Shown: positions 1-64,000 of the stretch, piece after piece
How the letters are laid out: each line of letters opens with the position of its first letter
Position numbering within the stretch: the stretch's first letter is position 1
Origin: Thermodesulfobacteriota bacterium
GTDB taxonomy: Bacteria; Desulfobacterota; Desulfobacteria; Desulfobacterales; JAUWMJ01
Length of the DNA stretch: 64,000 nucleotides
Direction of reading: 5' to 3'
NCBI GenBank assembly: GCA_034189135.1
Contig: JAXHVO010000125.1
Span: 29,371 to 93,370 of the forward strand
Notes under the pieces: generated by a model
Databases searched by the model: none
What the model saw: the letters and a program-made list of their open reading frames with translations, nothing else
Told to the model about the DNA's origin: nothing
Translations under genes and position numbers: made by a program

Positions 1-1
1 T

Positions 2-1933
2 GAAGAGCTTGAGGGTATTTTTGATCCTGAAAAAGCCATGGAAAAAGACAGCCCCCTGGTTCATGAGCATCATAAGTCAAATGTACTTAAGCTGCCATGG
101 AAGCTGCATTATGGAGACGTGGACCAGGCCCAAAAAGAAGCCGCCTTTGTGGTTGAAGATCGGTTTTCCACCACCTGGGTCACCCATTGCTGCATGGGGA
201 CCAGCGGTGCGGTGGCACTCTTTGATGCTTATGACAACCTGACCATATACTCCAACACGCAAATTCCTTCCCTGGCGCAAAAGGATTTTCTGGAAGCCCT
301 GAAAGCCATGGGACTGCAAAACAAAAGGGTCAGGGTCATCAAACCCGTTATAGGCGGTGCATTTGGCAGCAAGCTGGATACCTATGCCTATGAACACATT
401 GCCATTCTTCTTGCACACAAGTGCAGGAAGCCGGTTAAGATCACTTTTAACCGGGAGGAAGAATTCAAGGCAACCTCTACCCGGCAGCCTGCCATCATGT
501 ATATCAAACAGGGCTGTGACAAAAACGGTAAGCTGTTGTTCAGAGATATCAAAATGGTCCTGGATAACGGTGCACATACCTCGTGGGGCGCCACCACACC
601 TTCGGTGATGATGATGCCCATCACATCCCTTTACCGGTTGAAAAATGTAAGATACAGTGCAAAATGTGTCTATACCAATAATACCTATGCCCAGGCCATG
701 AGGGGATACGGAAACCCGCAGGCGACATTTGCCATCGAAAGCAGTATGAATATGCTCGCACAAAAAGCAGGCATTGATCCCATTGAGTTCCGCAGGATTA
801 ACCGTAATCATCCTGGAGATATCACTCCCCAGGATTTCAGAATAACCACCTGTGGCCTGGATTTGTGTCTTGATGCAGTTGAAAAGGAATTAAAAAAGAA
901 CGGTTCAAAGGAACAGGGGGTTGGGATCGGTGTGGCCTCACTGATCCATGTCGGAGGCGGTGCCCGCATATATAAGTCTGATGGCTGCGGTGCCATTTTA
1001 AAAATGGATGATTACGGCAAGGTGAATGTCTTCACCGGCGGTACGGACATGGGCCAGGGGCTAGACAATATCACCGCCCAGATTGTGGCGGAAGAACTGG
1101 GGCTTCATGTCGAAGACATCAATGTGGTACATACGGATACGGATGTCTGCCCATGGGATGTGGGTGCCCATGCCAGCCGCAGTACTTTTGTGGCCGGCAA
1201 TGCAGCCCTCGGCGCCGCCAAAAAAATAAAAAAGAAACTGCTTAAACTCGGTTCGAAAATACTGGATACTCCTGTTGAGGATCTTGTTTTAAGCGACAGA
1301 CACATAATGGCTTCCCATGACCCGGAAAAAAGCATGCCCATAGACAAACTTTTACGAAAAGCCCATTTTTCACCCGACGGAACCATGATTGTGGCGGATT
1401 GTTTTTATGATCCTGACAATGAAAACCTGAGCAAAGAATTCAAGGGAAATATGTCCATGACTTACACCTTCGGGGTACATGGTGTAAAAGTAAAAGTGGA
1501 TGAAGAAACCGGCAAAGTAGAGGTGCTTGAATACGTGGCTGCCCATGATGTGGGACAGGCCATCAATCCCCTGCTTCTTGAAGGACAGGTTTATGGCGGG
1601 GTGATTATGGGTCTTGGCTATGCCCTGACTGAGGAAGTGATGCATAAAAACGGAGAAATCATGAATGCCAATTTCAGGGACTATAAACTTTTTACCGCCA
1701 AGGATTCCGTTAAGATCAAAGCACCTGTCCTGGAAACGGCTGATAAAGACGGCCCTTTTGGGGCGAAGGGAATCGGAGAACCCGGTTGCGTTCCCACGGC
1801 TCCGGCCGTGGCAAATGCGATCCATGATGCGGTGGGCGTTAGAATTAAAGATCTTCCCATTACACCTGAAAAAGTGCTGGCTGCTTTACAGGAGAAAAAA
1901 AAAGGAGAAAAAAGTGCGGTTGCCAAGATTTGA
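2..1933 (+). CDS. Xanthine dehydrogenase/aldehyde oxidoreductase family molybdopterin-binding large subunit, 5' truncated by the window edge
   Basis: The reading frame is open from position 2 (EELEGIFDPEKAMEKDSPLVHE...). Motifs GGAFGSK, AMRGYGNPQ and C-terminal GPFGAKGIGEPG are present. It aligns with the paralog at 3444..5759 from about residue 140 onward. Confidence 0.85.
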   Translation, partial: EELEGIFDPEKAMEKDSPLVHEHHKSNVLKLPWKLHYGDVDQAQKEAAFVVEDRFSTTWVTHCCMGTSGAVALFDAYDNLTIYSNTQIPSLAQKDFLEALKAMGLQNKRVRVIKPVIGGAFGSKLDTYAYEHIAILLAHKCRKPVKITFNREEEFKATSTRQPAIMYIKQGCDKNGKLLFRDIKMVLDNGAHTSWGATTPSVMMMPITSLYRLKNVRYSAKCVYTNNTYAQAMRGYGNPQATFAIESSMNMLAQKAGIDPIEFRRINRNHPGDITPQDFRITTCGLDLCLDAVEKELKKNGSKEQGVGIGVASLIHVGGGARIYKSDGCGAILKMDDYGKVNVFTGGTDMGQGLDNITAQIVAEELGLHVEDINVVHTDTDVCPWDVGAHASRSTFVAGNAALGAAKKIKKKLLKLGSKILDTPVEDLVLSDRHIMASHDPEKSMPIDKLLRKAHFSPDGTMIVADCFYDPDNENLSKEFKGNMSMTYTFGVHGVKVKVDEETGKVEVLEYVAAHDVGQAINPLLLEGQVYGGVIMGLGYALTEEVMHKNGEIMNANFRDYKLFTAKDSVKIKAPVLETADKDGPFGAKGIGEPGCVPTAPAVANAIHDAVGVRIKDLPITPEKVLAALQEKKKGEKSAVAKI

Positions 1934-2918
1934 CTATTTAGGACCTGATAATCTTGAAGAGGCTCTTGACCTGCTTGACACCCACAGGGATGATGCCAAA
2001 ATCCTTGCAGGGGGAACCGATCTTTTGGTCAGGATGAAAAAGGGACTGTTAAAACCAAAATTTCTTATCAGCCTCAAAGCCTTGAACGGGTTATCCTATA
2101 TCAACCAACAAGATCAGCATATTAAAATCGGTGCCAGAACACCCATTGCAGACATTATTGCTTCAGATCTCATTAAAAAAGAATCCCTGGCACTGGTTCA
2201 GGCCTGTGAAAAAATCGGGGCCGTTACTATCCAGCATTACCGGGGAACCATCGGGGGTAATATTCTCCAGGACAACCGGTGCCATCATTACAACCAGTCT
2301 GATTTTTACCGGTCCGGACGTCAGCCCTGTCACAAGGACGGAGGAAAAATCTGTTATGCGCGAGAAGAAGCAGACCGGTGCAACTCCACCTGCCAGTCAG
2401 ACGGTGCCACCGCTTTAATGGCTGTTGACGCCAGCATCACCCTGACAACAAAGGGTGGGAAGAGAACGGTAAAGCTGGCGGACTTTTATACCGCGGACGG
2501 CATCATGCCCTTTGCCATGGAATCTCATGAACTGCTAGAGGAAATTATAATACCGATACAGGGTGGTAGCAGTGCCTATAAACGTCTTGCCTACCGTTCT
2601 GCCATTGACTATCCCATTGTCTGTGCCGGCGTTCTGTTAAAACCATCCGCCAGTCGAAAAAATGAGATAGATGACGCGCGAATCGTGGTCGGTGCCATGG
2701 GCAGGTCTCCTTTGCTCCTTGCCCAGGCATCATCCTCTTTAAAAGGAAAAAAACTGACCGATACGGATGCCTTTAAAAAGGCAGCCGATATCGCCATGGA
2801 CCATGCCTCCACATTTGCGGTTCATAATGTGGGATCTACCCTTGAATACCGTTGCGCCATGGTGTCACCCATGGTATTCGGCGCACTAAAGCAGTCAGCT
2901 GAGGCTGCAAAAAGATAA
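1914..2918 (+). CDS. Molybdenum hydroxylase FAD-binding (medium, CoxM/XdhB-like) subunit
   Basis: A GTG at 1914 follows GGAGAAAAAA and gives VRLPRFDYLGPDNLEEALDLL...ILAGGTDLLVRMK, a typical FAD_binding_5 N-terminus. The longer ORF from 1665 overlaps the previous gene and is not needed. Confidence 0.8.
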   Translation: MRLPRFDYLGPDNLEEALDLLDTHRDDAKILAGGTDLLVRMKKGLLKPKFLISLKALNGLSYINQQDQHIKIGARTPIADIIASDLIKKESLALVQACEKIGAVTIQHYRGTIGGNILQDNRCHHYNQSDFYRSGRQPCHKDGGKICYAREEADRCNSTCQSDGATALMAVDASITLTTKGGKRTVKLADFYTADGIMPFAMESHELLEEIIIPIQGGSSAYKRLAYRSAIDYPIVCAGVLLKPSASRKNEIDDARIVVGAMGRSPLLLAQASSSLKGKKLTDTDAFKKAADIAMDHASTFAVHNVGSTLEYRCAMVSPMVFGALKQSAEAAKR

Positions 2919-2942
2919 CCACAATAACGGAGTTTGCTTAAA

Positions 2943-3440
2943 ATGGAAAAAATAAAAATCACCCTGAATATCAATAATAAACCCCGCGAGGTGATGGTCT
3001 ATCCAAACGACACCCTGTTGGAGGTGTTGCGGGATGATCTTGACCTGACCGGTTCAAAGGAAAGCTGCGGCGAAGGGGTCTGCGGGTCCTGTACCGTTCA
3101 CATGGATGGCAAACCCGTCCGGGCCTGTCTGACCCTGGCCTTGGAAGCACAAGGAACCCAGATCAAAACAGTGGAAGGGCTTGCCCATGGGGATGATCTG
3201 TCTGATCTACAACAGTCCTTTATTGATCACGGAGCTGTCCAGTGCGGATTCTGTACCCCGGGCATGCTCATGTCAGCAGATGCATTGCTCAATGATAACC
3301 CAAAGCCCGATGAAAAAACCATCCGCAAGGCCCTTGCCGGAAATATATGCCGGTGCACGGGCTATGCAAAAATTGTTGCAGCTGTGGCCCATGCGGGTAA
3401 CCCGCAGGGCCATTGCCCGGATTGTAAACCAAAGGAGTAA
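2943..3440 (+). CDS. Molybdenum hydroxylase (2Fe-2S)-binding small subunit
   Basis: Cys motifs CGEGVCGSCTV and QCGFCTPGM...CRCTGY are present. The ATG at 2943 lies 11 nt after GGAG. An alternative TTG start exists at 2934. Confidence 0.85.
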   Translation: MEKIKITLNINNKPREVMVYPNDTLLEVLRDDLDLTGSKESCGEGVCGSCTVHMDGKPVRACLTLALEAQGTQIKTVEGLAHGDDLSDLQQSFIDHGAVQCGFCTPGMLMSADALLNDNPKPDEKTIRKALAGNICRCTGYAKIVAAVAHAGNPQGHCPDCKPKE

Positions 3441-3443
3441 AAC

Positions 3444-5759
3444 ATGTCTGATTACACCATCATCGGAAAAAGAATGCCCAGGGTTGATTCCCGGGCCAAG
3501 GTTATGGGAAAGGCAAAGTATACTGCCGATCTGAAGCTACCCGGCATGCTGGTGGGAAAAATCAAAAGAAGCCCTTATGCCCATGCACGGATTTTAAATA
3601 TCGATACGTCAAAGGCTGAGGCCCTCCCCGGTGTAACGTCCGTGGTCACAGGAAAAGATACTGAAGGTGTCAAATGGGGAGTATTTCCCTATACCCGAGA
3701 TCAGCAGTTTATTCAAATAGAAAAAGCCAGATACATTGGCGATGAAGTTGCAGGCGTGGCAGCCGTAGATGAAGAGACTGCCCTTCATGCCCTTGATCTT
3801 ATTGAGGTGGAATATGAGGAACTGCCGGCCGTGTTTGATCCCATGGAAGCCATGGCATCGGAAACCGAACTCATCCATGAAGATTTTCCCAACAACATTA
3901 ATATCCATGTGAATATCGATACAGGGAATGTGGATGAAAACTTTGAGAAAGCATACTATATCAGGGAAGACACCTTTGTGGCATCGGAGGAATCCTATTT
4001 TCATGCCGAGCCTTATGCAGTTGTGGCAAGGTTTGACCATGAACACTGCCTGGAAATCTGGATGCCCAATGCCGGACCCCATATGAAATCCAAACCGTTG
4101 TCCAACGCATTTAAAATTCCCCTTCATAAGGTAAAGGTCAAGAAAATTTCCATTGGCGGTGCATTCGGGGGCCGCTCAGAGATCTGCCCGGCAGACTATA
4201 TTTGTGCCCTGCTGGCAAAAAAGTCCAACCGACCGGTAAAAATCGAGTTCACCAGGGAAGAAAACACCATTGCCACCCGACAGGGACACGCCATGATTAC
4301 CACCCATAAAACAGGGGTGGACAAGGATGGAAGGGTTCTGGCAAGAGAAACCACATGTTATATGGACGGTGGCGCATACTCAAGCACCGGCCCCATTGCC
4401 ACCAGCGTTCCTTTTCTTTCCATGGAACAGGCTTACCGGATGGAAAGCGTACGTTACAACGGCTACCGGGTTTATACCAATAAACCCATCAGGGGTATGA
4501 TAAGAACCCACGGACGTGGGTTTGCCTGCGGGTTGGACACCCAGCTGGACATGATTGCAGACCATCTTGGCATTGATCCGGTGGAGATGAGATTGAGAAA
4601 TAGCAGGCAGCCGGGTGATTATACCAGTACAAAATCCTATGTTGACTCCTGTGCCATGGATGAAACCATTTTAAAGGCAGTTGAAAAATCAGGCTTCAAG
4701 AAAAAATGGGGTAAACTGCCCCCCTTCCACGGTATCGGTATCGGCACCAATTCGGTGCAGACAGGCTTTCCCATGGGCATCCGGGGCGGATCTCAGTCTT
4801 TTATCAAATTCAACGAGGATGGAGAGGCAACGGTCATGTCCGGGGTGGTGGACAATGGTCAGGGCAATGACAACATGCTGGTCCAGATTGCTTCCGAAGA
4901 GCTGGGGCTGCTGCCTGAAGACATCCATCTGGTTTCCGCCGATACCGAGACCACGTCTTCTGATCCGGGATCTTACTCTCAGGTTTCCACCTTCGTGGGT
5001 GGGCACGCGGTGAAAATCGCGGCACAGAACTGCCGGGAAAAGCTTTTCCAGGTGGCTGCAAAAGTATTAAAGGTGAAACCCGACCAGCTGGCGGCAAAAA
5101 ATCGTATGATTTTTGTCAAAGATGACCCGGAAAAATCGATTCCCATTAAAAAAGTGGTGAGAACCAGTCTGTTAAACTTCAACTCGGTGAATGCCGAAGG
5201 CGGATACTGGCCCAAGGTGGACATGAACCGCGAATGGGTTAAAAACCCCTATGGCCAAATGTGTGAAGCCTTTTCCTTTGGTACCACCATTGTTGAAGTC
5301 AAAGTTGACCCTGAAACGGGTCAGGTTGAAGTGTTAGAGGTCACCGCTGCCCAGGACGTTGGATATGCCATAAACCCCATGGTCCTTGAAGGCCAGTTTG
5401 AAGGCGCCCTTACCATGGGTGGACAGGGCGGTATGCTCACCGAATACCATGAATGGAATGACGGCAGGTGTATCAATCCCACCATGCTGGATTATAAACT
5501 GCCATTGGCCTGTGATATGCCTAAAATTAATAATATCATCGTGGAATCGGTTGATCCCAAAGGACCTTACGGTGCCAAGGAAGCCGGTATGTCCATTGCC
5601 ATGTCGGCTGCTCAAGGTTACAGTGCGGCAGTCAGCAATGCCATCGGTGTCTATATGGACTCTTTTCCCCTGACCCCGGATAAGATCCTTGCGGCAATTA
5701 AGGAGAAAGAAACTCAAAGCCAACAACAGCAAGATTCAACCAAAACACAGGTTAATTGA
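3444..5759 (+). CDS. Second, full-length xanthine dehydrogenase family molybdopterin-binding large subunit (divergent paralog)
   Basis: 771 aa with an Ald_Xan_dh_C-like N-terminus (IGKRMPRVDSRAKVMGKAKYTAD) and GGAFGGR. The C-terminal motif reads GPYGAKEAGMS instead of GxGE. Confidence 0.85.
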   Translation: MSDYTIIGKRMPRVDSRAKVMGKAKYTADLKLPGMLVGKIKRSPYAHARILNIDTSKAEALPGVTSVVTGKDTEGVKWGVFPYTRDQQFIQIEKARYIGDEVAGVAAVDEETALHALDLIEVEYEELPAVFDPMEAMASETELIHEDFPNNINIHVNIDTGNVDENFEKAYYIREDTFVASEESYFHAEPYAVVARFDHEHCLEIWMPNAGPHMKSKPLSNAFKIPLHKVKVKKISIGGAFGGRSEICPADYICALLAKKSNRPVKIEFTREENTIATRQGHAMITTHKTGVDKDGRVLARETTCYMDGGAYSSTGPIATSVPFLSMEQAYRMESVRYNGYRVYTNKPIRGMIRTHGRGFACGLDTQLDMIADHLGIDPVEMRLRNSRQPGDYTSTKSYVDSCAMDETILKAVEKSGFKKKWGKLPPFHGIGIGTNSVQTGFPMGIRGGSQSFIKFNEDGEATVMSGVVDNGQGNDNMLVQIASEELGLLPEDIHLVSADTETTSSDPGSYSQVSTFVGGHAVKIAAQNCREKLFQVAAKVLKVKPDQLAAKNRMIFVKDDPEKSIPIKKVVRTSLLNFNSVNAEGGYWPKVDMNREWVKNPYGQMCEAFSFGTTIVEVKVDPETGQVEVLEVTAAQDVGYAINPMVLEGQFEGALTMGGQGGMLTEYHEWNDGRCINPTMLDYKLPLACDMPKINNIIVESVDPKGPYGAKEAGMSIAMSAAQGYSAAVSNAIGVYMDSFPLTPDKILAAIKEKETQSQQQQDSTKTQVN

Positions 5760-5770
5760 TCACCCCCTGG

Positions 5771-6799
5771 ATGGAACAGATGAAGAAGATCAGAGTTGAA
5801 GAGGCAATCGGAACGGTTCTCGCCCATGACATGACACGGATCATCCCGGGAGAATTCAAAGGCGTCGGGTTTAGAAAAGGACACGTTGTACAAAAGGAGG
5901 ATATCCCGGAACTGTTAAAGATCGGGAAACACTATCTGTACGTCCTTGATCTGGGAAAAGATCAGCTCCATGAAGATGACGCGGCCACAAGGATCTCAAG
6001 GTCTATTTCAGATCAAAACCTGGAATTTTCCGAACCCCGGGAAGGTAAAATCAATATCATCACCCCATATGCAGGCCTGCTAAAAATCAATGTGGACGCC
6101 CTGCTCCAGGTGAATAAGATGGAGCGTATTATCGTAGCTACCTTGAAGAATAATTTTCCCTGTAAAAAGGGAGAGATCATTGCAGCCACCCGGATCATTC
6201 CTCTGACCATCCCTGCAAAATACATCGAAGGACTTGAAGCGCTGGCGAAAAAAAATAAGACCATTGTTTCGGTCAAACCATACAAATCTTTAAAGGTGGG
6301 AGCGGTGGTAACCGGTTCTGAAGTCTATAACGGACTGATTTCAGATGATTTTGACCCGTCCGTGGGGAAGAAAATTACAGCAGCCGGATGTACACTCATT
6401 AAAAAAATCATTGCACCTGATGATGTAGAAGCTATTTCCCATGCAATTAAGGAGTTAAAGAAACTCGGAAGTGAACTGATCATTACCACCGGAGGGCTTT
6501 CGGTAGATCCGGATGATGTGACCCGCCAGGGGGTTATCACGGCAGGCGCCGATGTTGCCTTTTACGGTAGCCCTGTCCTCCCCGGTGCCATGCTCATGGT
6601 TTCAGCGCTCGATCATATCCCTGTCATCAGCCTTCCTGCGTGTGTATTTTACTACAAGCGGACCGTGTTTGACCTGATTTTTCCAAGGGTTCTGGCCGGA
6701 GAAAAAATCAGTGAAGATGATATTGCGGCCATGGGTCACGGCGGTTTGTGCATGAACTGCAAGGTCTGTCACTATCCGGTCTGTTCATTCGGCAGATAG
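5771..6799 (+). CDS. MoeA-like / MoaB-MogA-fold molybdopterin-binding domain protein
   Basis: N-terminus EEAIGTVLAHDMTRIIPGEFKG is MoeA-like, and the C-terminal half (VVTGSEV...LIITTGGLSVDPDDVT) matches the MoCF biosynthesis fold. The start is uncertain: the ORF opens with TTG at 5756 and ATGs occur at 5771 and 5780. Confidence 0.6.
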   Translation: MEQMKKIRVEEAIGTVLAHDMTRIIPGEFKGVGFRKGHVVQKEDIPELLKIGKHYLYVLDLGKDQLHEDDAATRISRSISDQNLEFSEPREGKINIITPYAGLLKINVDALLQVNKMERIIVATLKNNFPCKKGEIIAATRIIPLTIPAKYIEGLEALAKKNKTIVSVKPYKSLKVGAVVTGSEVYNGLISDDFDPSVGKKITAAGCTLIKKIIAPDDVEAISHAIKELKKLGSELIITTGGLSVDPDDVTRQGVITAGADVAFYGSPVLPGAMLMVSALDHIPVISLPACVFYYKRTVFDLIFPRVLAGEKISEDDIAAMGHGGLCMNCKVCHYPVCSFGR

Positions 6800-6804
6800 C
6801 AGAC

Positions 6805-6900
6805 GTTCACAGGCATCGCAGCTGCACGCGATCAGGGCGACCAGCATAGCATAAGTATAGCTGGTCGCCCTGATCGTGCACATCTGCGGCAACTGTGAAC
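6805..6900. repeat. 96-nt imperfect palindrome (17-bp perfect core stem GATCAGGGCGACCAGC/GCTGGTCGCCCTGATC plus extended imperfect arms)
   Basis: The left arm gttcacaggcatcgcagctgcacgcgatcagggcgaccagc is the near reverse complement of the right arm gctggtcgccctgatcgtgcacatctgcggcaactgtgaac. No T-run follows. Confidence 0.8.
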
Positions 6901-6978
6901 GCCTACATAACGAAGATTGTGTGACCTTTTTATTCCGAATGTGCGTGAACGGGTACTATAATTTTAAGAGATACTATT

Positions 6979-7788
6979 ATGACAAAAACGATCAAGGAAC
7001 TTATCATCGCTATAAAAGGGGCAGGAGAAATGGCCACCGGTGTGGCATGGCGTCTTTTTCAGTCAAATTTCAAAAATATTTTCATGATGGAGATTAAAAA
7101 ACCCATCGCGGTCAGGCGACAGGTCAGCTTCTGTGAAGCTGTTTATGATGAAAAAAGTATGGTGGAGGGTGTTGAGGCCGTCAAGGTCTTTAATTCGGAT
7201 GACATCCGAAATGCCTGGAATAACCATATCATCCCTGTCATCGTTGACCCGCATTGGAAATCCATTAAAGCCATCCGGCCCCATGTGGTGGTCGATGCGA
7301 TTATTGCCAAAAAAAACCTGGGCACCAATCTATCCGAAGCCCCTTTGGTTATTGGACTTGGACCCGGATTCGAGGCAGGCAGAGATGTCCATATGGTCAT
7401 CGAAACCAACCGGGGTCATAACCTTGGAAGGATTATTTTAACCGGTGGTGCCGAACCGAATACCGGAAGCCCCGGTAATATTAACGGCTTCACCAAAGAA
7501 AGGGTTCTTCGTTCCCCCTGTTCAGGTATATTCAAGTCTTCTTTGAGCATTGGTGACCTTGTCAAACAAAATGATGTGGTCGGACATGTGCACAGCAAAC
7601 CGGTCGTTGCCGGAATAGATGGCGTTTTAAGGGGGCAGATCAGAAATAACACCATGGTGACCGAGCACCTTAAAATCGGGGACATTGATCCCAGGGGAAA
7701 CAGGCAGAACTGCACCACCATCTCGGAGAAAGCCCGGGCCATCGGCGGCAGTGTGCTTGAAGCGATTTTAAGAAAATACAATCAGTGA
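6979..7788 (+). CDS. YqeB/EF2563-family selenium-dependent molybdenum hydroxylase system (maturation) protein
   Basis: 269 aa with a Rossmann-like N-terminus (IAIKGAGEMATGVAWRLFQSNF...EIKKPIAVRRQVSFCEAVYD). This matches my recollection of the TIGR03309 family. It lies directly downstream of the Mo hydroxylase genes. Confidence 0.55.
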   Translation: MTKTIKELIIAIKGAGEMATGVAWRLFQSNFKNIFMMEIKKPIAVRRQVSFCEAVYDEKSMVEGVEAVKVFNSDDIRNAWNNHIIPVIVDPHWKSIKAIRPHVVVDAIIAKKNLGTNLSEAPLVIGLGPGFEAGRDVHMVIETNRGHNLGRIILTGGAEPNTGSPGNINGFTKERVLRSPCSGIFKSSLSIGDLVKQNDVVGHVHSKPVVAGIDGVLRGQIRNNTMVTEHLKIGDIDPRGNRQNCTTISEKARAIGGSVLEAILRKYNQ

Positions 7789-7832
7789 CAAACGGGGAAG
7801 TTTTGGCTACCGAGTAATTATTAAACTTATTA

Positions 7833-8001
7833 GTAGCTACACATATAGTCAGGCTGAAGCTGTTTAGCCTGAAGTCTGAGGGGTTCAGAAAAAAACGCTT
7901 GCCGTACTTTGGCAAAATGTAATTCTTGCATCAAACATGGCTTTAAAATGCGTTTTTTCCTAACAGTCTTCAGTCTTCAACCTAAATACCTGAGCAGTTA
8001 C
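7833..8001 (+). mobile_element. MITE-like repeat, family A, copy 1
   Basis: It is homologous in reverse-complement orientation to 30384..30552 (shared tagtcaggctgaagctgtttag...cctaacagtcttcagtcttca). The ends are gtagctac and gcagttac. Confidence 0.7.
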
Positions 8002-8036
8002 AAAACTTTTTAATATAGATTACAGGAGGACAAAGC

Positions 8037-9179
8037 ATGCGTGCAATAGTATTAGGCGGAGCAGGCGGTATGGGACAGGGTGTTGCCCGGGACCTGATAA
8101 AACAAAAGCAGGTTACAGATGTTATCCTGGCTGACTTGTATCCGGATCCTGAAAGACTGGCACCTAAATTACGTGACAGTGAAAAAACAACCCTTATCAA
8201 GATGGATGTAAATGATCACGACGCAATGGTAAGCAGATTCAAAGAGATCGATGTGGTGATTAACTGCGCAGGCCCCTTTTACAAGACTGCCGTGCCGGTG
8301 GCAAAGGCTGCTGTTGAAGCTAAAAAAAACTACATCGATATCTGTGATGATTATGAGGGAACCGAAATTCTTTTTAACTCTGACATTGATAAAATGGCCA
8401 AAGAAGCCGGCATTACCGTTTTGACCGGTATGGGTTCTGATCCCGGAACCAACAATGTCCTGGTGAAATGGTATGCAGACCGCCTGGACCAAGTTGATGA
8501 GATTTATCTCTATTGGGTGGTCAGTATTGCCGAGCTTGCAGGCGCAGCCTGGGATCATAGCCTGCATATGACCCTGGGAAAAATCCCTCAATATATTGAT
8601 GGAAAACTTGTCTACGTTGAAGGCGGAACCGAAGAAGTGGCTGAACAGTTTTTAGAACCTCTTGGCACCTGCCATGTCCGCTATGTGGGCCACCCCCAAC
8701 CCCTGACCCTCCCCAGATACATCAAAGGGGTTAAAAATGTGATCATAAAAGGCGCACTCATCCCATTATGGGTAGATGAGCTGATAAAAGAACAGAAAAA
8801 TACGGGTCTTTTAAGCACAGAGCCCATGGATATCAAGGGAACCAAGGTCACCCCCTATGACCTTGCCCTTAAACTTTGGGAGACGATTCCCCGAGGGAGG
8901 GATAACGGTCCCCAGTCCTCGGGTCTTAAGGTCATTGTCAAGGGAGAAAGAGACGGCAAGAAAATTACTTACACCGCTGACATGGTGGGCAGAATGGCTC
9001 CGGGAACCGGACTTCCCGCCTCCATTGCAGCGCTTATGATGGATGCCGGTGATGTCACTCAAAAAGGGGTGGTGGCTCCGGAAGGCTGCATCGATCCAGC
9101 CAAATTTCTTGGCGCATTTTTAAAAAGAGGCGCCAGAATTCACCAGACAGAAAAAATTTCATCCATGTTTGCAGTTTAA
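8037..9179 (+). CDS. Saccharopine dehydrogenase family NAD(P)-binding oxidoreductase
   Basis: N-terminal Rossmann motif MRAIVLGGAGGMGQGVARDL with Sacchrp_dh-like architecture. A strong RBS (AGGAGG) lies upstream. Confidence 0.7.
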   Translation: MRAIVLGGAGGMGQGVARDLIKQKQVTDVILADLYPDPERLAPKLRDSEKTTLIKMDVNDHDAMVSRFKEIDVVINCAGPFYKTAVPVAKAAVEAKKNYIDICDDYEGTEILFNSDIDKMAKEAGITVLTGMGSDPGTNNVLVKWYADRLDQVDEIYLYWVVSIAELAGAAWDHSLHMTLGKIPQYIDGKLVYVEGGTEEVAEQFLEPLGTCHVRYVGHPQPLTLPRYIKGVKNVIIKGALIPLWVDELIKEQKNTGLLSTEPMDIKGTKVTPYDLALKLWETIPRGRDNGPQSSGLKVIVKGERDGKKITYTADMVGRMAPGTGLPASIAALMMDAGDVTQKGVVAPEGCIDPAKFLGAFLKRGARIHQTEKISSMFAV

Positions 9180-9199
9180 CTCATTACAGGAGATTTTTC

Positions 9200-10453
9200 A
9201 TGAAAGAAACAGAAAAATTAAATATCACTAAAAGCCGGGAACTGTTTGAGGAGGCAACCACACTTATTCCCGGCGGGGTCCTGGGTGCCAGAAAGCCGGC
9301 CGATTTTATTGACGGAGAATACCCCATCTTTCTTGAATCAGGCAAAGGCTGCCGCCTGATCGATGTGGACGGAAATGAATTTATTGATTTTCTCTGCGGT
9401 TACGGGCCCATCATCCTGGGTTACCGTGAAGAAGAGGTCGATGAAGCGGTTTTTAAACAGATCAAAGAGAAGGGATTCTGTTTCACTCTGACGCAGAAAT
9501 TCCAGAACGAACTTGCTAAAAAGCTGACCCAGATTGTGCCCTCTGCTGAAATGAGCATTTTTTTAAAAACCGGGTCCGATGCAACCACCGCCAGCATCCG
9601 TATTGCAAGGGCCTATACCAATAAACTCAAAGTAATGCGTTGCGGTTACCATGGCTGGCACGACTGGTGTGTCGAGATGAAAGGCGGAATTCCGTTAAAA
9701 TTCTACGAAGATGTGTATGAATTTCAATACAACAATCTGGATCAGCTTCAAGACTTAATGGCCACCCATGGTGAAGAAACCGCTGCCATCATCATGACGC
9801 CTTTCGGCCACCCCAACCATCAAAAAATGCAGATCCCCAAGCCCGGATTCCTTGAAGGGGTCAGGGAAATTGCCGACAGGTATGGCGCGGTGCTTGTTTA
9901 TGATGAAATTCGTACCTGTTTCAGGCTTTCAATGGGTGGTGCCCAAAGGCTTTATGGTGTGACCCCCGATCTGACGGTTCTTGGAAAAGCCATGGCCAAC
10001 GGATACCCCATCTCTGTTGTCACCGGAAAAAAGAATGTCATGATGGCAGCTGAACACAAGCTGTTTATCTCTTCTACTTTTTTCCCCAACAGCGAAGCTT
10101 TTGTAGCCGCGCTTAAAACCATTGAAATCCTTGAACGGGATAATGTGCTGGACGATATCTGGGAAAAAGGTGAACGGTTGATGAAAAATATTCAGCAGGT
10201 GATTGATAAGCATGATATAGGCGCTGAGCTGACCGGTGTGGCCCCCATGTTCTATATCACCTTCAAAAAGGACCAAGCAGATGCCTACAAGGGCAAGCGC
10301 AAGGATTTTTACACTCAGCTCATCCGAAGGGGATTCTTTTTTACCCCTTTTCATCATGCGTATATCTGTTACCGACACACTCAAGAAGACCTGGATCAGA
10401 CGGTAAACGCCATTGATGAATCCCTGAATTTTATAAAAGAGAAATATGCATAA
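9200..10453 (+). CDS. Class III (glutamate-1-semialdehyde aminomutase-like) PLP-dependent aminotransferase
   Basis: GYHGWHDW, YDEIRT and LGKAMANGYP motifs are present, the last carrying the PLP lysine context. An AGGAG RBS lies upstream. Confidence 0.75.
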   Translation: MKETEKLNITKSRELFEEATTLIPGGVLGARKPADFIDGEYPIFLESGKGCRLIDVDGNEFIDFLCGYGPIILGYREEEVDEAVFKQIKEKGFCFTLTQKFQNELAKKLTQIVPSAEMSIFLKTGSDATTASIRIARAYTNKLKVMRCGYHGWHDWCVEMKGGIPLKFYEDVYEFQYNNLDQLQDLMATHGEETAAIIMTPFGHPNHQKMQIPKPGFLEGVREIADRYGAVLVYDEIRTCFRLSMGGAQRLYGVTPDLTVLGKAMANGYPISVVTGKKNVMMAAEHKLFISSTFFPNSEAFVAALKTIEILERDNVLDDIWEKGERLMKNIQQVIDKHDIGAELTGVAPMFYITFKKDQADAYKGKRKDFYTQLIRRGFFFTPFHHAYICYRHTQEDLDQTVNAIDESLNFIKEKYA

Positions 10454-10637
10454 CACAGCCTGCCGCGGTTAATCCCCCAGAGCAGGATAAAAATGCGCGT
10501 TGCGCCTCGTAAGAAATGAAACAGATCTGTTGCCATATATGGTCGAGTATGAACTGTTTGCGTTTGAGTGGTAACCGGAATGCCTTTGCCTTAAGCCATT
10601 AGAGCAATTTTTCCATGCTCATGCTATGATTATAGAC

Positions 10638-10664
10638 TTGACAAGTCATTCGCCTCCGTATAAT
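10638..10664 (+). promoter_or_regulatory. Candidate sigma70 promoter (TTGACA-15 nt-TATAAT) about 235 nt upstream of trpB2
   Basis: Exact TTGACA at 10638-10643 and exact TATAAT at 10659-10664. The 15-nt spacer is short. A tandem TGTATAC TGTATAC repeat follows at 10685-10698. Confidence 0.4.
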
Positions 10665-10899
10665 AACTTGGACATGATTATTGTTGTATACTGTATACCA
10701 AGCGTTGGATCAGGCAGTCCCCCTGTTTATTAATAAGGCACGCTTATTTAGCATAAGCAGTTTTGTAAAAAACCCAGATTATAGGCATTCCTGGATATGG
10801 GTTTTTAAATCGATAACTATCTTATTTATTGGATAAATGGCGGTCCGTGGCTGATGACGCCGCAGGCTAAAACAGTAACCACACAGAAAAGGAGGACGT

Positions 10900-12276
10900 A
10901 TGCAAACCAAAAAAATCTTTTTGCCTGAATCTGAGTTGCCTCGCCAATGGTACAATGTCGCTGCTGATATGCCCACGCCGATGGAACCGCCACTCCATCC
11001 AGGGACCGGCCAGCCCGTCGGCCCGGAGGATCTTGCTCCCATCTTTCCCATGCCGCTCATTGAACAGGAAGTGAGCCAGGAAAGGTTTATTGATATTCCG
11101 GAAGAAGTACTGGAAAAATACCTCATCTGGAGGCCGTCACCCCTGTACCGGGCCTATGGCCTGGAAAAATTTCTCGATACACCGGCCAAAATTTATTTTA
11201 AGAATGAAGGGGTCAGCCCTGCCGGAAGCCATAAACCCAACACGGCCATTGCCCAGGCCTATTACAATAAGATATCGGGAACCAAACGAATTCTTACCGA
11301 AACCGGTGCGGGACAGTGGGGAAGCGCCCTCTCTTACTGTTGTGCTCTTTTTGGCTTGGAATGCAAGGTCTACATGGTTAAGGTGAGCTACCAGCAAAAG
11401 CCTTACCGTCGCATGATGATGGAAACCTGGGGGGGAACCTGTGTGGCCAGTCCCAGCACCGAGACTGAGGCCGGTCGTAAAATCCTGGCACAAAACCCCG
11501 ATTCACCGGGAAGTCTTGGTATTGCGATCAGCGAAGCCGTTGAAATGGCGGTCCAGGATGATAAAGCCAAATATTCGCTGGGCAGCGTGTTGAACCACGT
11601 GATGCTGCACCAGACCGTAAACGGCCTGGAGTGTCAGAAACAGATGAAAATTGCCGGTGATTATCCCGACATCATTATCGGATGCGCCGGTGGTGGCAGC
11701 AATTTCGCCGGACTGTGTTTTCCCTATGTCAGAGACAAGGTCAACGGAAAGGATATCGACATTATCGGGGTTGAGCCGACTGCCTGCCCCACCATGACCC
11801 GCGGGCCATTTGCCTACGACTTCGGCGACAACAACCAGATGACCCCGCTCCTTCCCATGCACACTCTGGGGCACACCTTTGTCCCCGAAGGGATTCATGC
11901 CGGTGGGCTCAGATACCATGGTATGGCGCCTCTCATCAGCCAGCTGATCCTGGACAACATTATCCGCCCCGTGGCCATTCCACAGCTTGAAACCTTTGAG
12001 GCCGGCATCACATTCGCCAGGACGGAAGGATTCATCAGTGCGCCGGAAACCACTCACGCCATTGCTGAGGTAATCCGACAAGCCATTCAGGCAAAAGAGG
12101 AAGGCAAAGAAAAGGTGATCCTCTTCAACTGGAGTGGCCACGGTTTGGTGGACATGGCCGCCTACGATGCTTACTTGAGCGGGAAACTTGCCGATCATGA
12201 GCTGGCCCAGGAAGAAATTCAACGGGCTCTTGATGACATCGAACCGCTTCCCAAACCCAAACAGTATACAGGCTGA
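10900..12276 (+). CDS. trpB: TrpB2-type tryptophan synthase beta-like PLP enzyme
   Basis: 458 aa with the long TrpB2 N-terminus ([18 protein letters not shown]), the GSHKPN PLP lysine motif and [12 protein letters not shown] strong RBS (AAGGAGG) lies upstream. Confidence 0.85.
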
Positions 12277-12298
12277 TCTTTGCTAAACTCATAATTTC

Positions 12299-12336
12299 TG
12301 CCGGAGGCCACTGCGCCTCCGGCAATATTTATATTT
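12299..12336 (+). terminator. Rho-independent terminator after trpB2
   Basis: A 10-bp perfect stem tgccggaggc/gcctccggca with a 6-nt loop is followed by the T-rich atatttatattt. Confidence 0.6.
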
Positions 12337-12342
12337 CTGCCC

Positions 12343-12618
12343 ATGAAACAAAAACACACACCCCCCGGAGACGAATTTCAGATCCGCTGCCCCAGATTGG
12401 GACATCAAATCTCTTTCTCTTACTGCCGCATAGAAAACAACGGCCAGCCCTGCTTTAAAACATTTGACTGCTGGTACCAACACTTTCAGGTGGAAGACTT
12501 TCTTAAAAAAGAACTGTCTGAAGAAGAGTTTAATAAGATTTCCAGAAAGCAGGTTAAACCCAAAGTACTTTCTCTGTTGGAAATGATCGAGCAGGCCAAG
12601 AAATCAAAGCAAAAATAG
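12343..12618 (+). CDS. Small Cys-containing hypothetical protein (91 aa)
   Basis: Intact ORF with a CPRLGH...YC...PC...DCW pattern and a lysine-rich tail. There is no clear RBS. Confidence 0.4.
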   Translation: MKQKHTPPGDEFQIRCPRLGHQISFSYCRIENNGQPCFKTFDCWYQHFQVEDFLKKELSEEEFNKISRKQVKPKVLSLLEMIEQAKKSKQK

Positions 12619-12630
12619 GATTGTCAGCGG

Positions 12631-12867
12631 TTCATCCGGGGAATAGGCTTTCGCCCGTTGCGATTTTTAACAATTTTATCTGAGAACCAACGTACGGCAG
12701 CTATCTCGCTGAGATTAAATTTGAACCAGCCCCAGCAGACAGAATTCCACAGCAACGATGATCGTCTCTGCCTGTATAGACTTAACTCAAATGATAGAGG
12801 GCGGCTGCGGTGGTTTGAATTTATTTGTTAAAGATCGCAACGGGCGAAAGCCTATTCCCCGGATGAA
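12631..12867 (+). repeat. 237-nt structured palindromic element, family D, copy 1 (43-bp closing stem, conserved core)
   Basis: 12631-12673 is the reverse complement of 12825-12867 with 1 mismatch in 43. The element is homologous over its full length to 36951..37187. Confidence 0.85.
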
Positions 12868-12885
12868 AGAAAATTAATAAACTCC

Positions 12886-13605
12886 TCAATCCCTCAAATA
12901 TTTATTTCTGTCCGCCATAAAATCCCTGTAGATCCTGTAATGTTCCGTCTTCTCATAATCGATTGACTTTACAGGTATTTTATCGAAGCTGTAAATGGTC
13001 GCCTCCGGGCATGCCATCAGAATAGGTGAATGAGTTGCAATGACAAACTGGGCATGTCCTGCCTCGCTGTTATCCTTGAGTACCTGAAGCAATTCAAGCT
13101 GGCTCCTTGGTGAAAGTGCTGTTTCCGGTTCATCCAGAAAATATAGCCCCCTGAACCTGTATCTTGCTTTGAAAAACGACATGAGGGATTGCCCATGGGA
13201 CTGTGTCATCAGTGATTTCCCACCAAAGTATTCCAAAATTCCCGGGTCGGAAGCCGCCCATTCATCCAGGCACTGGGCAAAGTTTTTAGATATTTCTGAA
13301 TCAAAATAAGATCCGGGCACTGTACCGTCACGCCAGCTGACTGAAATGAATTTAAAAAGCATTCCTTCATATGGATTCGACTCAAACCGGGTCCTCTCTA
13401 TGCCTTCCCATATGTGAATACGGCATTTTTGTGCCAGCGCCTGTAAAAGGCTTGATTTTCCGGTACCATTTTCCCCGGTAAAAAACGTGACAGGTGTGAT
13501 AAAATCCAGTTGACATTCTTGCTGAAATATATCCAGGTTAAAGGGATAGTATTCACGGGTCGGACATTTCTCCACAGACAGTGCAATGCTTTTAAGATGT
13601 ATCAT
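12886..13605 (-). CDS. AAA/ABC-fold ATPase (COG3910-like predicted ATPase)
   Basis: Walker A (GENGTGKSS), Q-loop/signature region (SHGQS) and Walker B (LYFLDEPETALS) followed by THSP. Confidence 0.7.
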   Translation of the reverse strand: MIHLKSIALSVEKCPTREYYPFNLDIFQQECQLDFITPVTFFTGENGTGKSSLLQALAQKCRIHIWEGIERTRFESNPYEGMLFKFISVSWRDGTVPGSYFDSEISKNFAQCLDEWAASDPGILEYFGGKSLMTQSHGQSLMSFFKARYRFRGLYFLDEPETALSPRSQLELLQVLKDNSEAGHAQFVIATHSPILMACPEATIYSFDKIPVKSIDYEKTEHYRIYRDFMADRNKYLRD

Positions 13606-13743
13606 AGGGCCTTGTGTATTTTTAATTTTTCACAGTGGTCGGTTCACGGTTCTCCGTATTCAGGTACTGACACCACAAGCAGAGGCAACATTAGTTAAAA
13701 TGACTCATGGTGTCAAGTGTCAAAACCAGCGAAGTTTTGCCCA

Positions 13744-14823
13744 TCACAGCTCCTTGCGAATAAAAGGTCTGCAGCGGCTGGAAAATTCAACCAGTTGATT
13801 CAGTTTTTTTCTGGCAGTTCCGGAGTCAATAATGCTGGCTGCCCGCAGAATACCGTCTTCTAAAATGCTGTCAACACCTGCTGCGACAAACGCAGCCGCC
13901 GCATTGAGCACCACCACATCCCTTCTTGGACCTGTTTCGCCATCAAGAACATCATTTATGATCTGTGCATTTTTTCGTGCATCTCCGCCTTTAATTGATT
14001 CACGATCCGCTCTCTTCATCCCGTAATTTTCAGGTTCTATAATAAATGATTCCACCTCGCCATTTTTCAAGCGAGAGACAAAAGTCGGGCCGCATATACT
14101 TATTTCATCGATGGTTCCCTCACCGTAAACGACAAAAGCCTCTCTGGCGCCCAGGTTCAGCAAAACTTGAGCCATTTTTTCCGTCAAGGATGATTCATAT
14201 ACACCCAGCACATGAGCAGAAGCACCGGTGGGATTTGCCAGCGGTCCGATCAGATTAAAAATGGTACGAATTCCCATTTCTTCTCTAAGGTGTGCCACAT
14301 TTCGCATCGCCCCTTGGGAAAGCGGTGTAAAAAGAAAACCGATACCCACTTCACTGACACATCTTTCAACATCGGAAACAGGAATATCCAAATTCACCCC
14401 CAGGTTTGCCAGCACATCTGCAGCGCCGAAATACATGGAAGCCGCCCGATTTCCATGCCGGGCGACTTTTATTCCTGCCCCGGCAACCACAAATATAGTG
14501 GCAGTAGAAATATTAAATGTGCTTGTACCCTCTTGATCTGTATCGGTTGTATTCAGTAAGGTTTCTCCTTCAACGTTGATATCATCCCGATCCAGATTTA
14601 ACAGATGGTTGCCCAGTTTCAGTTTCAACGCCCTTGATCTCAATGCCTTGGCAGCCCCTGTTATTTCTTCAACGGTTTCTCTTTTCATTCTCAAAGCGGT
14701 GACAAACGATCCTATCTGAGATGACGAAACCTTACCGTCAAACACCTCTGCCATTGCCTGTTCCATATCAGCTTCGGATAAATTGTCTCCCCCAATTACC
14801 TTTGTTATCAAGTCTTTAATCAT
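13744..14823 (-). CDS. trpD: Anthranilate phosphoribosyltransferase
   Basis: Typical TrpD N-terminus (LSEADMEQAMAEVFDGKVSSSQIGSFVTALRMKRET) with GTSTFNIST and KHGNRA-like (ARHGNRA) motifs. Confidence 0.9.
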   Translation of the reverse strand: MIKDLITKVIGGDNLSEADMEQAMAEVFDGKVSSSQIGSFVTALRMKRETVEEITGAAKALRSRALKLKLGNHLLNLDRDDINVEGETLLNTTDTDQEGTSTFNISTATIFVVAGAGIKVARHGNRAASMYFGAADVLANLGVNLDIPVSDVERCVSEVGIGFLFTPLSQGAMRNVAHLREEMGIRTIFNLIGPLANPTGASAHVLGVYESSLTEKMAQVLLNLGAREAFVVYGEGTIDEISICGPTFVSRLKNGEVESFIIEPENYGMKRADRESIKGGDARKNAQIINDVLDGETGPRRDVVVLNAAAAFVAAGVDSILEDGILRAASIIDSGTARKKLNQLVEFSSRCRPFIRKEL

Positions 14824-14880
14824 TCTGCCCTCCTTTTGTTATTTTCCAAACTTTCATTTTCTAACCGGATTCACCTCCAT

Positions 14881-15090
14881 AAAAAAAGCCGTGGATTTTT
14901 GGTTTCCACGGCCTTTTGTAATAATTTGAAAAGAAAAAACCGCGGAACCTCAATAAAAGCGGCCCACGGTTTTTTTAATCCATCATACCTTTTTTTATAT
15001 TTAAACGGGTGGGCACACCTTTAACACCATGCTGCGCCAACACCAGTTACAATGAAATTTGATGTTTCTTTTTTCTATAAAATTAAACAT
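14881..15090 (-). promoter_or_regulatory. Candidate trp leader/attenuator: 29-codon ORF with W-C-W followed by two terminator-like hairpins upstream of trpD
   Basis: The minus-strand ORF 15090..15001 encodes MFNFIEKRNIKFHCNWCWRSMVLKVCPPV. Hairpin aaccgtgg/ccgcggtt (14938-14971) and hairpin gccgtgga/tccacggc (14888-14912) are each followed by a U-run on the minus strand. Confidence 0.3.
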
Positions 15091-15190
15091 AGCTTTTCTT
15101 AAACCTTACTATAAGCTAAATGTCAACCCATAATCACAAGTTGCACACCTTGAATGCTTTTTGGTTTTAAAAAACGCTCTTTTCAAAAAA

Positions 15191-15490
15191 TAACTCAAGT
15201 TTCGCACCCTTGATTTCCGTCATTGTCAGACGGAAAGGGGTAAAAATAATATTTTTAAAGCGAAATCATTTTCTGTTATTTTGCAGCCGGCACCCAGTGG
15301 TTTATACCATATGATCAGGCGCAAACAAGATATCACTTATTGGATTGAATAAGGGATTAAGCGTCAATTTTATATTTATGGATGGGCGCCGTCCTTAAAA
15401 TCACCGGTATTATATTTCACTTTTAAAATTTATTTTTGCCCCTTACCGTCCATTGCTTTAGATAATATTGAGGGTGCGAAACTTGAGTAA
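15191..15490. mobile_element. MITE-like repeat, family B, copy 1
   Basis: 20-bp terminal inverted repeats taactcaagtttcgcaccct / agggtgcgaaacttgagtaa match at 19 of 20. Sub-terminal gacggaaaggggtaaaaata is also inverted. Confidence 0.75.
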
Positions 15491-15500
15491 TAAATTAATC

Positions 15501-17795
15501 CTATTTTTCCAATTCTTCCTTAACCGCAAGACCCATTTTCCCCAGGGTATACGGCTTCTTGATGTATTTTCCAGCACCCAATTTTTGAGCCTCTTTGACC
15601 CGATGTGTTTCAGAAAATCCACTGGCGATGATTGCCCTCTGGTCAGGATGTAACTTAATGATTCTTTTATACGTCTCAAGTCCGTCAATCCCCGGATCCA
15701 TAATCATATCTAAAACCAATAAATCTGCCGCATTCTTCATCATGTAATCAAGGGCTTCCTCACCGCTTGATACAGTCACCACTGAATAATGCAATTTGTT
15801 CAACAAGGTAGATGCAAGTTTTCTTTGCTCTTTGATATCATCCACCACCAATATTGACTCTCCCTTACCGAGATAATCTTCAATGGAAATATCGGATTTA
15901 TCTGACACGACCTCTTCCCTGGTTACCGGGAAGTAGAGTGTAAATGTGGTTCCTTTCCCTGTAGTGCTTTCAACATTAATATAGCCTTTATGATCCTTCA
16001 CCGTTCCCCACACCACAGCCATTCCCAATCCGGTTCCGCTCTTTCCCATGACCTTTTTGGTATAGAAGGGTTCAAATATCTTTTCCATATCCTCTTTGGA
16101 GATACCTGTTCCGATATCAACGATCTTCAGGGTCACATAATCCCCCTCCTCCACATGGTCACACCCCTTGATGGGTCTATCAATATATTGGTTCTCAGTC
16201 GATATAAAAATCTTTCCGCCATTCGACATTGCCTCAGCTGCATTCGAAAGCAGATTCATGACAGTTTTGGACAGATGGGTGGTAGAACCCTTGATATTTA
16301 GAAGATCTTTTTCAAAATGGGTCTCCACCATTACGTTAGAGTGAAATGTTGTTAGTTTTTGGAATTCAGCGCTTGTCAATTGATTCGCAACAATATCATT
16401 CAAATTCACCACTTCTTCGACAGAAACCCCTCTTCGTGCGAGGGTGAGCAAATCCTGTACGATAATGGCAGCTCTTTCTCCAGAGCTTTGTATGGTTAAG
16501 ATGGATTCCCTCAAAGGGCTGTCTTCAGGCAGGTCCATTAAGATTAGCTCGGGGTAACTGACAATGCCTGACAGGATATTGTTAAGGTCATGCGCCACCC
16601 CCCCTGCCAATGTACCAATGGCTTCCATTTTTTGCGCACGCTGGAGTTCGGCTTCAAGTTTTTTCTTCTCGCTGAGGTCCACAAAACTCTCCAGAAAATA
16701 TTCCTTACCGCCCAATATGATAGGAACAACCGTCTTTAAGATAGGAATTTTTTCACCATCTGCCTTAAGCAGTATATGCTCTGAGTTATCCACCTTTTGC
16801 CCTAAATCGGCGATCGGACATTTTCCCTTTTCCGCAGGGCAGATATGCTTATGACACACGTGACCGATAATATGCTCTTTAAGATCTCCTATCATTTGGG
16901 TGGCAGCGGTATTCACCTCAACAATCTTTTTTGTTTCAGCATCGATGGTAATAATTCCTGTTTGTACCGAATCCATTATGGTCTTTTGGCGCTCATCGCT
17001 CTTTTTTAAAGCCGCGATCAGCTTGTTGACTTCATCATTCTTTTTGTTGAGGTTTTCTATCATGGAGTTAAAAGAGAGAACCAGCTGTCCGATTTCATCT
17101 TTTCGACCGATATCCACCTTACTAAACTTGCCTTCAGCAACCCCCTCGGTTGCCTGTATAATTCTTTTAAGGGGTAAATTGACAAAAATATTGAAGACGA
17201 TAAACAGTGTGAAAAGCACCAGAATCAGCACCCCAAAGGTACCCAAATACACAATTTTTTTGGCCAAAAAAATGGGTGCCATATAATCTTCTTCGGAAAT
17301 ACAGCTTACCACATGCCAATTCCAGAAAGGAAAGTACTGGTAGTGCATCCTCACCAAAGTATTCCTGAATTTTTGTGTGGTAATCTCGCTTTTACCCTTG
17401 GAAAACTTTGGAGGTACCAGGGTTTCGTTTTTTATATCCAAAGATGAACCCAGCACCGTCAGGTTGTCTTCGATAATAAACATATTAATTTTATGTAATT
17501 GTTTGCTGATTTCCTTTATTTCTTTGATCGCCTCATTCTTTAAAGCAACGATCATTTCCCTGTCATCTTCCAACCTGAGATCCATCAGATAGTTAAGGTG
17601 GTTTTCACAAACTGTGAGCCCAATATTCGAGGCCAATTTAAGCTCCGCATCCGTCCTGTTTTGTATGAAAGCAACTAGAGGAGGGGTAAGGTAGGAAGCG
17701 CATATGATAGACAAGAGAAGACCGGCTCCCAGTACAGGAAGCAAAATTGATAAGAGAATCCTGTTTTTAAGAAACTGCAGTCCGTCTTTTCTCAT
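15501..17795 (-). CDS. Hybrid sensor histidine kinase (TM sensor, HAMP, PAS, HisKA, HATPase_c, C-terminal receiver)
   Basis: H-box (GGVAHDLNNILSGI), G-box (GTGLGMAVV) and receiver (ILVVDDIKEQR...LLVLDMIMDPGIDG...K) are present, with an N-terminal TM segment. Confidence 0.9.
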   Translation of the reverse strand: MRKDGLQFLKNRILLSILLPVLGAGLLLSIICASYLTPPLVAFIQNRTDAELKLASNIGLTVCENHLNYLMDLRLEDDREMIVALKNEAIKEIKEISKQLHKINMFIIEDNLTVLGSSLDIKNETLVPPKFSKGKSEITTQKFRNTLVRMHYQYFPFWNWHVVSCISEEDYMAPIFLAKKIVYLGTFGVLILVLFTLFIVFNIFVNLPLKRIIQATEGVAEGKFSKVDIGRKDEIGQLVLSFNSMIENLNKKNDEVNKLIAALKKSDERQKTIMDSVQTGIITIDAETKKIVEVNTAATQMIGDLKEHIIGHVCHKHICPAEKGKCPIADLGQKVDNSEHILLKADGEKIPILKTVVPIILGGKEYFLESFVDLSEKKKLEAELQRAQKMEAIGTLAGGVAHDLNNILSGIVSYPELILMDLPEDSPLRESILTIQSSGERAAIIVQDLLTLARRGVSVEEVVNLNDIVANQLTSAEFQKLTTFHSNVMVETHFEKDLLNIKGSTTHLSKTVMNLLSNAAEAMSNGGKIFISTENQYIDRPIKGCDHVEEGDYVTLKIVDIGTGISKEDMEKIFEPFYTKKVMGKSGTGLGMAVVWGTVKDHKGYINVESTTGKGTTFTLYFPVTREEVVSDKSDISIEDYLGKGESILVVDDIKEQRKLASTLLNKLHYSVVTVSSGEEALDYMMKNAADLLVLDMIMDPGIDGLETYKRIIKLHPDQRAIIASGFSETHRVKEAQKLGAGKYIKKPYTLGKMGLAVKEELEK

Positions 17796-17815
17796 GGGGT
17801 TCCTCTTTCCATGAA

Positions 17816-18985
17816 TTAAAACCGGGGTGATGCGGTCTGCATCTTTCTGGGGTATACAATCTCTTTTTTACCATCTTGCCATTGAATGATGATCGGATTA
17901 TGTCCGATCTGTTTGCCTTTATGATCCACCTTGAAGCGACCGATAACCGTAATTGTATCTAGTGACAGAATAAAATCTCTTATCCTGTCATGATTCAACG
18001 ACCGGCTATGGTTGATCGCCTTTTCCAGAATCTGGCAGCTGGCATATGCTGATCCGGCATGGTATGAAGGAAGTTTCCGGGAAAATGCCGTAAAGTCACT
18101 GATAAACTTTTCGGTTCCCGGGAAAGGAATTCGTTCATCCGGTTCCCACTGGGAAGGTCCAAACACTCCTTCGGACATATCCCCCGCTCGGTGGTAAAAA
18201 TCAGGGAGGGCCGGTGCAATGGTAAAACCCAGTACTTTTGGTCGGTATTTTGCCTCCTTCATCAAGCGAAGCAGTTCGAAGCAATCAGCGGGATAAGCAC
18301 ACAAAATGATTCCGTCTGGACCCATATCTTTGACCTCTTTTAAGAGTCCCGGAAGTTCTGCCTTTCCTGATTCATAACTCTTTTTATAACAAACCTTTAG
18401 GCCAAAGCGCTTGGCCCAGTCTTGGGCACCTTTTGCGGCATAAACATTGAAAGACGTTTTTTCATAAAGAATGGCCGCAGATTCTAAACCGTTGCGGGCC
18501 ATAAGGTCCATCAGTCCAATGAAATAACGTCCGGCCGGTGAATAAACACCAAAAATGTATTTGTACTGGCGTTCCCATATAATTTCGCCCGATGCACCGG
18601 AGGCCAGCATGACAAATTGATGGCGCTCACTGACCTCAGAAGCCACCAGGGTTAATGATGTGGAATAAGGAGAAAATACCAGATCCACCTTGTCCTCAGT
18701 AATCAGTTTTTCATAATAATGGCGCACAAGCTCCTTCTTGCTTTTGTCATCGTACAAAATCAGCTTGACCGGTCGTCCCAGGAGCCCGCCCCGCTGGTTG
18801 ATCTCCTTTTCCCAGAGCCTTATCCCATTTCGAATCATAAAAGAAGCTTCTTTATACTTCCCTTCTAAAGATACTGTTGCTCCAATGAGCACCGGCTTAT
18901 TTTCCGCGCTAAGAACAGCAAAAGACATGAAATGGATCCATATGAATAAAGAAATAAACACACCCTTGATAAATATACGCCACAT
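17816..18985 (-). CDS. Periplasmic ABC-type (LivK/Peripla_BP_6-like) substrate-binding protein, probably the sensor partner of the adjacent kinase
   Basis: Signal peptide, then LIGATVSLEGKYKE...GGLLGRPVKLILYDDKS, which is typical of branched-chain amino acid binding protein family members. Confidence 0.75.
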   Translation of the reverse strand: MWRIFIKGVFISLFIWIHFMSFAVLSAENKPVLIGATVSLEGKYKEASFMIRNGIRLWEKEINQRGGLLGRPVKLILYDDKSKKELVRHYYEKLITEDKVDLVFSPYSTSLTLVASEVSERHQFVMLASGASGEIIWERQYKYIFGVYSPAGRYFIGLMDLMARNGLESAAILYEKTSFNVYAAKGAQDWAKRFGLKVCYKKSYESGKAELPGLLKEVKDMGPDGIILCAYPADCFELLRLMKEAKYRPKVLGFTIAPALPDFYHRAGDMSEGVFGPSQWEPDERIPFPGTEKFISDFTAFSRKLPSYHAGSAYASCQILEKAINHSRSLNHDRIRDFILSLDTITVIGRFKVDHKGKQIGHNPIIIQWQDGKKEIVYPRKMQTASPRF

Positions 18986-19117
18986 GTAGCATCCTCCTTT
19001 GGAAAAATCTCCCAGTTCTGCAAGGTGGAATATACAAAACCATCACTATTACTATCGACAGATAGTAAAAAAACTTTAGAAATATAGCAACTATATTGAT
19101 TTATTTCTGGTTTAAGA

Positions 19118-19453
19118 TCAGGGGGAAAGAAGTACCTGTTCTCCGAATCGATCTGACAGGACTTTTGAAAGGGTGTCTGCAGCGGCTTGATCCTCAAACT
19201 CGACCATGAGTTCACCGTTGTCTCCGACAACGGGCTTTCCGTGTGTTTCAACAATCTCTAAAACTTCGGTGGGTTCAACCGTCCACCAGCCACGCGTTCT
19301 TAAAAGCAGTTCTTTTCCTTTAAAACGCCTTGGCGTTACCAGGTCGATATCTCTGAACCATGAATCCCAGCCGATTTGTGCCGGTGCTTTTAAGACCGGG
19401 CTCACCGGATCGTGGTAGATACGGCAGCGTCCAAACAGTCTTAGTCGGATCAT
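19118..19453 (-). CDS. Hypothetical protein (111 aa)
   Basis: Intact ORF whose ATG overlaps the stop of the upstream ORF in an ATGA overlap. I recognise no motif. Confidence 0.45.
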   Translation of the reverse strand: MIRLRLFGRCRIYHDPVSPVLKAPAQIGWDSWFRDIDLVTPRRFKGKELLLRTRGWWTVEPTEVLEIVETHGKPVVGDNGELMVEFEDQAAADTLSKVLSDRFGEQVLLSP

Positions 19454-19791
19454 GACAGCGCCTCAGTGATTATTTTTTCCAGCGCCTTGTTATTTGGCAG
19501 AACATGATCCGGCACATCAATGCCGACCGGCCTGAGTGCCTGCGCCAGGCAGAAAGCATACAACATCGCAGAGGCTTGTACATCCAGTGTCATGCCCTTT
19601 GAGGCAGCAAGCGGAAAAGACTTTCCAAACAGTTCCAGTGCTGTTTTACGGATATTTCGCAGTCTTTGGTCAAAGTGAGTTATTTTCAATTTTTCCAGCA
19701 TATCCCACTGGCATTTTTCCATGGCTGAAAATATTTTTCGCATCCTTTGAACGGATGGGTCGTGGCCAAAATCGTCGCTTTGAATTACCAT
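19450..19791 (-). CDS. Hypothetical protein (113 aa)
   Basis: Intact ORF translationally coupled to 19118..19453. I recognise no motif. Confidence 0.45.
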   Translation of the reverse strand: MVIQSDDFGHDPSVQRMRKIFSAMEKCQWDMLEKLKITHFDQRLRNIRKTALELFGKSFPLAASKGMTLDVQASAMLYAFCLAQALRPVGIDVPDHVLPNNKALEKIITEALS

Positions 19792-19885
19792 AGTGTTTTT
19801 TCTTTTGTCGTTAAAAATTTAAGCTGGAAAAATCAGCTCCTTCAATTACTTAATTGCCAGGCATTGAGGCACGCAATTTCGTAAC

Positions 19886-19979
19886 CTGAGGAGCGGACTG
19901 ATGTCCTTGATAAGCGGCTCTTTGGTTTTTAAAGATTGGCCTTCGGCTTTGTGTTTTTGCCTCGAGCGAAGCGCTCCTC
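19886..19979. repeat. Intergenic hairpin element containing a GAGCGAAGCG core
   Basis: tgaggagcg (19886-19894) pairs with cgctcctca (19971-19979). It contains gagcgaagcg, and a second aagcgaagcgat lies just downstream. Confidence 0.5.
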
Positions 19980-20029
19980 AAACGTTGTGTTCTTCAAGCG
20001 AAGCGATCGGTTTTACCGGCTTTTCAGCG

Positions 20030-20602
20030 TTATGCGTTTAATTCTTCCAAAAGCTCGGTTGATGTGCTGATTTTCAATAACGGGTAAAGCGGATTTCGTC
20101 GGTAAATATCCAATGTCTGGTCATGAAGGCTTTGGGTGAAAGCAGTCGAACAGTCTTCAACAATGACTGCCTTGAAATCATGACAGATGGCGTCCATGAC
20201 CGTGGTCAGGACACAGTAGTTTGTCGCTATTCCACCAACCGCACAAAGGGTAATTCCCCTTTCACGCAGCCAGTCTTCAAGTCCTGTTTTAAAAAATGCG
20301 GAAAACCTCGGTTTGGGAAGCCACAGATCTCCATCTTTGCGATCAAGTTCGTCAATCACTTCCGCTCCCTTTGTTCCAGCCAGGGAGTGGGGCGTCATTT
20401 TGCTTTTAAATATGAAATCCTGTTTATTAAAGGCATCGGTGGAAAAAACCACCGGCCACCCCCTGCTTCTAAAAGAACTGGTTAGACCGTTAATGGGATC
20501 AACAATCTGCCGGGCAAGGGGTGTAATGGGCAAATTCCGTTCATCGATAAAGTTATCTTTGACCATATCGATGATCAAGAGAGCCGGCTTTTCATGATGC
20601 AT
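20030..20602 (-). CDS. Isochorismatase-family cysteine hydrolase (nicotinamidase-like)
   Basis: PALLIIDMVKDNF N-terminus and the LCAVGGIATNYCV catalytic Cys region. Confidence 0.8.
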   Translation of the reverse strand: MHHEKPALLIIDMVKDNFIDERNLPITPLARQIVDPINGLTSSFRSRGWPVVFSTDAFNKQDFIFKSKMTPHSLAGTKGAEVIDELDRKDGDLWLPKPRFSAFFKTGLEDWLRERGITLCAVGGIATNYCVLTTVMDAICHDFKAVIVEDCSTAFTQSLHDQTLDIYRRNPLYPLLKISTSTELLEELNA

Positions 20603-20683
20603 TATTTCGAATGAATCCTTGTTTCATCTGCTTAGAAATTGTTTCAAAACCCATTTTGAGTATCTTTTTTGCCGGCTTTTGCT

Positions 20684-20785
20684 GCAAATTCTTAGTGAAG
20701 CAGAGCGTAAAAATGAAAGCTGTCTGAGTCCCGAGCGAAGCGAGGTCGAGTTCTTTCATTTTAGCAAAGCGAACTTAGAATTTGC
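20684..20785. repeat. About 100-bp imperfect palindrome with a GAGCGAAGCG core
   Basis: Arms gcaaattcttagtg...aaaatgaaag and ctttcatttt...cttagaatttgc flank cccgagcgaagcgaggtcgag. An adjacent hairpin tttgccg-aaag-cggcaaa lies at 20781-20799. Confidence 0.6.
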
Positions 20786-20843
20786 CGAAAGCGGCAAACA
20801 AATCGAAAAAGGGTTTTTAAACAGCTTCTAAGCACGATACTGC

Positions 20844-21062
20844 TTAATCAGTTGCCTTCTTCCTGGTATATATCGTTTTATATTTATCCGGCATTGCTTT
20901 CATACACGCGATGCAGCCGGACTCTTCATCAGGATTAAACGGTTCAAGGTGAACCTCAAAATCCATTTCCTCATACATTTCAACCACATCTGATAGACGC
21001 GGCTCATCATGTGTGGTCTGTTTTTCCCATCCCTGACTAATGAGCTTTTCTTCCCGGGTCAA
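20844..21062 (-). CDS. Small hypothetical protein (72 aa), coupled to the upstream FadB-like gene
   Basis: It starts 2 nt after the stop of 21065..23104. It is an acidic protein with a CIAC motif. Confidence 0.5.
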   Translation of the reverse strand: MTREEKLISQGWEKQTTHDEPRLSDVVEMYEEMDFEVHLEPFNPDEESGCIACMKAMPDKYKTIYTRKKATD

Positions 21063-21064
21063 TT

Positions 21065-23104
21065 TTATTTGCCTTTGAATTCAGGTCGCTTTCTGCCGGC
21101 GGAAGAAAGTCCCTCAAGTGCGTCGGCGGTGGAAAATATTTCGCTCAATCTTCCAAGTTCGATTTTCACGGCTTCAGCCATTGTTTTCCCCATCTGCTGG
21201 TCGATGATTTCATTTGCAAGTTTCAGCGCAAGGGGCGCCTTGTAACCGACAATCTTGGCTGTTCTGGCACCAAGTTCTTCCGGTACACCTCCCGGGGATT
21301 TTCCTGAAAGCAGCTTCTCAACGTTTTCTTTGTTGCATAACTGTGTCATCACTTGAAATTTTTCAGGAATTTCACGCTCAGCATACTTGTCTATCTTCCC
21401 TGCGGAAACGAGTTCTTTGATTGCCGATTCAACTTCGGCGGGTTCGACTAATTTGCTAACCACACCCAAATCAAAGGCATCTTTAGCCCCAACGGGGGCT
21501 CCGGTGAATGTATAGTATTTAGCCAGTTCAGGCCCTGTGTGTCGGGTAAAACGCAGCATGCCTCCTAAGCCCGGATATATGCCGATTCCGGTTTCGGGAA
21601 ATGCCATGGATCCTGCAGGGGTGGCAACGATGGCCTGACAGGATAGGGCCAGCTCGCTTCCACCACCAAGGGAAAGTCCGTCTAAAAGTGCGATGGTCAG
21701 CTTTTGGGAGTTTTCAATCCTGAGGAAAAGTTCATGCCCTTTTCTGGTAAATTCAACGATGTCAGAAACTTTATCGGCCTTTATGTTTTTAACAAAATAA
21801 CGGATGTCCGCCCCTGCAACAAATGCCTTTCCTGCACCCTCAAAAACAATGGCATCTACCGCCGGATTTTTCTCCGCTTCGGAAAAACGCGCCTCAAGCT
21901 GGGAAACGACCGCCTCGTTTAAAGCATTCATTGCCTCTGGACGGTTTAAGGTGATATATGCGATGTTGTCTTTTATATTGAGATCGACAAAGTTAAAGGC
22001 AAACGCCTGCCCCAGCTTCTTTTGTTTTACCAGGATTTGCGGCATGTTAAAATCTGGATAAATTTTGCTAATGGCTTCCACATTTTCATAGGTTTTGTCA
22101 ATGCCGATCCTGTTCATCAGTTCGAATGGGCCGAAAATCCATCGCAATCCGATTTTTGCCCCACGGTCTGTATCTTCTATGGAGGCAACACCTTCATCCA
22201 CCAGGGCTGCCGCTACGCCAAGACACACACCGTTGAACCGGTCCACAGCCGTCTGGATCCTGGATTCGTCCACTTCGCCTTCGATATCCCAGTTTTCTCC
22301 TTTTTCCATCTGTTTTTTAAGGATTTCACATGGGGCATAAAAAGGGCCAAGCTCATCACCAAGGGTGGTTGCGGTATGCACTGCGATTGGGATACCGGTG
22401 ACATTCATAAGCAAAAAGGGACCCATGTCTATCTTAAAGGCACGCTTGGCGGCTTCTTCGATAGTGGGGATACCAGCCACACCTTCTTCAAGCATACGGG
22501 CCGCTTCATTTAAAAATGGTACAAAAAAGCGATTGACCGCAAATCCCGGTGCGTCTTTTACAAGAATGGAAGTTTTGCCGTGAAGCTTTGCTGCAAGAAG
22601 TGATTTCTCAATGGTTTCATCGCTTGTGGTTTGGTGAGGGATGACTTCAAGGAGGCGATTTTTGGCCGGATGAAAGAAATAGTGGAGCCCGATAAAACGA
22701 TCCGGACGGGAGGTCAGCTCGGCAAAGTCACGCACAAAAAAACTTGAAGTGTTGGTGGCAAGGATCGTCTTGTCCGAGCAAATTTCATCGAGCTTTTTAA
22801 AAAGATCGGATTTTACCTTTTTATCTTCAAACACCGCTTCGATCACAAGATCTGCATCGGCAACTTCCTTAAAGTCGATTGTTCCTTTGATTCGAGAGAG
22901 TGTGTCTTCAACCTGTTGAGGCTTAAAAATCTTCCGTTCCACCCCTTCCTCGAGCAGGCCTTTAATAATTCCTAGACCGCGCTGAACAAACTCGTCCTTC
23001 ATGTCTACCATTACCACATTTATGCCTTCCTGAGCTATTTTTTGAGCAATACCGCTTCCCATATTGCCCGCACCTATGACGCCTATTTTGTTAATTTGAG
23101 CCAT
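21065..23104 (-). CDS. Bifunctional 3-hydroxyacyl-CoA dehydrogenase / enoyl-CoA hydratase (FadB-like, dehydrogenase domain N-terminal)
   Basis: N-terminal IGVIGAGNMGSGIAQ Rossmann motif and 3HCDH domains, with a C-terminal crotonase domain (ITLNRPEAMNALN...GADI). Confidence 0.85.
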   Translation of the reverse strand: MAQINKIGVIGAGNMGSGIAQKIAQEGINVVMVDMKDEFVQRGLGIIKGLLEEGVERKIFKPQQVEDTLSRIKGTIDFKEVADADLVIEAVFEDKKVKSDLFKKLDEICSDKTILATNTSSFFVRDFAELTSRPDRFIGLHYFFHPAKNRLLEVIPHQTTSDETIEKSLLAAKLHGKTSILVKDAPGFAVNRFFVPFLNEAARMLEEGVAGIPTIEEAAKRAFKIDMGPFLLMNVTGIPIAVHTATTLGDELGPFYAPCEILKKQMEKGENWDIEGEVDESRIQTAVDRFNGVCLGVAAALVDEGVASIEDTDRGAKIGLRWIFGPFELMNRIGIDKTYENVEAISKIYPDFNMPQILVKQKKLGQAFAFNFVDLNIKDNIAYITLNRPEAMNALNEAVVSQLEARFSEAEKNPAVDAIVFEGAGKAFVAGADIRYFVKNIKADKVSDIVEFTRKGHELFLRIENSQKLTIALLDGLSLGGGSELALSCQAIVATPAGSMAFPETGIGIYPGLGGMLRFTRHTGPELAKYYTFTGAPVGAKDAFDLGVVSKLVEPAEVESAIKELVSAGKIDKYAEREIPEKFQVMTQLCNKENVEKLLSGKSPGGVPEELGARTAKIVGYKAPLALKLANEIIDQQMGKTMAEAVKIELGRLSEIFSTADALEGLSSAGRKRPEFKGK

Positions 23105-23297
23105 GTGGCCTCCTCTTTTATGTGACTTGTTCCATGTTGCGTGTTACGAGTTTGGAGTTGTGGGTAATGAGTTGAAAATCTATTTGAATATTTTCTGGGC
23201 AACCCGAAACGCGTGGACCGTAACGATTTATAAGATACAAAAATAAGTTGTTGCAAAACAAAGCTGATAAGTTAGCTTGTAGGGCTGTTCAACTGTA

Positions 23298-24074
23298 TTA
23301 TTTGTTTTTCCAGTCAGGCCTGCGTTTTTCTTCAAAACTCATTATACCCTCAAGCGTATCTTCGGTTTTCATCAGAGTATTGAGGAAAAGGTCACTTACC
23401 TGCTGCACTGATACTTTAAAGTCCAATCCAAGATTTTCCCTGACTGCAAGTTTGTTCAGGCGGAGAATAAGCGGACTGTTGGTTTTTATTTCGCCAATCA
23501 GTTTTTCAAGGTCTTCGGTGAATTGGTCATCATCGACCACCTGGGTAACAAAACCGATGGCGCGGGCTTCATCCGCAGAATAAATCCTTCCTGTGGTACA
23601 GACTTCAATGGCCTTTGCCGGGCCCACAAGTTGGGGCAGTCGTATAGCCGCATAAGGGGGAAGGAAACCAATTTTAACTTCCGGCTGCCCGAACTTGGCA
23701 CTTTTACCGGCAAGAACCATATCACACGCAATGGCATACTCCATTCCCCCGCCAAGGCAGGCGCCATGAACCGCGGCAATGGTCGGTACTTCAATTGCAT
23801 GGATCAGTTCAAAAGAGCGGTTAAATGTGGCTATCATGTCATGCACCATGTCCGGTTTATGATCACCAACTTCCACACCTGCACACCAGCTTCTTCCCTC
23901 GCCAAGAAAAACAACACATTTAAGATCATTGTCATTGGCAAGCTCTTTTAGCATGGCGTTGAACTCATTCATCATTTCAATATTAAATACATTGTGCTTC
24001 GGTCTGGCAAAAGTGATTCGCGCAACACCATCAGCGATTTCGACCTTTAAATATTTAGATTCAGACATAATCAA
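23298..24074 (-). CDS. Enoyl-CoA hydratase/isomerase (crotonase) family protein
   Basis: 258 aa with ARITFARPKHNVFN, WCAGVEVGD and GGGMEYAIACD motifs. It could be a dienoyl-CoA hydratase (dch) but cannot be assigned from sequence alone. Confidence 0.8.
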   Translation of the reverse strand: MIMSESKYLKVEIADGVARITFARPKHNVFNIEMMNEFNAMLKELANDNDLKCVVFLGEGRSWCAGVEVGDHKPDMVHDMIATFNRSFELIHAIEVPTIAAVHGACLGGGMEYAIACDMVLAGKSAKFGQPEVKIGFLPPYAAIRLPQLVGPAKAIEVCTTGRIYSADEARAIGFVTQVVDDDQFTEDLEKLIGEIKTNSPLILRLNKLAVRENLGLDFKVSVQQVSDLFLNTLMKTEDTLEGIMSFEEKRRPDWKNK

Positions 24075-24202
24075 TTTCCTTTGAATAAATTATTCCGTAA
24101 TTTATTGGTTCATGGCTGATAGCTGACAGTCAATCGCCTGTCCGCCGCAGGCGGATTACTATAAGCTATGAGCTAAGAGCTCTTTGCTTTCTGCCTTTCT
24201 TT

Positions 24203-24637
24203 TTAAGCCTTTTGAAAAACATAATTCAACTGCTCATTGGATGTCTTATTCACCACCGTTTTCATTTCCATACCGATTTCGATTTCACTTTCAGCCACTT
24301 CTTTAGCAATTCTCCCGAATACTTTATACTTTCCGTAATCCAGCAGTGCAATGTTATAGGGCACGTCATCTTGAAAACCGACCGGTGCAAATTTCAGTTC
24401 ACTGTAAGTTAATAGTTTTCCTGTTCCTGAAACTTCAAACCATTCCACGTTGCTTGCCAGACACTGATAACAATCTGACCTGGGCGGAAAGAAAACAAGA
24501 CCGCAGTCCTTGCACCGGGTACCCATAACCTTGCCGCCCTCCAGAAAGTCAATAAAATCATTTGTTTTCGTGATGGAGGTAAAACTTACCGTGCCAAATT
24601 TCTTAAACCGATCGTCCACCTCTTTTTTTTTCCCCAT
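24203..24637 (-). CDS. DUF35 OB-fold / zinc-ribbon protein (thiolase partner, BbsA-like)
   Basis: Rubredoxin-like CxxC...CxxC (CKDCGLVFFPPRSDCYQC) followed by an OB fold. It lies immediately downstream of the thiolase-like gene. Confidence 0.75.
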   Translation of the reverse strand: MGKKKEVDDRFKKFGTVSFTSITKTNDFIDFLEGGKVMGTRCKDCGLVFFPPRSDCYQCLASNVEWFEVSGTGKLLTYSELKFAPVGFQDDVPYNIALLDYGKYKVFGRIAKEVAESEIEIGMEMKTVVNKTSNEQLNYVFQKA

Positions 24638-24640
24638 TTT

Positions 24641-25807
24641 CTACCTCCCTAATATGGAAACATTTCCGTAAAGACCCACACCGCCAATATTATGAACCAG
24701 TCCGATTTCCGGGTTTTTGACCTGGATATCTCCGGCTTCGTCTCTAAGTTGTAGCACAATGGTTCTGATCTGTGAACCGCCTGTAGCGCCTATGGGATGC
24801 CCCTTGGATAAAAGCCCACCATCGACATTCACCGGTATGCTGCCTTCTTTGTATGTTTCTTTACCCTTAATCAGTTCTTTTCCTTCTCCTGGTTTGGCAA
24901 ACCCAAGATTTTCATAGGCCATCATTTCCGCAATGGTAAAACAATCGTGTACCTCTGCCACGTCAACATCTTTTGGCGAAATCCCTGCCATTTTGTAAGC
25001 CTGATCTGCTGCATGCTGAGCGGCAGAAAGACCGGTAAACAAATCCCTTCCCGCTAAATTTACACTGGTGGTCGCCGCACCTAAACCCAGTATCCAGACC
25101 GGTTTTTTACAAAGGGCTTTGGCTTTTTCTTCGCTTGCGACGATGACGCATGAACTTCCGTCTGCATTTGCGCAGCAGTCTCCTACCCGAAGCGGACTGG
25201 CCACAGGTCCGGCCATCCTGTTTTCAGGATCTGAAAACATTTCAAAGGTTACCGGCTTGCGGTAAACGGCCTTTTCATTAAGCTGGCCGTAAGTGGCTGC
25301 TTTTACCCTTATACGAGCCAGATCATCCAGCGTTGTCCCGTATTTTTCCATGTGCGCCTTTGCATACATGGCATAATAGGCAGGCATCATCGTCCCAAAC
25401 GGGCTTTCCCACTGGATATCAGCGCCACGCCCCATCCGCTCCTGAGATTCAGACGATGATATTTCCGACATTTTCTGAAACCCGATCACCGCCACCACAT
25501 CATGAAGGCCTGATTTGACAAGGGAATAAGCAAGCTTTAAACCCATACTACTTGATGAACACAGGCTTTCCACATAAAAAGTGGGCTGGGGGTTAAGTCC
25601 CAAGTATTCAGCAAAAACTCCCGCAGGTGACCGCTGTTTGTCATACTCAGGAGCGCTGCAGATAACAGATGCATCTATATTCTCTGTTTTTATCTGTGCA
25701 TCCTTCATTGATTCTTTAAATCCCTCAAAGGCCAGCTCCCTGATTGACCCCGGATAACTCCGGACAAAGCTGCTTTGACCCACACCTATGATTGCTACTT
25801 TTCCCAT
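24641..25807 (-). CDS. Thiolase-like (SCP-x / BbsB-type) acetyl-CoA acyltransferase
   Basis: 388 aa with a thiolase fold (CSSSSMGL active-site Cys region and a C-terminal GHPIGATG motif), paired with DUF35. Confidence 0.8.
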   Translation of the reverse strand: MGKVAIIGVGQSSFVRSYPGSIRELAFEGFKESMKDAQIKTENIDASVICSAPEYDKQRSPAGVFAEYLGLNPQPTFYVESLCSSSSMGLKLAYSLVKSGLHDVVAVIGFQKMSEISSSESQERMGRGADIQWESPFGTMMPAYYAMYAKAHMEKYGTTLDDLARIRVKAATYGQLNEKAVYRKPVTFEMFSDPENRMAGPVASPLRVGDCCANADGSSCVIVASEEKAKALCKKPVWILGLGAATTSVNLAGRDLFTGLSAAQHAADQAYKMAGISPKDVDVAEVHDCFTIAEMMAYENLGFAKPGEGKELIKGKETYKEGSIPVNVDGGLLSKGHPIGATGGSQIRTIVLQLRDEAGDIQVKNPEIGLVHNIGGVGLYGNVSILGR

Positions 25808-25824
25808 AGATCACCTCTTTTTGT

Positions 25825-25944
25825 TAACTCAAGTCTTGCACCCTGGACTTCCGTGACTATCAAGACGGTAATGGCTAAAAATAATATTTTTAGTTATTAC
25901 CGTCTAACGTTTTTGATAAATGAAAGAGTGTGAAACTTGAGTTA
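25825..25944. mobile_element. MITE-like repeat, family B, copy 2 (compact 120-bp hairpin)
   Basis: taactcaagtcttgcaccctgg ... agagtgtgaaacttgagtta with sub-terminal gacggtaat inverted. It belongs to the same family as 15191..15490. Confidence 0.7.
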
Positions 25945-26009
25945 TAAAATTAAATTTCATAGCTGATTGCTAACAGCAAAAACAAGAAACACTTCTTGCT
26001 CTTAATTGA

Positions 26010-26759
26010 TTAAATATATTGTCCTCCATCAACCTTGATCACTTCACCGGTAACATGTTTGGCCTTATCCGATGCCAGGAAAACGACTACATTTGCAAGA
26101 TCCTCCGGTTGGCCGACACGCTTTAACACGATTTCGTTCATCGCCATATCGATGATTTTGTCACGGGAGTCTGATTCTTTCAGCATGGTGGTCTCAATCA
26201 GTCCCGGTGCCACCGCATTGACGTTTACGTTGAATGCGCCCAGCTCTTTTGCTACGGCCTTGGTAAAACCAATGATTCCGGCCTTGGAAGCGGAGTAGTT
26301 GGATTGCCCGAATTTACCTCGCAGGCCGTTTATGGATGTAATGTTGATAATTTTCCCGTATTTCCGATTTTTGAAAATCGGGGCGACCTGGCGGGTAAAA
26401 TTAAAATAGCCTTTTAGGTTGACCTCGATCACGCGGTCCCACTGTTCTTCTGACATTTTCCAGGATACGCCGTCCCAGTTCATTCCCGCGTTGTTTACCA
26501 GGATGTCAATTCCGCCAAACTCGTCGATGGCTGTTTTAACAACGCTTTCGGCTTCAGAAAATGAGGAAATGTCGCATTTGACTGCAAGGGCTTTTCTGCC
26601 CATTTGGCGTATTTCCTCGGCATATTTTTTAGCCTCGGTATCGTGCTTACGATAGGTCAGGCATACATTTGCGCCTTCGCGGGCAAGTTCTAAAGAAGCA
26701 GCGGCCCCAATCCCTTGTGAGCCTCCGGTGACCAACGCATTTTTACCTTCTAAAAGCAT
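26010..26759 (-). CDS. Short-chain dehydrogenase/reductase (FabG-like 3-oxoacyl/3-hydroxyacyl reductase)
   Basis: TGGSQGIG cofactor motif, NNAG, and the YSASKAG catalytic Tyr/Lys. Confidence 0.85.
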   Translation of the reverse strand: MLLEGKNALVTGGSQGIGAAASLELAREGANVCLTYRKHDTEAKKYAEEIRQMGRKALAVKCDISSFSEAESVVKTAIDEFGGIDILVNNAGMNWDGVSWKMSEEQWDRVIEVNLKGYFNFTRQVAPIFKNRKYGKIINITSINGLRGKFGQSNYSASKAGIIGFTKAVAKELGAFNVNVNAVAPGLIETTMLKESDSRDKIIDMAMNEIVLKRVGQPEDLANVVVFLASDKAKHVTGEVIKVDGGQYI

Positions 26760-27039
26760 TTTTTTCTCCTTGTTTTATCTCTATTTGCCGGTTTTGTTAA
26801 AGTTAAATTGAAGCTACATTACAGCTACTTTTTAACTTAGTCAAGAAAAATAGTATTTGACGATTTTAAAGAATTCATTTCTTCGGTTTCTTCTTCAAAA
26901 CCATCCCATATTATAGCTATGCATTGATGTCTGACGGTCAGACGAAAAAAGCAAAGAAGGTTTTAACGCAGCGCATCGAAGGAAACCCGCAAGATAAAAT
27001 TACAATAAACAGATTGAAAGTAATACAACATAACGGTTT

Positions 27040-27747
27040 TTACTTTTTTTTCATTCCATAGCAGTATTGATTGCAAATATCAGCATTGGAACAATATTGG
27101 CACATGGTTCCAACTTTATGATCAGGATACTCATGACCCATCCCTATTATGGATGTTACTGATTTAAAAGGCTTTAAAACAGAAGCCTCATTGATTTGAA
27201 CACCTATTAAACCTGGGTCAAGTATTTTTGTTATCTGTTTTTGACCCAAAAGAGACCAGCCTTTTAAAGAACCAGGACTTAAAATGCCACCCACGCCCCA
27301 TGATCTTTGCGCGGCTTCTTTCTCTACAATTTTATTTATAATATCTCCTGTTTTCCCAAGCATTAAAACACCGATAGAATCAAGAAGATAAGATTGTAAA
27401 TAATTACCGGCCTTGTTATTTTTATCACTTTCTTTATCAATGGCTCCACCAATTGTATACAGAAATACAAAAATCATTTGTGCAGGTTTTAGAAGATTGA
27501 CATTTGAACCTATATTTAAAACATATTCTTCCTTGGAGTTGCTCCCTTTAACCTGTAAATTTGTATGATTTATTTCTTCCACCTGCATTAACTTGTAGAC
27601 AATTGCCGGGGTGCAAAGTTTACATGCTTTACTAAAAGCTTTTATCGCCTCTTTTTTTACCGCATAAGTTATGTTGGTATCCTTTTTAAGAAAATTTAAT
27701 AGTTCGTCAATGGAAAAATCAATTTTTATGTTATCTAAAACAGGCAT
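27040..27747 (-). CDS. Stand-alone vitamin B12-dependent methionine synthase activation-domain-like protein
   Basis: YLLDSIG...LSPGSLKGWSL..Q..I...L......IGVQINEASVLKPFKSVTSIIGMG matches the Met_synt_B12 pattern. A Cys-rich C-terminus is present. Confidence 0.65.
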   Translation of the reverse strand: MPVLDNIKIDFSIDELLNFLKKDTNITYAVKKEAIKAFSKACKLCTPAIVYKLMQVEEINHTNLQVKGSNSKEEYVLNIGSNVNLLKPAQMIFVFLYTIGGAIDKESDKNNKAGNYLQSYLLDSIGVLMLGKTGDIINKIVEKEAAQRSWGVGGILSPGSLKGWSLLGQKQITKILDPGLIGVQINEASVLKPFKSVTSIIGMGHEYPDHKVGTMCQYCSNADICNQYCYGMKKK

Positions 27748-27767
27748 GAAGAATTTTGTTCATGGAG

Positions 27768-28649
27768 TTATGGGGTCATGTTATCATCTTTTTCAAAATT
27801 GAAAAGTATATCATTTTCCAAATAAAGCTGTTCCAGTTTTTCCTGATGTTGTTTCAGCTTATCTCCTCTTTTTTTGGCAAGTGCATGTACAATATAATTT
27901 ATAAGAAATGTCAAAGATGTAAGATCTCCTAAAAATGGTATTTGACTGGTAGATGCTATAAGGCTGTGGTTGCAAAACTGCATTAAAGGGCATGATCTGC
28001 TGTCAGTTAAAAGTATCAGCTTATACCCCAGCCTTCGTACAATTTTACCGGTTTTAATAAGCTCGTTAGGATATCTTGAGGTTGCAATAGTTACAACTAC
28101 AGCTTTAGGATGTGCAATTGAAAGCCAGTCAAGTGATGTCCTGTCACTCCCCTTAAGAATATTTATATTATTCCTGATTTTTGTCATTGTCCATCCCATA
28201 TAATAAGCAGGGGCATATGACAGCCGTGAGCCAATAATATAAACAGCACCGGAACTGTCAAGCAAAGAGACAATTTTTTCAAGTTCATCCATATCAATGT
28301 TGCACAGGCTTTCAAGGTTGTTGATTTCCCGCATTATAGATTTTTTAAAATCCCTGGGTCCTTTATATCCATCCAATTCTGAAAGCTTACTTCTTTCAGT
28401 CAGGGTCAGCTCTGTGTCAATATGACTTTTTAAACCTTTGAGAAACTGGCTGTAACTTTTATACCCAATTTTGCGAACAAACCTTACTACAGTTGCTTCG
28501 CTGGCATTGACCTGTTTTCCAAGTTTTCTTGTGGTCATAAATACAGCATCCCCGGGATTTGCAAGAATAAACTTCGCAAGCTGTTTTCCCTTGGATGTAA
28601 GTATTGCTTCTCTTATTTTATGCTTTAAGCTTTTTGCTGATTTGTTCAT
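27768..28649 (-). CDS. MurR/RpiR family transcriptional regulator (HTH_6 + SIS), copy 1
   Basis: HTH (ASEATVVRFVRKIGY) and SIS (YIIGSRLSY...). It is clearly paralogous to 33985..34875. Confidence 0.85.
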   Translation of the reverse strand: MNKSAKSLKHKIREAILTSKGKQLAKFILANPGDAVFMTTRKLGKQVNASEATVVRFVRKIGYKSYSQFLKGLKSHIDTELTLTERSKLSELDGYKGPRDFKKSIMREINNLESLCNIDMDELEKIVSLLDSSGAVYIIGSRLSYAPAYYMGWTMTKIRNNINILKGSDRTSLDWLSIAHPKAVVVTIATSRYPNELIKTGKIVRRLGYKLILLTDSRSCPLMQFCNHSLIASTSQIPFLGDLTSLTFLINYIVHALAKKRGDKLKQHQEKLEQLYLENDILFNFEKDDNMTP

Positions 28650-28673
28650 ATGATACCACCAACCAATTAATAT

Positions 28674-30362
28674 TTATGGAAAACTGAGGTTTTTAATAAA
28701 ACTATCCATAAATTCAGGTGAGTTTGCTAGTTCCAGATGTTCCATGGTTTTTAGATTTTTTTCAAGAAAGTAGCGTTGATTAACGTCTGTTAAAAGGGTT
28801 ATGCTCCCGTCTATAGACGCATTTCCAATAAAAACCAGTTTTTCTGCTGTGTGTTCAGGGATAATACCTATTCTTTCCATATTATAAGGATTTAAATATT
28901 TCCCAAAGCCTCCTGCAAGATATAGTTTATCAATCTTGTCAGGGCTTATATTCCCCTTTTTAAGAATAATATCAATGCCGCTTCTGATTGCTCCTTTTGC
29001 CATCTGAATCTGGCGGATATCTTTCTGGGTAAGATAAATACCCTTTCCATATAAAAAAGATTTTTTATTATTAACCTGTACAACCCGAGCCTTATTCTCT
29101 TGCTTTGGGGAATCAGTATCTTTATTTAACAATAATTTTCCTGATGAATCAAGAGCACCTGTCTTTAAAAGTGCTGCAATAAAGTCAACAATGCCGCTTC
29201 CACATACGCCCCTGATTTCACTATTCCCAATTGTCTGAAATTTAAAATGTGAATTTACTATTTCAACATGCTCGATTGCTCCATATTCCGCTCTCATGCC
29301 TGAAGATATACTCATACCTTCAAAAGCAGGGCCTGTTGCAGTTGCTGTAGTATAACGTCTACCGCGGGCATTGAGACATATTTCACCATTAGTCCCAAGG
29401 TCAATATAAATAATGACTTTATCGTCATTAAAAAAATCAGAACAGGAAAGCAAACCTGCACTGATGTCGGAACCGACATATGCATGAATCACAGGTGGAA
29501 GATAGACTCGTGCGGAGTTATTTACTTTAAGGCCAAAATCTTTAGCTGGATATGATTTCCCTCCAATAATATCAAATTTAAAAGGCACTACTCCCAACGG
29601 AGAGGGATCAATTCCTGCTGCCAGTTGAAGCATGGTTGTATTGCCTCCAATGGTGACATCAATTACTTCATTTTTTTTGAATTTTAATGTTCTGCATGTT
29701 GTATCAAGAAGCCTGTTAAGTTCATTTTGAACCAGCTTTGTCATCTCTTTAAGCCCGGCCGGAGTTGAGGCATGCTGGATCCTGGTGATAACATCATGCC
29801 CGAGGGCAGTCTGAGGATTTAGACTTGAATCTGATGCAAGTATCTTTCCGGTTTTCAAAGAGACAAGAGAGACTGCAATGGTTGTTGTACCAATATCAAT
29901 AGCAAATCCTGTGGGCTCATACTCAGACTCCCAGGAAAAAGGTTTTGATGTATCAGCTTCCCTGTCATATTTTAGTTTGAAATCGCCATTCCGTGAAATT
30001 ATTTCAATGGCCGGGTCAAGTATATCCCGAAAAATTTTTTGCGCTTCAAGAATTTTACCTTTTGGAGCAGTATCCTGTTGATAAGAAAAATTCTCTCCAA
30101 GTTTTACAGATATATCCTGTTCAGGGACAAGCTGACATGCCAGCCTTAATCCCTGGGCAGCTTCTTCTTTGGTAATATCTTTATGTGGAGTGAAAGGAAC
30201 TTTGTCGGAATTTTGAACCCAGACCCTGCATTTACCGCAAACACCTTTGCCGCCACAGGGTGTCTCTATTTTTATTCCTGCTTTTTCAATAGCTTGATAC
30301 AAATTCATTCCCTTTTCAATTTCAATATTTATATCTAATTCTTTTATATAAACATTAATCAT
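28674..30362 (-). CDS. RACo-type ATP-dependent reductive activator of corrinoid proteins (2Fe-2S ferredoxin domain + ASKHA/DUF4445)
   Basis: N-terminal plant-type ferredoxin motif (CGGKGVCGKCRV), then ASKHA motifs (FAIDIGTTTI, DLGTNGE, ATGPAFEG). Confidence 0.8.
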   Translation of the reverse strand: MINVYIKELDINIEIEKGMNLYQAIEKAGIKIETPCGGKGVCGKCRVWVQNSDKVPFTPHKDITKEEAAQGLRLACQLVPEQDISVKLGENFSYQQDTAPKGKILEAQKIFRDILDPAIEIISRNGDFKLKYDREADTSKPFSWESEYEPTGFAIDIGTTTIAVSLVSLKTGKILASDSSLNPQTALGHDVITRIQHASTPAGLKEMTKLVQNELNRLLDTTCRTLKFKKNEVIDVTIGGNTTMLQLAAGIDPSPLGVVPFKFDIIGGKSYPAKDFGLKVNNSARVYLPPVIHAYVGSDISAGLLSCSDFFNDDKVIIYIDLGTNGEICLNARGRRYTTATATGPAFEGMSISSGMRAEYGAIEHVEIVNSHFKFQTIGNSEIRGVCGSGIVDFIAALLKTGALDSSGKLLLNKDTDSPKQENKARVVQVNNKKSFLYGKGIYLTQKDIRQIQMAKGAIRSGIDIILKKGNISPDKIDKLYLAGGFGKYLNPYNMERIGIIPEHTAEKLVFIGNASIDGSITLLTDVNQRYFLEKNLKTMEHLELANSPEFMDSFIKNLSFP

Positions 30363-30383
30363 ACAATTCTCCTTTAAATAAAG

Positions 30384-30552
30384 GTAACTACTCAGGTGGA
30401 TAGGCTGAAGACTGAAGACTGTTAGGAAAAAGCGTATTTTGAAGCCATGTTTGGTTCAACAATCACATTCCGTCTAAATAAGACAATCGTGTTCTTCTGA
30501 CCCCTTCAGCCTTCAGTCTAAACAGCTTTAGCCTGACTACGTTAGTAGTTAC
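30384..30552 (-). mobile_element. MITE-like repeat, family A, copy 2
   Basis: 9-bp perfect terminal inverted repeat gtaactact/agtagttac. The flanks AAATAAAG and AAATAAGG look like a target-site duplication. It is the reverse complement of copy 1. Confidence 0.75.
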
Positions 30553-30792
30553 AAATAAGGTTCGTTTAAATCAGATAAAATGTAATACTAACATGCAATA
30601 TTAATGTTTTAGAAGTCAATAGATATCTTTTTTCTATTAATTTTATATTTATTGATAGGTTTTGTTACATTTTTCTTGACACGTAATAAAATAGATGCCA
30701 TTTCGATAAATAATAGCAGTTATAATTAACGCTTCAGACCTCGTTTAGTAGTTAAGTTGCCGAGGTCTAAAATCAAAGCAAAGGAGAAAATT

Positions 30793-32244
30793 ATGGAATT
30801 AAAAGGTTTGCAGGGTGGACAATACCGCCCTCTTTCTGAAGAACAGGTAAAAACAATACATAATGCATCTCTGACTATTCTGGAAAAAACAGGAATAAGC
30901 TACGAGGAAGGTCTTGGCAGCACTGCTGAAATGCTTGAAAAAAATGGTGCTTTACTAGACAGAGATAAAAGAAAAATCAAATTTTCAAAAGATCTACTCA
31001 TGGATCAGGCGGCAAAGGCTCCTGAGCAGGTTATTCTCTATGGGCAGGATAGCAAAAATGATCTTAATCTTTCTGAAGATCGTGTTTACCTGGGAACCGG
31101 GGGAGCCGCCATCAAAATAATTGATCCTGAAACTGATGAAGTAAGATCCACGACTCTGGCAGACCTTTATAATGTTTCAAGGCTTGTGGGTCAGTTGGAT
31201 AATATTCATTTTCTGGTAAGACCCTGTATTCCAACTGATATACCTGAAAATGCCTACGACATAAACATGTATTACGCATGCCTTAAGGCAACAACCAAGC
31301 ATGTTATGTCAGGAGTTAATAATGTAGAAGGTTTCCATAAAGTGCTTGATCTTGCTTCAATGATTGCAGGCGGAAAGGACAAATTCAAAAAAAGACCTTT
31401 TATTTCGATAATAACTTCTTTTGCAATAAGTCCCTTAAAACTCTGTACCCAGTCCACGCATATAATGCAGGAAGCCAACCGTCATAATATTCCTGTTGCC
31501 TTGTCCTGCGCTCCCATGGCAGGCTCCACATCTCCTCTTACCATGGCGGGAACACTTGCTCAGATCCATGCTGAACAGCTTGTTGGAATAACTATCTGCC
31601 AGCTTACAAATCCCGGAGCACCGATTCTTTATGGGGGAATTCCAGGCATGGCAAATCTTAAAACCATGGGATATTTAGGCGGAGCTGTTGAATGCGGCAT
31701 GATGAATGCTGCAATCCATCAGCTTTCACGCTTTGTCAAAGTTCCAAATTATAATTCATCAGGACTTACCGATTCCAAGGTTCCGGATGCTCAGGCCGGA
31801 TGGGAAAAAGCATTAACAGCTGCTCTTGCCTCCATGGGTGGCTCCAATTATATTCATCACAGTGCAGGAATGCTTGAATCAATGCTTACTATTGCGCATG
31901 AGCAGTTTGTGATTGATGATGAAATCATTGGAAACTGCTGCAAGATTTTAAAGGGAATTGATGTTGACCCTGAACATCTTGCAATAGAAGTTATAGAATC
32001 CGTCGGTCCCGGTGGAAATTTCATGGTATCACCCCATACAATGACCCATATGAGAACAGAATATTTTAATGGTATTGGAGTCACAGATAATAAAAGTCGT
32101 GCCAAATGGGAAAAGGAAGGTTCTCTTGATGCCAGGGCAAGGGCAAAAAAAATTGCAAAAGAACTTCTTGAAAAAAGTGAAACTTCATATATTCCGGATG
32201 AAATTGATAAAGCAATCAGGGAAAAATATGAAATATTACTATAA
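30793..32244 (+). CDS. MttB-superfamily methyltransferase, non-pyrrolysine type (quaternary amine such as glycine betaine : corrinoid methyltransferase)
   Basis: The N-terminus LSEEQVKTIHNASLTILEKTGI is typical of the MttB family. There is no in-frame TAG. ATG 30793 lies 7 nt after AAGGAG, and the ORF opens with TTG at 30757. Confidence 0.8.
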   Translation: MELKGLQGGQYRPLSEEQVKTIHNASLTILEKTGISYEEGLGSTAEMLEKNGALLDRDKRKIKFSKDLLMDQAAKAPEQVILYGQDSKNDLNLSEDRVYLGTGGAAIKIIDPETDEVRSTTLADLYNVSRLVGQLDNIHFLVRPCIPTDIPENAYDINMYYACLKATTKHVMSGVNNVEGFHKVLDLASMIAGGKDKFKKRPFISIITSFAISPLKLCTQSTHIMQEANRHNIPVALSCAPMAGSTSPLTMAGTLAQIHAEQLVGITICQLTNPGAPILYGGIPGMANLKTMGYLGGAVECGMMNAAIHQLSRFVKVPNYNSSGLTDSKVPDAQAGWEKALTAALASMGGSNYIHHSAGMLESMLTIAHEQFVIDDEIIGNCCKILKGIDVDPEHLAIEVIESVGPGGNFMVSPHTMTHMRTEYFNGIGVTDNKSRAKWEKEGSLDARARAKKIAKELLEKSETSYIPDEIDKAIREKYEILL

Positions 32245-32268
32245 AAATTTATAAAAGGGGAAAATATA

Positions 32269-32901
32269 ATGACTGATTTTAATGAAATTAAAGAATCTCT
32301 GGTAGGGTGTGATGAACCAAAACTTGTTCAACTGGTAAATGATGCCCTGGAACAAAAAATTCCTGCGGTGGATATCCTGAATAAAGGGCTTATTGCAGGT
32401 ATGGATATTGTTGGTGATAAAATGGAAAATGAAGAGATGTTTATCCCTGAGGTTCTTATGGCAGCCCAGGCAATGAGCAGCTGCGTTACGGTTTTAAAAC
32501 CCCTTCTTGGTGATGAGGACAGTGTGGGAGGAGGGACTGTTGTCATTGGAACTGTTAAAGGGGATCTCCACGATATCGGGAAAAACCTTGTTGCTATGAT
32601 GATTGAAAGTGGTGGAATGACTGTTCATAATCTTGGAGTTGATGTTTCACCGGAACAATTTGTTGAACAGGCCAAAGAAAAGAATGCAAATATTATCTGT
32701 CTTTCCGCACTTCTTACCACAACAATGCCAATGATGAAACAGACCATTGATGCTGTTGCTGAAAGCGGTTTAAGGCAACAAGTTAAAATAATGATAGGCG
32801 GTGCCCCTGTAACCCAGGCATTTGCCGATGAAATTGGAGCAGATGGTTTTGCAGCTGATGCAGGTTCTGCTGTAAAAGCTGCTAAAGCTTTTATGCTATA
32901 G
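32269..32901 (+). CDS. Corrinoid (cobalamin-binding) protein
   Basis: 210 aa with a B12-binding_2 cap helix region, the DxHxxG motif (GDLHDIGKNLV) and a GG Rossmann-like region. Confidence 0.85.
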   Translation: MTDFNEIKESLVGCDEPKLVQLVNDALEQKIPAVDILNKGLIAGMDIVGDKMENEEMFIPEVLMAAQAMSSCVTVLKPLLGDEDSVGGGTVVIGTVKGDLHDIGKNLVAMMIESGGMTVHNLGVDVSPEQFVEQAKEKNANIICLSALLTTTMPMMKQTIDAVAESGLRQQVKIMIGGAPVTQAFADEIGADGFAADAGSAVKAAKAFML

Positions 32902-32922
32902 TAACAAGGAGGGATATCGGAT

Positions 32923-33723
32923 ATGTTTGAAGTCATAGGCGAACGAATAAATACTTCGAGAAAAAATGTACAAACCGCTGTTGCCGATAGAAATGCTTCC
33001 TATATTCAGGATGACGTAAAAAAGCAGCTTGATGCAGGATCAAATTATATTGATGTTAACGCAGGTGCCAGAATTGGTCGTGAAAAGGAGGATATGAAGT
33101 GGCTTCTTGATACAATTCTACCCATTGCCACCGTGCCTCTCTGCCTTGACAGTCCTGATCCGGCTATTCTTGAGATGGCTTTTAAAATGGTTGATAAAAC
33201 TCCCATGATAAATTCTATCAGTCTTGAAAAAGACCGGTTTGAAGCCATGATTCCATTTTTAAAAAACAACGATTGTAAAATTATTGGACTTTGTATGGAT
33301 GATGCAGGCATGCCGTCTTCATCCGAAGATATAATAGCAAGGGCTGAAAAACTTGTTAAAGAGCTTGAAAATATTGGATCTAATCAGGATTCCATCTACC
33401 TTGATCCTCTTGTCCAGCCCATTAGTACAGACAGCACAAAAGGAACAATGGTGCTCAATGCTGTGAGAAGCATAAAAAACAAATTCCCTAAAGTACATAT
33501 TACAGGCGGACTTTCAAATATTTCATATGGACTCCCGCAAAGAAAAATTATTAACAGAACCTTCGTGGCTCTTATGATGGAAGCCGGCATGGATTCTGCC
33601 ATAATTGATCCTCTGGATTCGGCAATTATGGCAACAATAAAAACAGCAGATATGCTTCTTGGAAATGATAATTTTTGCGGGAATTATCTCAAAGGAGTTC
33701 GAGCTGGTGCAATTCTGAGTTAA
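32923..33723 (+). CDS. Methylcorrinoid:tetrahydrofolate methyltransferase (pterin-binding, MtgA/AcsE-like)
   Basis: IGERINTS N-terminus, a pterin-binding TIM barrel pattern (DVNAG, ISLE, GLSNISYGLP). Confidence 0.75.
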   Translation: MFEVIGERINTSRKNVQTAVADRNASYIQDDVKKQLDAGSNYIDVNAGARIGREKEDMKWLLDTILPIATVPLCLDSPDPAILEMAFKMVDKTPMINSISLEKDRFEAMIPFLKNNDCKIIGLCMDDAGMPSSSEDIIARAEKLVKELENIGSNQDSIYLDPLVQPISTDSTKGTMVLNAVRSIKNKFPKVHITGGLSNISYGLPQRKIINRTFVALMMEAGMDSAIIDPLDSAIMATIKTADMLLGNDNFCGNYLKGVRAGAILS

Positions 33724-33767
33724 ACGGGTGGTTTGATGAAGACCCTTCGAATGCTTCTAAAAGGCTA

Positions 33768-33880
33768 TGAACGTCGAACATCGAACATCCAACGTCGAAT
33801 TCTGAATAAGGTATTCTGACTATTTATAAGCTGGCGGAGCGAAGCGATTTCATTCATTAGATTTTCAACGTTCGCTGTTC
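33768..33880. repeat. Family C repeat (tandem GAACATCGAACG-type units plus GAGCGAAGCG core), copy at the methyltransferase module boundary
   Basis: tgaacgtcgaacatcgaacatccaacgtcgaat ... ggcggagcgaagcgat ... caacgttcgctgttc. Confidence 0.65.
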
Positions 33881-33984
33881 TGCAAACACTTTACTCTACC
33901 GTATTTTTCTTATTGATACTATTGAGTATTTTTATTCTCGCCGTAACGATAAAACCGATTAGGATCGCTCGGGCATAACGGGTG

Positions 33985-34875
33985 CTACCTTTTTCCGGGG
34001 ATTTCGGTTTCTAAGTTGAAAAGAACATCATTTTCCCAATAGGCCTGTTCAAGCTTTTCCTGATGCCCAATAAGTGCTTCCCCACGCTGGCTGGCCAATT
34101 CCTGAATGAGATAATTAGTCAGGCATGAGATGGTCGTCGGACTGCCGATGTAAGGAATATGTCGCGAAGGAGCAATCAATGCGGTGTTGGCAAACTGAAT
34201 AAGCGGGCAGGTGGAGCTGTCTGTGATGACCAGCAGCTTTTGTTCCAATCGGCGTGCGAGCTTGCCGATGCGTATTAACTCGTTAGGATACCGTGTAGTG
34301 GCAATAATGACCGCCAGGCTGTCTTCAGGCGCAATGGTCAGCCAGTCTATGGTGGTGCGATCACTTCCTTTTAATATATGAATATTCTGACGGACTTTAG
34401 TCAGGGACCATCCCATATAATACGAAAGAGTGTAGGAAAGGCGTGATCCAATCACATAAATATGGCTTGATTTAAGCAGCAGGTCCACCGCTTCGCCAAT
34501 CAGCGTCATATCTATGGTTTCAAACAATTGCCTCAGGTTGTCCATCTCTTCAGATACTACCCGACGAAAGCGTTCGGAACCCGGGCTTTTCATGTCGGTA
34601 AAGTTCAAACGTTCCAGCATCGTCAGCTCGGTATCAACAAAATCCCTTAAAATTTGCTGAAACTCGCCATACCCGTAAAATCCGAGTTGGTTTACAAAAC
34701 GAACCACTGTTGCTTCGCTGACGTTGCATGCTTCGGACAGCTCTTTTGTAGTCATAAATACAGCTTTACGGGCGTTTTCAGTAATATAATCTCCGAGAAT
34801 ACGTGCTTTGGGCGTTAATTCTGAGTAGTAATCATAAATTTTTTGAATCAGCGGATGTAGTTGTGTACCTGCCAT
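33985..34875 (-). CDS. MurR/RpiR family transcriptional regulator (HTH_6 + SIS), copy 2
   Basis: VSEATVVRFVNQLGF and YVIGSRLSY...ILKGSDRT...RYPNELI...HQEKLEQ are shared with copy 1. It is divergent from soxB. Confidence 0.85.
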   Translation of the reverse strand: MAGTQLHPLIQKIYDYYSELTPKARILGDYITENARKAVFMTTKELSEACNVSEATVVRFVNQLGFYGYGEFQQILRDFVDTELTMLERLNFTDMKSPGSERFRRVVSEEMDNLRQLFETIDMTLIGEAVDLLLKSSHIYVIGSRLSYTLSYYMGWSLTKVRQNIHILKGSDRTTIDWLTIAPEDSLAVIIATTRYPNELIRIGKLARRLEQKLLVITDSSTCPLIQFANTALIAPSRHIPYIGSPTTISCLTNYLIQELASQRGEALIGHQEKLEQAYWENDVLFNLETEIPGKR

Positions 34876-35228
34876 GGCAATTCCCCTTTAATGAAATGAT
34901 ATTTTTTATTCCAAAGATAGGTTTCATTTTTTTTATTTCAACTCTTTTTCTGTCTTCAAAACGATATTTAACATAGTTGGCAGAAAATTACAATAAGTAG
35001 CATAAAATTTTATATGACTATAAAACTTTTAAATATAGCCATTTATGATATGTTAAAGTTTTCTTTAGCTTGATAAAACATAACTGAACAGGTTTTTATT
35101 TCGGACGTTGCAAAATAATATCAATGAAAGATATTTTTATTCTTGACATTAAATCTTTCGTATGGCAATGCTTTCTTTCATTGTAGAAACCTTATCTCAT
35201 ATTCCTTATTTAATTGGAATTAAACCAT

Positions 35229-36452
35229 ATGTTTTATAAATACAAACGGTTATGGGCTCTACCCACGAGCCTTCGCTCTAATTATGACGCTGTAATTATT
35301 GGCGGTGGCCTGCACGGTTTAGCAACCGCCTATTTTTTAGCGCGTAATCATGGAATGCGCCGTGTAGCGGTTATTGAAAAACGATACATTGGTTTTGGCG
35401 GCTCCGGTCGCAATACAGCCATTGTCCGTGCCAACCAGCGAACCCAGGAAAATCTCCCCCTTTATAAAGAAGCCCTTGAACTCTGGCCGGTATTGACCCG
35501 CGAGCTTGACTTTAATCTTATGTTTTATAACTGCGGAAATCTGAACCTGGCCCACAGCGAAGCCGCACTTAAAGCCATGCGAATGCAAGTGGCCTCGGCC
35601 CAGTTCCACGGGATTGAAAGCCGGCTTGTCGATCCCATGCAATGCAAGGAACTTATTCCTGCCCTGGATATTTCCGACAGACCTCGATATCCGATTTTCG
35701 GAGGAATGTACCATCCGCCCGGCGGAATTGTTCGCCATGATGCCCTGGTTTGGGGACTGGCCAAAGGAGCCGCTAAACAAGGTATCCACATTCATCAGGG
35801 AACAGAAGTCACCGGTATCGGTATGGAAAACGGAAAAATTGTTTCCGTGGATACAGACAAAGGTAAAGTGCATACACCGTGCGTACTTAACGCAGCCGGG
35901 GCTTATACAGCCGCTCTTTCTTATCAAATGCTCAGGATACGCCTGCCAATCAGTGCGCTCACCATTCAGGCCATGGTTACACAACCGTTAAAGCCCTTGT
36001 TAAACCATGTGGTTTCTTCCGGTTCGTACCATTGTTACGCCAACCAGACGCTCAAAGGTGAAATCGCGACCGGCGCCCATATGGATCCCTGGCCTAATTA
36101 CACAACCCAGAACACGGCTCATTATATCAAGCATCAGGCAGAAGCCCTTACTGAAATGATGCCATGCCTGAAAGGTATTAAATTTATGAGGATTTGGGGA
36201 GGTATAGCTGATATGACACCGGATATGGCACCGATCATGGATGGCAACAACCCTGTTAAAGGCTATTTTATGGACTGTGGCTGGGGCTACTTTGGGTTCA
36301 AATCATCCACAGTCACCGGCAAATATATGGCTCAGTTCATGGCCACCGGCGAATGTCCGGAAATTCTCAAACCCTTTACCCTGCGGCGGTTTGAACAGCA
36401 TCGTCTGATGGGAGAAACAGCAGCGCTGGTTAACTACAGCCCGGACAATTAA
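35229..36452 (+). CDS. soxB: Heterotetrameric sarcosine oxidase beta subunit-like FAD oxidoreductase
   Basis: YDAVIIGGGLHGLATAYFLARNHGM dinucleotide motif and SoxB-like length and order. ATG 35229 was chosen; the ORF opens with TTG at 35214. Confidence 0.8.
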   Translation: MFYKYKRLWALPTSLRSNYDAVIIGGGLHGLATAYFLARNHGMRRVAVIEKRYIGFGGSGRNTAIVRANQRTQENLPLYKEALELWPVLTRELDFNLMFYNCGNLNLAHSEAALKAMRMQVASAQFHGIESRLVDPMQCKELIPALDISDRPRYPIFGGMYHPPGGIVRHDALVWGLAKGAAKQGIHIHQGTEVTGIGMENGKIVSVDTDKGKVHTPCVLNAAGAYTAALSYQMLRIRLPISALTIQAMVTQPLKPLLNHVVSSGSYHCYANQTLKGEIATGAHMDPWPNYTTQNTAHYIKHQAEALTEMMPCLKGIKFMRIWGGIADMTPDMAPIMDGNNPVKGYFMDCGWGYFGFKSSTVTGKYMAQFMATGECPEILKPFTLRRFEQHRLMGETAALVNYSPDN

Positions 36453-36543
36453 GATGGCGTCATAAAAAGTCCGCTTTAGACTGTTTCGTAAAATTTTTTG
36501 AATAAACGCCGGATGGCTAAGTAAAAAGGCTCATATACAAGGC

Positions 36544-36605
36544 GTAGCGATTTTTCAGGGACGAGACTATACATTCAGTATGTCGAGTTCCTGAAAAATC
36601 GCTAC
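36544..36605. repeat. 62-nt hairpin between soxB and soxD
   Basis: gtagcgatttttcagggacgagac / gtcgagttcctgaaaaatcgctac form an approximately 24-bp stem with few mismatches and a 14-nt loop. Confidence 0.7.
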
Positions 36606-36658
36606 AACGCAGTAGATGAGACTTTTCACGACGTCATCAATTAAAAGGAAATAGATTT

Positions 36659-36916
36659 ATGGCATTAACCATCACATGCCCGATCTGTGGTAAACGCAAT
36701 GGATATGAATTTCGCTTCGGTGGCGAAGACAAAGGGCCACGACCTGATGAAGCTGGAATGACGCCGGAGACCTGGTGCGACTATACCCATATGAATAACT
36801 GCATCGCCGGCATTCAAAAAGAATGGTGGTATCACCGGGACGGGTGCAGCTCCTGGTTTACCATCTATCGGGACACACGCATTAATTTGGAAGTATCTTC
36901 ACCCGATTTGGATTAA
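36659..36916 (+). CDS. soxD: Sarcosine oxidase delta subunit-like protein
   Basis: 85 aa with ITCPICGKRNGYEFRFGGE...WWYHRDGC..WF, the SoxD zinc-binding pattern. Confidence 0.8.
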   Translation: MALTITCPICGKRNGYEFRFGGEDKGPRPDEAGMTPETWCDYTHMNNCIAGIQKEWWYHRDGCSSWFTIYRDTRINLEVSSPDLD

Positions 36917-36950
36917 TGAGGGGTCAGGGAGTTTTTCAATCTCTACTCAG

Positions 36951-37187
36951 TTCGTCCGGGGAAGCGCCTATTTGCCCGTATCAGCCTTAACAATAATTTT
37001 GAGAAACTGGCGTTCGGCAGATATCTTGCTGAAATTCGATTCGAACCAGCCCCAAGGGCCAGAACCCCACGGCAGCGTTTATCGTCTCTGCCTGTATGGA
37101 TTTAACTGAAAAGATAGGGGGCGTGTACATAGTGCTGGACTTTTTTGTTAAGGCTGATACAGGCAAATAGGCGCTTCCCCGGACGAA
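36951..37187 (+). repeat. 237-nt structured palindromic element, family D, copy 2 (inside the sox operon)
   Basis: 36951-36993 is the reverse complement of 37145-37187 with 1 mismatch in 43. It has the same length, orientation and core blocks as 12631..12867. Confidence 0.85.
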
Positions 37188-37284
37188 CCACTAACAATCA
37201 TTAAAGATCAAACGGTTTGCAAAAAAGCCCATTGACAAGAAACTCCCCGATCCCCCGATTAATAAAACATTGGAGTGGTCAATA

Positions 37285-40209
37285 ATGAACAGACTCGATC
37301 ATTTGCCGACATTGCGAGTAAACCCTGAAAAAAAGGTTTCCATAAGTTTCCTGGGCAAAACCTATCAAGGGGCGGAAGGCGACACAATTGCCACGGCTCT
37401 TTATGCCGGTGGCGTTCGTATTTTTGCACGAAGCCTGAAATATCACCGCCCCAGGGGGCTTTACAGTCTGGACGGAGAGTGCAGCAACACCTTGATGGAA
37501 GTTGACGGCATTCCCAATGTGCGTACGGAAAATACTATTGCCGAAAAAGGCATGACCGTAAAAGCACAAAATGTGGTTGGAAAAAGCCCTGAATTAGACC
37601 TAATGGGCTTTATGGACAAATTAAGTTGGGCCATGCCTGCCGGATTTTACTATCGTACCATGCACAAACCGGCACAAATTTGGCCTGTTGCCATTAAGCA
37701 GGTCAGGAAACTTGCCGGGCTTGGTGTGCTTTCACCAAATTTTACGATGAAGCGCAACTGCGATGAAGTCTATTTAAAAGCCGATGTATGTATTATCGGA
37801 GGCGGTCCTGCAGGCATGTTAGCGGCTCTCGCAGCATCCGAACAAGGGTTACGTGTGACCTTGCTGGAAAATCGGCCCTGGCTTGGCGGCTTTTTTGAAT
37901 ATCGCCCTGCAACATACAAACAAGACGTTCCCCTTTACAAAAGAGCAAGAGAGCTTGCTCAAAAAGTAGAGCAGGCCACAAATATCCGGGTTTTTAAACA
38001 CACAGCCATGATAGGTGCCTATAACAACAACCTGATTACCGCCTTTCAGAGAGGAAGCGAAACGGATTCCTTTGACCAGCGCTATGTTGAAATCAGAGCC
38101 GAAAGTGTGGTGGTAGCCACAGGCTGCATCGAACGTCCTCTTTTGTTCGAAAATAATGAACGACCCGGCGTGATGCAGATCGGATGCGCCCATCGTTTGG
38201 CGCGAACCTATGGACTGCTTCCAGGCAAATCATCGGTTTTCAGTATTGGAGACGACCTGGGACTCGAAGCTGCAATCGATCTTTTTGATCTGGGGATTAG
38301 AATTCCCTGTGTGGCGGACATCCGTGAAGACGGTCAGGATTCTGCTATGGTTGTCGAACTTTCAAAAAGAAAAATTCCTTTTTTCAGTGGTTGGGCGGCT
38401 AACAAAGTTCATGGTAAAAAAGGAGTAAAAAAAGTTACTTTAAGCGACATCACCGGAAAAAAACATCGTGAATTTCCCTGCGATATACTGATTGCTTCAG
38501 CCGGTTTGACGCCGGTGACCGGACCACTCAGCCTTTCAGGAGCGAAACTGGCTTTTGACAGCCATACCGGATTCTTTCTACCCAAACAATTACCTGAAAA
38601 AATGCATGTTGCGGGAAGAATGCTCGGTTTGAACGATCCAATGGCCATAGAAATTTCCGGCAGCCTTGCCGGGCTCGAAGCAGTTGCTGACTGTGGAATT
38701 ACTATGGACAAACACATCAGCACGGCCGCAGCATCCCTGAAGGCACTGCCCGGACCGGTTAGAGGTACAAAAATAGCCACAGTACCGGGGAAAGGCCATA
38801 AGACCTTCATTTGTTTTGACGAAGACACAACCCTTAAAAATGTTGACCAGGCCATAACCATGGGATTTGATGTCCCGGAGCTGATTAAGCGCTTCGCTTC
38901 CGCAGGAACAGGCCCTGGCCAGGGAGCGATTCCAGGACACAATCTGGCTTTGTATGTCAGCCGGACCCATCTTTCACCGGACAGCAATCCCAAACCGACC
39001 ACGGTCAGGCCACCTATTGTACCGACTTACCTGGCAACTTATGCAGGCACCAACCATGATATGAGTAAGAGCACGCCGGTTCATAAATCTCAGGTTGAAT
39101 CAGGCGGTATAATGGAACGGTTAGGCGTCTGGAACCGCGCACGCCGTTTTTCCGACGACAATACCGCAAAGGAAGAAATCGAAAATGTCCGTGATAATGT
39201 AGGAATGCTGGACGCCACCACCCTTGGCAAATTTCGGGTATTCGGCCCGGATGCGTTGAAAGCGCTTCAACGGGTGTATGTCAGCAACATGGAAAAGTTA
39301 GTCCCCGGTCGCATCAAGTACACTGCCATGTGCAACGAGGATGGCTGCCTGATTGATGACGGTGTTGTTATCAAGCGGGCGGAAAACGATTATTACCTCA
39401 CCACTTCAACCGGTCGGGCCGGTGGCACGGTGGAATGGTTTCGGTATCATACCCGTTACGACAACTGGGATTTTCACATAGTCAACCTGACGGATGCATT
39501 CGGTGTGATTAACCTGGCCGGACCAAATTCACGAAAATTACTTGAGAAAGTAATCGATGCGAATGTTTCAAATAACGCCTTTCCCTTTGCAGGTTATGGT
39601 GAGTTTTTAATTAAAGACGCCATTTCCGTTCGCGCCATGCGTCTTGGGTTTGTGGGTGAGCTTTCATATGAATTCCATGTACCTGCATCATATATGCAGA
39701 CTCTTTGGGATATTCTGGAAGACGCGGGAAAGGAATTTGGCATTAAAAAATTCGGTCTGGAAGCCCAGAATACGTTGCGGATGGAAAAAGGACATGTAAT
39801 CATTGGATCGGAATCCGAGCAACGCACCACCTTGCATGATGTAGGGCTTGGTTTTTTGTGGGATCGTCACAAGCCCGATGCCAAAACGGTGGGTGCTGTG
39901 GCCCTGCAACAGACAGAAGATCAGAAAGGACGCCTGAAACTTGTGGGTTTTAAGATGGAAAATCCTTCATCCAGAGCACCCAAAGATGGTTCTCTGGTTG
40001 TGGATAGCAAGATCCGTGGATATGTCTGCATGGCGCGTTACAGCCACACATTGGAAGAACCAGTCGGCATGGCCCTGGTCGAGGAGCCCCTTTCAAAGGT
40101 AGGCACTCGGCTTGAAATTTTCGAGGATGATTGTAATGACGAGCATCTTTATGCCAAGGTGGTTCAAATGCCGCTTTACGATCCTGACGGAAAACGAATG
40201 AAAATGTAA
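37285..40209 (+). CDS. soxA: Sarcosine oxidase alpha subunit-like protein (N-terminal 2Fe-2S-like/NAD-FAD domains, C-terminal GcvT-type folate-binding domain)
   Basis: ATALYAGGVRIFARSLKYHRPRGLYSLDGEC N-terminus, the VCIIGGGPAGM dinucleotide motif and a C-terminal aminomethyltransferase-like domain (GMLDATTLGKFRVFGPDA). ATG 37285 lies 9 nt after GGAG. Confidence 0.85.
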   Translation: MNRLDHLPTLRVNPEKKVSISFLGKTYQGAEGDTIATALYAGGVRIFARSLKYHRPRGLYSLDGECSNTLMEVDGIPNVRTENTIAEKGMTVKAQNVVGKSPELDLMGFMDKLSWAMPAGFYYRTMHKPAQIWPVAIKQVRKLAGLGVLSPNFTMKRNCDEVYLKADVCIIGGGPAGMLAALAASEQGLRVTLLENRPWLGGFFEYRPATYKQDVPLYKRARELAQKVEQATNIRVFKHTAMIGAYNNNLITAFQRGSETDSFDQRYVEIRAESVVVATGCIERPLLFENNERPGVMQIGCAHRLARTYGLLPGKSSVFSIGDDLGLEAAIDLFDLGIRIPCVADIREDGQDSAMVVELSKRKIPFFSGWAANKVHGKKGVKKVTLSDITGKKHREFPCDILIASAGLTPVTGPLSLSGAKLAFDSHTGFFLPKQLPEKMHVAGRMLGLNDPMAIEISGSLAGLEAVADCGITMDKHISTAAASLKALPGPVRGTKIATVPGKGHKTFICFDEDTTLKNVDQAITMGFDVPELIKRFASAGTGPGQGAIPGHNLALYVSRTHLSPDSNPKPTTVRPPIVPTYLATYAGTNHDMSKSTPVHKSQVESGGIMERLGVWNRARRFSDDNTAKEEIENVRDNVGMLDATTLGKFRVFGPDALKALQRVYVSNMEKLVPGRIKYTAMCNEDGCLIDDGVVIKRAENDYYLTTSTGRAGGTVEWFRYHTRYDNWDFHIVNLTDAFGVINLAGPNSRKLLEKVIDANVSNNAFPFAGYGEFLIKDAISVRAMRLGFVGELSYEFHVPASYMQTLWDILEDAGKEFGIKKFGLEAQNTLRMEKGHVIIGSESEQRTTLHDVGLGFLWDRHKPDAKTVGAVALQQTEDQKGRLKLVGFKMENPSSRAPKDGSLVVDSKIRGYVCMARYSHTLEEPVGMALVEEPLSKVGTRLEIFEDDCNDEHLYAKVVQMPLYDPDGKRMKM

Positions 40210-40252
40210 AATCGCATATTCGGTAGATTTCAAAAAAATGGAGTAAAATAAA

Positions 40253-40891
40253 ATGACCATCTATCAACGCCGTTCTCCTGTTTCATTTTCAGCCACTCCT
40301 GTAAAAACAGAAAAGCGGGATAACTGGACAGTGGTATTGGAATATGAAGGTGAAGGAAGAGGTCCCTGGCTGATCGATTTAAGCCACAGGGCCAAATGGG
40401 ACTTGCAGGACGGTAATATTGATGCGGTTAAATCCTGGGGTCTTTCCATACCGAAAGTACCAGGGGAATCTGTTTTTAAAAATGGACTGCTTATTAATCG
40501 CATGAACCGCACACAGGCATCGATCTGGCATTTATCCGGAGACCACCTGCAAGCTCCTGACGGCTCAGCGTACACCGATACTACCGACACAACGTTGTTT
40601 CTTACTCTTGCAGGGAATCAAGTTTTTTCAATAACTGAAAAATTAACCTCCCTGGATCTCATCGATCCTGAAAAAAAAGCGCCTTTTCTGCTCCAGGGAC
40701 CGTTATCCCATGTTCCCTGTCAGGTAGTAGTACTGGAAATAAATGGGGAAAGCGGCATAGTCCTTTTGACCTGTTCCAGGGGATACGCTCATGATATGGT
40801 CCATGCAATCCTTGAGGCAGGAAAGGAATTCAGACTCCGCCCTGCCGGGGAGAATGCATTCCAGAGTCAGCTTAAAAAATTGTTGGTTTAA
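40253..40891 (+). CDS. soxG: Sarcosine oxidase gamma subunit-like protein
   Basis: 212 aa lying directly after soxA. Size and position fit SoxG, but sequence motifs are weak. Confidence 0.6.
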   Translation: MTIYQRRSPVSFSATPVKTEKRDNWTVVLEYEGEGRGPWLIDLSHRAKWDLQDGNIDAVKSWGLSIPKVPGESVFKNGLLINRMNRTQASIWHLSGDHLQAPDGSAYTDTTDTTLFLTLAGNQVFSITEKLTSLDLIDPEKKAPFLLQGPLSHVPCQVVVLEINGESGIVLLTCSRGYAHDMVHAILEAGKEFRLRPAGENAFQSQLKKLLV

Positions 40892-40971
40892 ACCCAGAGG
40901 TCACTGTCTTCAAAATCATTCTTCAAAAAAAGAGGGGTATTTAATAACCAAAAACAAAAAGGAGGGGTATT

Positions 40972-42621
40972 ATGAAAAAACGTTTATTTGCTATTGTGTT
41001 TATCTCTGTCCTGGCGTTGTTTTTCGCCAGCGCCACAGGCTTGTTGGCCGCAAAACTGGCCAAAAAGCAGGTTTTAACCATCGCCTTTGATGCCGGTGAC
41101 ACTAAGAGTCTGGACCCTCACCGGGCCGCAACTACGGTCGACAGGAGTACCGTGGATACGATTTTCAACGGTTTGGTTCGATATCCTCCCGGCGACCAGG
41201 TAAAGCCCGAACCCGATATAGCCAAATCCTGGAAAGTCTCGAAGGATAAAAAAGTCTGGACTTTTAAATTAAGGAAAAACGTCTTTTTCCATCCTTTTCC
41301 TGGTCATCCCGATGGTTATAAGCTGACATCCGAGGATGTGGTTTATTCCCTGAAGCGGGCCGCAGACTCAAAGCATTCAGCCTATGCCGGTGAATACAAG
41401 GGTGTCAGCATCTCGGCTCCTGATGCTTATACAGTGGTGATTACCCTGGATAATCCGATATCCGAGACTCTTTTTCTGGCCAAGTTTGCGTCTTATGCCG
41501 GAGGTTTTATCGTATCAAAGAAAGTATTGGAGGCCAAAGGTGATGAATGGTTTAAAATTCATCCTGTGGGCACCGGCCCCTTCATGTTTAAATCCTATGC
41601 CCCGCGCGAAAAGACAGTGCTGGTTCGAAACCCAAAATATTTTCGGGGCGCCCCCGTTTTAGAAAAACTTGTGATTCGATACATGCCTTCCGTCAGTTCC
41701 CGTGAGCTGGGCCTCAGAACCGGGGAACTGGACATCATTGAAGGGCAGAATGAAGAAAAATGGGTTGGTAAGATTTCCCAACTTCCCGAAGTAAAAGTAC
41801 AGGCTTTTGGTCCCTGTGAGACCCAGATGGTTCATTTGAATATGACCAAAAAACCCTTTGACAACCTAAAAGTTCGCCAGGCAGTGGCCTATGCCATTTC
41901 CCGCGGTGAAGTAGCTGCATTCATGGGAAGCAGCCTTGCCGTGCCCATTTATTCTTCGGCTATGGCTCCGCCTGCAGCCGGCGCTTTAACAAAGAAAGAA
42001 GCTAAAAAGGCGGGTGTTTTATTCGAGGGTAATACAAAAAAAGCCAAATCCCTGTTGGCCGAGGCTGGTTTCCCTAACGGCTTTAAAGCTGAGGTTATCA
42101 TTTCAGAACTGGCTACCAGCTACCGTAAACCAATGGTCGGCATTCAGGCCCAGTTGAAGAAGGCAGGTATTGATATAACTCTGAAAGTCGTGGACCATTC
42201 TTCTTTTCATAGCCTGATACGTGATGATGCCAGCCCAATGGTACTTTATGCCTGCTGGAGACCCAACGCAGACGTATTTCTCACCCGGTTCTATCATTCC
42301 GATTCCGTTGTGGTCAGCGGTAAAAAACCGGACACCAACTTCTCTCATTACGGTACAGTGGATGCAAATGGAGATGGCAAAGTAGACAGTATTAATGGTT
42401 TGATCGAAAAAGCTCGTTTGGAGTTGAACGCCAAAAAGCAGAGCGCAATGTGGCGGAAGGCCCAGATACAACTCCTGAAACATGCGGCCGTAGTACCGAT
42501 TATCCGCCTGATGTACGCATTTCCCATGAAATCATACGTGGACCTCGGACATCCCCTGGTGTTTAGCTGGAGTACTTATTCCCCCCAGATCACTGAAAAA
42601 ACCAAGATTCTTGCCCATTAA
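40972..42621 (+). CDS. ABC transporter substrate-binding protein, family 5 (peptide/opine/nickel type)
   Basis: Signal peptide, SBP_bac_5 pattern (LDPHRA..., LVRYPPGD, PVGTGPFMF). A strong RBS lies upstream. Confidence 0.85.
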   Translation: MKKRLFAIVFISVLALFFASATGLLAAKLAKKQVLTIAFDAGDTKSLDPHRAATTVDRSTVDTIFNGLVRYPPGDQVKPEPDIAKSWKVSKDKKVWTFKLRKNVFFHPFPGHPDGYKLTSEDVVYSLKRAADSKHSAYAGEYKGVSISAPDAYTVVITLDNPISETLFLAKFASYAGGFIVSKKVLEAKGDEWFKIHPVGTGPFMFKSYAPREKTVLVRNPKYFRGAPVLEKLVIRYMPSVSSRELGLRTGELDIIEGQNEEKWVGKISQLPEVKVQAFGPCETQMVHLNMTKKPFDNLKVRQAVAYAISRGEVAAFMGSSLAVPIYSSAMAPPAAGALTKKEAKKAGVLFEGNTKKAKSLLAEAGFPNGFKAEVIISELATSYRKPMVGIQAQLKKAGIDITLKVVDHSSFHSLIRDDASPMVLYACWRPNADVFLTRFYHSDSVVVSGKKPDTNFSHYGTVDANGDGKVDSINGLIEKARLELNAKKQSAMWRKAQIQLLKHAAVVPIIRLMYAFPMKSYVDLGHPLVFSWSTYSPQITEKTKILAH

Positions 42622-42636
42622 GCTGTGTTGAACTCT

Positions 42637-42672
42637 GCGGCCCCTGTAATGGAGTTACCTCCAGGGGGCCGC
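42637..42672 (+). other. Intra-operon stem-loop after the binding-protein gene
   Basis: gcggcccctg ... cagggggccgc form an approximately 10-bp GC-rich stem with a 15-nt loop. No clear U-tract follows. Confidence 0.5.
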
Positions 42673-42724
42673 TACACATAATATTCCGGGAGATAACACC
42701 CGGACTGAATGATAATTTAAGCCT

Positions 42725-43666
42725 ATGTTTAATTATATAATACGCAGAATCCTTCAGAGCATACCCATTCTGTTCGTAGTCTTGACACTAGTTTTTGTGT
42801 TCGTAAGGGTGTTGCCGGGCGATCCTGCCGTGGCCGCCTTGGGCGACTACGCCAGCAAAGAAGCGGTGCAGGCTTTGCGCGAAAAACTTGGACTCGATGC
42901 GTCTTTGTGGGTGCAATATTTCAGATTTTTAGGCGATCTGGCCAAAGGTGATTTAGGCACATCCCTTATTACGGGCTACCCGGTGGCCAGGCAGATCATC
43001 AAAGTTCTGCCTTACACTTTGGAGCTAACCATATGCGCCATCTTGTTCGGTTATATATTCGGCATTCCCCTCGGGATATCCGCAGCGGTCAAGCGCAACA
43101 GTTTCATCGATTATTTCAACCGTGTTTTCTCTCTATTGGGGCTATCGGTCCCCGCTTTCTACCTGGGTATTTTATTAATGTATCTGTTTTCCATTAAACT
43201 CATGTTGTTTCCGGTGGTGGGCGGCGGCGATTTGTCCGATCCGCTGGATAACTTGCGTCATCTCTTTTTACCGGGTCTCACACTTGGCCTGATCATGACG
43301 GCTTACATCACCCGCATGACCAGATCCTCCCTGCTGGAGGTTCTGCAGGAGGATTACGTACGCACCGCACGCTCAAAGGGTGTAACCGACCGGCGGGTCC
43401 TTTATAGGCACGCTCTGCGAAACTCCCTGATCCCCATCGTGGCCCTGGGCGGCCTTTACGCAGTTGTATTGATCGGCTCCTCGGTAATGGTGGAAATCGT
43501 CTTTTCCCGTCCAGGTCTGGGTAGCCTCATGGTGGGAGCAATCAAACAAAGAGACTATAATACGCTGCAATCGGTCATGGTGATTTATGCCGGCCTGGTA
43601 GTCGTTATCAATCTCATGACCGACCTGGTCTACGGCTTGGTGGACCCGCGAATCACATACAAATAG
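42725..43666 (+). CDS. ABC transporter permease (DppB/OppB-like)
   Basis: MFNYIIRRILQSIPILFVV N-terminus and BPD_transp_1 EAA region (EDYVRTARSKG). Confidence 0.85.
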   Translation: MFNYIIRRILQSIPILFVVLTLVFVFVRVLPGDPAVAALGDYASKEAVQALREKLGLDASLWVQYFRFLGDLAKGDLGTSLITGYPVARQIIKVLPYTLELTICAILFGYIFGIPLGISAAVKRNSFIDYFNRVFSLLGLSVPAFYLGILLMYLFSIKLMLFPVVGGGDLSDPLDNLRHLFLPGLTLGLIMTAYITRMTRSSLLEVLQEDYVRTARSKGVTDRRVLYRHALRNSLIPIVALGGLYAVVLIGSSVMVEIVFSRPGLGSLMVGAIKQRDYNTLQSVMVIYAGLVVVINLMTDLVYGLVDPRITYK

Positions 43667-43686
43667 CACTTGGATCAAAGGATATC

Positions 43687-44541
43687 ATGTATAGGGAACT
43701 ATCTGTACAACAAAAGATGTGGCTTACATTCCGAAGGAACAGACCAGCATTAATAGGGGCGGTGGTCACGATCCTCATCATGCTGATAGCCATTTTTGCA
43801 CCATGGATTGCGCCCTATGATCCTCTTGTGCAGGACCCTGCCATCCGGCTTGAAGGCATAACATCCGACCATGTGCTGGGCACCGATGATTTCGGTCGCG
43901 ACGTGCTGTCGCGGATTATCCATGGCAGCCGGGTTTCACTGGTTATCGGCCTTGCCTCGGTTTTATTAGGCATGGTTGCCGGTACTATGTTGGGCATGAT
44001 TGCAGGGTACTACCGGGGGAAGGTCGAAACTCTGATCATGCGGAGCATCGACGTGATGATGTGTTTTCCGGACTTAATCCTGGCTATTGTCATTACCGCT
44101 GTACTTGGGGCCAATTTGGTCAATCTGGTAATCACTCTCGGTCTGGTCATGATGCCCAGATTTGCCCGCCTGGCCCATGGACAGCTTCTCACGCTTAGCG
44201 AAAGTGAATACGTTCTGGCAGCTCGCTCCATCGGCTTTCATGTGCCCCGCATTCTGGGCCGTCACATTTTTCCCAACATCTTCGGTGAGCTATTTGTGGC
44301 TGCGACTCTTTGGGTTGGTGTGGCTATCCGTTTGGAAGCCAATCTGGCATTTGTGGGGCTGGGGATAGCGCCTCCCACGCCCACCTGGGGTAATATGATC
44401 CGGGAGGGGGTAGATGTCATGATCAACGCACCGTGGATTTCGATTTATTCCGGTTTGGCCATTCTAATAACCATTCTGGCCTTCAATATGCTTGGAGACG
44501 GATTGCGTGATATTGCCGACCCGAAATTGAGGGGGGTTTGA
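43687..44541 (+). CDS. ABC transporter permease (DppC/OppC-like)
   Basis: OppC_N-like N-terminus (APWIAPYDP, LGTDDFGRDVLSRIIHG) and an EAA loop. Confidence 0.85.
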   Translation: MYRELSVQQKMWLTFRRNRPALIGAVVTILIMLIAIFAPWIAPYDPLVQDPAIRLEGITSDHVLGTDDFGRDVLSRIIHGSRVSLVIGLASVLLGMVAGTMLGMIAGYYRGKVETLIMRSIDVMMCFPDLILAIVITAVLGANLVNLVITLGLVMMPRFARLAHGQLLTLSESEYVLAARSIGFHVPRILGRHIFPNIFGELFVAATLWVGVAIRLEANLAFVGLGIAPPTPTWGNMIREGVDVMINAPWISIYSGLAILITILAFNMLGDGLRDIADPKLRGV

Positions 44542-44544
44542 TCT

Positions 44545-44808
44545 GTGCCTTATTTTAAAGAAGAAAATCACCATACAGTGGAGTTCATCCATGGTGTGCG
44601 CCTGGTGACTATGCCTGATGAAGTTGTGGAGCAGGCTATCTGCCTGTTGGACCTGATAGGGGCTTGTCTGGCCGGGCGTAAGGCCAGAAGGGCGGCCATT
44701 CTGATGGACTTGACCCAAAAACAATTCAGCGGAGTGGAGGAGTCAACCATAATCGGCGCCAGAAGGAAGGCTTCCTGGATTTTGAAAATCATCGGGTCAG
44801 CGATCTGA
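44545..44808 (+). pseudogene. MmgE/PrpD-family N-terminal fragment (about 77 homologous residues, then divergence and stop)
   Basis: MPDEVVEQAICLLDLIGACLAGRKARRAAILMDLTQKQFSGVEESTIIG aligns with LPAEVQHQSKRCLMDTMGALLAGTKTPVGAIMSRVATEQFSGNQATILVDG of the full-length PrpD-family gene at 53467. Confidence 0.6.
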
Positions 44809-44834
44809 TCCCGTATCTGACATGATCTTAAACT

Positions 44835-45857
44835 GTGGGAGCTAATATTTTGAGTGATGCGCTTCTTGAAATAAAAAACCTTAAGACCTACTTCTACATC
44901 GACGAAGGTATATCCAAGGCCGTGGGTGGAGTAGACCTGGTGATTAACCGTGGTGAGATCCTGGGTGTAATCGGCGAATCAGGCAGCGGCAAAAGCGTCA
45001 CCGCTCTGTCCGTGATTCAATTGGTGGCCATCCCACCCGGAAAAATCGTTTCAGGGGAGATCTGGTTTGAGGGCAAAAACCTGCTTAAAATGAGTCTGGA
45101 TGAAATTCGTCGAATCCGGGGTAACAAAATTTCCATGATTTTCCAGGAACCCATGACATCGTTGAACCCTGTTCTAACCATCGGCAATCAGATCATTGAG
45201 AATATCGTAACCCACCAGAAACTGGACAAACCTCTGGCGCGGGAGCGCGCTATCGATATGCTCAGCCTCGTGGGCATCCCCTCTCCGGGAAAGCGTATTG
45301 ACGAGTATCCACACCAACTTAGCGGCGGAATGCGTCAGAGAGCCATGATTGCCATGGCACTTTCCTGCCGGCCTAAATTGCTGATTACAGATGAGCCTAC
45401 CACTGCATTGGATGTTACCATTCAAGCACAAATTCTGGAACTGATAAGAAAAATGCGCAAAGAGATCGGCATGGCTGTTATGATGATAACTCATGACCTG
45501 GCCGTTATCGCTGAAGTTGCGGATAATGTGGTGGTGGCCTATGGTGGAAAGGTGATGGAATACGGTGATGTGATAAGTATTTTCAAGGACCCACTTCATC
45601 CATATACTAAAGCCCTCTATAATTCCATCCCAAGAATTACTGACAGCAAGAAAAGGAGGTTGGAAGTAATCGACGGCTTAGTGCCCAACCCCCTGGAACT
45701 GCCCGAAGGTTGCAGCTTCCACCCTCGATGTAAATTCGCCAGGCGGATATGCAAACAGATTGAGCCGGAACTGGTTGCCCTGGGCGCACGCAGAGTGCGC
45801 TGCCTGATGTATGATCCGGCATACCAAGACTCGTTTAAGACGGAGTCCGGTCCATGA
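44835..45857 (+). CDS. ABC transporter ATP-binding protein (DppD/OppD-like)
   Basis: Walker A (GESGSGKS), signature (LSGGMRQR), Walker B ([12 protein letters not shown]) and the oligo_HPY C-terminus. The start is uncertain between GTG 44835 and TTG 44850. Confidence 0.85.
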
Positions 45858-46861
45858 TCTCAAGAATTACTGAAGATAAGGATGTTATGGTTTCTAAAAA
45901 CATACTGCTGGAAGTCAAAAGACTTAAGAAATACTTTCCCATTCGCTCCGGTATCTTTTCCCGAATCACCGGGAATGTACACGCAGTGGACGATGTCAGC
46001 TTTTATTTAAGTGAAGGTGAGAACCTGGGTCTGGTGGGTGAGTCCGGATGCGGCAAGACGACCACCGGCAGGGTTGTTCTGGGCCTGCAAAAACCCACAT
46101 CAGGCGAGGCCCTTTTTTATGGGGAGAATATATTTGAATACAGTAAGACACGGCGCAGGGCCGAGCGGCGCAACATGCAGATTATCTTCCAGGATCCCTA
46201 TGCTTCATTGAATCCGGGCATGACCGTTGAAAAAATTATAGGCGAGCCAATGGAGTTCCATGGCATTGCTAAAGGCAAAGAAAAGCGGGACCGGGTATCC
46301 GAACTTTTAGAGACAGTGGGTTTGTCCCCTCGATACAAGAGCCGTTATCCTCACGAATTCAGCGGTGGACAGCGTCAGCGCATCGGCATTGCCCGAGCAC
46401 TGAGTCTTAACCCCAAATTGATTATCTGTGACGAGCCGGTATCCGCTCTGGACGTCTCCATTCAAGCCCAGGTGATTAACCTACTGGAGGACCTTCAGTC
46501 AAAATTCGGTTTTTCTTATCTATTCATTGCTCATGACCTAAGCGTGATTAAACATATCTCCAATCGCGTCGCGGTTATGTATCTTGGCAAAATAGTTGAA
46601 ACGGCAGAAACAGAAGAACTTTTCCGCCATCCGCAACATCCGTATACGGAAGCACTCATGTCTGCTGTGCCGGTTCCGGATCCAACCCTTAAACGTGAGC
46701 AGATCATATTGGAAGGAGACGTGCCCAGTCCCATAAACCCTCCATCGGGCTGCTATTTCAGAACAAGATGCCGGTACGTCAAACCGATCTGCTCCGAAAA
46801 AGAGCCTCTTCTTACAGATCTTGGTGGAGCACATTACGCTGCCTGTCATTTGAGATGTTAA
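45854..46861 (+). CDS. ABC transporter ATP-binding protein (DppF/OppF-like)
   Basis: [17 protein letters not shown] and [12 protein letters not shown] motifs, with an ATGA overlap with the previous gene. Confidence 0.85.
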
Positions 46862-46999
46862 TTACCGGACAAATTTGTTTAAGGTTTTTCTGCCGGCGCA
46901 AAATATAGAAAAATTTTAAAATTATTGACAAAAATTGCCGTTTGAGATTTAAAAATGATAGAAAAAGCTTGGAGAATCAGAAAAAACAGGGAGTAAAAT

Positions 47000-48469
47000 A
47001 TGGAAATAGCAATATGCCCGAATTGCAAAAAAGAAATTCCGGAAGATGCCAAGTTCTGTAACCATTGTTCAAGCCCGATTATCTCGGTAAGCTATAAAAG
47101 TGTCTTTAGCTGGCAATGGTCTGACCGTGTTTTTCTTTTTACCGTTATTCTTATTTTTATTGGTTTTTTTCAACCCTGGTTTCCCGGCAGCATTCTTATG
47201 CAGGAAAAATCCGTATCCGCATTTCACATGTTAATCAATATAAATGATGTAGATATTGATTTTTTAGAAAGTTATAATATTTTGCGCATGGTACTCATCG
47301 TACCCTTCTTTTCCCTGCTGTTTTATATATTGGTATATTTAAAACGCATCTTGCATCATTCAGAGTTTCTACCGCTGTTTCTTTTCATTATCATTTGTTC
47401 TTCAATTATACCCCTCTTATTTCAGCTAACAGGCATTGTTTTCGGAATCATACTTTCACTGATCCTGCTTGCCGCAGTGGCTTTATACTACCTAAACGCT
47501 TCTCGCAAAGGCAGGCTTGGTACGACCTGCCACTTTCTTCTGCTCCTGTTCATGAGTATGTCGGTCTTTATCTATCTGCTCGATCTCGCCCAGCAATTCT
47601 ACTTTAAACTGACTGAACTCAGCATCATCGAAACTTATGGATTCTGGGCGTCATGGCTATTTTCAGGTATATTGATCTTAACCATCGTACTGGCCTTTCT
47701 TAAAACTGTGGAAGACTTTTGGCTGATCCTTATCGGGACAGTTTTTTCAATTGTTGCATATGCTACATTTATCGATCCCTTATTTCTTTCAGGCCCGTTT
47801 GCTTTTTTTGCAGACAATTTTAGGTTGGTCGGCATTCATACAGCCACACATATCAAGATTGTTTCAATTGCCCTGGTTATTGCTATATTTACCGGTGTCC
47901 CCATCGGCATTTACATTACCCGTCATAAAACCGCGGCAGACATCGTGTTATATTTGGCCAGCATTATGATTACCATCCCGAGTATTGCCCTGTTCGGTTT
48001 TATGATGCCGATTTTGTCTACCATTGATCGGGCATGGGACGCGGTCAGCGGTATCGGAATTGGGGTGGTGCCTGCCGTGATCGCCCTGGCGCTTTATTCC
48101 CAGTTGCCCATCATTCGAAATACGTATATTGCTATTAAAAACGTTGATCCTGCCACCATTGAGGCGGGTCGCGGTATGGGCATGACAAATTTTCAGCTCC
48201 TCAAGCAGTTGCAGCTACCCCTTGCCGCTCCGGTTATTATGGCAGGTGTCAGAACTGCGGTAGTCATGAGTATCGCCATTGCGGCAATTGCCGCCTATAT
48301 TGGTGCCGGTGGCCTGGGGTTGTTCGTAAGCGAGGGCCTGCAAATGGCAACCAATGATTCGGTTATTGCAGGTGCGGTTAGCATGGGTTTGCTGGCTATT
48401 TTAGCGGATATCTTTTTAGCAAAGGTGGAAGATTGGATTACTCCGGCAGGTTTGAAAATTAAAAGGTAA
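47000..48469 (+). CDS. Fusion protein: N-terminal zinc-ribbon, polytopic membrane region and C-terminal OpuB/OpuC-type (glycine betaine/choline) ABC permease domain
   Basis: CPNCKKEIPEDAKFCNHC zinc ribbon, then about 270 hydrophobic residues, then a BPD_transp_1 domain homologous to 49658..50422 (PAVIALALYSQLPIIRNTY / PALIALFFHAVAPIVRNTV). Confidence 0.75.
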   Translation: MEIAICPNCKKEIPEDAKFCNHCSSPIISVSYKSVFSWQWSDRVFLFTVILIFIGFFQPWFPGSILMQEKSVSAFHMLININDVDIDFLESYNILRMVLIVPFFSLLFYILVYLKRILHHSEFLPLFLFIIICSSIIPLLFQLTGIVFGIILSLILLAAVALYYLNASRKGRLGTTCHFLLLLFMSMSVFIYLLDLAQQFYFKLTELSIIETYGFWASWLFSGILILTIVLAFLKTVEDFWLILIGTVFSIVAYATFIDPLFLSGPFAFFADNFRLVGIHTATHIKIVSIALVIAIFTGVPIGIYITRHKTAADIVLYLASIMITIPSIALFGFMMPILSTIDRAWDAVSGIGIGVVPAVIALALYSQLPIIRNTYIAIKNVDPATIEAGRGMGMTNFQLLKQLQLPLAAPVIMAGVRTAVVMSIAIAAIAAYIGAGGLGLFVSEGLQMATNDSVIAGAVSMGLLAILADIFLAKVEDWITPAGLKIKR

Positions 48470-48544
48470 TGCTTTGTTAAATACAAAATCCTTATAAAAG
48501 ATGAGGTTATAAATTTACAATATTTTTAGATAGAGGAGTAAATC

Positions 48545-49654
48545 ATGGGCATTATGCTAAGCTTACAGGAAGTAACAAAGATCTACCCGGGCGCTGAACA
48601 TATTAAAGCGGTGGATAGCCTGTCATTTGACCTGGAAGAAGGAGAAATTTGTACATTGGTCGGCCCATCCGGTTGTGGCAAGACCACGGCAATGAAAATG
48701 GTAAACCGGCTGATACCTATCACCAGCGGTAAAATCCTGATTGATGATCAGAATGTCAACCGAATGGATACCATCGAATTGAGGCGCAATATCGGCTATG
48801 TGATCCAAAATATTGGTCTGTTTCCCAACATGACTATTGGGGAAAATATTGCCACCATACCGAAGTTAAAGGGCTGGGATCACGACCGAATTACTGAAAA
48901 AACAGAAAGCCTGTTGGAGCTGATTAACCTTCCTCCGAAAGAATTTATTGATCGCTATCCCAAGGAGCTTTCAGGCGGACAACAACAGCGCATCGGAGTT
49001 GCGCGTGCTATGGCTGCTGATCCACCGATCATGTTAATGGATGAGCCCTTTGGAGCCATTGATCCAATCAACAGAGAACATCTTCAGGATGAATTTCTAA
49101 AAATTCAGGAAAAAGTAAAAAAGACCATTGTGTTTGTCACCCACGATATTGATGAGGCCATTAAGATGGGTGATAAAATATGCCTTTTAAAAGCCGGAAA
49201 ACTTGTTCAGTTTGCTTCTCCTGAAGTGTTGCTCACCGAACCGGCAAATGATTTTGTTCGAGATTTTGTAGGGGGAGACCGCACGTTAAAACGGCTCAAC
49301 CTACTTACAATTAAGGCCGCCATGAGCCCGGCCCCTGCGGTAATCATGAAAGATGATTCACCGGAAAAGGCAAAATCAATGCTTGACGAACTCAAAACTG
49401 ACCACCTGATTGTGGTCGACAATGACAATCGTTTGATCGGTTATGTAAATCAGGAAGCCCTGAGCAAAAAGGCGAACGAGGTGGAAGAGATCACCCGACC
49501 CACCGATGCCTTTTTGCCGGCATCTTCCAGTCTAAAGGATGGTCTTTCCGAGATATTCACCTATGAACTGGGGTATATTATAGTGGTGGATGAAGATAAA
49601 AAGGTTCTCGGTATATTGACCGAAGATGGCATAAAAAATATTTTGAGGAAATAG
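48545..49654 (+). CDS. Glycine betaine/carnitine/choline ABC transporter ATP-binding protein with tandem CBS domains (OpuCA/ProV-like)
   Basis: GPSGCGKTT, LSGGQQQR and LMDEPFGAID motifs with a C-terminal CBS pair. Confidence 0.85.
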   Translation: MGIMLSLQEVTKIYPGAEHIKAVDSLSFDLEEGEICTLVGPSGCGKTTAMKMVNRLIPITSGKILIDDQNVNRMDTIELRRNIGYVIQNIGLFPNMTIGENIATIPKLKGWDHDRITEKTESLLELINLPPKEFIDRYPKELSGGQQQRIGVARAMAADPPIMLMDEPFGAIDPINREHLQDEFLKIQEKVKKTIVFVTHDIDEAIKMGDKICLLKAGKLVQFASPEVLLTEPANDFVRDFVGGDRTLKRLNLLTIKAAMSPAPAVIMKDDSPEKAKSMLDELKTDHLIVVDNDNRLIGYVNQEALSKKANEVEEITRPTDAFLPASSSLKDGLSEIFTYELGYIIVVDEDKKVLGILTEDGIKNILRK

Positions 49655-49657
49655 ATT

Positions 49658-50422
49658 ATGCAAATCAGATTGTTTCTTTCATTTTTAAAAAAATTTGGAC
49701 TTATGGCAGTAACGGCCATTATTGTTCTTTTGCTATACCAATATTACGGTGCCTTAGAATACACCATCAAAAATCTGGCTGAGTTTTTCCGGCTGACCCT
49801 TGAGCATTTTTTCCTGGTTATTGTCAGTATGGCAACCGCGGCATCTATTGGTATCAGTCTTGGAATAATTATGACAAGAAAGGGCTTTGAGCGATTCGGC
49901 TCTGCCATTATGGTAATCGTGAATGTCTGGCAAAGCGTTCCTTCTTTGGGGGTGATTGCGCTGGCATATGGTATTTTGCCTTTGTTGGGACTTTCCGGAA
50001 TCGGTGTGGTTCCTGCCCTGATTGCCCTTTTCTTTCATGCCGTCGCTCCCATTGTAAGAAATACGGTTGCAGGCATCCAGTCCGTAAGCAAGGATGTTAT
50101 TGAGGCGGCAACCGGTATGGGAATGACGCCCAATCAAATTCTGTTTAAAATAGAAATTCCCAACGCATTGCCGGTCATCATGGGGGGAATCAGGACAGCG
50201 ACAGCCATTATTGTGGGCACCGCTCCCCTGGCATTTCTTATTGGGGGGGGAGGTCTTGGGTTTTGGATCTTTACCGGTATCGCTTTAATGGATATGGGTA
50301 TTATGATGGCCGGTGCGGTTCCGGTGGCCCTGATCGCCATGTTGTTTGATGCCCTGCTCGCCAGGCTGGAAAGAATCGTGGTCAGTGAAGGTATTCAGAC
50401 CGGGCAGTATCAGGAAGTCTGA
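49658..50422 (+). CDS. Glycine betaine/choline ABC transporter permease (OpuCB/OpuCD-like)
   Basis: Polytopic BPD_transp_1 protein with EAA-like IEAATGMGMTPNQILFKIEIPNALP. Confidence 0.8.
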   Translation: MQIRLFLSFLKKFGLMAVTAIIVLLLYQYYGALEYTIKNLAEFFRLTLEHFFLVIVSMATAASIGISLGIIMTRKGFERFGSAIMVIVNVWQSVPSLGVIALAYGILPLLGLSGIGVVPALIALFFHAVAPIVRNTVAGIQSVSKDVIEAATGMGMTPNQILFKIEIPNALPVIMGGIRTATAIIVGTAPLAFLIGGGGLGFWIFTGIALMDMGIMMAGAVPVALIAMLFDALLARLERIVVSEGIQTGQYQEV

Positions 50423-50491
50423 TTCGACTGTTTTCTTCGTTTATCGCTGTCTGCTTTTCTATTAATCACCATCAAAAAAGGAGGTATTCTT

Positions 50492-51412
50492 ATGAAAAAG
50501 TATTTGGTTGTTCTGGTGGCACTATGTTTTTTGATTTTGCCTCTAACTGTTTTAGCCGGCGGTCCGGTGAATGTTGCATCTAAAGGTTTTACCGAGCAGG
50601 TTATTCTGGGACAAATTATGGTCAACCTCTTAAAAAACAGAGGAATACCGGTTAAAGACCGCACCTCTCTTGGAGGAACCAAGGTCAACCGTGAAGCCCT
50701 GGAACAGGGACAGATTGATGTTTACATGGAATATACCGGAACCGCATGGATGAATTTTTTTAAAAAGAAGGAAACTGTACGTGATTCCATGGGGCTTTAC
50801 AAAAAAGTCAAAGCGATCGATGCCAAAAAGGGCCTGGTATGGCTGGCACCGGCGAAATTCAACAACACCTATGCAATCGTCATGCAGGCGAAGAAGGCGG
50901 ATCAACTGGGAATTAAAACCTTGTCTGATTGGGCGGCCTGGATAAAAAAGAACCCCGGAAAAATGACGGTGGCAGTAAACACCGAATTCTACTCAAGAGC
51001 GGATGGTTTCAAAGGGATGATGGGATTTTACGGACTTAAATTCGGTAAAGACATCCCTGATGCCGACGTTAAAAAAATGGAAACACCTCTTTGCAAAAAG
51101 GCGGTGCGGGATGGACAGGCGATGTGCGGAATGGCCTTTGCAACCGACGGAGAAATCAAGGCGTATAACCAGATTGTCTTACAGGATGACAAAAGCTATT
51201 TTCCGATTTACAATCCGGCTCCGGTGATTCGGCAGGCCGTATTAAAGCAATATCCTGAGATTAAATTTATCCTGGGAGAAATTGGCGCATCACTGGATAC
51301 GGCAACCATGACCAGGCTTAATTACAGGGTAAATGTCAACGGAGAAAAACCTGCATATGTGGCAAAAAGCTGGCTGCAGGGTGTGGGTTTGATTATTAAG
51401 AAGAAAAAATAA
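50492..51412 (+). CDS. Glycine betaine/choline-type ABC substrate-binding protein (OpuBC/OpuCC-like)
   Basis: Signal peptide and OpuAC-fold pattern (VASKGFTEQVILGQIM...YMEYTGTAW...NTYAIVM). Confidence 0.8.
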   Translation: MKKYLVVLVALCFLILPLTVLAGGPVNVASKGFTEQVILGQIMVNLLKNRGIPVKDRTSLGGTKVNREALEQGQIDVYMEYTGTAWMNFFKKKETVRDSMGLYKKVKAIDAKKGLVWLAPAKFNNTYAIVMQAKKADQLGIKTLSDWAAWIKKNPGKMTVAVNTEFYSRADGFKGMMGFYGLKFGKDIPDADVKKMETPLCKKAVRDGQAMCGMAFATDGEIKAYNQIVLQDDKSYFPIYNPAPVIRQAVLKQYPEIKFILGEIGASLDTATMTRLNYRVNVNGEKPAYVAKSWLQGVGLIIKKKK

Positions 51413-51424
51413 CAACTTAACATT

Positions 51425-51468
51425 AAAAAAGCACGGCATGACACCGCTTATTTTCGCCGTGCTTTTTT
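51425..51468. terminator. Bidirectional rho-independent terminator between convergent genes
   Basis: aaaaaagcacggc ... gccgtgctttttt, with a 7-bp GC-rich stem core flanked by an A-run and a T-run. Confidence 0.7.
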
Positions 51469-52396
51469 AGTACCTGACCAGACCGAAATACCGCCTGAAT
51501 GCACCCATTATTTTTCGGAAAATACTGTCATATCTTTTTGCATATGCCTCCACCGCGTCTGCCGGATTGTCATCATCCGGCACACCTTTTCTTAGCTTGC
51601 ACCTGTGCTTAAACACCCAGATATAAAAATCCGTTTCCGTTCTGTGGGGAAACTGCTTCATTATGCGGTTGTCGCGTATGATTTCCGCCAGCGGGGAATA
51701 AATGCTATCCAACCATGAGGCAGCGGCATCCTGAAAGGTAATATTCTTTTGCCCCTTTTTCTCAAGATAGTATTTGTGGGTCTGTATGTGCTCCATCAAT
51801 ATGGAATAACCGCCGAGCCTTGTCATCTGAAGGTTATAGCCGGAACGGCTTTTATTTATGCCCGTCTCTTTCAGGAAACGATGATAGTTTTCCTGTATGG
51901 CCAGCTTTTCCAGATCGGTCTCCTTATCCAGCGGGACATCGCACTGATATTGGTACACCCTGGCCTCAATATATTTATTGCCTTTGGCCCGAGCCACTGA
52001 AATTCGGTGATGACCGTCTTTAACAAAATAGGCATTGCTTACCTTATAAAGTTCCACCGGTGGGAGATCCTGTCCGGATTCCCTGATCTGGTCAATATTT
52101 TTCCATCGTTCACGCAGATCTTCCTGAAGAGGCAAAAAGCTTCGCGTAAAGGCGTGGTATCGTCCCTCGCTTCCGACAATGCTTTCCAGGGGAACATTTA
52201 TTACGCCAAGATCGTCGGCAAACCATATTTCAAGTTTGTGTTTAACTTCCTCAAAGGGAAGAAGCCTGGGGGATTTTCGTTTTACAAACCCCTTTAAATC
52301 CTCCATAATTGCTTGGTGCATCGCTCGGGTAAAATTATCATCAAATTGATGTTTCCGCGTGGCGCGTCTGGTTGTTTGGTCATCAAATAACGTCAT
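51467..52396 (-). CDS. ParB/Srx-fold (ParB-like nuclease domain) protein of unknown function
   Basis: The LYKVSNAYFVKDGHHRISVARAKG motif is characteristic of the ParB/sulfiredoxin fold. Confidence 0.55.
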   Translation of the reverse strand: MTLFDDQTTRRATRKHQFDDNFTRAMHQAIMEDLKGFVKRKSPRLLPFEEVKHKLEIWFADDLGVINVPLESIVGSEGRYHAFTRSFLPLQEDLRERWKNIDQIRESGQDLPPVELYKVSNAYFVKDGHHRISVARAKGNKYIEARVYQYQCDVPLDKETDLEKLAIQENYHRFLKETGINKSRSGYNLQMTRLGGYSILMEHIQTHKYYLEKKGQKNITFQDAAASWLDSIYSPLAEIIRDNRIMKQFPHRTETDFYIWVFKHRCKLRKGVPDDDNPADAVEAYAKRYDSIFRKIMGAFRRYFGLVRY

Positions 52397-52397
52397 T

Positions 52398-53015
52398 TTA
52401 TATGTCCCAAATCCACCAATTATTTGTATTTAAGACAGTCGTTGATTGATAACGGGTTATATGTTGTCCGTTTCTTGGCATGGTATGACCGTGGACAAAA
52501 TAAGCCGGTTTGTATGTTTCGATAAACTGCAAAAAAGCTTTAAATCCCTGATGGGGAAGGTCGCTTCCGTCATGGATGCCAAAAGGCGGCGAGTGCGTAA
52601 TCAAAATATCGATATAGCGTCCGAAATTTCTTTTATTAAGGAGCAATCGAGTCGCCATACCTTTTACCTTTCTTTTCATCTGCAGTTCGCTGAAAAGATA
52701 TCTTCCCTTTTTATACCGCATCGAACCACCCATTCCCCCTATAAGAAGCCCCTGATATTCAATAATTTTGCAGTGGAGATCGCGACATCCACGGGCAAAA
52801 GGCTTTTTCTGATCAAGCAGGTTTTGCGGCCTTTCATCATGATTTCCCGGTACATAAAAAAGGGGAACATTAAGTCCGTTCAGCAGATATTCAAGATAAT
52901 AAGGAGGAAGGTCTCCGCAGGCAAGAATTAAATCTATGTTCCGGCACTTTTCTCTGAACAAGTGTTCTTTGAAAAAAGATTTTTCGATTTTATCACTCAC
53001 AGTTAGAATTTTCAT
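52398..53015 (-). CDS. Calcineurin-like metallophosphoesterase
   Basis: CGDLPP, VPGNHDE, ITHSPP and VHGHT motifs. The start is set at ATG 53015 (MKILTVSD) because the upstream ORF extension is encoded by repeat DNA. Confidence 0.75.
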   Translation of the reverse strand: MKILTVSDKIEKSFFKEHLFREKCRNIDLILACGDLPPYYLEYLLNGLNVPLFYVPGNHDERPQNLLDQKKPFARGCRDLHCKIIEYQGLLIGGMGGSMRYKKGRYLFSELQMKRKVKGMATRLLLNKRNFGRYIDILITHSPPFGIHDGSDLPHQGFKAFLQFIETYKPAYFVHGHTMPRNGQHITRYQSTTVLNTNNWWIWDI

Positions 53016-53046
53016 GAATTGCCAATTTGAAGACCAAAAGGCCTTT

Positions 53047-53190
<144 letters not shown>

Positions 53191-53466
53191 TTTTTTATTT
53201 TACTTCATGGTTCAGTGTTTAATAGAAAATATTGCATTGAGATTTACGCCAGTTCAGGGCCCCTGAAATTGCTACGACAAAGACTTAACATGGAGCGTAA
53301 ATAATTACAAGTTAGAGATGTTATCCTATTGATTTCATTATAGCAAAATATTTATTTGAATAGTATAGTTTTCGTTTGACATAGACTATATTTCAGTTCA
53401 ATAGATATATAAATATTAAAATCAAACTGCCTCTAATAAGCATGTCAGAGAGGCAAAAACCTGGCT

Positions 53467-54789
53467 ATGAATTTTACCGAATATGCCATTAAATTTATAC
53501 TTGAGATAGATTGGTGTGATCTTCCTGCAGAGGTTCAGCATCAGTCTAAGCGGTGCCTGATGGATACAATGGGGGCACTGTTGGCCGGCACCAAAACACC
53601 GGTAGGCGCAATCATGTCCCGAGTTGCTACCGAACAGTTCAGCGGAAACCAGGCCACCATTTTAGTTGACGGCAAACAGGCTTCTGCTTCAGGCGCTGCC
53701 CTGGCCAACGGATTTTCCTGCAATGCTTTAGATATTGATGACGGCTATCGCATGATCAAGGGGCATCCCGGCGCCTGTATTCTTCCTGTCATACTGGCTG
53801 CCAGTGAAATGGTTTCCAGCTGCTCAGGAAGCCAATTTTTAACCGCACTGATGATTGGTTACGAAATCGGTATTCGGGCCGGTTTGATCCGTCATGCCCT
53901 TTATCAAACCTATCACTCTTCCGGAAGTTGGGGTGCAGTTTCCGGTGCGGCCGCAGCAGGTAAAATTCTCGGATTGAACGCCAAAACCCTGCACCATGCC
54001 ATGGGAACGGCGGAATATCATGCCCCCATTGCACCCATGATGAAAGGTATCGCAAAACCTTCCATGGGAAAAGACAGCATCGGCTGGGGAGCGATGGTGG
54101 CCATCACATCTGTCTTAATGGCCGATAACGGATTCACCGGTATCCAACCCCTGTTTAGCGATACACCCAATCAAGAATGGATTGAGAACCTGGGGCAACG
54201 ATACGAAGTAATGAATCTTTATTTCAAGCCCTATACCGCCTGTCGGTGGGCACAACCGGCCGTTGCCGGAGCTTTGAAAATAAGCCGGAAAAACCCCATC
54301 TTGCCTCAAGACATTTCTCGAATCTGTGTTCGAACCTTCAAAGCAGCAACGGAACTTTCCTGCCGCCGTCCCCAAAATACCGAAGAGGCGCAGTACAATA
54401 TGGCTTTTCCAGTGGCGGCAGCATTAATTGACGGCGAGGTGGGGCCCAGGCAGGTTCAGCCTCCCCGGATTCACAACAGTCAGATTCTGAATTTGGCAGA
54501 CAAAATAGAAACAGAAATATCAGAAGAGTCTGAGCAGATGTTTCCGGAAAAGGCCTGTGCCGAAGTAATCATTTATACCCATAATAATAAACATTTTTCC
54601 TCCGGTCTTATGGAAGCAAAGTGGGAACCGCCGGACTCCCTTCCCACCGATGATGAACTGGAAAAAAAATTTGAATGGCTGGTCGAACCTGTTTTGGGTA
54701 AAGAAAATACCGGGAAACTGGTGTCCATGATATGGGAATTTGAAAAGCTTGAACAGGTGAAAGATTTCATAAGCAGTTGTATTATCTGA
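53467..54789 (+). CDS. MmgE/PrpD family protein
   Basis: 440 aa with a PrpD-like N-terminus (CLMDTMGALLAGTKTP) and central ALDIDDGYRMIKGHPGA and YHSSGSWG motifs. Confidence 0.8.
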   Translation: MNFTEYAIKFILEIDWCDLPAEVQHQSKRCLMDTMGALLAGTKTPVGAIMSRVATEQFSGNQATILVDGKQASASGAALANGFSCNALDIDDGYRMIKGHPGACILPVILAASEMVSSCSGSQFLTALMIGYEIGIRAGLIRHALYQTYHSSGSWGAVSGAAAAGKILGLNAKTLHHAMGTAEYHAPIAPMMKGIAKPSMGKDSIGWGAMVAITSVLMADNGFTGIQPLFSDTPNQEWIENLGQRYEVMNLYFKPYTACRWAQPAVAGALKISRKNPILPQDISRICVRTFKAATELSCRRPQNTEEAQYNMAFPVAAALIDGEVGPRQVQPPRIHNSQILNLADKIETEISEESEQMFPEKACAEVIIYTHNNKHFSSGLMEAKWEPPDSLPTDDELEKKFEWLVEPVLGKENTGKLVSMIWEFEKLEQVKDFISSCII

Positions 54790-54813
54790 CAGGCTCTAAC
54801 AAGGAGGTGTCGA

Positions 54814-57800
54814 ATGTGCGGGATTGTGGGATATTTTGGAGGAGCGGGAAACAATCTGACCCGACTGCTGACAGGCATGTCGGCCATTATTTACCGGGCG
54901 CCTGACAGTACCGGTCTGGCCATATTCGGTGACGAAACCGAACCGATTAGAACAAGAAAATCGGTGGGTTCCGTTGAAAAACTGGTCGAGGAATTATTAG
55001 CCAATGAAGTATACCAAAACTATGAAAATGAGCTTATATCTGTCTGGTCTGACGGAACGGACGATATAAAAATGCTTGAGCACCAAAGGCGTTTGATCGC
55101 TTTTGAAGGCTTACCCTCTGACCTGTTTGAAACTGCGGTTAAAGCCGAATTCTCCTATCCCACCTATGACGATCTGGTCGATTTGAATACAGACCGACCC
55201 TTCAGATTAACACCGGGGCAGCCCGGCCGACCATACTTTAACCCCTCCCATTTTATCCGCTCAAGGAAAGATCTTAAAAAATTTGTCATCCGCCTCATCA
55301 AAGAATACGATCTTTCACCGGTTGTGATACGGGAAATTATCAGAAAACCTCTCATGAATATGATCGAATCCCAAAAAGCAGATGGTCGAATTCATACAAA
55401 ACCCGCAGATATCATCGCCACCTTTGACAGGGTATTTGAATCGATCCTTTCTCAAAAAGAGACCATTACTCCCGGTCCGACCGGTTTGAAACGTTTTTTA
55501 GAAAACCCACTTGCGCTGAAGTCATTGTGGCGCTGTCTGCCTGAAACAGCTATTGAAATCTCCCAGGATTACAACAGGGATGCGGTCTGTTGCATGTTCC
55601 GCCTCCTGGATTCAACCCTCCTTACCAAGATGGCATACCGAACTGATGTGATTGAATCACTTGAAAAAATACTGGATTATTCCTGGCCTCGCTATGATCG
55701 GCCCAATATGGTGGACTGGAAAAGCCTTTACAGAGCTGAAAAGGGAGTAAACGTTTACGGGTGGGCGGCGGCCTCAGCTTTGACATACATGCAGAAGGAA
55801 GATTTTCTGGCTGAAATGTTATCCGGGCTTTCCGGCAGTGATATCATGACGGAAACCTCGACTGTGCCCGGACAAACCGATCCTGTCAGCCTAAGATATT
55901 TTACGCAACCGGTCATATCCCACGGACGATGGGCCGTTCAGTCCGCAGTTAACATGAAAAACGCCCATCCGTTTCTTGATGAAAAGCGATACCGAAGTGT
56001 GGTCATAAACGGCCAGTTTGACGGAAAAACCGAAGACAGTCTCAGAAAATTTATTTCCAAGGTTGGAAAACTTTCCTTCAGAAGTGAAAATTCTGCCGAG
56101 TATTTCCCCCTTCTCTGGGGCTATTATTTTAAGCAACTGTCCGAGGCGAAACAAAGATACAGTGCCGTGTTAACACAGGTGGAAAATGACCTTCAAGAGT
56201 ACGGTATCGGAAGCGATACCATAGATTATTCGATTCACAGTTCCGTTATGAATAAAAACACTGCGGCGCTGGATGAAGCAGCGTTTATCGAAGCCGCCAA
56301 ACAGATCGCAAAAAACGAGGGGCAGGTGGCCGCATGTGGGATGAGTATTTTATCCCCTAGAAGGCTTTATGTGGCCGCTCACAATCGGCCCGTTTTTGTT
56401 GTCCGCAGACTGGAAAACGATGATTTTATGGTTGTTTCAGACATCAATGCCGCCTTGGGACTTTTTCCCCAGCAGTTGATATTTGACCAACGCAATGAAC
56501 TCAATAGAATGAAACATGACTATAATATAAAGGCTGCCCTGTTAACAGGTAGCGACACCGGCTGGAAAAATTTAAAGGCGCTTAAGGAGTCGTTTAAAAA
56601 AGATAAAGCACATATTTTAGAGGCATTTTCAGTGGAAGTTTTTACCCTTGACGGAGAAGAGATATTTGCCCGGATAGAAACACAAATTGCCGATGGAAAC
56701 GTCTGCCGAGGCATTGAGATTACCGATTTTGCTGGTACCCCTTTACCGGAAATAGAACCTTTCAAAACTTTTTTAAATCCCGTTCAGGTTAAAAAAGATC
56801 TGGATAAGTCTTTTTATGAAACCCATCTCCGCGAAATACCGGATCGGCTAAGCGAAATTTTAAAAACCTACGCACCCCGGGAAGACAGAGCTCCGGATTT
56901 CGAAATAAAAAAATCCATTCTGCGCCGAAGATTCGGCTCTGATTTAAAGAACCTCAAACGGATTGTGCTGGCAGGAACCGGAAGCGCCTTTTATATGTGC
57001 GAAATTGCAAAAAACTTTATCCATTCATTAATGCCCGAACTGGATGTGCTTGCAGTGAGACCCGGTGAAATCGAAAATCCAGAAAACCTATTTGTTCCGG
57101 AAAAAGATCTGGTTATCCTGTTAAGCTGGTCTTCGACCACCGCGGACATGGTTTTTTTGGCTAAAAAATTGTTGTCCCTCAAGGTGGTTATGATTTGTAT
57201 TACGGAGAAGACTTATGCCGACATGGCCATTGTGGTGGCAAAAAGCGGTGGTGTTATCCCCTGCCTGAGTGAAGAAGAAGTGACCGTTTCCGGTGTGAAA
57301 AGCACCGTCTGCATGCTCTTTTGCCTGAAGCTTTTCTGCCTGTGGGTGGCATCGTATATCGGAAGAAAAGAGGAAGCCCTTTCGTATTTAAAAAAAATGT
57401 ACAGAGTGCCGCATATCATTTCCAATCTTCTTCAAGACGAAGATGTAAAAGCGTTTTCAAAAGATCTGGCCGATGAAAAGACAAAAAGCAGCGCCAGTAT
57501 AGTCATCAGTGCCATTAACACCAACGGAGTTGGGAGAGAGGCCGCCCTGAAACTTGAAGAAAGCACCTGGTCGGCAGTAGGAAAGGCGCTTGACTACCAG
57601 GAGGTGCTCAACACAGGTTTTCCGGACACTAAGGAAAATATTCTTGTCATGGTCGATGCCACCTGTATGAAACGACTTGATGAGGCCATAGAGGTTATGG
57701 AACTGCTTTACCATAAAAAAATAAAATTTACAGCGGTGTGCCTGGCTTGGAAAGCAGAGGAACAAATCAGGCGGCTGAGCGATGGGAAGTGCATCTTTCT

Positions 57801-59358
57801 TCCAGGCCTGAAAAAAGATACATTGCACCCTCTCCTTGCTCTGATTTTTTACTATCAGTTTGCGTTTTATTATGGTCGGTCTCACGGAATAGGCCTGGGT
57901 GTTGCCCCAAGAAACCGTGCCAAATCCGTGACTGCCGGGCGGAGCCTGTTTAAAAAGAAAGACTCACCGGCCAAAGAACTTATTAAAATAAAAAATCTGA
58001 ATGAAAGATTGAAAACTGCAGCAGTCCTTCCCCATGACGTTGAGAAAATAAGCATCTGGGAAAAAAATGCACTTACCAAGAATTCAGAGCTATACTACCG
58101 GGAGATGCGCAGGCTGGCCAAAATAATTATAACAAATGACATGCCTGGTAAAATATGCAGCGGCTTTGATGAAAACGCCGAAAGGCTTGCATCTCATCTT
58201 TTCGATACCAATTCGGATATAGATGAAATCGTATTTGCGCCTATGGACAGGAGGTCGCAATCCACGGTAAAAAACACTGTAAATGTCTGGAGCCGCTTTA
58301 TGGAATATCCGGCAAGAATCATTTCACCTCAAGCACCACTCTCAGCATTTGGCTCAAATGTTCTTCTGTTTGCCATCGCATCTTCAGCCCCAGCGCAGAA
58401 ACGCCTGGCAAAACGACTGGAGACAGCCTCATGTCCTGTGTTTCGCCTGGAACCGGAAAAAAGCTTTTGTGAATGCCATTTAACTGCAAACAATGGTGGA
58501 AAGTTTCTGTTGAAAAACGGCTTTGAATATTCCCACAGCGATTCCCTGTACACCGCAATCAACTTTATTTTTATAGATACGTGGCGCAAGTTTTTCCCTG
58601 ATAAGGCTCAAATTATTGACGATCATTTCAAAAGAAGCGGTGAAACTGTGCTTGAGTTGCTGGAAAATTCGGCTCTTAAAACAAATTTAAAAAACTGCTT
58701 GGTCGCCAACAGGAAATATAAAACCATGTTCTATGTAGGGCCTCCTGTGGGAACAGGCTTGGCGTGGGTGAACAAGTTTGACCGGAGCGGCGTTATGCTA
58801 ATTGAGCAGCATTTGTTTGGAGAAAGTGCTCACGGCCCGATTGTAACCATCGATTCCAGGGTAGACAGTAAATTCGTTAGACTCGAAAACAGGAAAGAAA
58901 TGGTTTTAAAATTCGGCGAAAAAAAAGTGGTATCATGGGAAAACAAATACCTTTCCGGAAGAAAGATGGATGAATTTATTAAAACACCGCCCATCGATCT
59001 GTCCTACGAAGAAAAAACCCCTTTTTTTGTAGACGATATCTGGTATTTACCGGAACTTCAAACAGATTATGATGCAGCAAATGACAACCTCATTGTGATG
59101 GATGCTTGCTGGGAACGATATTTTGACCTGGCACTGGACGAGATATCCACCTTCGGTTGCAGGTATCCTAGGATGATTTTGATGACACAGCAGGCATTTC
59201 TGAACCAAAAGTCAAAAGATGCTCTTTACCGGTTTCCGTTAAGCAACACGATCCTTCTTCCCGAAACGCCCTCCGGCCCGATCCCGGAAATGCAACTCCC
59301 ATTTGTGATGAATATAATCGGCGAGGAGTTGGCCGCTTGCGCTCACGTGCAAAAATAG
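54814..59358 (+). CDS. Giant (1514 aa) GlmS-like protein: class-II (Ntn) glutamine amidotransferase domain with a large insertion, followed by multiple SIS domains
   Basis: MCGIVGYFG (Cys1 nucleophile), YRAPDSTGLAI, ISHGRWAVQ..NAHPF (about residue 370), VVINGQFDG, SIS motifs at about residue 716 (LAGTGSAFYMCE) and about residue 1337 (ESAHGPIVTID), and an internal PRNRAKSVT at 1032-1040. A strong RBS (AAGGAGG) lies upstream. Confidence 0.8.
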   Translation: MCGIVGYFGGAGNNLTRLLTGMSAIIYRAPDSTGLAIFGDETEPIRTRKSVGSVEKLVEELLANEVYQNYENELISVWSDGTDDIKMLEHQRRLIAFEGLPSDLFETAVKAEFSYPTYDDLVDLNTDRPFRLTPGQPGRPYFNPSHFIRSRKDLKKFVIRLIKEYDLSPVVIREIIRKPLMNMIESQKADGRIHTKPADIIATFDRVFESILSQKETITPGPTGLKRFLENPLALKSLWRCLPETAIEISQDYNRDAVCCMFRLLDSTLLTKMAYRTDVIESLEKILDYSWPRYDRPNMVDWKSLYRAEKGVNVYGWAAASALTYMQKEDFLAEMLSGLSGSDIMTETSTVPGQTDPVSLRYFTQPVISHGRWAVQSAVNMKNAHPFLDEKRYRSVVINGQFDGKTEDSLRKFISKVGKLSFRSENSAEYFPLLWGYYFKQLSEAKQRYSAVLTQVENDLQEYGIGSDTIDYSIHSSVMNKNTAALDEAAFIEAAKQIAKNEGQVAACGMSILSPRRLYVAAHNRPVFVVRRLENDDFMVVSDINAALGLFPQQLIFDQRNELNRMKHDYNIKAALLTGSDTGWKNLKALKESFKKDKAHILEAFSVEVFTLDGEEIFARIETQIADGNVCRGIEITDFAGTPLPEIEPFKTFLNPVQVKKDLDKSFYETHLREIPDRLSEILKTYAPREDRAPDFEIKKSILRRRFGSDLKNLKRIVLAGTGSAFYMCEIAKNFIHSLMPELDVLAVRPGEIENPENLFVPEKDLVILLSWSSTTADMVFLAKKLLSLKVVMICITEKTYADMAIVVAKSGGVIPCLSEEEVTVSGVKSTVCMLFCLKLFCLWVASYIGRKEEALSYLKKMYRVPHIISNLLQDEDVKAFSKDLADEKTKSSASIVISAINTNGVGREAALKLEESTWSAVGKALDYQEVLNTGFPDTKENILVMVDATCMKRLDEAIEVMELLYHKKIKFTAVCLAWKAEEQIRRLSDGKCIFLPGLKKDTLHPLLALIFYYQFAFYYGRSHGIGLGVAPRNRAKSVTAGRSLFKKKDSPAKELIKIKNLNERLKTAAVLPHDVEKISIWEKNALTKNSELYYREMRRLAKIIITNDMPGKICSGFDENAERLASHLFDTNSDIDEIVFAPMDRRSQSTVKNTVNVWSRFMEYPARIISPQAPLSAFGSNVLLFAIASSAPAQKRLAKRLETASCPVFRLEPEKSFCECHLTANNGGKFLLKNGFEYSHSDSLYTAINFIFIDTWRKFFPDKAQIIDDHFKRSGETVLELLENSALKTNLKNCLVANRKYKTMFYVGPPVGTGLAWVNKFDRSGVMLIEQHLFGESAHGPIVTIDSRVDSKFVRLENRKEMVLKFGEKKVVSWENKYLSGRKMDEFIKTPPIDLSYEEKTPFFVDDIWYLPELQTDYDAANDNLIVMDACWERYFDLALDEISTFGCRYPRMILMTQQAFLNQKSKDALYRFPLSNTILLPETPSGPIPEMQLPFVMNIIGEELAACAHVQK

Positions 59359-59404
59359 GTGCTGTTTTATTATTCAAATTTTTTTTAAAATATTCCAAAA
59401 ATGA

Positions 59405-59449
59405 TTGACACGCATTATTATTTTAGTTACATTATAGCTACATTATAGT
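59405..59449 (+). promoter_or_regulatory. Candidate promoter (TTGACA-17 nt-TACATT) with a tandem 11-bp direct repeat TACATTATAG(C/T) overlapping the -10, upstream of had
   Basis: TTGACA at 59405-59410 and TACATT at 59428-59433. The repeat units lie at 59428-59437 and 59439-59448. Confidence 0.35.
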
Positions 59450-59690
59450 TTTAATTTAAATTATAACATAAATATCAATATGTTGTATAGAATTCATTTT
59501 CAGCATCAAAGGGCACATACACAATTAATCCCATGGTCATGACAAACAGCCGATAGTCTAAAACTCAGGACTAAAAAGCTCAACAGCAAAAACTTCGCAT
59601 CATCTCATAAGCTTACCGGCTTAATATATAATCTGACAATAGAGAGTCACACGTTTAATAAATTAACAATAAAAAGCAAGGAGGTATAAA

Positions 59691-60797
59691 ATGGCAGAAG
59701 TACCGGAAAAGATTATGACCTGGCAGATGGTTCAGCCGACATCTCGTGACAGGGAAACCAAAGAAGTCACCCCCGGAAAAATCGAAAAAACGGAAATACC
59801 CGTACCGGAATTAAAGCAAGGCGAAGTTCTGGTGGAAGTTGCCGGATGTGGTGTGTGTCACACCGACCTGGGGTACTTTTATGATGGCGTTCCCACTGTT
59901 TCAAAACCGCCCCTGACACTGGGCCATGAAATTTCAGGAACCGTGGTGGCAGGCGATGAAAAGTGGATGGGAAAAGAGGTGATCATTCCTGCAGTGATGC
60001 CATGCAGGCAGTGCATTTTTTGCAAAACAGGACGGGGCAACAGATGCCTTGCTCAAAAAATGCCAGGCAACAGCCTGGGGCTTTATGGCGGATTCTCCAG
60101 CCATATTCCGGTGCCGAGCGTTGATCTTTGCGAAGTCAAAAACAGAGGTGATGTACCGCTGTCTCACCTCGCAGTTGTTGCCGATGCTGCCACCACCCCT
60201 TACCAGGCAGCCAAAAGAGCCGATTTACAGCCCGGAGACAATGTGATTGTAGTGGGTATCACCGGCGGCGTGGGTCAATACATGGGGCAGGTCGCCAAAG
60301 CACTGGGCGCAAAAACCGTTATCGGAATCGCAAGAAATCAGGAGAAACTGGACAAGGCACTTAATTTTGGAGCAGATTTTTGCATCAACTCCACCGACAA
60401 AGATGCAAGAGCGGTATCCAAAGAGTTTAAAGGCTATTGTAAAGAGAACGGCCTGCCCGGTTTCGGCTGGAAGATCTTTGAGGTCACCGGCGCCAAAGGC
60501 GGTCAGGAAATTGCATTGAGCCTGCTTAGTTTTATCGGAAAGTTGATCATGGTGGGTTTCGGCATGGCAAAAACAGAATACATGATGGGCAAGCTGATGG
60601 CATTTGATGCGGATATTCTGGGAACCTGGGGATGCCTGCCCGAATACTATCCCATCGTTTTGGATATGGTGCTGACTAAGAAAATCGATATGGAAGCATT
60701 TGTTCAGACACGCCCGATGAGCACCATAGTGGAGACATTCGAAGAGGCCCATCGATCGTCACCCGACAAACGAATCGTGCTGACCCCTGATTTTTAG
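59691..60797 (+). CDS. had: 6-hydroxycyclohex-1-ene-1-carbonyl-CoA dehydrogenase-like Zn-dependent alcohol dehydrogenase
   Basis: 368 aa MDR/Zn-ADH (GVCHTDL, GHEISG, CRQCIFCKTGRGNRC structural Zn site, GITGGVG) lying immediately upstream of oah/bamA. Confidence 0.7.
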   Translation: MAEVPEKIMTWQMVQPTSRDRETKEVTPGKIEKTEIPVPELKQGEVLVEVAGCGVCHTDLGYFYDGVPTVSKPPLTLGHEISGTVVAGDEKWMGKEVIIPAVMPCRQCIFCKTGRGNRCLAQKMPGNSLGLYGGFSSHIPVPSVDLCEVKNRGDVPLSHLAVVADAATTPYQAAKRADLQPGDNVIVVGITGGVGQYMGQVAKALGAKTVIGIARNQEKLDKALNFGADFCINSTDKDARAVSKEFKGYCKENGLPGFGWKIFEVTGAKGGQEIALSLLSFIGKLIMVGFGMAKTEYMMGKLMAFDADILGTWGCLPEYYPIVLDMVLTKKIDMEAFVQTRPMSTIVETFEEAHRSSPDKRIVLTPDF

Positions 60798-60861
60798 ATG
60801 CGGTCCGTTGATAATGGACCAAAATCATTAACAAATAAAATTAAAAAAAGGAGATTAAAAC

Positions 60862-61998
60862 ATGTCTTTAGAATGGATGCCAAGAGATAACGAAAAAAAA
60901 GATCACGCATTGCATACCGATGTGCACTGGGGAACGGAGGCTCCCACTGTTGTTTATGAAAAGCGCCCTTTAACTGATCCTAAAGGAAACGTGGTGGAAG
61001 GGCTGTATGTATCATGGATTCGTCTGAACAATCCCAAACAGTATAACTCTTATACCACAGAGATGGTAAAAGGGGTGATTGCCGGTTTTGAGAATGCGTC
61101 CTTAGACAGAAGTGTAGTCGCAGCCGTATTTACCGGTACCGGTCCTTATGCATTCTGCACCGGAGGCAATACCAAAGAGTACAGTGAGTTTTACAGCTTG
61201 AGATCCGACGAATACGGCCAGTATATGGAGCTTTTTAACCATATGGTTGACAGTATTCTCGCCTGTAAAAAACCGGTGATTTGTCGTGTCAATGGAATGA
61301 GGGTGGCCGGCGGTCAGGAAATCGGAATGGCCTGTGACCTTGCGATTTCATCTGACCTGGCTATTTTCGGTCAGGCCGGTCCCAGACACGGGTCTGCCCC
61401 TGACGGCGGCTCGTCAGATTTCCTTCCCTGGTATCTGGGTATTGAAGATGCCATGTGGAACTGTGTGTCCTGCGAAATGTGGTCTGCCTATAAAATGAAA
61501 ATGAAAAACCTGATCAGCAAATGTGTACCAGTGCTGAAAATAGACGGTAAATGGGTACGAAATCCCATGATCGAAACAGACAAGTATATCGAAGACGGAG
61601 AAATCGTTTACGGTGAGTACAAAACAGGGGATGCATTTAAAGAAGCCCGGGCTATTATCAAAGAGCATCAGCCCAATGCGGATTTTGAACTTCTGGACAA
61701 AGAAGTGGATAAAGTCGTCTGGACCTTTGCCAATCTTTTTCCCGGATGCCTGATCAAGTCCATCGACAGCATTCGCGCCAAGAAGAAATTCTTCTGGGAT
61801 TACTCCAAGAATTACAACCGGCACTGGCTGGCTGCTAACATGGGCGGCGAGGCCTTCCTTGGCTTTGGTGCTTTCAATACCAAGAGAATTACCGGTCAGG
61901 ATAAAATCGATTTTCTTAAGTTCCGTCAAAATATTGCCGAATGCAAAACATGGGATATGGATATGTTTGCGGACGTTTTGGGAAAACCGAAAGAATAG
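60862..61998 (+). CDS. oah: 6-oxocyclohex-1-ene-1-carbonyl-CoA hydrolase (ring-cleaving, BamA/Oah)
   Basis: 378-aa crotonase-superfamily protein containing QYNSYTTEMV and FGQAGPRHGS. These are the peptide blocks targeted by the commonly used bamA marker-gene primers. Confidence 0.85.
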   Translation: MSLEWMPRDNEKKDHALHTDVHWGTEAPTVVYEKRPLTDPKGNVVEGLYVSWIRLNNPKQYNSYTTEMVKGVIAGFENASLDRSVVAAVFTGTGPYAFCTGGNTKEYSEFYSLRSDEYGQYMELFNHMVDSILACKKPVICRVNGMRVAGGQEIGMACDLAISSDLAIFGQAGPRHGSAPDGGSSDFLPWYLGIEDAMWNCVSCEMWSAYKMKMKNLISKCVPVLKIDGKWVRNPMIETDKYIEDGEIVYGEYKTGDAFKEARAIIKEHQPNADFELLDKEVDKVVWTFANLFPGCLIKSIDSIRAKKKFFWDYSKNYNRHWLAANMGGEAFLGFGAFNTKRITGQDKIDFLKFRQNIAECKTWDMDMFADVLGKPKE

Positions 61999-62027
61999 CT
62001 TCTCGTTAAACTATTTAGCAATACATA

Positions 62028-62073
62028 TGGCGGGTTTGGTCTCCACTAACGGAGGCCGCCTGCCATTTTTTTT
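62028..62073 (+). terminator. Rho-independent terminator after oah
   Basis: tggcgggtttggtctcc-actaac-ggaggccgcctgcca forms an approximately 15-bp stem with a small bulge, followed by an 8-nt T-run. Confidence 0.75.
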
Positions 62074-62152
62074 ATCTTAAAAAATCGCTTGGTTGGGTCA
62101 AGCTGGAGATACTGGGCGATGACTGAACAACCTTAAAAGGTATTGTAGTTTT

Positions 62153-62489
62153 TGAACGTCGAACATCGAACGTTGAACATCGAATACTGAAATCGTTTCG
62201 CTCCGCCAATTTATACCGTTTCTCATAAATATATTCCGTTTTAAACGATGAAAAACTCGTATATAAGAAATCGTAAAGAAAGAACTAACTGTCTTTATAA
62301 TAATTAATTTCGGTATTACAACTACTTCAAATAATAAACAATATTTCACTTAAGTTCTTTCTTAACGATTTCTAATACACTCAGACAGTTTCCTCATTTA
62401 AAACGGAACATATTTATGAGAATTACTATATACATTGGCAGAATACCTTATTCAAAATTCGATGTTGGGCGTTCGATGTTGAATGTTCA
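62153..62489. repeat. About 340-nt nested palindromic element (family C outer arms, long near-perfect inner inverted repeats)
   Basis: Outer arms tgaacgtcgaacatcgaacgttgaacatcgaat / attcgatgttgggcgttcgatgttgaatgttca. Inner inverted repeats 62220-62245 / 62397-62422 match at 25 of 26, and 62266-62288 / 62350-62373 also pair. Confidence 0.75.
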
Positions 62490-62490
62490 T

Positions 62491-63846
62491 TTATTTGCCC
62501 TTATTTAATTTTAAACTTTCTATCTTAAAAAAAGATTCATCAAACTCAGGCCTGTCTTTATATCGGGCCATAAAAAATCCGGGCAGTTGTTCCAGGGTCT
62601 CTTTTTCAAACATTTTGGGATCTGCATCAATCCCTGCTTTTCGAAGCGCGTTCAGGATGTCCTTTGGCTTAGGCGGGCACCCTTTTACTTCTATCGCTTC
62701 CCCTATGTCCGGGTGATTCCGGTTCGCCTTGCACATACATTTTCCCAAAAGAATGGTCTTTTTTCTTTTTGAAGGTTTCATGATCTTCCCGGTAAGAATC
62801 TCCACATCATCCCAGGGGGTTCCCTTCCATGCAAAACGTATGGCAGACAGAACCAGGCCATTTATGCCGGAACAGTATGTACACATGGTTGAATCATATT
62901 TCCGGTAAAAGATGCCTGAAATACCCTGTTTCGCAAGGGGAACCGGCAGTGTGCAATCTTCATTCTCTGCATATTTAAAATCATACTCATGATAAGAGAC
63001 AAGAGGGTCTATTTCTTCTCCCGCAATGTCAATATCCGAAAGGTCTGTGGGCCGGCTGCGTTTTTTTGCTGCATGGACAATATGCGGGATATCCGCCGGT
63101 TCATACCCCAGTAACCTAGTTCCGACCATATCAGCAGAAAGAATATCTGAAGAAGCCACCAGTAGATTGCTGCGCCTCATTTTTCCGTCAAACCCGGGTC
63201 CTCGTTCAAGGGAGTATATGCCATCAATCAGGGTAAAAATCGGTGGAAGCTTATCCGAAAGCCTGGATACATGATAGTGCAGGTCCTTTTCAGGATCCGT
63301 GCCGTGACATTTTTTCCTGGAAGAGATATCAATGATTCCTTTAAGATTTTTTATACCCAGGCTCACCATCGTCTGGTTATGGGCTTTCATTACCGGAAGA
63401 TCCACAATAAAATCGCTATGTAAAATGTCCTTATTATAATTCAAAGTAAGCCCTTCTTCAATTTCGACTTTCTCAAAGGGTCGTTCAAATATATTGATAT
63501 ACTTTATGCCGTAACGGTTTTTCAATTTTTCATACCCGAGTGATTTAAATGCATGCGCCGGAGTATCTTTGTCACCCGGAGTCATGGTTACCATACCTTC
63601 ACCAATGGTAATGTCTTTTATTCCGTGCTCCTTTAAAAGCACCACCATATCCTCAACAACCCTTGAAGTTGTGATGACCCCCCACTTGGGAAATTGAACG
63701 GCTTTAGCCCAAAAGACAATATTGGGTTTTATAAACACCCGTGCATTTGAAGATAAATCCTCCAAACCACCTGAAAGCTCTACCGCCTTACGTACAGATT
63801 CAAGTGGCGATTCATAGCGTACCACTGCAACCCGTGATTTTCTCAT
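62491..63846 (-). CDS. DUF362 domain-containing protein
   Basis: VFIKPNIVFW and LPVMKAHNQTMVSLGIKNLKG are typical DUF362 motifs. A Cys-rich C-terminal extension is present. Confidence 0.7.
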   Translation of the reverse strand: MRKSRVAVVRYESPLESVRKAVELSGGLEDLSSNARVFIKPNIVFWAKAVQFPKWGVITTSRVVEDMVVLLKEHGIKDITIGEGMVTMTPGDKDTPAHAFKSLGYEKLKNRYGIKYINIFERPFEKVEIEEGLTLNYNKDILHSDFIVDLPVMKAHNQTMVSLGIKNLKGIIDISSRKKCHGTDPEKDLHYHVSRLSDKLPPIFTLIDGIYSLERGPGFDGKMRRSNLLVASSDILSADMVGTRLLGYEPADIPHIVHAAKKRSRPTDLSDIDIAGEEIDPLVSYHEYDFKYAENEDCTLPVPLAKQGISGIFYRKYDSTMCTYCSGINGLVLSAIRFAWKGTPWDDVEILTGKIMKPSKRKKTILLGKCMCKANRNHPDIGEAIEVKGCPPKPKDILNALRKAGIDADPKMFEKETLEQLPGFFMARYKDRPEFDESFFKIESLKLNKGK

Positions 63847-63942
63847 ACTGTGACTCCTAAATTCGTAAAAAATTGATCTGTCTACGTGGTATGTTAAAGA
63901 TGCTTCTCTTCTATATTGGTTGATATAAAGGGCTCAATCTTA

Positions 63943-64000
63943 TAACTCGAGTTTCGCACCCCGGTTTGGCGGAAAGTAATGCTCTGACGGCACGTGAAAC
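63943..64000. mobile_element. MITE-like repeat, family B, copy 3 (truncated by the window end)
   Basis: taactcgagtttcgcacccc matches the family B terminal repeat. Confidence 0.5.

Follow-up and report, generated by a model that had tools for sequence, protein, structure and literature searches.

A 237-nt repeat of a Thermodesulfobacteriota bacterium read as the hairpin core of a MITE, with arms probably kept complementary by copying at the DNA level

Bacterial MITEs have been described as gene-less elements of less than 500 bp that possess terminal inverted repeats and a target duplication, lie in AT-rich intergenic targets, occur in many dispersed or truncated copies, are predicted to give a stable stem-loop in transcripts, and are accompanied by an IS with the same ends (PMC10969869, PMC3184786). 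All of these features are shared by the element reported here, whose 237-nt inner repeat is present twice in a 64,000-nt stretch (the window) of contig JAXHVO010000125.1 from a Thermodesulfobacteriota bacterium. It differs from the described MITEs in that most of the pairing is provided by a long sub-terminal inverted repeat (33–46 bp) distinct from the 19-bp terminal repeat, and in that the 150-bp core is better conserved than the arms and is common to MITEs with unrelated terminal repeats. Chen et al. (2008) have reported the Chunjie MITE from Geobacter uraniireducens Rf4, a deltaproteobacterial host like the present one (via PMC3184786, PMC10969869). Chunjie is 178–235 bp long, has one copy inside an operon and exists in many partial copies (PMC3184786, PMC10969869), and the present element is alike in these respects. 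The predicted RNA fold of Chunjie is about -98 to -130 kcal/mol and the predicted fold energies of the window copies are -114 and -117 kcal/mol; its terminal repeats are 21 bp and its direct repeats 9 bp, compared with 19 and 8 bp here. By description, as distinct from sequence, the element most resembles long-hairpin MITEs such as Chunjie.

Other dispersed palindromic repeats share part of this organization. Transcripts of the Correia elements (CREE) of Neisseria contain a hairpin that is cut by RNase III. These elements are 100–155 bp long with 26-bp terminal repeats, a TA duplication, an IHF site and promoters; no sequence similarity to the present element is expected, and no promoter signal was found in the latter. 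As here, they are MITEs in intergenic regions of operons; they are co-transcribed as a hairpin, as is predicted for the present element, and inversion of their interior has been reported (PMC10969869). The ERIC sequences of Enterobacteriaceae are also imperfect palindromic intergenic repeats that are transcribed with their neighbours and classed as MITEs (PMC3184786). They are, however, about 127 bp long with TA flanks, and the stem of the present element is far longer and nearly perfect. A first-pass annotation of this DNA had likened the repeat to ERIC with a longer stem; it is indeed of the same general kind and longer in the stem, but no similarity in sequence was found, blastn giving no match in the 5,426 complete genomes of E. 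coli, a carrier of ERIC. The REP/REPIN repeats mobilized by RAYT are hairpins of 20–40 nt without terminal repeats or duplication, a description with which the 19-bp terminal repeats and the 8-bp duplication of the present element do not agree. The bcr1 repeat of the Bacillus cereus group, about 155 bp long, is dispersed and MITE-like, with a 5-bp target duplication and compensatory changes between copies (PMC3184786). Those changes have been interpreted as conservation at the RNA level, whereas the mismatch spectrum, symmetric indels and inversions of the present element point to copying at the DNA level.

Concerted evolution of inverted repeats via recombination and template switching is established (PMC5941160, PMC7202029). 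Examples are the large inverted repeats of chloroplasts, short bacterial inverted repeats that are corrected by template switching (PMC5941160) and template-switch mutation in quasipalindromes (PMC7202029). In such systems the two arms remain near-identical even though lineages come to differ in the pair as a whole, each arm serves as a source of substitutions and indels for the other, and the spacer undergoes flip-flop inversion. The present element shares these properties and differs in its intermediate scale (arms of about 40 bp, spacer of 150 bp) and in its location on a mobile element. As judged from sequence comparison, the 237-nt repeats are the hairpin cores of MITEs, small non-autonomous transposons, and their arms are most likely kept complementary through arm-to-arm copying of DNA and not through selection on an RNA.

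The first-pass annotation had reported two 237-nt copies in the same orientation, and their length, strand and coordinates (12631–12867 and 36951–37187) are all borne out. Its statement that each copy begins and ends with 43 nt that are reverse complements of one another, apart from one mismatch, holds for both, and the conserved interior blocks that it listed are present and are conserved also in 58 non-redundant homologues of other genomes. Terminal inverted repeats of a larger element (GAGGGGTCGGGGAGTTTTT) lie around each 237-nt repeat, and alignment of homologues obtained with a core pattern has revealed an outer inverted repeat, TGAGGGGTCGGGGAGTTTTT, outside the stem. The earlier reading overlooked the outer terminal inverted repeats, the target-site duplication GATTAAT and the lost left end of copy 1. 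The features of the two copies are as follows.

Copy 2:
36911–36917, no strand: left target-site duplication GATTAAT, which contains the soxD stop codon TAA (36914–36916); the heptamer recurs at 37257–37263
36918–36936, plus strand: left terminal inverted repeat GAGGGGTCAGGGAGTTTTT, 1 mismatch to the family 19-mer
36937–36950, plus strand: short shell spacer, which aligns with the short spacers of L004 and L005 (13–15 nt in other members)
36951–36993, plus strand: left arm of the 43-bp sub-terminal inverted repeat, read from the sequence
36994–37144, plus strand: 151-nt core, from the alignment of 58 non-redundant homologues; near-invariant blocks CGGCAG (37015–37020), CAGCCCCA (37047–37054), CTCTGCCTG (37086–37094) and GGGGGCGT (37117–37124)
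37145–37187, plus strand: right arm, one C·A mismatch to the left arm
37188–37237, plus strand: long shell spacer, whose end next to the stem, CCACTAACAATC, corresponds in reverse complement to the GATTGTTAGTGG-type motif 5' of copy 1
37238–37256, minus strand: right terminal inverted repeat, 3 mismatches to the 19-mer (0.04 chance matches per window)
37257–37263, no strand: right target-site duplication GATTAAT, repeating 36911–36917

Copy 1:
12619–12630, plus strand: remnant of the long spacer, GATTGTCAGCGG, which matches the stem-proximal end of the L002 long spacer
12631–12673, plus strand: left arm, read from the sequence
12674–12824, plus strand: 151-nt core with blocks ACGGCAGC (12694–12701), CAGCCCCA (12727–12734), CTCTGCCTG (12766–12774) and GAGGGCGG (12797–12804)
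12825–12867, plus strand: right arm, one T·G mismatch 9 bp from the core
12877–12895, minus strand: degenerate right terminal repeat ATAAACTCCTCAATCCCTC, 15/19 to the consensus, placed by alignment with other members

The complete element of copy 2 is 339 bp long (36918–37256) and is flanked by GATTAAT, its target-site duplication being 7/8 nt. Scanning of the window with the 19-mer at a threshold of 3 mismatches, below which the right repeat of copy 1 scores (15/19), gave no terminal-repeat match upstream of copy 1. Copy 1 is read as a truncated fossil that has kept 12 nt of the long spacer and is missing the rest of this spacer together with the left terminal repeat. No ORF of at least 60 aa lies within 36917–37269 or 12619–12885, and one ORF extends 10 nt into the degenerate terminal repeat of copy 1.

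Homologues were first obtained from MAGs of Desulfobacterales and Thermodesulfobacteriota with a core-pattern search. The 19-mer is carried by more than 120 loci in other genomes, including those of Desulfobacterales, Omnitrophota, Planctomycetota, Nitrospinaceae, CPR bacteria and some archaeal bins, and is often located at contig ends. Pairs of the repeat delimit elements of about 115–140, 180, 275 and 300–340 bp with unrelated interiors. A perfect 8-bp direct repeat (87% A+T) flanks 42 of 69 family elements, and the shifted control gave none among 69. Copies of the stem-plus-core module are dispersed over many Desulfobacterota MAGs, with at least 10 in single MAGs, and deletion derivatives exist in the family. 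Plasmids, viral contigs and E. coli genomes gave no matches to the element. The same termini bound an IS of about 1.15 kb with two ORFs (L029:2861–4003; L043:1–1145), whose target duplication is likewise 8 bp and AT-rich. Its OrfB matches DDE_Tnp_1_6 and, weakly, IS1182/IS5 transposases. More than 1145 members of the OrfB family were found, nearly all on contigs of 1.1–1.5 kb, as expected of an abundant insertion sequence. All the features of a MITE that were looked for are thus present, namely a size below about 500 bp with no transposase gene, terminal inverted repeats, a target-site duplication, an IS with the same ends, an empty site and dispersed copies. On the basis of its terminal repeats, target duplication, partner IS and empty site, the element is classified as a MITE. 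The ends shared with the IS are observed, and this IS, through its two-ORF DDE transposase, presumably mobilizes the gene-less element in trans. The first-pass annotation had favoured selection on base pairing and had named in advance an identifiable parent IS as evidence against it; an IS with shared termini has now been found. No description of the family was found in the literature searched, where a search with the terminal-repeat sequence gave only unrelated aptamer and primer matches, and this MITE/IS family, abundant in Desulfobacterota and other uncultivated lineages, appears to be previously undescribed.

Copy 2 has inserted into the very short soxD–soxA junction of an operon for sarcosine oxidase. 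The empty site is that of L241, the closest relative found (SoxA 84% and SoxD 92% identical), in which this junction is uninterrupted, with 33 nt between the genes, and reads TTGGATTAATAA...CATTGGAGTAGTCAATAATG with a single TTGGATTAATAA. The soxD–soxA gap is 50 nt or less in 28 of 30 relatives, and the element is present in none of them. Being inside an operon, copy 2 is probably transcribed. Wherever the element lies in a transcribed region such as soxD–soxA, the transcript should carry a long perfect hairpin, which is likely to be a side effect and not the cause of the matching of the arms. The location in an operon has nevertheless to be counted in favour of a structured RNA, that is, an element that is transcribed and selected for RNA pairing, with the core acting as a functional RNA domain. 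This explanation is very improbable on the evidence from stem and core given below.

The left arms of copy 1 and copy 2 differ at 16 of 43 positions, in line with the earlier count of well over ten. It had also been claimed that every difference is matched on the opposite arm; this is correct for 14 of the 16 (5 transitions and 9 transversions), and the remaining two correspond to the one mismatch that each copy has. The accompanying argument that drift could not keep the arms complementary is accepted for simple independent drift. The two copies are 63% identical in the arms and 70% in the 151-nt interior, so the arms are not hypervariable, as is predicted by neutral change with homogenization. 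A second pattern scan combined with nhmmer yielded 85 copies of the stem-plus-core module in the loci fetched, from which sets of 58 non-redundant copies (for pairing), 63 copies with intact arms (for core length) and 51 copies with an arm not entering the shell were taken. In the 58 copies, Watson-Crick pairs make up 91.9% and G·U pairs 1.1% of the inner 30 stem pairs, and double changes are present at all 30. Slid registers gave 26–42% Watson-Crick and 8–15% G·U pairs, and column shuffles gave at most 43% Watson-Crick. Pairing of the stem is conserved far beyond chance. The double changes at every inner pair and the very stable folds of the window copies (z-scores of -12.7 and -11.1 against dinucleotide shuffles) are both what a structured RNA would show, and the compensatory changes of bcr1 have been read in this way (PMC3184786).

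The manner in which the arms change points to DNA instead. The arms are 27 to 47 nt long, depending on the copy, and the two arms of one copy are 95.4% identical, with no indel between them in 46 of the 51 copies. In the L176 group both arms carry an 8-nt tandem duplication (AATAAGCC|AATAGCC), which neither arm has in L002, L004 and L005; w1 and w2 have equally long arms (about 43 bp) with a diverged 8-nt segment at the place of the duplication. Two independent matching insertions are not credible here and copying of the duplication between the arms is, and symmetric indels of this type cannot come from selection on RNA. RNA helices under selection normally tolerate wobble pairs. Here the G·U share of 1.1% is low, and among 80 unique arm mismatches there are 18 G·U, 29 A·C and 33 (41%) of transversion type, both of which weigh against an RNA. 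The ratio of G·U to A·C (18:29, p = 0.14) gives no strand asymmetry. Between close copies, 77 transitions and 40 transversions were counted among compensated changes, a mix that is close to the 165 and 117 of the unpaired core of the same pairs. Arm mismatches concentrate 6–11 bp from the core (35 of about 73 events, with 3 at 14–21 bp), a cluster that may represent an edge effect of conversion or a preferred crossover point.

The core was the second source of evidence on a possible RNA. Its length is 145–163 nt (63 copies), and it contains four near-invariant motifs at fixed spacing, ACGGCAGC, CAGCCCCA, CTCTGCCTG and GGGGGCGT, between which the sequence is saturated with changes. Because the pattern of the second scan included blocks B, C and D, the invariance of these three among the copies that it retrieved follows in part from the search itself; block A did not belong to the pattern, and in 8 loci found via the terminal repeat alone all four blocks are preserved. 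The motifs are pairwise complementary and interleaved in the order A, B, A', B' (GGCAG, GCCCC, CTGCC, GGGGC), and the innermost part of the stem has a conserved motif, G[C/T]AAC. The near-invariance of the blocks and the potential pairing of GGCAG with CTGCC and of GCCCC with GGGGC would suit a functional RNA. The interleaved motifs could form a pseudoknot or paired protein sites, and the copies offer no variation that bears on the choice. Several more specific candidates were rejected. The order of blocks is similar to that of an HDV-like double pseudoknot, but the spacers are far too long, the helices neither extend nor covary, and Rfam gave no match. A tRNA-like T-loop in copy 2 (TTCGAACC) is not conserved in other copies, and a small ORF in the core is excluded by indels that are not multiples of three and by the lack of a conserved start. 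Pairing of the sequence just 5' of block A with that just 3' of block D covaries by eye between types 1a, 2 and 3, yet this helix is not upheld by types 1b and 1c or by the mutual-information scan.

The first-pass annotation had concluded from the pairing that a structured RNA was selected and had proposed searches of Rfam and of covariation. Neither copy matched Rfam at the gathering score or at E up to 10. RNAalifold recovered the closing stem and one invariant 5-bp pairing and nothing else in the core, subgroup folds of the core disagree with one another, and the top mutual-information pairs all fall within the closing stem; no covarying helix was detected in the core by these three analyses. 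The core alone has no excess folding energy on either strand relative to shuffles (mean z of -0.4 and -0.5). With respect to co-directional genes the element is in the same orientation in 16 cases and opposite in 10, and hence without bias, and 12 convergent and 6 divergent contexts were counted. With the missing Rfam match and core covariation, the depletion of G·U, the symmetric indels and the absence of orientation bias, the conclusion of the annotation is not sustained. The inversion of the core relative to its shell, described next, also argues against an RNA.

The shell is asymmetric, the stem being separated from the terminal repeat by about 14 nt on one side and about 50 nt on the other. 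The longer of these spacers is found 5' of the core in copy 1, L002, L176, L238, L236, L154, L007, L237 and L148, and 3' of the core in copy 2, L004, L099, L221, L192, L232 and L111. In L238 and L232 the cores align directly with 93% identity, but the flanks have to be reverse-complemented before they match (95% and 75%). Every subgroup includes both orientation states, and the two states also coexist within one MAG, as in the case of L176 and L192 (type 1) and of L139 and L153 (type 2). These comparisons indicate that the core has flipped repeatedly relative to the asymmetric shell. Since the core has inverted several times, the arms exchange sequence, and such exchange also homogenizes them. 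Arm-to-arm copying or recombination therefore explains the pattern that had been ascribed to selection on pairing, and the repeated inversion shows that arms do recombine; the annotation had itself listed gene conversion or replication of a hairpin among the findings that would speak against its view. Orientation polymorphism at the same locus was not seen, as look-ups with exact proteins returned contigs that were identical or ended inside the arms. Short-read assemblies of the source organism break inside the arms, which hides the two orientation states of one locus.

Inversion of the core is also what would be expected of a programmed switch, in which the arms are sites of an invertase and the 150-bp core is flipped so as to alter expression of neighbouring genes. 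The presence of both orientations among close relatives and, at different loci, within single genomes agrees with this proposal, and inversion of the Correia element has been proposed as phase variation (PMC10969869). In addition, a heterozygous position in the arm, 8 bp away from the core, did not move with the core in one inversion but remained with the shell, which places the crossover within the conserved innermost ~7 bp. This is, however, a single informative crossover, and its chance under random crossover is about 0.18. Promoter-like and terminator-like signals in the core are at chance level, orientation relative to genes is unbiased, no recombinase gene was identified, short of a systematic search of the host genomes for invertases, and the same locus has never been seen in both states, the assemblies breaking in the arms. 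A sigma-54-like promoter (CGGCAG-N5-TTGCT in copy 2) was considered and rejected, as the GG-N10-GC spacing seen in some copies is lost in 18 type-2 copies and is absent from L002, L004 and L018. A programmed switch is accordingly held to be extremely improbable.

Arm-to-arm copying is the explanation preferred here. According to this model, the 43-bp closing stem would be a long sub-terminal inverted repeat of DNA, whose arms would exchange sequence by inter-arm recombination or gene conversion, or by template switching across the hairpin during replication. A substitution or indel arising in one arm would then be either erased or copied to the other, giving concerted evolution that resembles compensatory change, and these exchanges would also turn the 150-bp core around within its asymmetric shell. 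Copying and selection for a DNA hairpin could operate together, and the two are inseparable on present evidence. Concerted evolution does not account for the near-invariant core motifs and core length, nor for the occurrence of one core in MITEs with at least four unrelated terminal repeats.

The stem-plus-core module has been found in shells with at least four unrelated terminal repeats (GAGGGGTCGGGGAG, GTATCACTTTAGCGCTTTGAAA, GAGAGCTTTGCATA and TTACTCCGGC), and a fifth type, CAGCAATTCTAATTATG, probably carries it as well. For the second shell type, too, there are duplications of 8 bp as well as deletion derivatives. Insertion of the module into unrelated palindromes was considered and rejected, since the stems are homologous from one shell type to another (CCGC.GGGG ... 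G[C/T]AAC). None of the copies found is clearly outside a shell. One explanation is that stem and core are a selected DNA hairpin or cruciform, which in single-stranded or extruded form would serve as a structure-specific substrate for mobilization of the MITE or for independent spread of the module into other MITEs, so that pairing itself would be selected in the DNA. Its presence in at least four shell types, with 8-bp target duplications in types 1 and 2, is consistent with this, as are the maintained lengths of stem (about 33–46 bp) and core (145–163 nt), the conservation of the G[C/T]AAC motif and the four core motifs, and the strict Watson-Crick pairing, which suits DNA over RNA. The target duplications, however, flank the outer terminal repeats and indicate DDE cut-and-paste on double-stranded ends as opposed to hairpin-specific recombination. 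No module copy clearly outside a shell and no HUH, tyrosine or serine recombinase linked to the module was found, and arm-to-arm copying already accounts for the pairing. A selected hairpin of this kind is regarded as quite unlikely. A related suggestion is that the stem-plus-core unit (about 225 bp) is a functional, separately evolving module and not the junk of one MITE, which is suggested by the fixed-length core, the four interleaved motifs, the innermost stem motif, the flipping and the at least four shell types; it is put forward as a tentative and rather doubtful reading. If it were true, the module could be the site at which an unknown protein brings about recombination or inversion, or a pseudoknotted single-stranded DNA or RNA that aids its MITE or spreads between MITEs on its own. 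The puzzle raised in either case is that one 150-nt core has been kept across MITEs with different ends.

A long stem with perfect compensatory covariation is commonly accepted as proof of a structured RNA, and here such covariation is found on a mobile DNA palindrome. With arm-to-arm copying as its most likely source, covariation-based discovery of RNAs can be misled by foldback MITEs, and depletion of G·U, symmetric indels and inversion of the spacer are practical discriminators of DNA copying from selection on RNA. The family appears to be undescribed so far, yet is of a kind, the MITE, that is already known; it disrupts short-read assemblies and sits inside operons. Overall, the element offers a worked example of how covariation-like patterns may come from concerted evolution at the DNA level.

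Short elements that share the shells of the full-length MITEs (the terminal inverted repeats and the spacers around the stem-plus-core module) but have lost part or all of the module to deletion were found at the following loci from other genomes or assemblies:

L140:5361-5446, short element
L130:3681-3851, short element
L150:1189-1382, short element
L041:6057-6171, short element

The deletion breakpoints differ among these elements, and the loss of some or all of the module at differing positions while the shells were kept shows that shell and module can be separated and that the palindrome tends to delete.

Small palindromes of the form GTCCGCC...GGCGGAC have been inserted in the core of two unrelated copies of the family, L004:2929-3149 and L202:5426-5612. 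The insertion point is the same core position in both, directly after ACGGCAG, and the inserted palindromes repeat the outer-stem motif; template switching may have left this repetition behind. In the stems of 49 gap-free module copies, arm-to-arm mismatches were concentrated at distances of 6-11 bp from the core, where 35 of ~73 events fell, and were almost absent at 14-21 bp. The sole arm mismatch of copy 1, one of the two 237-nt hairpin cores in the window, lies at 12665/12833 and falls within the mismatch-rich zone.

The element is also an interruption to k-mer assemblies. Contigs L240, L288, L289, and L290 of the Logan short-read assemblies SRR24907504/5, which belong to the same organism as the window, stop within the terminal repeat or the arms at both window copies. 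The right terminal repeat of copy 1 is degenerate, and an AAA-ATPase ORF of 239 aa (minus strand, window 12886-13605) ends within it, with an overlap at 12886-12895, so that the final codons and stop of the ORF come from the MITE; the insertion may have 3'-truncated the gene.

A second long-hairpin repeat, unrelated to the 237-nt repeat, is present in the window:

62153-62489, repeat of ~340 bp
62220-62253/62389-62422, nested inner inverted repeat of the ~340-bp repeat
62259-62286/62353-62380, nested inner inverted repeat of the ~340-bp repeat
33765-33880, partial copy
53044-53191, partial copy

The termini of the ~340-bp repeat are built from GAACGTCGAACATCGAAC-type units, and it probably represents a further family of foldback MITEs carried by this genome. 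Other repeats include a G+C-rich inverted repeat at 6801-6904 (45-nt arms, 80% complementarity, 14 nt between the arms) and a 179-nt inverted repeat (7823-8001 and 30384-30562, 81% complementarity) with arms 22 kb apart, probably oppositely oriented paralogous genes. Three direct-repeat families share a 6217-nt offset between 27791-28569 and 34008-34786. Because the second region lies inside an RpiR/SIS regulator gene (33985-34875), a paralogous regulator is probably present ~6 kb upstream.

PYLIS_3, the Rfam pyrrolysine insertion sequence of mttB, was matched at 31765-31867 (+) with 46.6 bits (gathering score 38). The host, which SoxA similarity places as a Desulfobacterales-type bacterium, probably has a pyrrolysine-containing trimethylamine methyltransferase encoded near the sarcosine oxidase genes.

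Follow-up and report, generated by a model that had tools for sequence, protein, structure and literature searches.

Described systems for N-demethylation

The classical heterotetrameric sarcosine oxidase (TSOX, SoxBDAG) acts on secondary amines and is inhibited by dimethylglycine, and His173 of its beta subunit is the site of covalent FMN attachment. The mammalian sarcosine and dimethylglycine dehydrogenases (SARDH and DMGDH) and the DgcAB-Etf system also catalyze flavin-dependent oxidative N-demethylation but pass the electrons to ETF and not to O2. Demethylation of a quaternary amine yields a tertiary amine. N-methylglutamate dehydrogenase (MgdABCD) is a SoxBDAG homolog that is often misannotated as sarcosine oxidase (PMC13236597).

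In the glycine betaine methyltransferase MtgB, Arg312 forms a salt bridge to the substrate carboxylate and is essential; it is conserved in MtgB, MtcB, MtpB, MtyB and MthB, the characterised acidic quaternary-amine methyltransferases (PMC13080624). Tyr97 and Phe356 form an aromatic pair that makes cation-pi contacts with the trimethylammonium group. The R312L variant is inactive, while Y97A and F356L raise the Km several hundred-fold (PMC13080624). In aerobic marine bacteria, corrinoid betaine methyltransferase genes are co-located with genes for later betaine demethylation steps (PMC12478193). The combination of such a methyltransferase with downstream demethylation genes is already described, but in aerobes.

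Organization of the locus and its host

The window is a 64-kb stretch of DNA from a Thermodesulfobacteriota bacterium. Positions 27,040 to 59,358 form what we judge to be a real composite island for anaerobic N-demethylation. The features of the island and its immediate flank are as follows.

27040-27747, minus strand: MetH-activation-domain-like protein, 235 aa (family profile only)
27768-28649, minus strand: RpiR/SIS regulator 1 (HTH_6, SIS)
28674-30362, minus strand: RACo-type reductive activase of corrinoid proteins (Fer2, Raco_middle, RACo_C_ter)
30757/30793-32244, plus strand: MttB-superfamily methyltransferase (MT1), non-pyrrolysine (PF06253, E = 2e-106; one unbroken ORF)
32269-32901, plus strand: corrinoid protein (B12-binding_2, B12-binding; DLHDIG at residues 99-104, a DxHxxG motif)
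32923-33723, plus strand: methyl-corrinoid:tetrahydrofolate methyltransferase, MT2 (Pterin_bind; PRK07535, 322 bits against a cut-off of 259)
33985-34875, minus strand: RpiR/SIS regulator 2, divergent from soxB (HTH_6, SIS)
35214-36452, plus strand: soxB-like flavoprotein subunit (DAO, E = 7e-69)
36659-36916, plus strand: soxD-like zinc-finger subunit (PF04267, E = 9e-23)
36920-37258, strand not assigned: MITE-like insertion between soxD and soxA, approximately 340 bp (47-nt terminal inverted repeats at 36950-36996 and 37142-37188)
37270/37285-40209, plus strand: soxA-like subunit (Fer2_4, Pyr_redox_2, SO_alpha_A3, GCV_T, GCV_T_C)
40253-40891, plus strand: putative gamma subunit, 212 aa (weak GCV_T match; position and size)
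40972-46861, plus strand: Dpp/Opp-type ABC importer, with binding protein (SBP_bac_5), two permeases (BPD_transp_1) and two ATPases (each ABC_tran and oligo_HPY)
47000-51412, plus strand: OpuC-type quaternary-amine ABC importer, with Zn-ribbon-fused permease, CBS ATPase, permease and OpuAC binding protein
51467-53135, minus strand: 309-aa protein and metallophosphoesterase (the second matching Metallophos)
53467-54789, plus strand: MmgE/PrpD-family protein (Pfam)
54814-59358, plus strand: GlmS-like protein, 1,514 aa (Ntn-amidotransferase-like N-terminus, two SIS domains)
59691-61998: benzoyl-CoA genes had and oah (NCBIfam)

Pfam and NCBIfam searches recovered every gene listed in the original prediction in its place. 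They confirmed the MttB-superfamily gene without in-frame TAG, the DxHxxG corrinoid protein, the pterin-binding methyl-THF methyltransferase, the divergent RACo-type activase, an alpha subunit with a GcvT-type folate domain, one of two paralogous RpiR/SIS regulators for each module, the Dpp- and OpuC-type importers, and benzoyl-CoA genes in an anaerobic genome context. Two of its claims held in part: in the soxBDAG operon described as complete, soxB, soxD and soxA are clear but gamma is assigned by position and size only, and the MetH-activation-domain protein is recognizable through a family profile but gives no direct Pfam or NCBIfam match.

In homology searches, the nearest relatives of SoxA and MttB were Desulfobacterales (Desulfonema, Desulfospira, Desulfobacula and Desulfocicer). 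The SoxA homologs were 60 to 88% and the MttB homologs 69 to 95% identical, and their sources were almost all Desulfobacterota. Both had, at 487 bits against a cut-off of 339, and oah, at 551 bits against 464, are also present at equivalog level, and the host context is anaerobic. The host is predicted to be a sulfate-reducing Desulfobacterales-type anaerobe. The G+C content of the MttB module (38 to 39%) is lower than that of the sox module (43 to 50%), which suggests that the two modules have separate histories.

The MttB homolog and its corrinoid partners

The start of mttB was set by database orthologs at the ATG at 30793, and the PF06253 match spans positions 22 to 490 of the 500-position profile, a full-length match to the MTTB TIM barrel. 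Because the pyrrolysine codon position (UAG, model positions 1 to 3 of Rfam PYLIS_3) reads CTT (Leu; 31765-31767), the gene contains no in-frame TAG, and its ORF is uninterrupted. The protein is assigned to an uncharacterised Desulfobacterales ortholog group of the non-pyrrolysine branch.

Among solved structures, the best PDB match was D. hafniense MtgB (E = 6e-72). However, only one of the four betaine-binding residues of MtgB, His348, is kept. Positions Y97/R312/H348/F356 read G/Y/H/M throughout the aligned ortholog clade, with the Gly and Met at the Tyr97 and Phe356 positions invariant, and Tyr stands in place of Arg312 in the window MttB and in each of the 9 aligned orthologs. Around this position the local alignment, VP.[R/Y]..(S/G)GL.DSK, is unambiguous. 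The MtgB/MtpB/MtcB-type methyl transfer that had been proposed for this locus did not hold up at these positions. The MttB homolog is not of the MtgB type, and it probably does not take glycine betaine as substrate in the binding mode of MtgB.

The corrinoid protein scored approximately 200 bits with the MtgC and MtbC models, which is under their cut-offs, and the RACo-type activase matched the AcsV model with an E value of 1.8e-118. The protein encoded at 27040-27747 had no direct Pfam or NCBIfam match, even at E values of up to 5. Its family profile matched the stand-alone MetH-activation-like structure 1J6R in the PDB (E = 2.6e-13) and the MetH activation domain in 8G3H (MetH residues 1047 to 1166; E = 2.7e-5), and PF02965 was matched by 17 of the 91 family members. 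The protein carries an added C-terminal Cys cluster, in which C216 and C219 are invariant and C225 is present in at least 90% of the family, together with C229. It is a putative distant member of the MetH activation domain family (PF02965), detectable by family profile only, with an extra Cys cluster.

The two RpiR/SIS regulators are paralogs that share 49% identity. Orthologs of regulator 1 elsewhere adjoin clusters of the MttB ortholog and Opu genes, and orthologs of regulator 2 occur in 20 of the 47 sox loci, in most cases immediately upstream of soxB and in divergent orientation.

The Sox-like operon

The SoxB-, SoxD- and SoxA-like proteins pass Pfam domain cut-offs, while all three score under the NCBIfam subfamily cut-offs (TIGR01372-01375): 388 bits against 529 for SoxB (TIGR01373), 70 against 116 for SoxD and 663 against 1164 for SoxA. 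His175 of the SoxB-like protein aligns with His173 of TSOX beta (2GAG_B) and is invariant in 35 sequences, and Cys7, Cys10, His59 and Cys63 of the SoxD-like protein align with the Cys/Cys/His/Cys ligands of TSOX delta (1VRQ_D), so that the Cys3His zinc site is kept. The SoxA-like protein matches TSOX alpha (E = 1e-99), with the motif VGMLDATTLGK common to both. Its GcvT-type folate domain is intact (GCV_T, E = 4e-67; GCV_T_C, E = 2e-13) and matches DMGDH structures. The NCBI name of the relatives refers to a 2Fe-2S-binding SoxA/HcnA/OoxA-type N-terminal domain. The four-Cys ligand set was not found in the Fer2_4 domain here, and since the first 160 residues contain a single Cys (C71; relatives have 1 to 4, not conserved), a 2Fe-2S cluster is not expected.

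The product of 40253-40891 matched neither SoxG model (Pfam PF04268 or NCBIfam TIGR01375) nor any TSOX gamma subunit in the PDB, even with a profile of 31 clade members, and its single-sequence AlphaFold model had a pLDDT of 33. The gene is kept directly after soxA in 32 related loci, and we regard it as a putative gamma subunit by position and size only. The repeat arms of the MITE-like element between soxD and soxA are 96% complementary and were found in none of 132 loci. The related loci L001 to L003 lack the insertion, as does L053, a relative with 95% identity in which the gap measures 24 bp. With its 47-bp stem inside the operon, the element could impair soxA and soxG expression.

Importers and conserved partners of the MttB ortholog

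In L003, L053 and L078, an ortholog of the Dpp binding protein (71 to 94% identical) is encoded after the MttB ortholog or sox, and the four OpuC-type importer genes adjoin MttB orthologs in L050, L051, L057, L067 and L074, among others. The 309-aa protein has no Pfam or NCBIfam match; orthologs of it and of the metallophosphoesterase lie between Opu and the MttB ortholog in L050, L051, L057 and L067. The OpuC importer, the PrpD-like protein and the GlmS-like protein are the commonest partners of the MttB ortholog, and all three are present in the window (47,000-59,358). The PrpD-like protein is the commonest non-methyltransferase partner (15 of the 32 MttB-ortholog loci that span at least 12 kb), and its gene often lies within the methyltransferase operon. 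The GlmS-like protein occurs in 12 of the 32 loci, and in L048 and L050. Its residues 633 to 1040 match GlmS models (E = 6e-33), and residues 1 to 59 and 361 to 458 gave weak PDB matches to GlmS glutaminase domains; domain and PDB searches gave no assignment for the C-terminal approximately 470 aa.

Linkage of sox and corrinoid genes in related genomes

Genomes of at least 47 Desulfobacterota species have a conserved soxBDAG-like operon, and the beta-delta-alpha-gamma order of the window recurs in 47 related loci. Genes for MttB, corrinoid proteins, MT2 or RACo are present in 17 of the 47 sox loci, and corrinoid genes or ETF in 14 of the 22 with at least 5 kb on both flanks. The original prediction had raised the question of whether the MttB-Sox linkage recurs in anaerobe genomes; our survey found the MttB ortholog joined to sox in five different arrangements. 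These are the arrangement of the window and L053; soxBDAG-MT2-MttB-CorP-dpp in L003; an apparently single operon in L079, where the matches for soxG and mttB share a few bases; MttB paralog-soxBDAG-MttB-PrpD-CorP-MT2 in L101, where sox is embedded among methyltransferase genes; and that of L122. In a further dozen loci, the genes next to sox encode corrinoid proteins and members of other MttB subfamilies. In L067, a single uninterrupted cluster contains RpiR1, Opu, the 309-aa protein and the phosphoesterase together with MttB, CorP, MT2, PrpD and the GlmS-like giant. In the window, the genes of this cluster flank the sox-dpp block, which is nested between the two halves of the set.

Directly after soxG, at least 12 of the 47 sox loci carry a gene for a second, MSOX/SolA-like (N-methyl-amino-acid-type) flavoprotein. 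EtfB follows soxG in 9 loci, EtfA in 8 and a membrane Fer4 + CCG oxidoreductase in 3, and EtfBA is found in at least 9 of the at least 12 loci with the second flavoprotein, sometimes with the membrane Fe-S oxidoreductase. ETF in the relatives always occurs together with this extra DAO-type flavoprotein and may serve it and not Sox. Neither etf genes nor a second flavoprotein nor a second MttB paralog were found within the 64-kb window.

Proposed pathway and alternatives

We favor, with a probability of roughly 0.55, the reading that the island encodes an O2-free demethylation of an imported N-methylated osmolyte, in which an MttB step is followed by a SoxBDAG-like dehydrogenase. The observations behind it are the genes present, their cofactor motifs, an anaerobic lineage and a linkage that recurs in relatives. 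The OpuC-type and Dpp/Opp-type importers would take in the substrate. MttB would then take a single methyl group off a quaternary (possibly tertiary) amine and load it onto the Co(I) corrinoid protein, from which the pterin-binding methyltransferase would pass it to tetrahydrofolate, while RACo and the MetH-activation-like protein would re-reduce oxidised cobalt. In the last demethylation, the SoxBDAG-like flavoenzyme would oxidise the N-methyl group left on the N-methyl amino acid so formed, with the methyl released as 5,10-methylene-THF at its GcvT domain. The enzyme would act as a dehydrogenase without oxygen, with electrons most likely passing via ETF to menaquinone. Complete-oxidising Desulfobacteraceae use the Wood-Ljungdahl pathway, and the C1 units would enter its folate branch and be oxidised with sulfate. 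The two paralogous RpiR/SIS regulators would govern the two modules. We infer the substrate identities, the role of ETF as acceptor and the co-regulation of the modules. Since the MttB product would be a tertiary amine and TSOX takes secondary amines, one step of the proposed route lacks an assigned enzyme.

The route from betaine through dimethylglycine and sarcosine to glycine in the original prediction agrees with the anaerobic host and the recurrent linkage but not with an MttB outside the MtgB type, and the window holds no enzyme for the conversion of dimethylglycine to sarcosine. In this route, MttB would have MtgB function and the Sox-like enzyme would oxidise dimethylglycine and then sarcosine, so that all three methyl groups reach THF. 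Glycine betaine is the dominant quaternary amine of marine sediment, the closest solved structure to MttB is MtgB, the corrinoid protein has MtgC and MtbC as its nearest models, and an OpuAC/OsmF-like betaine-binding protein is present. Cultured Desulfobacterium strains, however, stop at dimethylglycine. Marine Desulfobacterium strains are cited as demethylating glycine betaine (in PMC8547467), and stepwise corrinoid demethylation of betaine and dimethylglycine has already been proposed in anaerobes (PMC9768040). Nevertheless, we consider this route unlikely, given that three of the four MtgB betaine-binding residues are replaced across the clade (Y97G, R312Y, F356M), at positions where substitutions in MtgB abolish activity or weaken binding as described above (PMC13080624), that the window has a single MttB gene and no dimethylglycine dehydrogenase, and that the route offers no role for the conserved PrpD-like and GlmS-like partners. 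As the commonest partners of the MttB ortholog, these two proteins point to a methylated substrate, larger or conjugated, of greater complexity than glycine betaine.

It is also possible, although quite improbable, that the modules are functionally unrelated neighbors, one of numerous MttB paralogs having come to lie beside a Sox-like operon of other purpose, such as the use of free sarcosine, N-methylglutamate or Dpp-imported peptides. Sox/Mgd operons serve as terminal steps of several different pathways (PMC13236597), and the two modules are unlike in G+C content. The MttB ortholog usually occurs at loci without sox, and the majority of sox loci do not carry it; among 46 metagenome loci with a length of at least 9 kb, only approximately 4 have sox next to the MttB ortholog. 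L001, the closest sox relative, has no MttB ortholog upstream. As MttB paralogs are numerous in these genomes, some adjacency to sox is expected by chance. Against this stand the five independent arrangements of the same ortholog with sox, including L079 and L101, the further dozen sox loci next to other MttB subfamilies and corrinoid proteins, the paralogous regulators, and the nesting of sox-dpp within a gene set that is contiguous in L067. A true oxidase, used for sarcosine oxidation or O2 scavenging under transient O2 at oxic-anoxic interfaces, appears very improbable. Many sulfate reducers do tolerate and reduce O2, the covalent-FMN histidine and overall TSOX architecture are kept, and SoxA offers neither an Fe-S cluster nor any other evident new exit for electrons. 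However, dozens of strictly anaerobic lineages conserve the operon, its linkage is to genes for O2-sensitive Co(I) chemistry and for EtfBA with a menaquinone-type membrane oxidoreductase, H2O2 production would harm such cells, and the homologous N-methylglutamate dehydrogenase shows that an enzyme of this architecture can act as a dehydrogenase (PMC13236597). O2 as acceptor is disfavored by the anaerobic host and by the ETF linkage in relatives, in which the EtfBA and membrane Fe-S oxidoreductase genes directly after soxG suggest ETF and menaquinone instead. The dehydrogenase role given to the Sox homolog in the original prediction would be the only sensible reading. Its premise that heterotetrameric Sox is solely an O2 enzyme of aerobes overlooks MgdABCD (PMC13236597). 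Overall, the MttB-Sox neighborhood in a sulfate-reducer-type genome points to an undescribed O2-free stripping of methyl groups from marine osmolytes.

Comparison with known systems

The island resembles the MtgBCD and MtgBC-MtgA systems of D. hafniense, A. woodii and M. vulcani, with an aerobic version in Ruegeria pomeroyi, in its non-pyrrolysine MT1, DxHxxG corrinoid protein, pterin-binding MT2, RACo/RamA-type activase and nearby betaine transporter. In contrast to these systems, the MtgB betaine-binding residues are not conserved in the window MttB, and its orthologs are associated with PrpD-like and GlmS-like proteins, which are unknown in Mtg systems. Betaine-fermenting anaerobes also differ, as their proposed downstream enzyme is sarcosine reductase (PMC9768040), whereas that of the window is Sox-like.

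The GcvT-type folate domain of SoxA would trap C1 as in mammalian SARDH/DMGDH and Pseudomonas DgcAB-Etf. However, those enzymes are single-chain DAO + GcvT proteins or contain an OYE-type DgcA, whereas the window encodes a four-subunit TSOX-type complex, with ETF genes in relatives only and not in the window.

With TSOX of Corynebacterium sp. and S. maltophilia (PDB 1X31, 2GAG), the operon has in common the beta-delta-alpha-gamma order, the covalent-FMN histidine of beta, the Cys3His zinc ligands of delta, and the Rossmann, A3 and GcvT folate domains and Cys-poor Fer2_4-like N-terminus of alpha. It differs in that beta is 37% identical to that of S. maltophilia, alpha, beta and delta fall under the NCBIfam family cut-offs, gamma is unrecognisable by sequence, and alpha has approximately 40 extra residues after its N-terminal domain. 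Moreover, the host is probably a strict anaerobe, in which O2 could not serve as acceptor, and relatives' loci carry EtfBA and a membrane Fe-S oxidoreductase. MgdABCD is known from aerobic Proteobacteria, where it is clustered with gmaS and mgsABC or co-induced with the hom operon (PMC13236597), whereas no gmaS, mgsABC or hom genes were found within the 64-kb window. By its published description, MgdABCD resembles the Sox-like enzyme proposed here as a dehydrogenase acting on CH3-NH-CH(R)-COOH in the terminal demethylation of marine N-methylated metabolites, in the N-methylglutamate pathway and in homarine catabolism (PMC13236597).

Organization of the methyltransferase and sox modules

The ORF listing and profile searches of the window gave the same genes as the original prediction.

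Features of the methyltransferase module, the second regulator and the importers (coordinates, strand or orientation, assignment)
27040-27747, minus strand: 235-aa protein, MetH-activation-like by family profile
27768-28649, minus strand: RpiR/SIS regulator 1 (profile search)
28674-30362, minus strand: RACo reductive activase (profile search)
30793-32244, divergent from the minus-strand genes: MttB-superfamily gene, ATG start from database orthologs
32269-32901, divergent from the minus-strand genes: corrinoid protein with the motif DLHDIG
32923-33723, divergent from the minus-strand genes: MT2, pterin-binding methyl-THF methyltransferase (PRK07535 above cut-off)
33985-34875: RpiR/SIS regulator 2, 49% identical to regulator 1
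40972-46861: Dpp/Opp-type ABC importer, after the sox genes
47000-51412: OpuC-type ABC importer, after the Dpp/Opp-type importer

The DxHxxG motif claimed for the corrinoid protein is present, and both importers predicted downstream of the sox genes were found. The mttB ORF is uninterrupted, as had been stated. The Rfam PYLIS_3 model matches inside the gene (31765-31867; 46.6 bits versus a gathering threshold of 38), and the position of its UAG is occupied by a CUU (Leu) codon at 31765-31767. A functional pyrrolysine insertion element was rejected; the match reflects coding-sequence homology. This Rfam family can yield false positives on non-Pyl MttB homologs. The intergenic region between the divergent RACo and mttB genes contains a nested imperfect inverted repeat (30384-30421 versus 30507-30552).

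The MetH-activation label given to the 235-aa protein stands at the level of its family profile but not of the protein itself, for which no direct family match was found. A profile built from 91 relatives matches 1J6R, a stand-alone MetH-activation-like protein (E=2.6e-13), as well as genuine MetH activation domains. The family comprises about 1,500 representative clusters of about 230 aa, with a C-terminal CxxCx5C cluster in which the first two cysteines are invariant and the third occurs in at least 90% of members; the window protein has a fourth cysteine after it. MetH itself lacks these cysteines, which are a possible binding site for a metal or an Fe-S center.

The Sox-like enzyme

Regulator 2 is followed by soxB-, soxD- and soxA-like genes and, at the place expected for gamma, by a gene for 212 aa. 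The SoxA-like alpha subunit contains the complete domain series of heterotetrameric sarcosine oxidase (TSOX), and its closest solved structures are TSOX alpha chains (E=1e-99). Its GcvT-type folate domain, which was expected to be retained, is strongly conserved in the profile search. In the SoxB-like beta subunit, His175 is invariant in 35 sequences and aligns with His173 of TSOX beta, the site of covalent FMN attachment, and residues of the SoxD-like protein align with the Cys/Cys/His/Cys zinc ligands of TSOX delta. However, identity between the SoxB-like protein and TSOX beta is only 37%, and alpha, beta and delta all fall under the NCBIfam subfamily cut-offs for heterotetrameric sarcosine oxidase. 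The proposed full beta-delta-alpha-gamma operon was recovered in its first three subunits, whereas the gamma candidate could not be linked to SoxG by sequence methods, including a profile search against the PDB; its single-sequence AlphaFold model has a pLDDT of 33.

A 2Fe-2S cluster in the Fer2_4 domain of SoxA was considered as a new electron exit and rejected, because the domain has a single cysteine, with no conserved set in relatives. The NCBI label "2Fe-2S-binding" on SoxA relatives derives from this domain.

Between soxD and soxA lies a MITE-like insertion of approximately 340 bp (36920-37258), with 47-nt terminal inverted repeats (36950-36996 and 37142-37188) that are 96% complementary. 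The element is missing from all relatives, including a 95%-identical one (L053); their soxD-soxA gaps are 18 to 24 bp, and no further copy of the repeat arm was found in the window or among 132 loci. With its long stem, the element could attenuate soxA and soxG transcription. The 207-bp soxB-soxD spacer carries a hairpin with 24-nt arms (36544-36605), the 3' arm and downstream sequence of which are conserved in another sox locus (L001).

Distribution and anaerobic context

Far from being peculiar to one genome, the Sox-like operon is conserved across a large anaerobic lineage. SoxA homologs of 68 to 88% identity take up the best 120 database clusters, and the named ones belong to Desulfonema, Desulfococcaceae and Desulfobacterales. 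Scanning a single genome for each species recovered 47 sox loci, nearly all in Desulfobacterota and including the cultured strict anaerobe Desulfospira joergensenii. In addition, the window encodes had and oah of the anaerobic benzoyl-CoA pathway at equivalog level (59691-61998). Because of this distribution of carriers and the had/oah genes, the anaerobic setting originally proposed for the host is well supported.

Three aromatic and fatty-acid gene sets occupy 38-6799, 21065-26759 and 59691-61998: a Mo-hydroxylase set, a set of beta-oxidation-type genes, and had and oah. The Mo-hydroxylase set, with two Mo-binding subunit genes, resembles 4-hydroxybenzoyl-CoA reductase or xanthine dehydrogenase, below equivalog cut-offs.

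Linkage of the MttB and Sox modules

Adjacency of sox to an ortholog of the window MttB, which the original prediction had suggested surveying in other anaerobes, recurs in a minority of loci, yet in five arrangements. The first is that of the window and L053. The others comprise co-directional soxBDAG, MT2, MttB, corrinoid protein and dpp genes (L003); soxG and mttB matches overlapping by a few bases (L079); a series of MttB paralog, soxBDAG, MttB, PrpD, corrinoid protein and MT2 (L101); and divergent sox and MttB ortholog genes (L122). In D. joergensenii DSM 10085, soxBDAG-DAO-etfBA (L020) and the MttB ortholog with its PrpD-like and GlmS-like genes (L048) share a 2.4-Mb contig but are separated by approximately 170 kb. 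The two RpiR/SIS regulators are, as claimed, paralogous, and this relationship together with the repeated independent juxtaposition argues for functional coupling of the modules.

For the neighborhoods of the 47 sox loci, all ORFs were clustered without prior labels and counted by cluster membership or tblastn; the counts are minima (contigs often end early) and differ slightly by counting method. Read in this way, corrinoid-system genes (MttB paralogs, corrinoid protein, MT2 or RACo) occur at 17/47 loci and a divergent RpiR regulator at 20/47. With dozens of MttB paralogs assumed per genome, a rough estimate of chance MttB-sox adjacency is approximately 10% per 20-kb neighborhood, lower than the observed corrinoid-gene linkage.

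The G+C content of the methyltransferase module (38 to 39%, 26001-34000) versus the sox-dpp block (34001-46000) and the window flanks (43 to 50%) suggests that each module has a history of its own and that their joining is recent. A shared operator of the RpiR paralogs was sought; the only candidate, an AT-rich stretch that looks alike upstream of mttB (30670) and of soxB (35137) and ends in TTGACA at both, was too weak and was rejected. Promoter and terminator scans gave counts equal to those of shuffled sequence and were uninformative.

At a locus without sox (L078), the MttB ortholog is likewise followed by the Dpp-type binding protein, which probably imports the methylated substrate; the Opp-like Prb proline betaine transporter of Sinorhizobium is a precedent.

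A candidate electron acceptor

Genes downstream of soxG in relatives bear on the electron acceptor that the original prediction had left unidentified. As minimum counts, a 445-aa MSOX/SolA-like flavoprotein is encoded there at 12/47 loci, EtfB at 9/47 and EtfA at 8/47. At 3/47, a membrane protein (664 aa; Fer4 plus two CCG domains) that resembles quinone-linked Fe-S oxidoreductases of anaerobes is encoded as well. The juxtaposition of two N-methyl-amino-acid-type flavoenzymes with ETF and a membrane oxidoreductase points to ETF and then menaquinone as the most likely candidate acceptor. Such a route would fit the mode of mammalian sarcosine and dimethylglycine dehydrogenases, which pass electrons to ETF. 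Alternatively, the ETF may belong to the extra flavoprotein alone, as the two occur together in every case. The extra flavoprotein, EtfBA and the Fer4/CCG membrane oxidoreductase are all missing from the window itself.

The post-soxG module is conserved at nine loci (L004, L005, L007, L015, L017, L020, L027, L033 and L040), in the order YbaK/tRNA_edit-domain protein (an aminoacyl-tRNA editing domain), 445-aa flavoprotein, EtfB and EtfA. It ends with the membrane Fer4 and CCG oxidoreductase plus a Tdh-like Zn-dehydrogenase, or with a sigma-54 activator.

The MttB homolog and its partners

The closest solved structure to the MttB homolog is the glycine betaine:corrinoid methyltransferase MtgB of D. 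hafniense. In the MtgB active site, as defined by a study from 2026, Y97 and F356 provide cation-pi contacts, while R312 and H348 contact the carboxylate; the R312L variant is inactive, and R312 is kept in all characterized members that act on acidic quaternary amines (PMC13080624). The equivalent four positions of the window protein are G/Y/H/M, with no variation across nine orthologs, and the MttB paralogs flanking sox at other loci also lack the arginine. Given this failed residue test, the MtgB/MtpB/MtcB-type label exceeds the evidence, and the protein is better described as a predicted non-pyrrolysine MttB-family methyltransferase.

Desulfobacteraceae, among them Desulfobacula, Desulfospira, Desulfocicer niacini and Desulfamplus, carry abundant orthologs of this protein (69 to 95% identity). 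Across three genome neighborhoods and 80 metagenome loci, their usual partners are a corrinoid protein, MT2, an OpuC-type importer and an RpiR1-type regulator, joined by a 309-aa protein without family match, a phosphoesterase and, often, a second MttB paralog. The first OpuC-type permease of the window (47000-48469, 489 aa) has a fused N-terminal zinc-ribbon domain, and such a fusion (about 494 aa) recurs beside MttB orthologs in other genomes.

Among MttB-ortholog loci of at least 12 kb, an MmgE/PrpD-family protein is encoded at 15/32 (window copy, 53467-54789) and a 1,500-aa GlmS-like protein at 12/32. The window GlmS-like protein (54814-59358, 1,514 aa) has an Ntn-amidotransferase-like N-terminus, two SIS domains and approximately 470 aa without assignment. 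These two are the commonest non-methyltransferase partners of the MttB ortholog across Desulfobacteraceae (L048, L050, L067 and others), and their genes sometimes lie between those for the corrinoid protein and MT2. No link between the MmgE/PrpD or GlmS-like families and MttB was found in the literature. Homarine pathway genes were rejected as an explanation, the protein families not corresponding.

At L067, all of these partner genes make up a single uninterrupted cluster. The window carries them in two parts, 27768-33723 and 47000-59358, which enclose the RpiR2-soxBDAG-dpp block. As L067-type genes flank that block on both sides, the feature extends to 59358, far beyond the end at 40891 that was originally assigned to it.

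Proposed pathway and significance

Taken together, these genes are most plausibly read as a composite island for anaerobic N-demethylation, in which a corrinoid-dependent step would deliver methyl-THF and a flavin-dependent, Sox-like dehydrogenase step methylene-THF. Electrons would most likely pass to ETF and then menaquinone, and the C1 units would enter the folate branch used by complete-oxidizing sulfate reducers. The Sox-like enzyme would take the place of the sarcosine reductase of other anaerobes. The betaine-dimethylglycine-sarcosine-glycine sequence of the original prediction may still apply, but it is weakened by the MtgB motif failure, by the lack of a gene for the dimethylglycine step in the window and by PrpD-like and GlmS-like proteins that have no role in it. 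Demethylation of a quaternary amine always gives a tertiary amine, whereas the substrates known for TSOX-type enzymes are secondary amines. This gap would be bridged either by a wider substrate range of the Sox-like enzyme or by an intervening enzyme, a second methyltransferase or flavoprotein; genes for such an enzyme are encoded by relatives, not by the window.

In our joint reading, to which we give roughly one chance in four, the heterotetrameric Sox-type enzymes of Desulfobacterota form a hitherto unrecognized, O2-independent clade that is coupled to ETF and menaquinone. Together with uncharacterized MttB subfamilies that lack the acidic-substrate arginine, these enzymes would allow sulfate reducers to demethylate marine osmolytes completely at nitrogen without oxygen. 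The substrate of the window MttB clade, which is accompanied by PrpD-like and 1,500-aa GlmS-like proteins, would be a methylated amine new to corrinoid methyltransferases (tertiary, non-acidic or conjugated). In marine sediments, betaines and other methylated osmolytes are major currencies of carbon and nitrogen, and they are "non-competitive" methane precursors. To our knowledge, the known anaerobic routes end at dimethylglycine, release trimethylamine from betaine by reductive cleavage or reduce sarcosine with a selenoprotein. If the joint reading is correct, dimethylglycine- and sarcosine-type compounds would no longer be dead ends or reductase-only substrates, and a flavin-dependent, folate-coupled, O2-independent demethylase would be widespread in the dominant complete-oxidizing sulfate reducers. 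This added route would send osmolytes to CO2 and ammonium, not to methylamines and methane, and the TSOX architecture, a textbook oxidase, would have an anaerobic dehydrogenase branch. The MttB ortholog group is also flagged as one whose substrate is not inferable from characterized members.

Comparison with known systems

In other anaerobes, corrinoid methyltransferases for betaine and dimethylglycine followed by sarcosine reductase have been proposed (PMC9768040). A corrinoid betaine methyltransferase co-located with later demethylation genes was described in 2025 in marine bacteria (PMC12478193); those bacteria are aerobes, whereas the host of the window is an anaerobe. In a cold-seep metagenome paper, soxB and DMGDH are drawn within "mtgB cluster types" but are not discussed, and the literature that could be searched gave nothing on a Sox-type system in Desulfobacterales or sulfate reducers. 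SoxBDAG homologs acting as dehydrogenases are represented by N-methylglutamate dehydrogenase (NMGDH) (PMC13236597). Set against the aerobic co-location, NMGDH and the cold-seep clusters, the present finding is therefore an anaerobic branch of the TSOX/NMGDH family, probably ETF-linked, coupled to uncharacterized MttB subfamilies.

Follow-up and report, generated by a model that had tools for sequence, protein, structure and literature searches.

A 1514-residue GlmS-like protein with a unique insertion and a duplicated isomerase-type module is linked to methylated-amine catabolic gene clusters

We analyzed a 64,000-nucleotide stretch of DNA from a Thermodesulfobacteriota bacterium (hereafter, the window) and found that it encodes an uncharacterized variant of the GlmS-type amidotransferases, which combines a unique insertion with a duplicated sugar-phosphate module and is linked to methylated-amine catabolism. 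On balance, we lean toward a model in which this protein is a catalytically competent, rewired GlmS-type amidotransferase acting in methylated-amine catabolism. We know of no prior study of this large GlmS-like protein. The gene and the parts of its product are as follows:

54814..59358, plus strand: large GlmS-like gene, one uninterrupted open reading frame of 1514 amino acids, starting MCGIVGYFG
54814..54948, plus strand: Ntn glutaminase core part A (residues 1-45), with the Met-Cys nucleophile and YRAPDSTG equivalent to the GlmS R26/D29 block
54949..55908, plus strand: family-specific insertion (residues ~46-365, ~320 amino acids), mostly helical, in place of a short loop before the GlmS Q-loop strand
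55909..56790, plus strand: Ntn glutaminase core part B (residues ~366-659), from profile alignment, Foldseek and conservation
56791..57933, plus strand: module 1, a GlmS isomerase-like SIS pair (residues ~660-1040), from NCBIfam, PDB profile and Foldseek
57934..58164, plus strand: linker between the isomerase-type modules (residues ~1041-1117), with invariant W1082-E1083 and R1099, and helices at model residues 413-467
58165..59358, plus strand: module 2, a degenerate second SIS pair (residues ~1118-1514), from the AF2 model and hhalign

A first-pass annotation had described a protein about 2.5 times the length of GlmS, opening with an Ntn nucleophile and carrying GlmS-like blocks. The 1514-residue frame bears this out, and every motif quoted there can be located: YRAPDSTGLAI at residues 27-37, the histidine block HGRWA...NAHPF (placed near residue 370) at 370-387, VVINGQFDG at 396-404, the GlmS-tail-like PRNRAKSVT at exactly 1032-1040, and ESAHGPIVTID at 1337-1347. 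The extra residues noticed between the first and second blocks are equally evident in the family profile, which aligns with GFAT1/GlmS in three collinear pieces (residues 1-42, 368-461 and 609-1040; PDB profile match to GFAT1, E = 2.6e-28). The architecture had not been recognized as a described enzyme, and our Pfam, NCBIfam and PDB profile searches likewise found no described enzyme or curated family covering the 1514-residue protein.

We identified at least 226 homologs, nearly all of 1494-1535 residues with a subset of ~1825-1850, and at least 146 species-level genomes that encode a relative. These genomes are mostly Desulfobacterales; the large protein occurs in certain members of this order and a few others. 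Relatives carry the JGI label “glucosamine 6-phosphate synthetase-like”. We counted motif conservation over 149 full-length members and residue invariance over 30 aligned members. The MCG[IV] start is present in 141 of the 149, GRW in 147, the phosphate loop in 139, KxEE in 140, the C-tail motif in 122 and the module-2 His loop in 111. C2 is found in 28 of the 30 aligned members (the remaining two are N-terminally truncated), R28 and D31 are invariant, and the catalytic residues Cys1, R372-W373, N399-G400, S771/S773/T776, K913, E916 and K1037 are conserved.

Within part B of the Ntn core, R372-W373 and N399-G400 are equivalent to R73-W74 and N98-G99 of GlmS, and this part also contains a helical hairpin (residues ~553-605) and terminal beta strands. 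GATase_6 is matched in 9 of 30 members, and a low-confidence AF2 model of the N-terminal part (pLDDT 63.6), in which the insertion is helical, retrieved GlmS/PurF glutaminase domains in Foldseek. The insertion domain itself has no match in Pfam or the PDB, contains 26 invariant columns, and was found by exhaustive profile search in just 64 of 1.84 billion representative proteins, giant metagenomic proteins among them. The original description of a GlmS-like amidotransferase stands as regards a class-II (Ntn) protein with a large insertion, but not as regards glutamine: in the part B motif SENSAE, S427 occupies the position of GlmS Asp123, which in class-II amidotransferases binds the alpha-amino group of glutamine, and Ser is found here in ~96% of members. 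Thus, glutamine may not be the donor, or the Ntn domain may be impaired, and judged by sequence it is not safe to call the protein an amidotransferase using glutamine.

Module 1 is matched by the NCBIfam GlmS models over residues 633-1040 (E = 6e-33 and 2e-30). It carries a phosphate loop (S771-W-S773..T776), an acid-base pair (K913/E916, equivalent to GlmS K485/E488) and the C-tail PRNRAKSVT, whose K1037 corresponds to GlmS K603. At the position of GlmS His504, module 1 has D927-Y928 and no His. The AlphaFold model of residues 640-1514 is confident (pLDDT 84.8, pTM 0.89) and matches GlmS/GFAT isomerase domains in Foldseek with TM scores of 0.84-0.88; its three low-confidence stretches (the EEVTV loop, the C-tail and the His loop) are those expected to be mobile active-site loops. 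In the C-terminal ~400 residues, the secondary-structure elements of module 1 recur in the same order (AF2 model, pLDDT ~85-94). The profile-profile alignment of module 2 (hhalign, collinear over 335 columns, E = 0.0034) and bridging comparisons of module 2 as a SIS pair (E = 6e-4 to 5e-3) are weak. In the giant relative P0161, the second module can be aligned with module 1 of the 1514-residue protein at E = 9e-6. The confident model, together with these weak collinear profile-profile alignments, upholds the GATase-SIS-SIS-SIS-SIS layout first read from the motifs.

The ~470 residues beyond the GlmS-like tail, where a further SIS-like unit had been noted, do fold as a second SIS pair in the AlphaFold model, but this pair is degenerate. 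Neither a phosphate loop nor a Lys/Glu pair is conserved in it, so it is not a second active site. It retains only the His loop GESAHGP, with H1340 present in 30 of 30 aligned members, and a highly conserved, family-specific insert of ~85 residues directly follows this loop. In GlmS, whose catalytic triad has been described (PMC9272926), His504 is contributed by the neighboring subunit (PMC3224219). Here, the phosphate loop, Lys/Glu pair and tail Lys lie in module 1 and the partner-type His solely in module 2, and this complementary split suggests an internal pseudo-dimer with a single composite active site, whose geometry we infer. The same split, with the tail Lys followed ~300-460 residues later by a single HGP, occurs in a Chloroflexota sister family and in giant relatives.

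We propose that, after removal of Met, Cys1 of the N-terminal Ntn domain would hydrolyze a carboxylate-bearing amide donor. This could be glutamine, but is more likely an amide resembling it, with the alpha-amino end recognized in another way. The freed ammonia would then move through the conserved Trp gate to a single GlmS-type ketose-phosphate aminating/isomerizing site, yielding an amino-sugar phosphate. This synthase site would form within one polypeptide, with the tandem isomerase modules mimicking the GlmS homodimer: the phosphate loop would come from module 1, as would the acid-base pair (Lys/Glu) and the C-tail Lys for the Schiff base, and the otherwise degenerate module 2 would give the ring-opening His, which belongs to the partner subunit in GlmS. 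The ~320-residue insertion, just ahead of the Q-loop that would close the glutaminase site, probably reshapes donor access or touches module 2. The physiological setting would be corrinoid-dependent clusters for the catabolism of methylated amines (betaine-type). Besides a specific MttB subfamily, these clusters contain a corrinoid protein and a pterin methyltransferase, together with Sox-like dehydrogenases and transporters of the betaine type; an iminodisuccinate-epimerase-like protein of the PrpD superfamily is often present as well. Why such a cluster should need an amino-sugar-phosphate synthase is not obvious.

The window itself contains such genes:

28674-30362, minus strand: RACo activase of a corrinoid methyltransferase system (28674..33723)
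30757-32244, plus strand: MttB-family methyltransferase of this system
32269-32901, plus strand: corrinoid protein of this system
32923-33723, plus strand: pterin-binding methyltransferase of this system
35214-36452, plus strand: SoxB-like subunit of a heterotetrameric sarcosine-oxidase-like set (35214..40891)
36659-36916, plus strand: SoxD of this set
37270-40209, plus strand: SoxA-like subunit of this set
40253-40891, plus strand: SoxG-like subunit of this set
47000..51412, plus strand: OpuA-type (glycine-betaine-type) ABC transporter, comprising two permeases (one with an N-terminal zinc ribbon), a CBS-domain ATPase and an OpuAC binding protein
51467-52396, minus strand: conserved 309-residue protein without known family, in a divergent pair with the metallophosphoesterase
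52398-53135, minus strand: metallophosphoesterase, the other member of this pair
53467..54789, plus strand: MmgE/PrpD-superfamily gene (Pfam N and C domains, E = 1e-47 and 1e-31)

The large gene follows the PrpD-like gene after a 24-nt spacer that holds AAGGAGG 7-13 nt before the ATG, as the reported gap and strong ribosome-binding site imply, and the two genes are probably co-transcribed. The idea of a two-gene unit survives in part: the adjacency recurs, but the PrpD-like gene is immediately upstream and co-directional in only 18 of 70 informative loci (large proteins 33-82% identical), one context among several. The neighbor has both MmgE/PrpD Pfam domains, as first annotated, but it is not PrpD proper, scoring far under the PrpD equivalog cut-offs. 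Its closest solved relatives are iminodisuccinate epimerase (2hp0/2hp3, E = 2e-23) and the cis-aconitate decarboxylases (E = 5e-21), with which it shares these domains at low identity. The Chloroflexota sister cluster L091 likewise contains a PrpD-like gene. The pair formed by the 309-residue protein and the metallophosphoesterase is found repeatedly with the OpuA transporter on one side and the PrpD-like/large genes on the other (cluster 11 in 9 loci, cluster 30 in several).

Of the genomic associations, the strongest is with MttB-family corrinoid methyltransferases, found within 10 kb of the large gene at 62% of 66 informative loci, versus 24% for the PrpD-like gene; OpuAC lies within 10 kb at 27% of loci and RpiR occurs at 11%. 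One MttB subfamily is always upstream of and co-directional with the large gene. Operons of MttB, corrinoid protein, pterin methyltransferase, PrpD and the large gene exist (e.g., L004), and the window MttB, whose operon is flanked by two RpiR-type regulators, is 71% identical to the subfamily sharing that operon. Loci without MttB still have corrinoid-system genes downstream of the large gene. Sox-like dehydrogenases and MttB systems are the dominant association across phyla, and a Sox-like set adjoins the sister-family gene in Chloroflexota. Several loci have a CN_hydrolase gene overlapping the large gene and an AsnB-like gene close by, and PII/GlnD/Amt nitrogen-control genes adjoin it at some. 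Among the loci surveyed, sugar kinases and other hexosamine genes are not regular neighbors. These genomes carry many MttB paralogs, which could account for part of the MttB association, but its fixed orientation and the involvement of one specific subfamily speak against this. The large protein is tied to methylated-amine (betaine-type) catabolic clusters of sulfate-reducing sediment bacteria.

These catabolic surroundings also fit the alternative that survives best, which we nonetheless consider rather unlikely: that module 1 runs in the catabolic direction as a NagB-II/GlmD- or FrlB-like deaminase/deglycase, releasing ketose phosphate and amine from an amino-sugar phosphate (or its N-substituted form) or from an Amadori/Heyns-type compound, while the Ntn domain would be a simple amidase acting on an intermediate of the pathway. 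Deaminases of the same superfamily share the SIS-pair fold and the Lys/Glu/His set, PDB profile matches include the NagB-II type (8eol/3hba, E = 2.6e-5), and the sister-family protein P0182 weakly matches NagB-II. The CN_hydrolase and AsnB-like neighbors handle amides, and the loss of Asp123 fits a non-glutamine amide. However, the protein keeps the W373 Trp gate and the oxyanion Asn-Gly, as well as the C-tail that in GlmS seals the ammonia channel, and a coupled amidotransferase fits this better than two independent hydrolytic activities. Moreover, known deaminases and deglycases of the SIS-pair fold have no Ntn domain, and in distant relatives of the large protein the fusion partners are biosynthetic, GlmM/GlmU-like modules.

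A non-catalytic sensor or scaffold, binding sugar phosphate and amide/amine as C/N signals to modulate the methyltransferase system or regulators, appears improbable. SIS domains do serve as ligand sensors in RpiR-type regulators like those flanking the window MttB operon, nitrogen-control genes stand beside some loci, a PucR-type regulator gene overlaps the gene end at one sister-family locus, and Asp123 is gone. But domain searches of the protein and its members found no output or DNA-binding domain, 1514 residues are a large investment, and the nucleophile, oxyanion hole, acid-base pair, Schiff-base Lys and trans-type His are strictly conserved across 33-82% identity, as selection on catalysis would yield. 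There is still less to recommend an elongated housekeeping glucosamine-6-phosphate synthase: GlmS is the best-matching known family and JGI names relatives after it, but the scores (106-114 bits) compare with curated cut-offs of 381-418, structural alignment gives ~16-18% identity to GlmS/GFAT, Asp123 is absent, and the gene is restricted in distribution and sits in methylamine-type clusters. An assembly or gene-calling fusion, suggested by nothing more than the unusual length, is refuted by hundreds of independent assemblies in which the single frame has homologs of the same length with collinear, end-to-end homology.

Returning to the proposed rewired amidotransferase, its likeness to GlmS/GFAT (TIGR01135/NF001484) extends to the Cys1 Ntn core with its Arg-Trp and Asn-Gly motifs, the two-SIS module with phosphate loop and Lys485/Glu488 equivalents, the PRNxAKSVT tail with a Lys603 equivalent, and a His-Gly-Pro loop equivalent to that of His504. 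It differs in its 2.5-fold length, the insertion in its glutaminase domain, the Ser for Asp123, a score about a quarter of the curated cut-off, and a context of methylated-amine catabolism rather than cell-wall precursor synthesis. With no His504 in the catalytic module, the second, degenerate module would supply the His in cis, whereas GlmS uses its dimer partner.

The uncharacterized “GlcN6P synthetase-like” proteins of Chloroflexota/Anaerolineales (e.g., P0182 and P0259; ~1090-1330 residues) form a sister family with an Ntn core, a GlmS isomerase module and tail, a second module that bears the sole HGP loop of the protein, and an MttB, SoxBDAG-like and PrpD-like neighborhood; in P0182, the Asp123 position is likewise taken by Ser. 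Unlike the large protein, to which they are 26-28% identical, they belong to another phylum, have a much shorter insertion of which the second half alone matches, and lack the ~85-residue insert after the His loop. Giant metagenomic proteins of 2,500-4,900 residues share the insertion domain (E = 6e-16), Ntn core, isomerase module with RNLAKSVT tail and second module with a single HGP, but have an N-terminal extension ahead of the Cys, keep Asp123 (SENDTE in P0161), and add phosphohexomutase and hexapeptide-repeat modules absent from the window protein. In P0161, the phosphohexomutase is GlmM-like (TIGR01455, E = 4e-60) and is accompanied by a GlmU-like beta-helix; by Rosetta-stone reasoning, such fusions of chassis and insertion point to hexosamine-phosphate chemistry.

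NagB-II/GlmD deaminases and the FrlB deglycase share the two-SIS fold, aldose-ketose amine chemistry and weak profile matches, but have no Ntn domain, GlmS-type C-tail channel seal or second module, and match far more weakly than GlmS. Finally, the N-methylglutamate synthase subunit MgsA, working with the N-methylglutamate dehydrogenase MgdABCD and whose acceptor domain is a glutamate-synthase-type FMN domain and not a SIS isomerase, provides a precedent for a class-II Ntn domain beside a heterotetrameric Sox-like dehydrogenase in methylated-amine metabolism.

The large gene (54814..59358, + strand) is a single uninterrupted ORF of 1514 codons, as the first-pass annotation had read it. Its product starts MCGIVGYFG, and every motif quoted there was found in its place; PRNRAKSVT spans residues 1032-1040 exactly, and ESAHGPIVTID residues 1337-1347. 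The proposed ribosome-binding site reads AAGGAGG and lies inside the 24-nt gap between the large-gene ATG and its MmgE/PrpD-family partner (53467..54789), in which both Pfam domains are present. Its sequence is the same as that of a hypothetical protein from a Thermodesulfobacteriota MAG, and it has at least 226 homologs (40-82% identity), nearly all of 1494-1535 aa, with a subset of ~1825-1850 aa carrying a C-terminal extension. Relatives are encoded in at least 146 species-representative genomes, nearly all of them Desulfobacterales sensu lato: Desulfosarcina, Desulfobacula, Desulfotignum, Desulfopila, Desulfovermiculus and halophilic lineages, with the symbionts Delta3 and Delta4 of Olavius algarvensis among them, as well as a cultured strain, Desulfospira joergensenii DSM 10085, whose ortholog (locus L070) lies at about 835.5-840.0 kb of NZ_ATUG01000002.1. 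Outside this group, two Spirochaetia/Spirochaetales MAGs encode a family member. A frameshift or assembly fusion, named earlier as grounds for refutation, is ruled out by this many genomes and homologs of nearly uniform length. In the longer subfamily (e.g. protein P0099, or L008:2650-8136), the ~310-aa extension is without a Pfam match and the context differs, with an amino-acid permease upstream and an alpha/beta hydrolase and DUF6282 downstream.

The large protein falls below the GlmS equivalog cut-offs, scoring 106.2 bits against TIGR01135 (cut-off 418.05) and 114.1 bits against NF001484 (cut-off 381). The NCBIfam GlmS models cover only residues 633-1040 (E ~1e-33) and reach roughly one quarter of their curated cut-off score, and the one Pfam match is SIS (PF01380), at 22 bits against a gathering cut-off of 25. 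Across 30 family members, SIS was matched in 27 at E<=0.01 (best 2e-12) and GATase_6 in nine; at a permissive threshold, Pfam gave no match for the insertion, the C-terminal module, the extension of the 1828-aa variant or a 309-aa neighbour. Aligned with human GFAT1 and bacterial GlmS, the 30-member profile gives three collinear pieces (1-42, 368-461 and 609-1040; E 2.6e-28), so the glutaminase core is evidently split by an insertion of ~320 residues, which stands in place of the short loop preceding the strand with the Q-loop Arg-Trp. The AF2 model of residues 1-655 was poor (pLDDT 63.6; residues 1-82 below 50, with helices where the Ntn beta strand is expected), and Foldseek on this model confirmed only a GlmS/PurF glutaminase core and was uninformative on the insertion.

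The AlphaFold model of residues 640-1514 was confident (pLDDT 84.8, pTM 0.89). Its first half (module 1, residues ~660-1040) superposes onto GlmS/GFAT isomerase domains with Foldseek TM scores of 0.84-0.88. Its second half (residues ~1118-1512) has the same order of strands and helices, which marks module 2 as a predicted second SIS pair, with ~85 extra residues modeled directly after the GESAHGP loop. The GATase-SIS-SIS-SIS-SIS layout proposed from the sequence thus finds its counterpart in the model, and sequence comparison lends the apparent duplication weak but consistent support. Local hhalign of the two modules was collinear over 335 columns with a weak E of 0.0034, and equally weak matches (E 6e-4 to 5e-3) were bridged through a sister family of Chloroflexota/Anaerolineales proteins; module 2 of P0161, a giant metagenomic relative, matched module 1 of the large protein at E 9e-6. 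A BLASTP comparison of the last 474 residues with module 1 returned nothing significant, and global hhalign of the two modules gave no alignment beside these weak, collinear local and bridged matches.

Loss of Cys1 among homologs had been named as a further ground for refutation; this class-II (Ntn) nucleophile is conserved, with an MCG start in 141 of 149 members. R372-W373 (GlmS R73-W74) and N399-G400 (GlmS N98-G99) are invariant (30/30), and R28 and D31 (YRAPDSTG) are conserved in the glutaminase domain. In the HMMER alignment an invariant S427 occupies the position of GlmS Asp123 (SENSAE against SETDTE); the pattern SxNSxE is found in 133 of 149 members, with close variants besides, and its register is backed by P0161, which keeps the Asp (SENDTE).

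The catalytic residues of the GlmS isomerase site are Glu488, His504 and Lys603 (PMC9272926). In the functional dimer the His is lent by the adjacent subunit, and it lies ~3 nm away from the site of the subunit to which it belongs (PMC3224219). Module 1 of the large protein keeps the phosphate loop S771-W-S773..T776 (GlmS S347-Q-S349..T352), K913/E916 (GlmS K485/E488) and the tail K1037 (GlmS K603), all invariant or nearly so, and has D927-Y928, with no His, at the His504 position. The phosphate loop and Lys/Glu pair are gone from module 2, and H1340 of its sole HGP loop is invariant (30/30). Since the catalytic residues are kept complementarily in the two modules, we infer that these would form an intramolecular pseudo-dimer with one composite site. 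Confidence in the 640-1514 model drops in three segments, at the EEVTV loop, C-tail and His loop, where mobile active-site loops are expected. The same split recurs in the sister family (WHGP in 92 of 93, tail in 89 of 93), and there and in every giant relative the tail Lys is followed by a single HGP 300-460 residues downstream.

The sister proteins (~1090-1330 aa; 214 matches, all unnamed or 'GlcN6P synthetase-like') share 26-28% identity with the large-protein family; the Chloroflexota genome CP070688.1 encodes one of them. Searching 1.84 billion representative proteins without a prefilter, an insertion-only profile found the insertion in 64, about 42 of which were the large-protein family itself. 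The next matches were giants of 2,563-4,868 aa, in which the domain occupies ~390-670; a few proteins, small or partial, match its second half only. P0161 (3083 aa) is homologous to the large protein (27% identity, E 6e-45) from its Cys (CGIMAYFG at 346) to the isomerase-module end RNLAKSVT, insertion and Ntn core included. There follow a second SIS pair with a sole HGP, a GlmU-like hexapeptide segment and a GlmM-like phosphohexomutase (TIGR01455, E 4e-60); P0167 and P0168 have beta-helix segments too. The GlmU- and GlmM-like modules correspond to the two enzymes that come next in the UDP-GlcNAc route, and their fusion to this chassis is evidence of the Rosetta-stone type for hexosamine-phosphate synthesis; it also reveals an unstudied branch of GlmS-like enzymes. 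Among the giants, P0161, P0163-P0168, P0172 and P0175-P0180 join the chassis (insertion plus second SIS pair) to a GlmU-like beta-helix; the GlmM-like module is in P0161, whose internal catalytic Cys (residue 346) would need processing.

The window holds a full methylated-amine gene set:
27768-28649 (-) and 33985-34875 (-), two RpiR regulators
28674-30362 (-), RACo activase
30757-32244, MttB
32269-32901, corrinoid protein
32923-33723, pterin methyltransferase
35214-40891, SoxB/D/A/G-like genes
40972-46861, Opp-type ABC transporter
47000-51412, OpuA-type ABC transporter
51467-52396 (-), conserved gene of 309 aa, in no Pfam or NCBIfam family
52398-53135 (-), metallophosphoesterase
53467-59358, PrpD-like gene and large gene

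The sarcosine oxidase delta subunit SoxD (36659-36916, +), which completes SoxB/D/A/G, is only 85 aa, short of the 100-aa minimum of a default ORF listing, and easily overlooked. In the OpuA-type transporter, the first permease (47000-48469, +; 489 aa) has an N-terminal zinc-ribbon, unusual for this transporter type; locus L006 has the same form. The RpiR pair (HTH_6 plus SIS sensor domain) flanks the MttB/corrinoid operon, and in several other loci divergent RpiR genes adjoin MttB-OpuA operons. A phosphosugar-type sensor over betaine-type genes is unexpected, and may be linked to the product of the large enzyme. The 309-aa gene, paired with the metallophosphoesterase, occurs in nine loci, recurrently between OpuAC and the PrpD-like/large genes, and may belong to the large-gene system. 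Directly 3' of the large gene (59691-61998, +) lie two genes of the anaerobic benzoyl-CoA pathway, Had (6-hydroxycyclohex-1-ene-1-carbonyl-CoA dehydrogenase; TIGR03201, E 4e-146) and Oah (6-oxocyclohex-1-ene-1-carbonyl-CoA hydratase; TIGR03200, E 1e-165); we rejected them as partners, as they are conserved neighbours in no other locus. A link to corrinoid biosynthesis or remodelling was likewise set aside, having no sequence support beyond the neighbourhood. Near the operon, Rfam gave no match to a glmS ribozyme, a cobalamin riboswitch or any other element.

We surveyed 86 distinct loci by our own ORF calling and BLAST clustering, taking shares from the 66 loci with >=8 kb of flank; wrong-strand ORFs over 404-aa MttB genes in some high-GC loci were counted as MttB. 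Within 10 kb of the large gene, MttB was present in 62% of loci, OpuAC in 27%, DAO/SoxB-like genes in 26%, PrpD-like in 24%, pterin methyltransferase in 15% and corrinoid protein in 14%. The PrpD pairing suggested as a two-gene unit stands for this window, with the partner 24 nt upstream; across the family it is partial, as only 18 of 70 loci have a PrpD-like gene directly upstream and co-directional, and 12 have MttB there. The order MttB-corrinoid protein-pterin methyltransferase-PrpD-large gene forms an operon in L004, L016 and L043. A second recurrent type runs MttB (404 aa)-AsnB-like-DAO-MBL-MttB (404 aa)-large gene-CN_hydrolase with overlapping stops and starts, and has no corrinoid protein nearby; its CN_hydrolase (nitrilase/amidase superfamily) overlaps the large-gene stop codon (L002:14587-15513, L009:14545-15501 and similar). 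Where a locus lacks MttB, genes for a MetH-activation-domain-like protein and a RACo-like activase come after the large gene. Of the MttB subfamilies, one (23 members) invariably lies upstream on the strand of the large gene, and another (8 members) directly downstream and convergent. The sister family, in another phylum, has the same kind of cluster: MttB-DUF1638-SoxB-SoxD-SoxA-SoxG-[GlmS-like]-luciferase-like-PrpD-like...MttB-MttB-CoP in L091, and MttB genes either side of the GlmS-like gene, then SoxBDAG, in L093.

The partner matches MmgE_PrpD_N (162.5 bits) and MmgE_PrpD_C (110.5 bits) well over the gathering score of 32.1. It is not the 2-methylcitrate dehydratase PrpD, as it scores only 15-33 bits against the equivalogs TIGR02330, NF006943 and NF042438 (cut-offs 458-950); its closest solved relatives are iminodisuccinate (IDS) epimerase and cis-aconitate decarboxylase. 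The window MttB is 71% identical to the subfamily co-operonic with the large gene, and among solved structures it comes closest to the glycine betaine methyltransferase MtgB, whose experimentally defined betaine-binding residues are Y97, R312, H348 and F356 (PMC13080624). Aligned to 9yce/2qne, the co-operonic MttB (window 30757-32244; L004:5575-7029) has G, Y, H and M at these positions, keeping only H348 (Y97->G, R312->Y, F356->M). With three of four binding residues lost, it probably acts on another quaternary amine, larger than glycine betaine. The Rfam element PYLIS_3, the pyrrolysine insertion sequence of mttB, matches at 31765-31867 (+) inside this ORF (46.6 bits, gathering 38). The ORF has no in-frame stop and so encodes a non-pyrrolysine MttB homolog, and the match probably reflects coding-sequence similarity.

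These sequences are best read as a GlmS-type amidotransferase that is catalytically competent but altered in three ways: a synthase site that is pseudo-dimeric within a single chain, a putative change in amide-donor recognition (Asp123 to Ser), and a large, nearly family-specific insertion that would adjoin the glutaminase lid. The conserved residues and the GlmM/GlmU fusions suggest transfer of amide nitrogen to a ketose phosphate, and the enzyme would act within corrinoid-dependent methylated-amine catabolic clusters. A catabolic deaminase or deglycase combined with an amidase would suit the catabolic setting and the neighbours that handle amides; the channel elements still present and the fusions to biosynthetic modules speak against it, and we regard it as unlikely. 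That the protein is a non-catalytic sensor seems distinctly improbable. An ordinary GlmS is harder still to sustain, as the curated score, Asp123, a His504 in the catalytic module and the architecture all fail, and an assembly or gene-fusion artefact is scarcely credible.

Beyond GlmS-type amidotransfer itself, the large protein could mark an anaerobic pathway, so far undescribed, for a methylated nitrogen compound not yet recognised, a proposal that we consider rather improbable. Its actors would be the large protein, the co-operonic MttB, the iminodisuccinate-epimerase-like PrpD-superfamily protein and the Sox-like dehydrogenase, and one possibility for the compound is an amide-bearing or dicarboxylic amino-acid betaine. 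The Ntn domain, retuned by the Asp123-to-Ser change, the aromatic-rich EYFxLLWGYYF segment and the 320-aa lid, would take an amide donor without a free alpha-amino group, and the single-chain pseudo-dimeric GlmS-type site would capture the donor nitrogen on a ketose phosphate.

In marine sediments and animal symbioses, glycine betaine and other methylated amines are major carbon and nitrogen compounds and methane precursors, and most members of the MttB superfamily have, to our knowledge, no known substrate. That so large and strictly conserved an enzyme goes with one MttB subfamily in two phyla, Olavius gutless-worm symbionts included, points to a step or substrate still missing from the picture of anaerobic methylamine metabolism, and the cultured strain D. 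joergensenii DSM 10085 offers a concrete experimental target. As the first-pass annotation had surmised, the large protein matches no described enzyme: no match to it, to the sister family or to the giants was found among curated families, structures or the literature, and literature linking MttB with PrpD, amidotransferase or sarcosine oxidase yielded no paper on its family.

GlmS, of ~600-700 aa, which converts Gln and Fru-6-P into Glu and GlcN-6-P, has one glutaminase domain and one isomerase module, whereas the large protein, at 1514 aa, adds a 320-aa insertion and a second SIS pair. GlmS Asp123 binds the alpha-amino group of L-glutamine, and the large protein has Ser there. For enzymology, the family appears to be a natural experiment in which a partner-borrowing homodimeric site became a single-chain pseudo-dimer through duplication and complementary loss: GlmS carries His504 in the same isomerase module and gives it to the homodimer partner, whereas the large protein has its only His loop in module 2.
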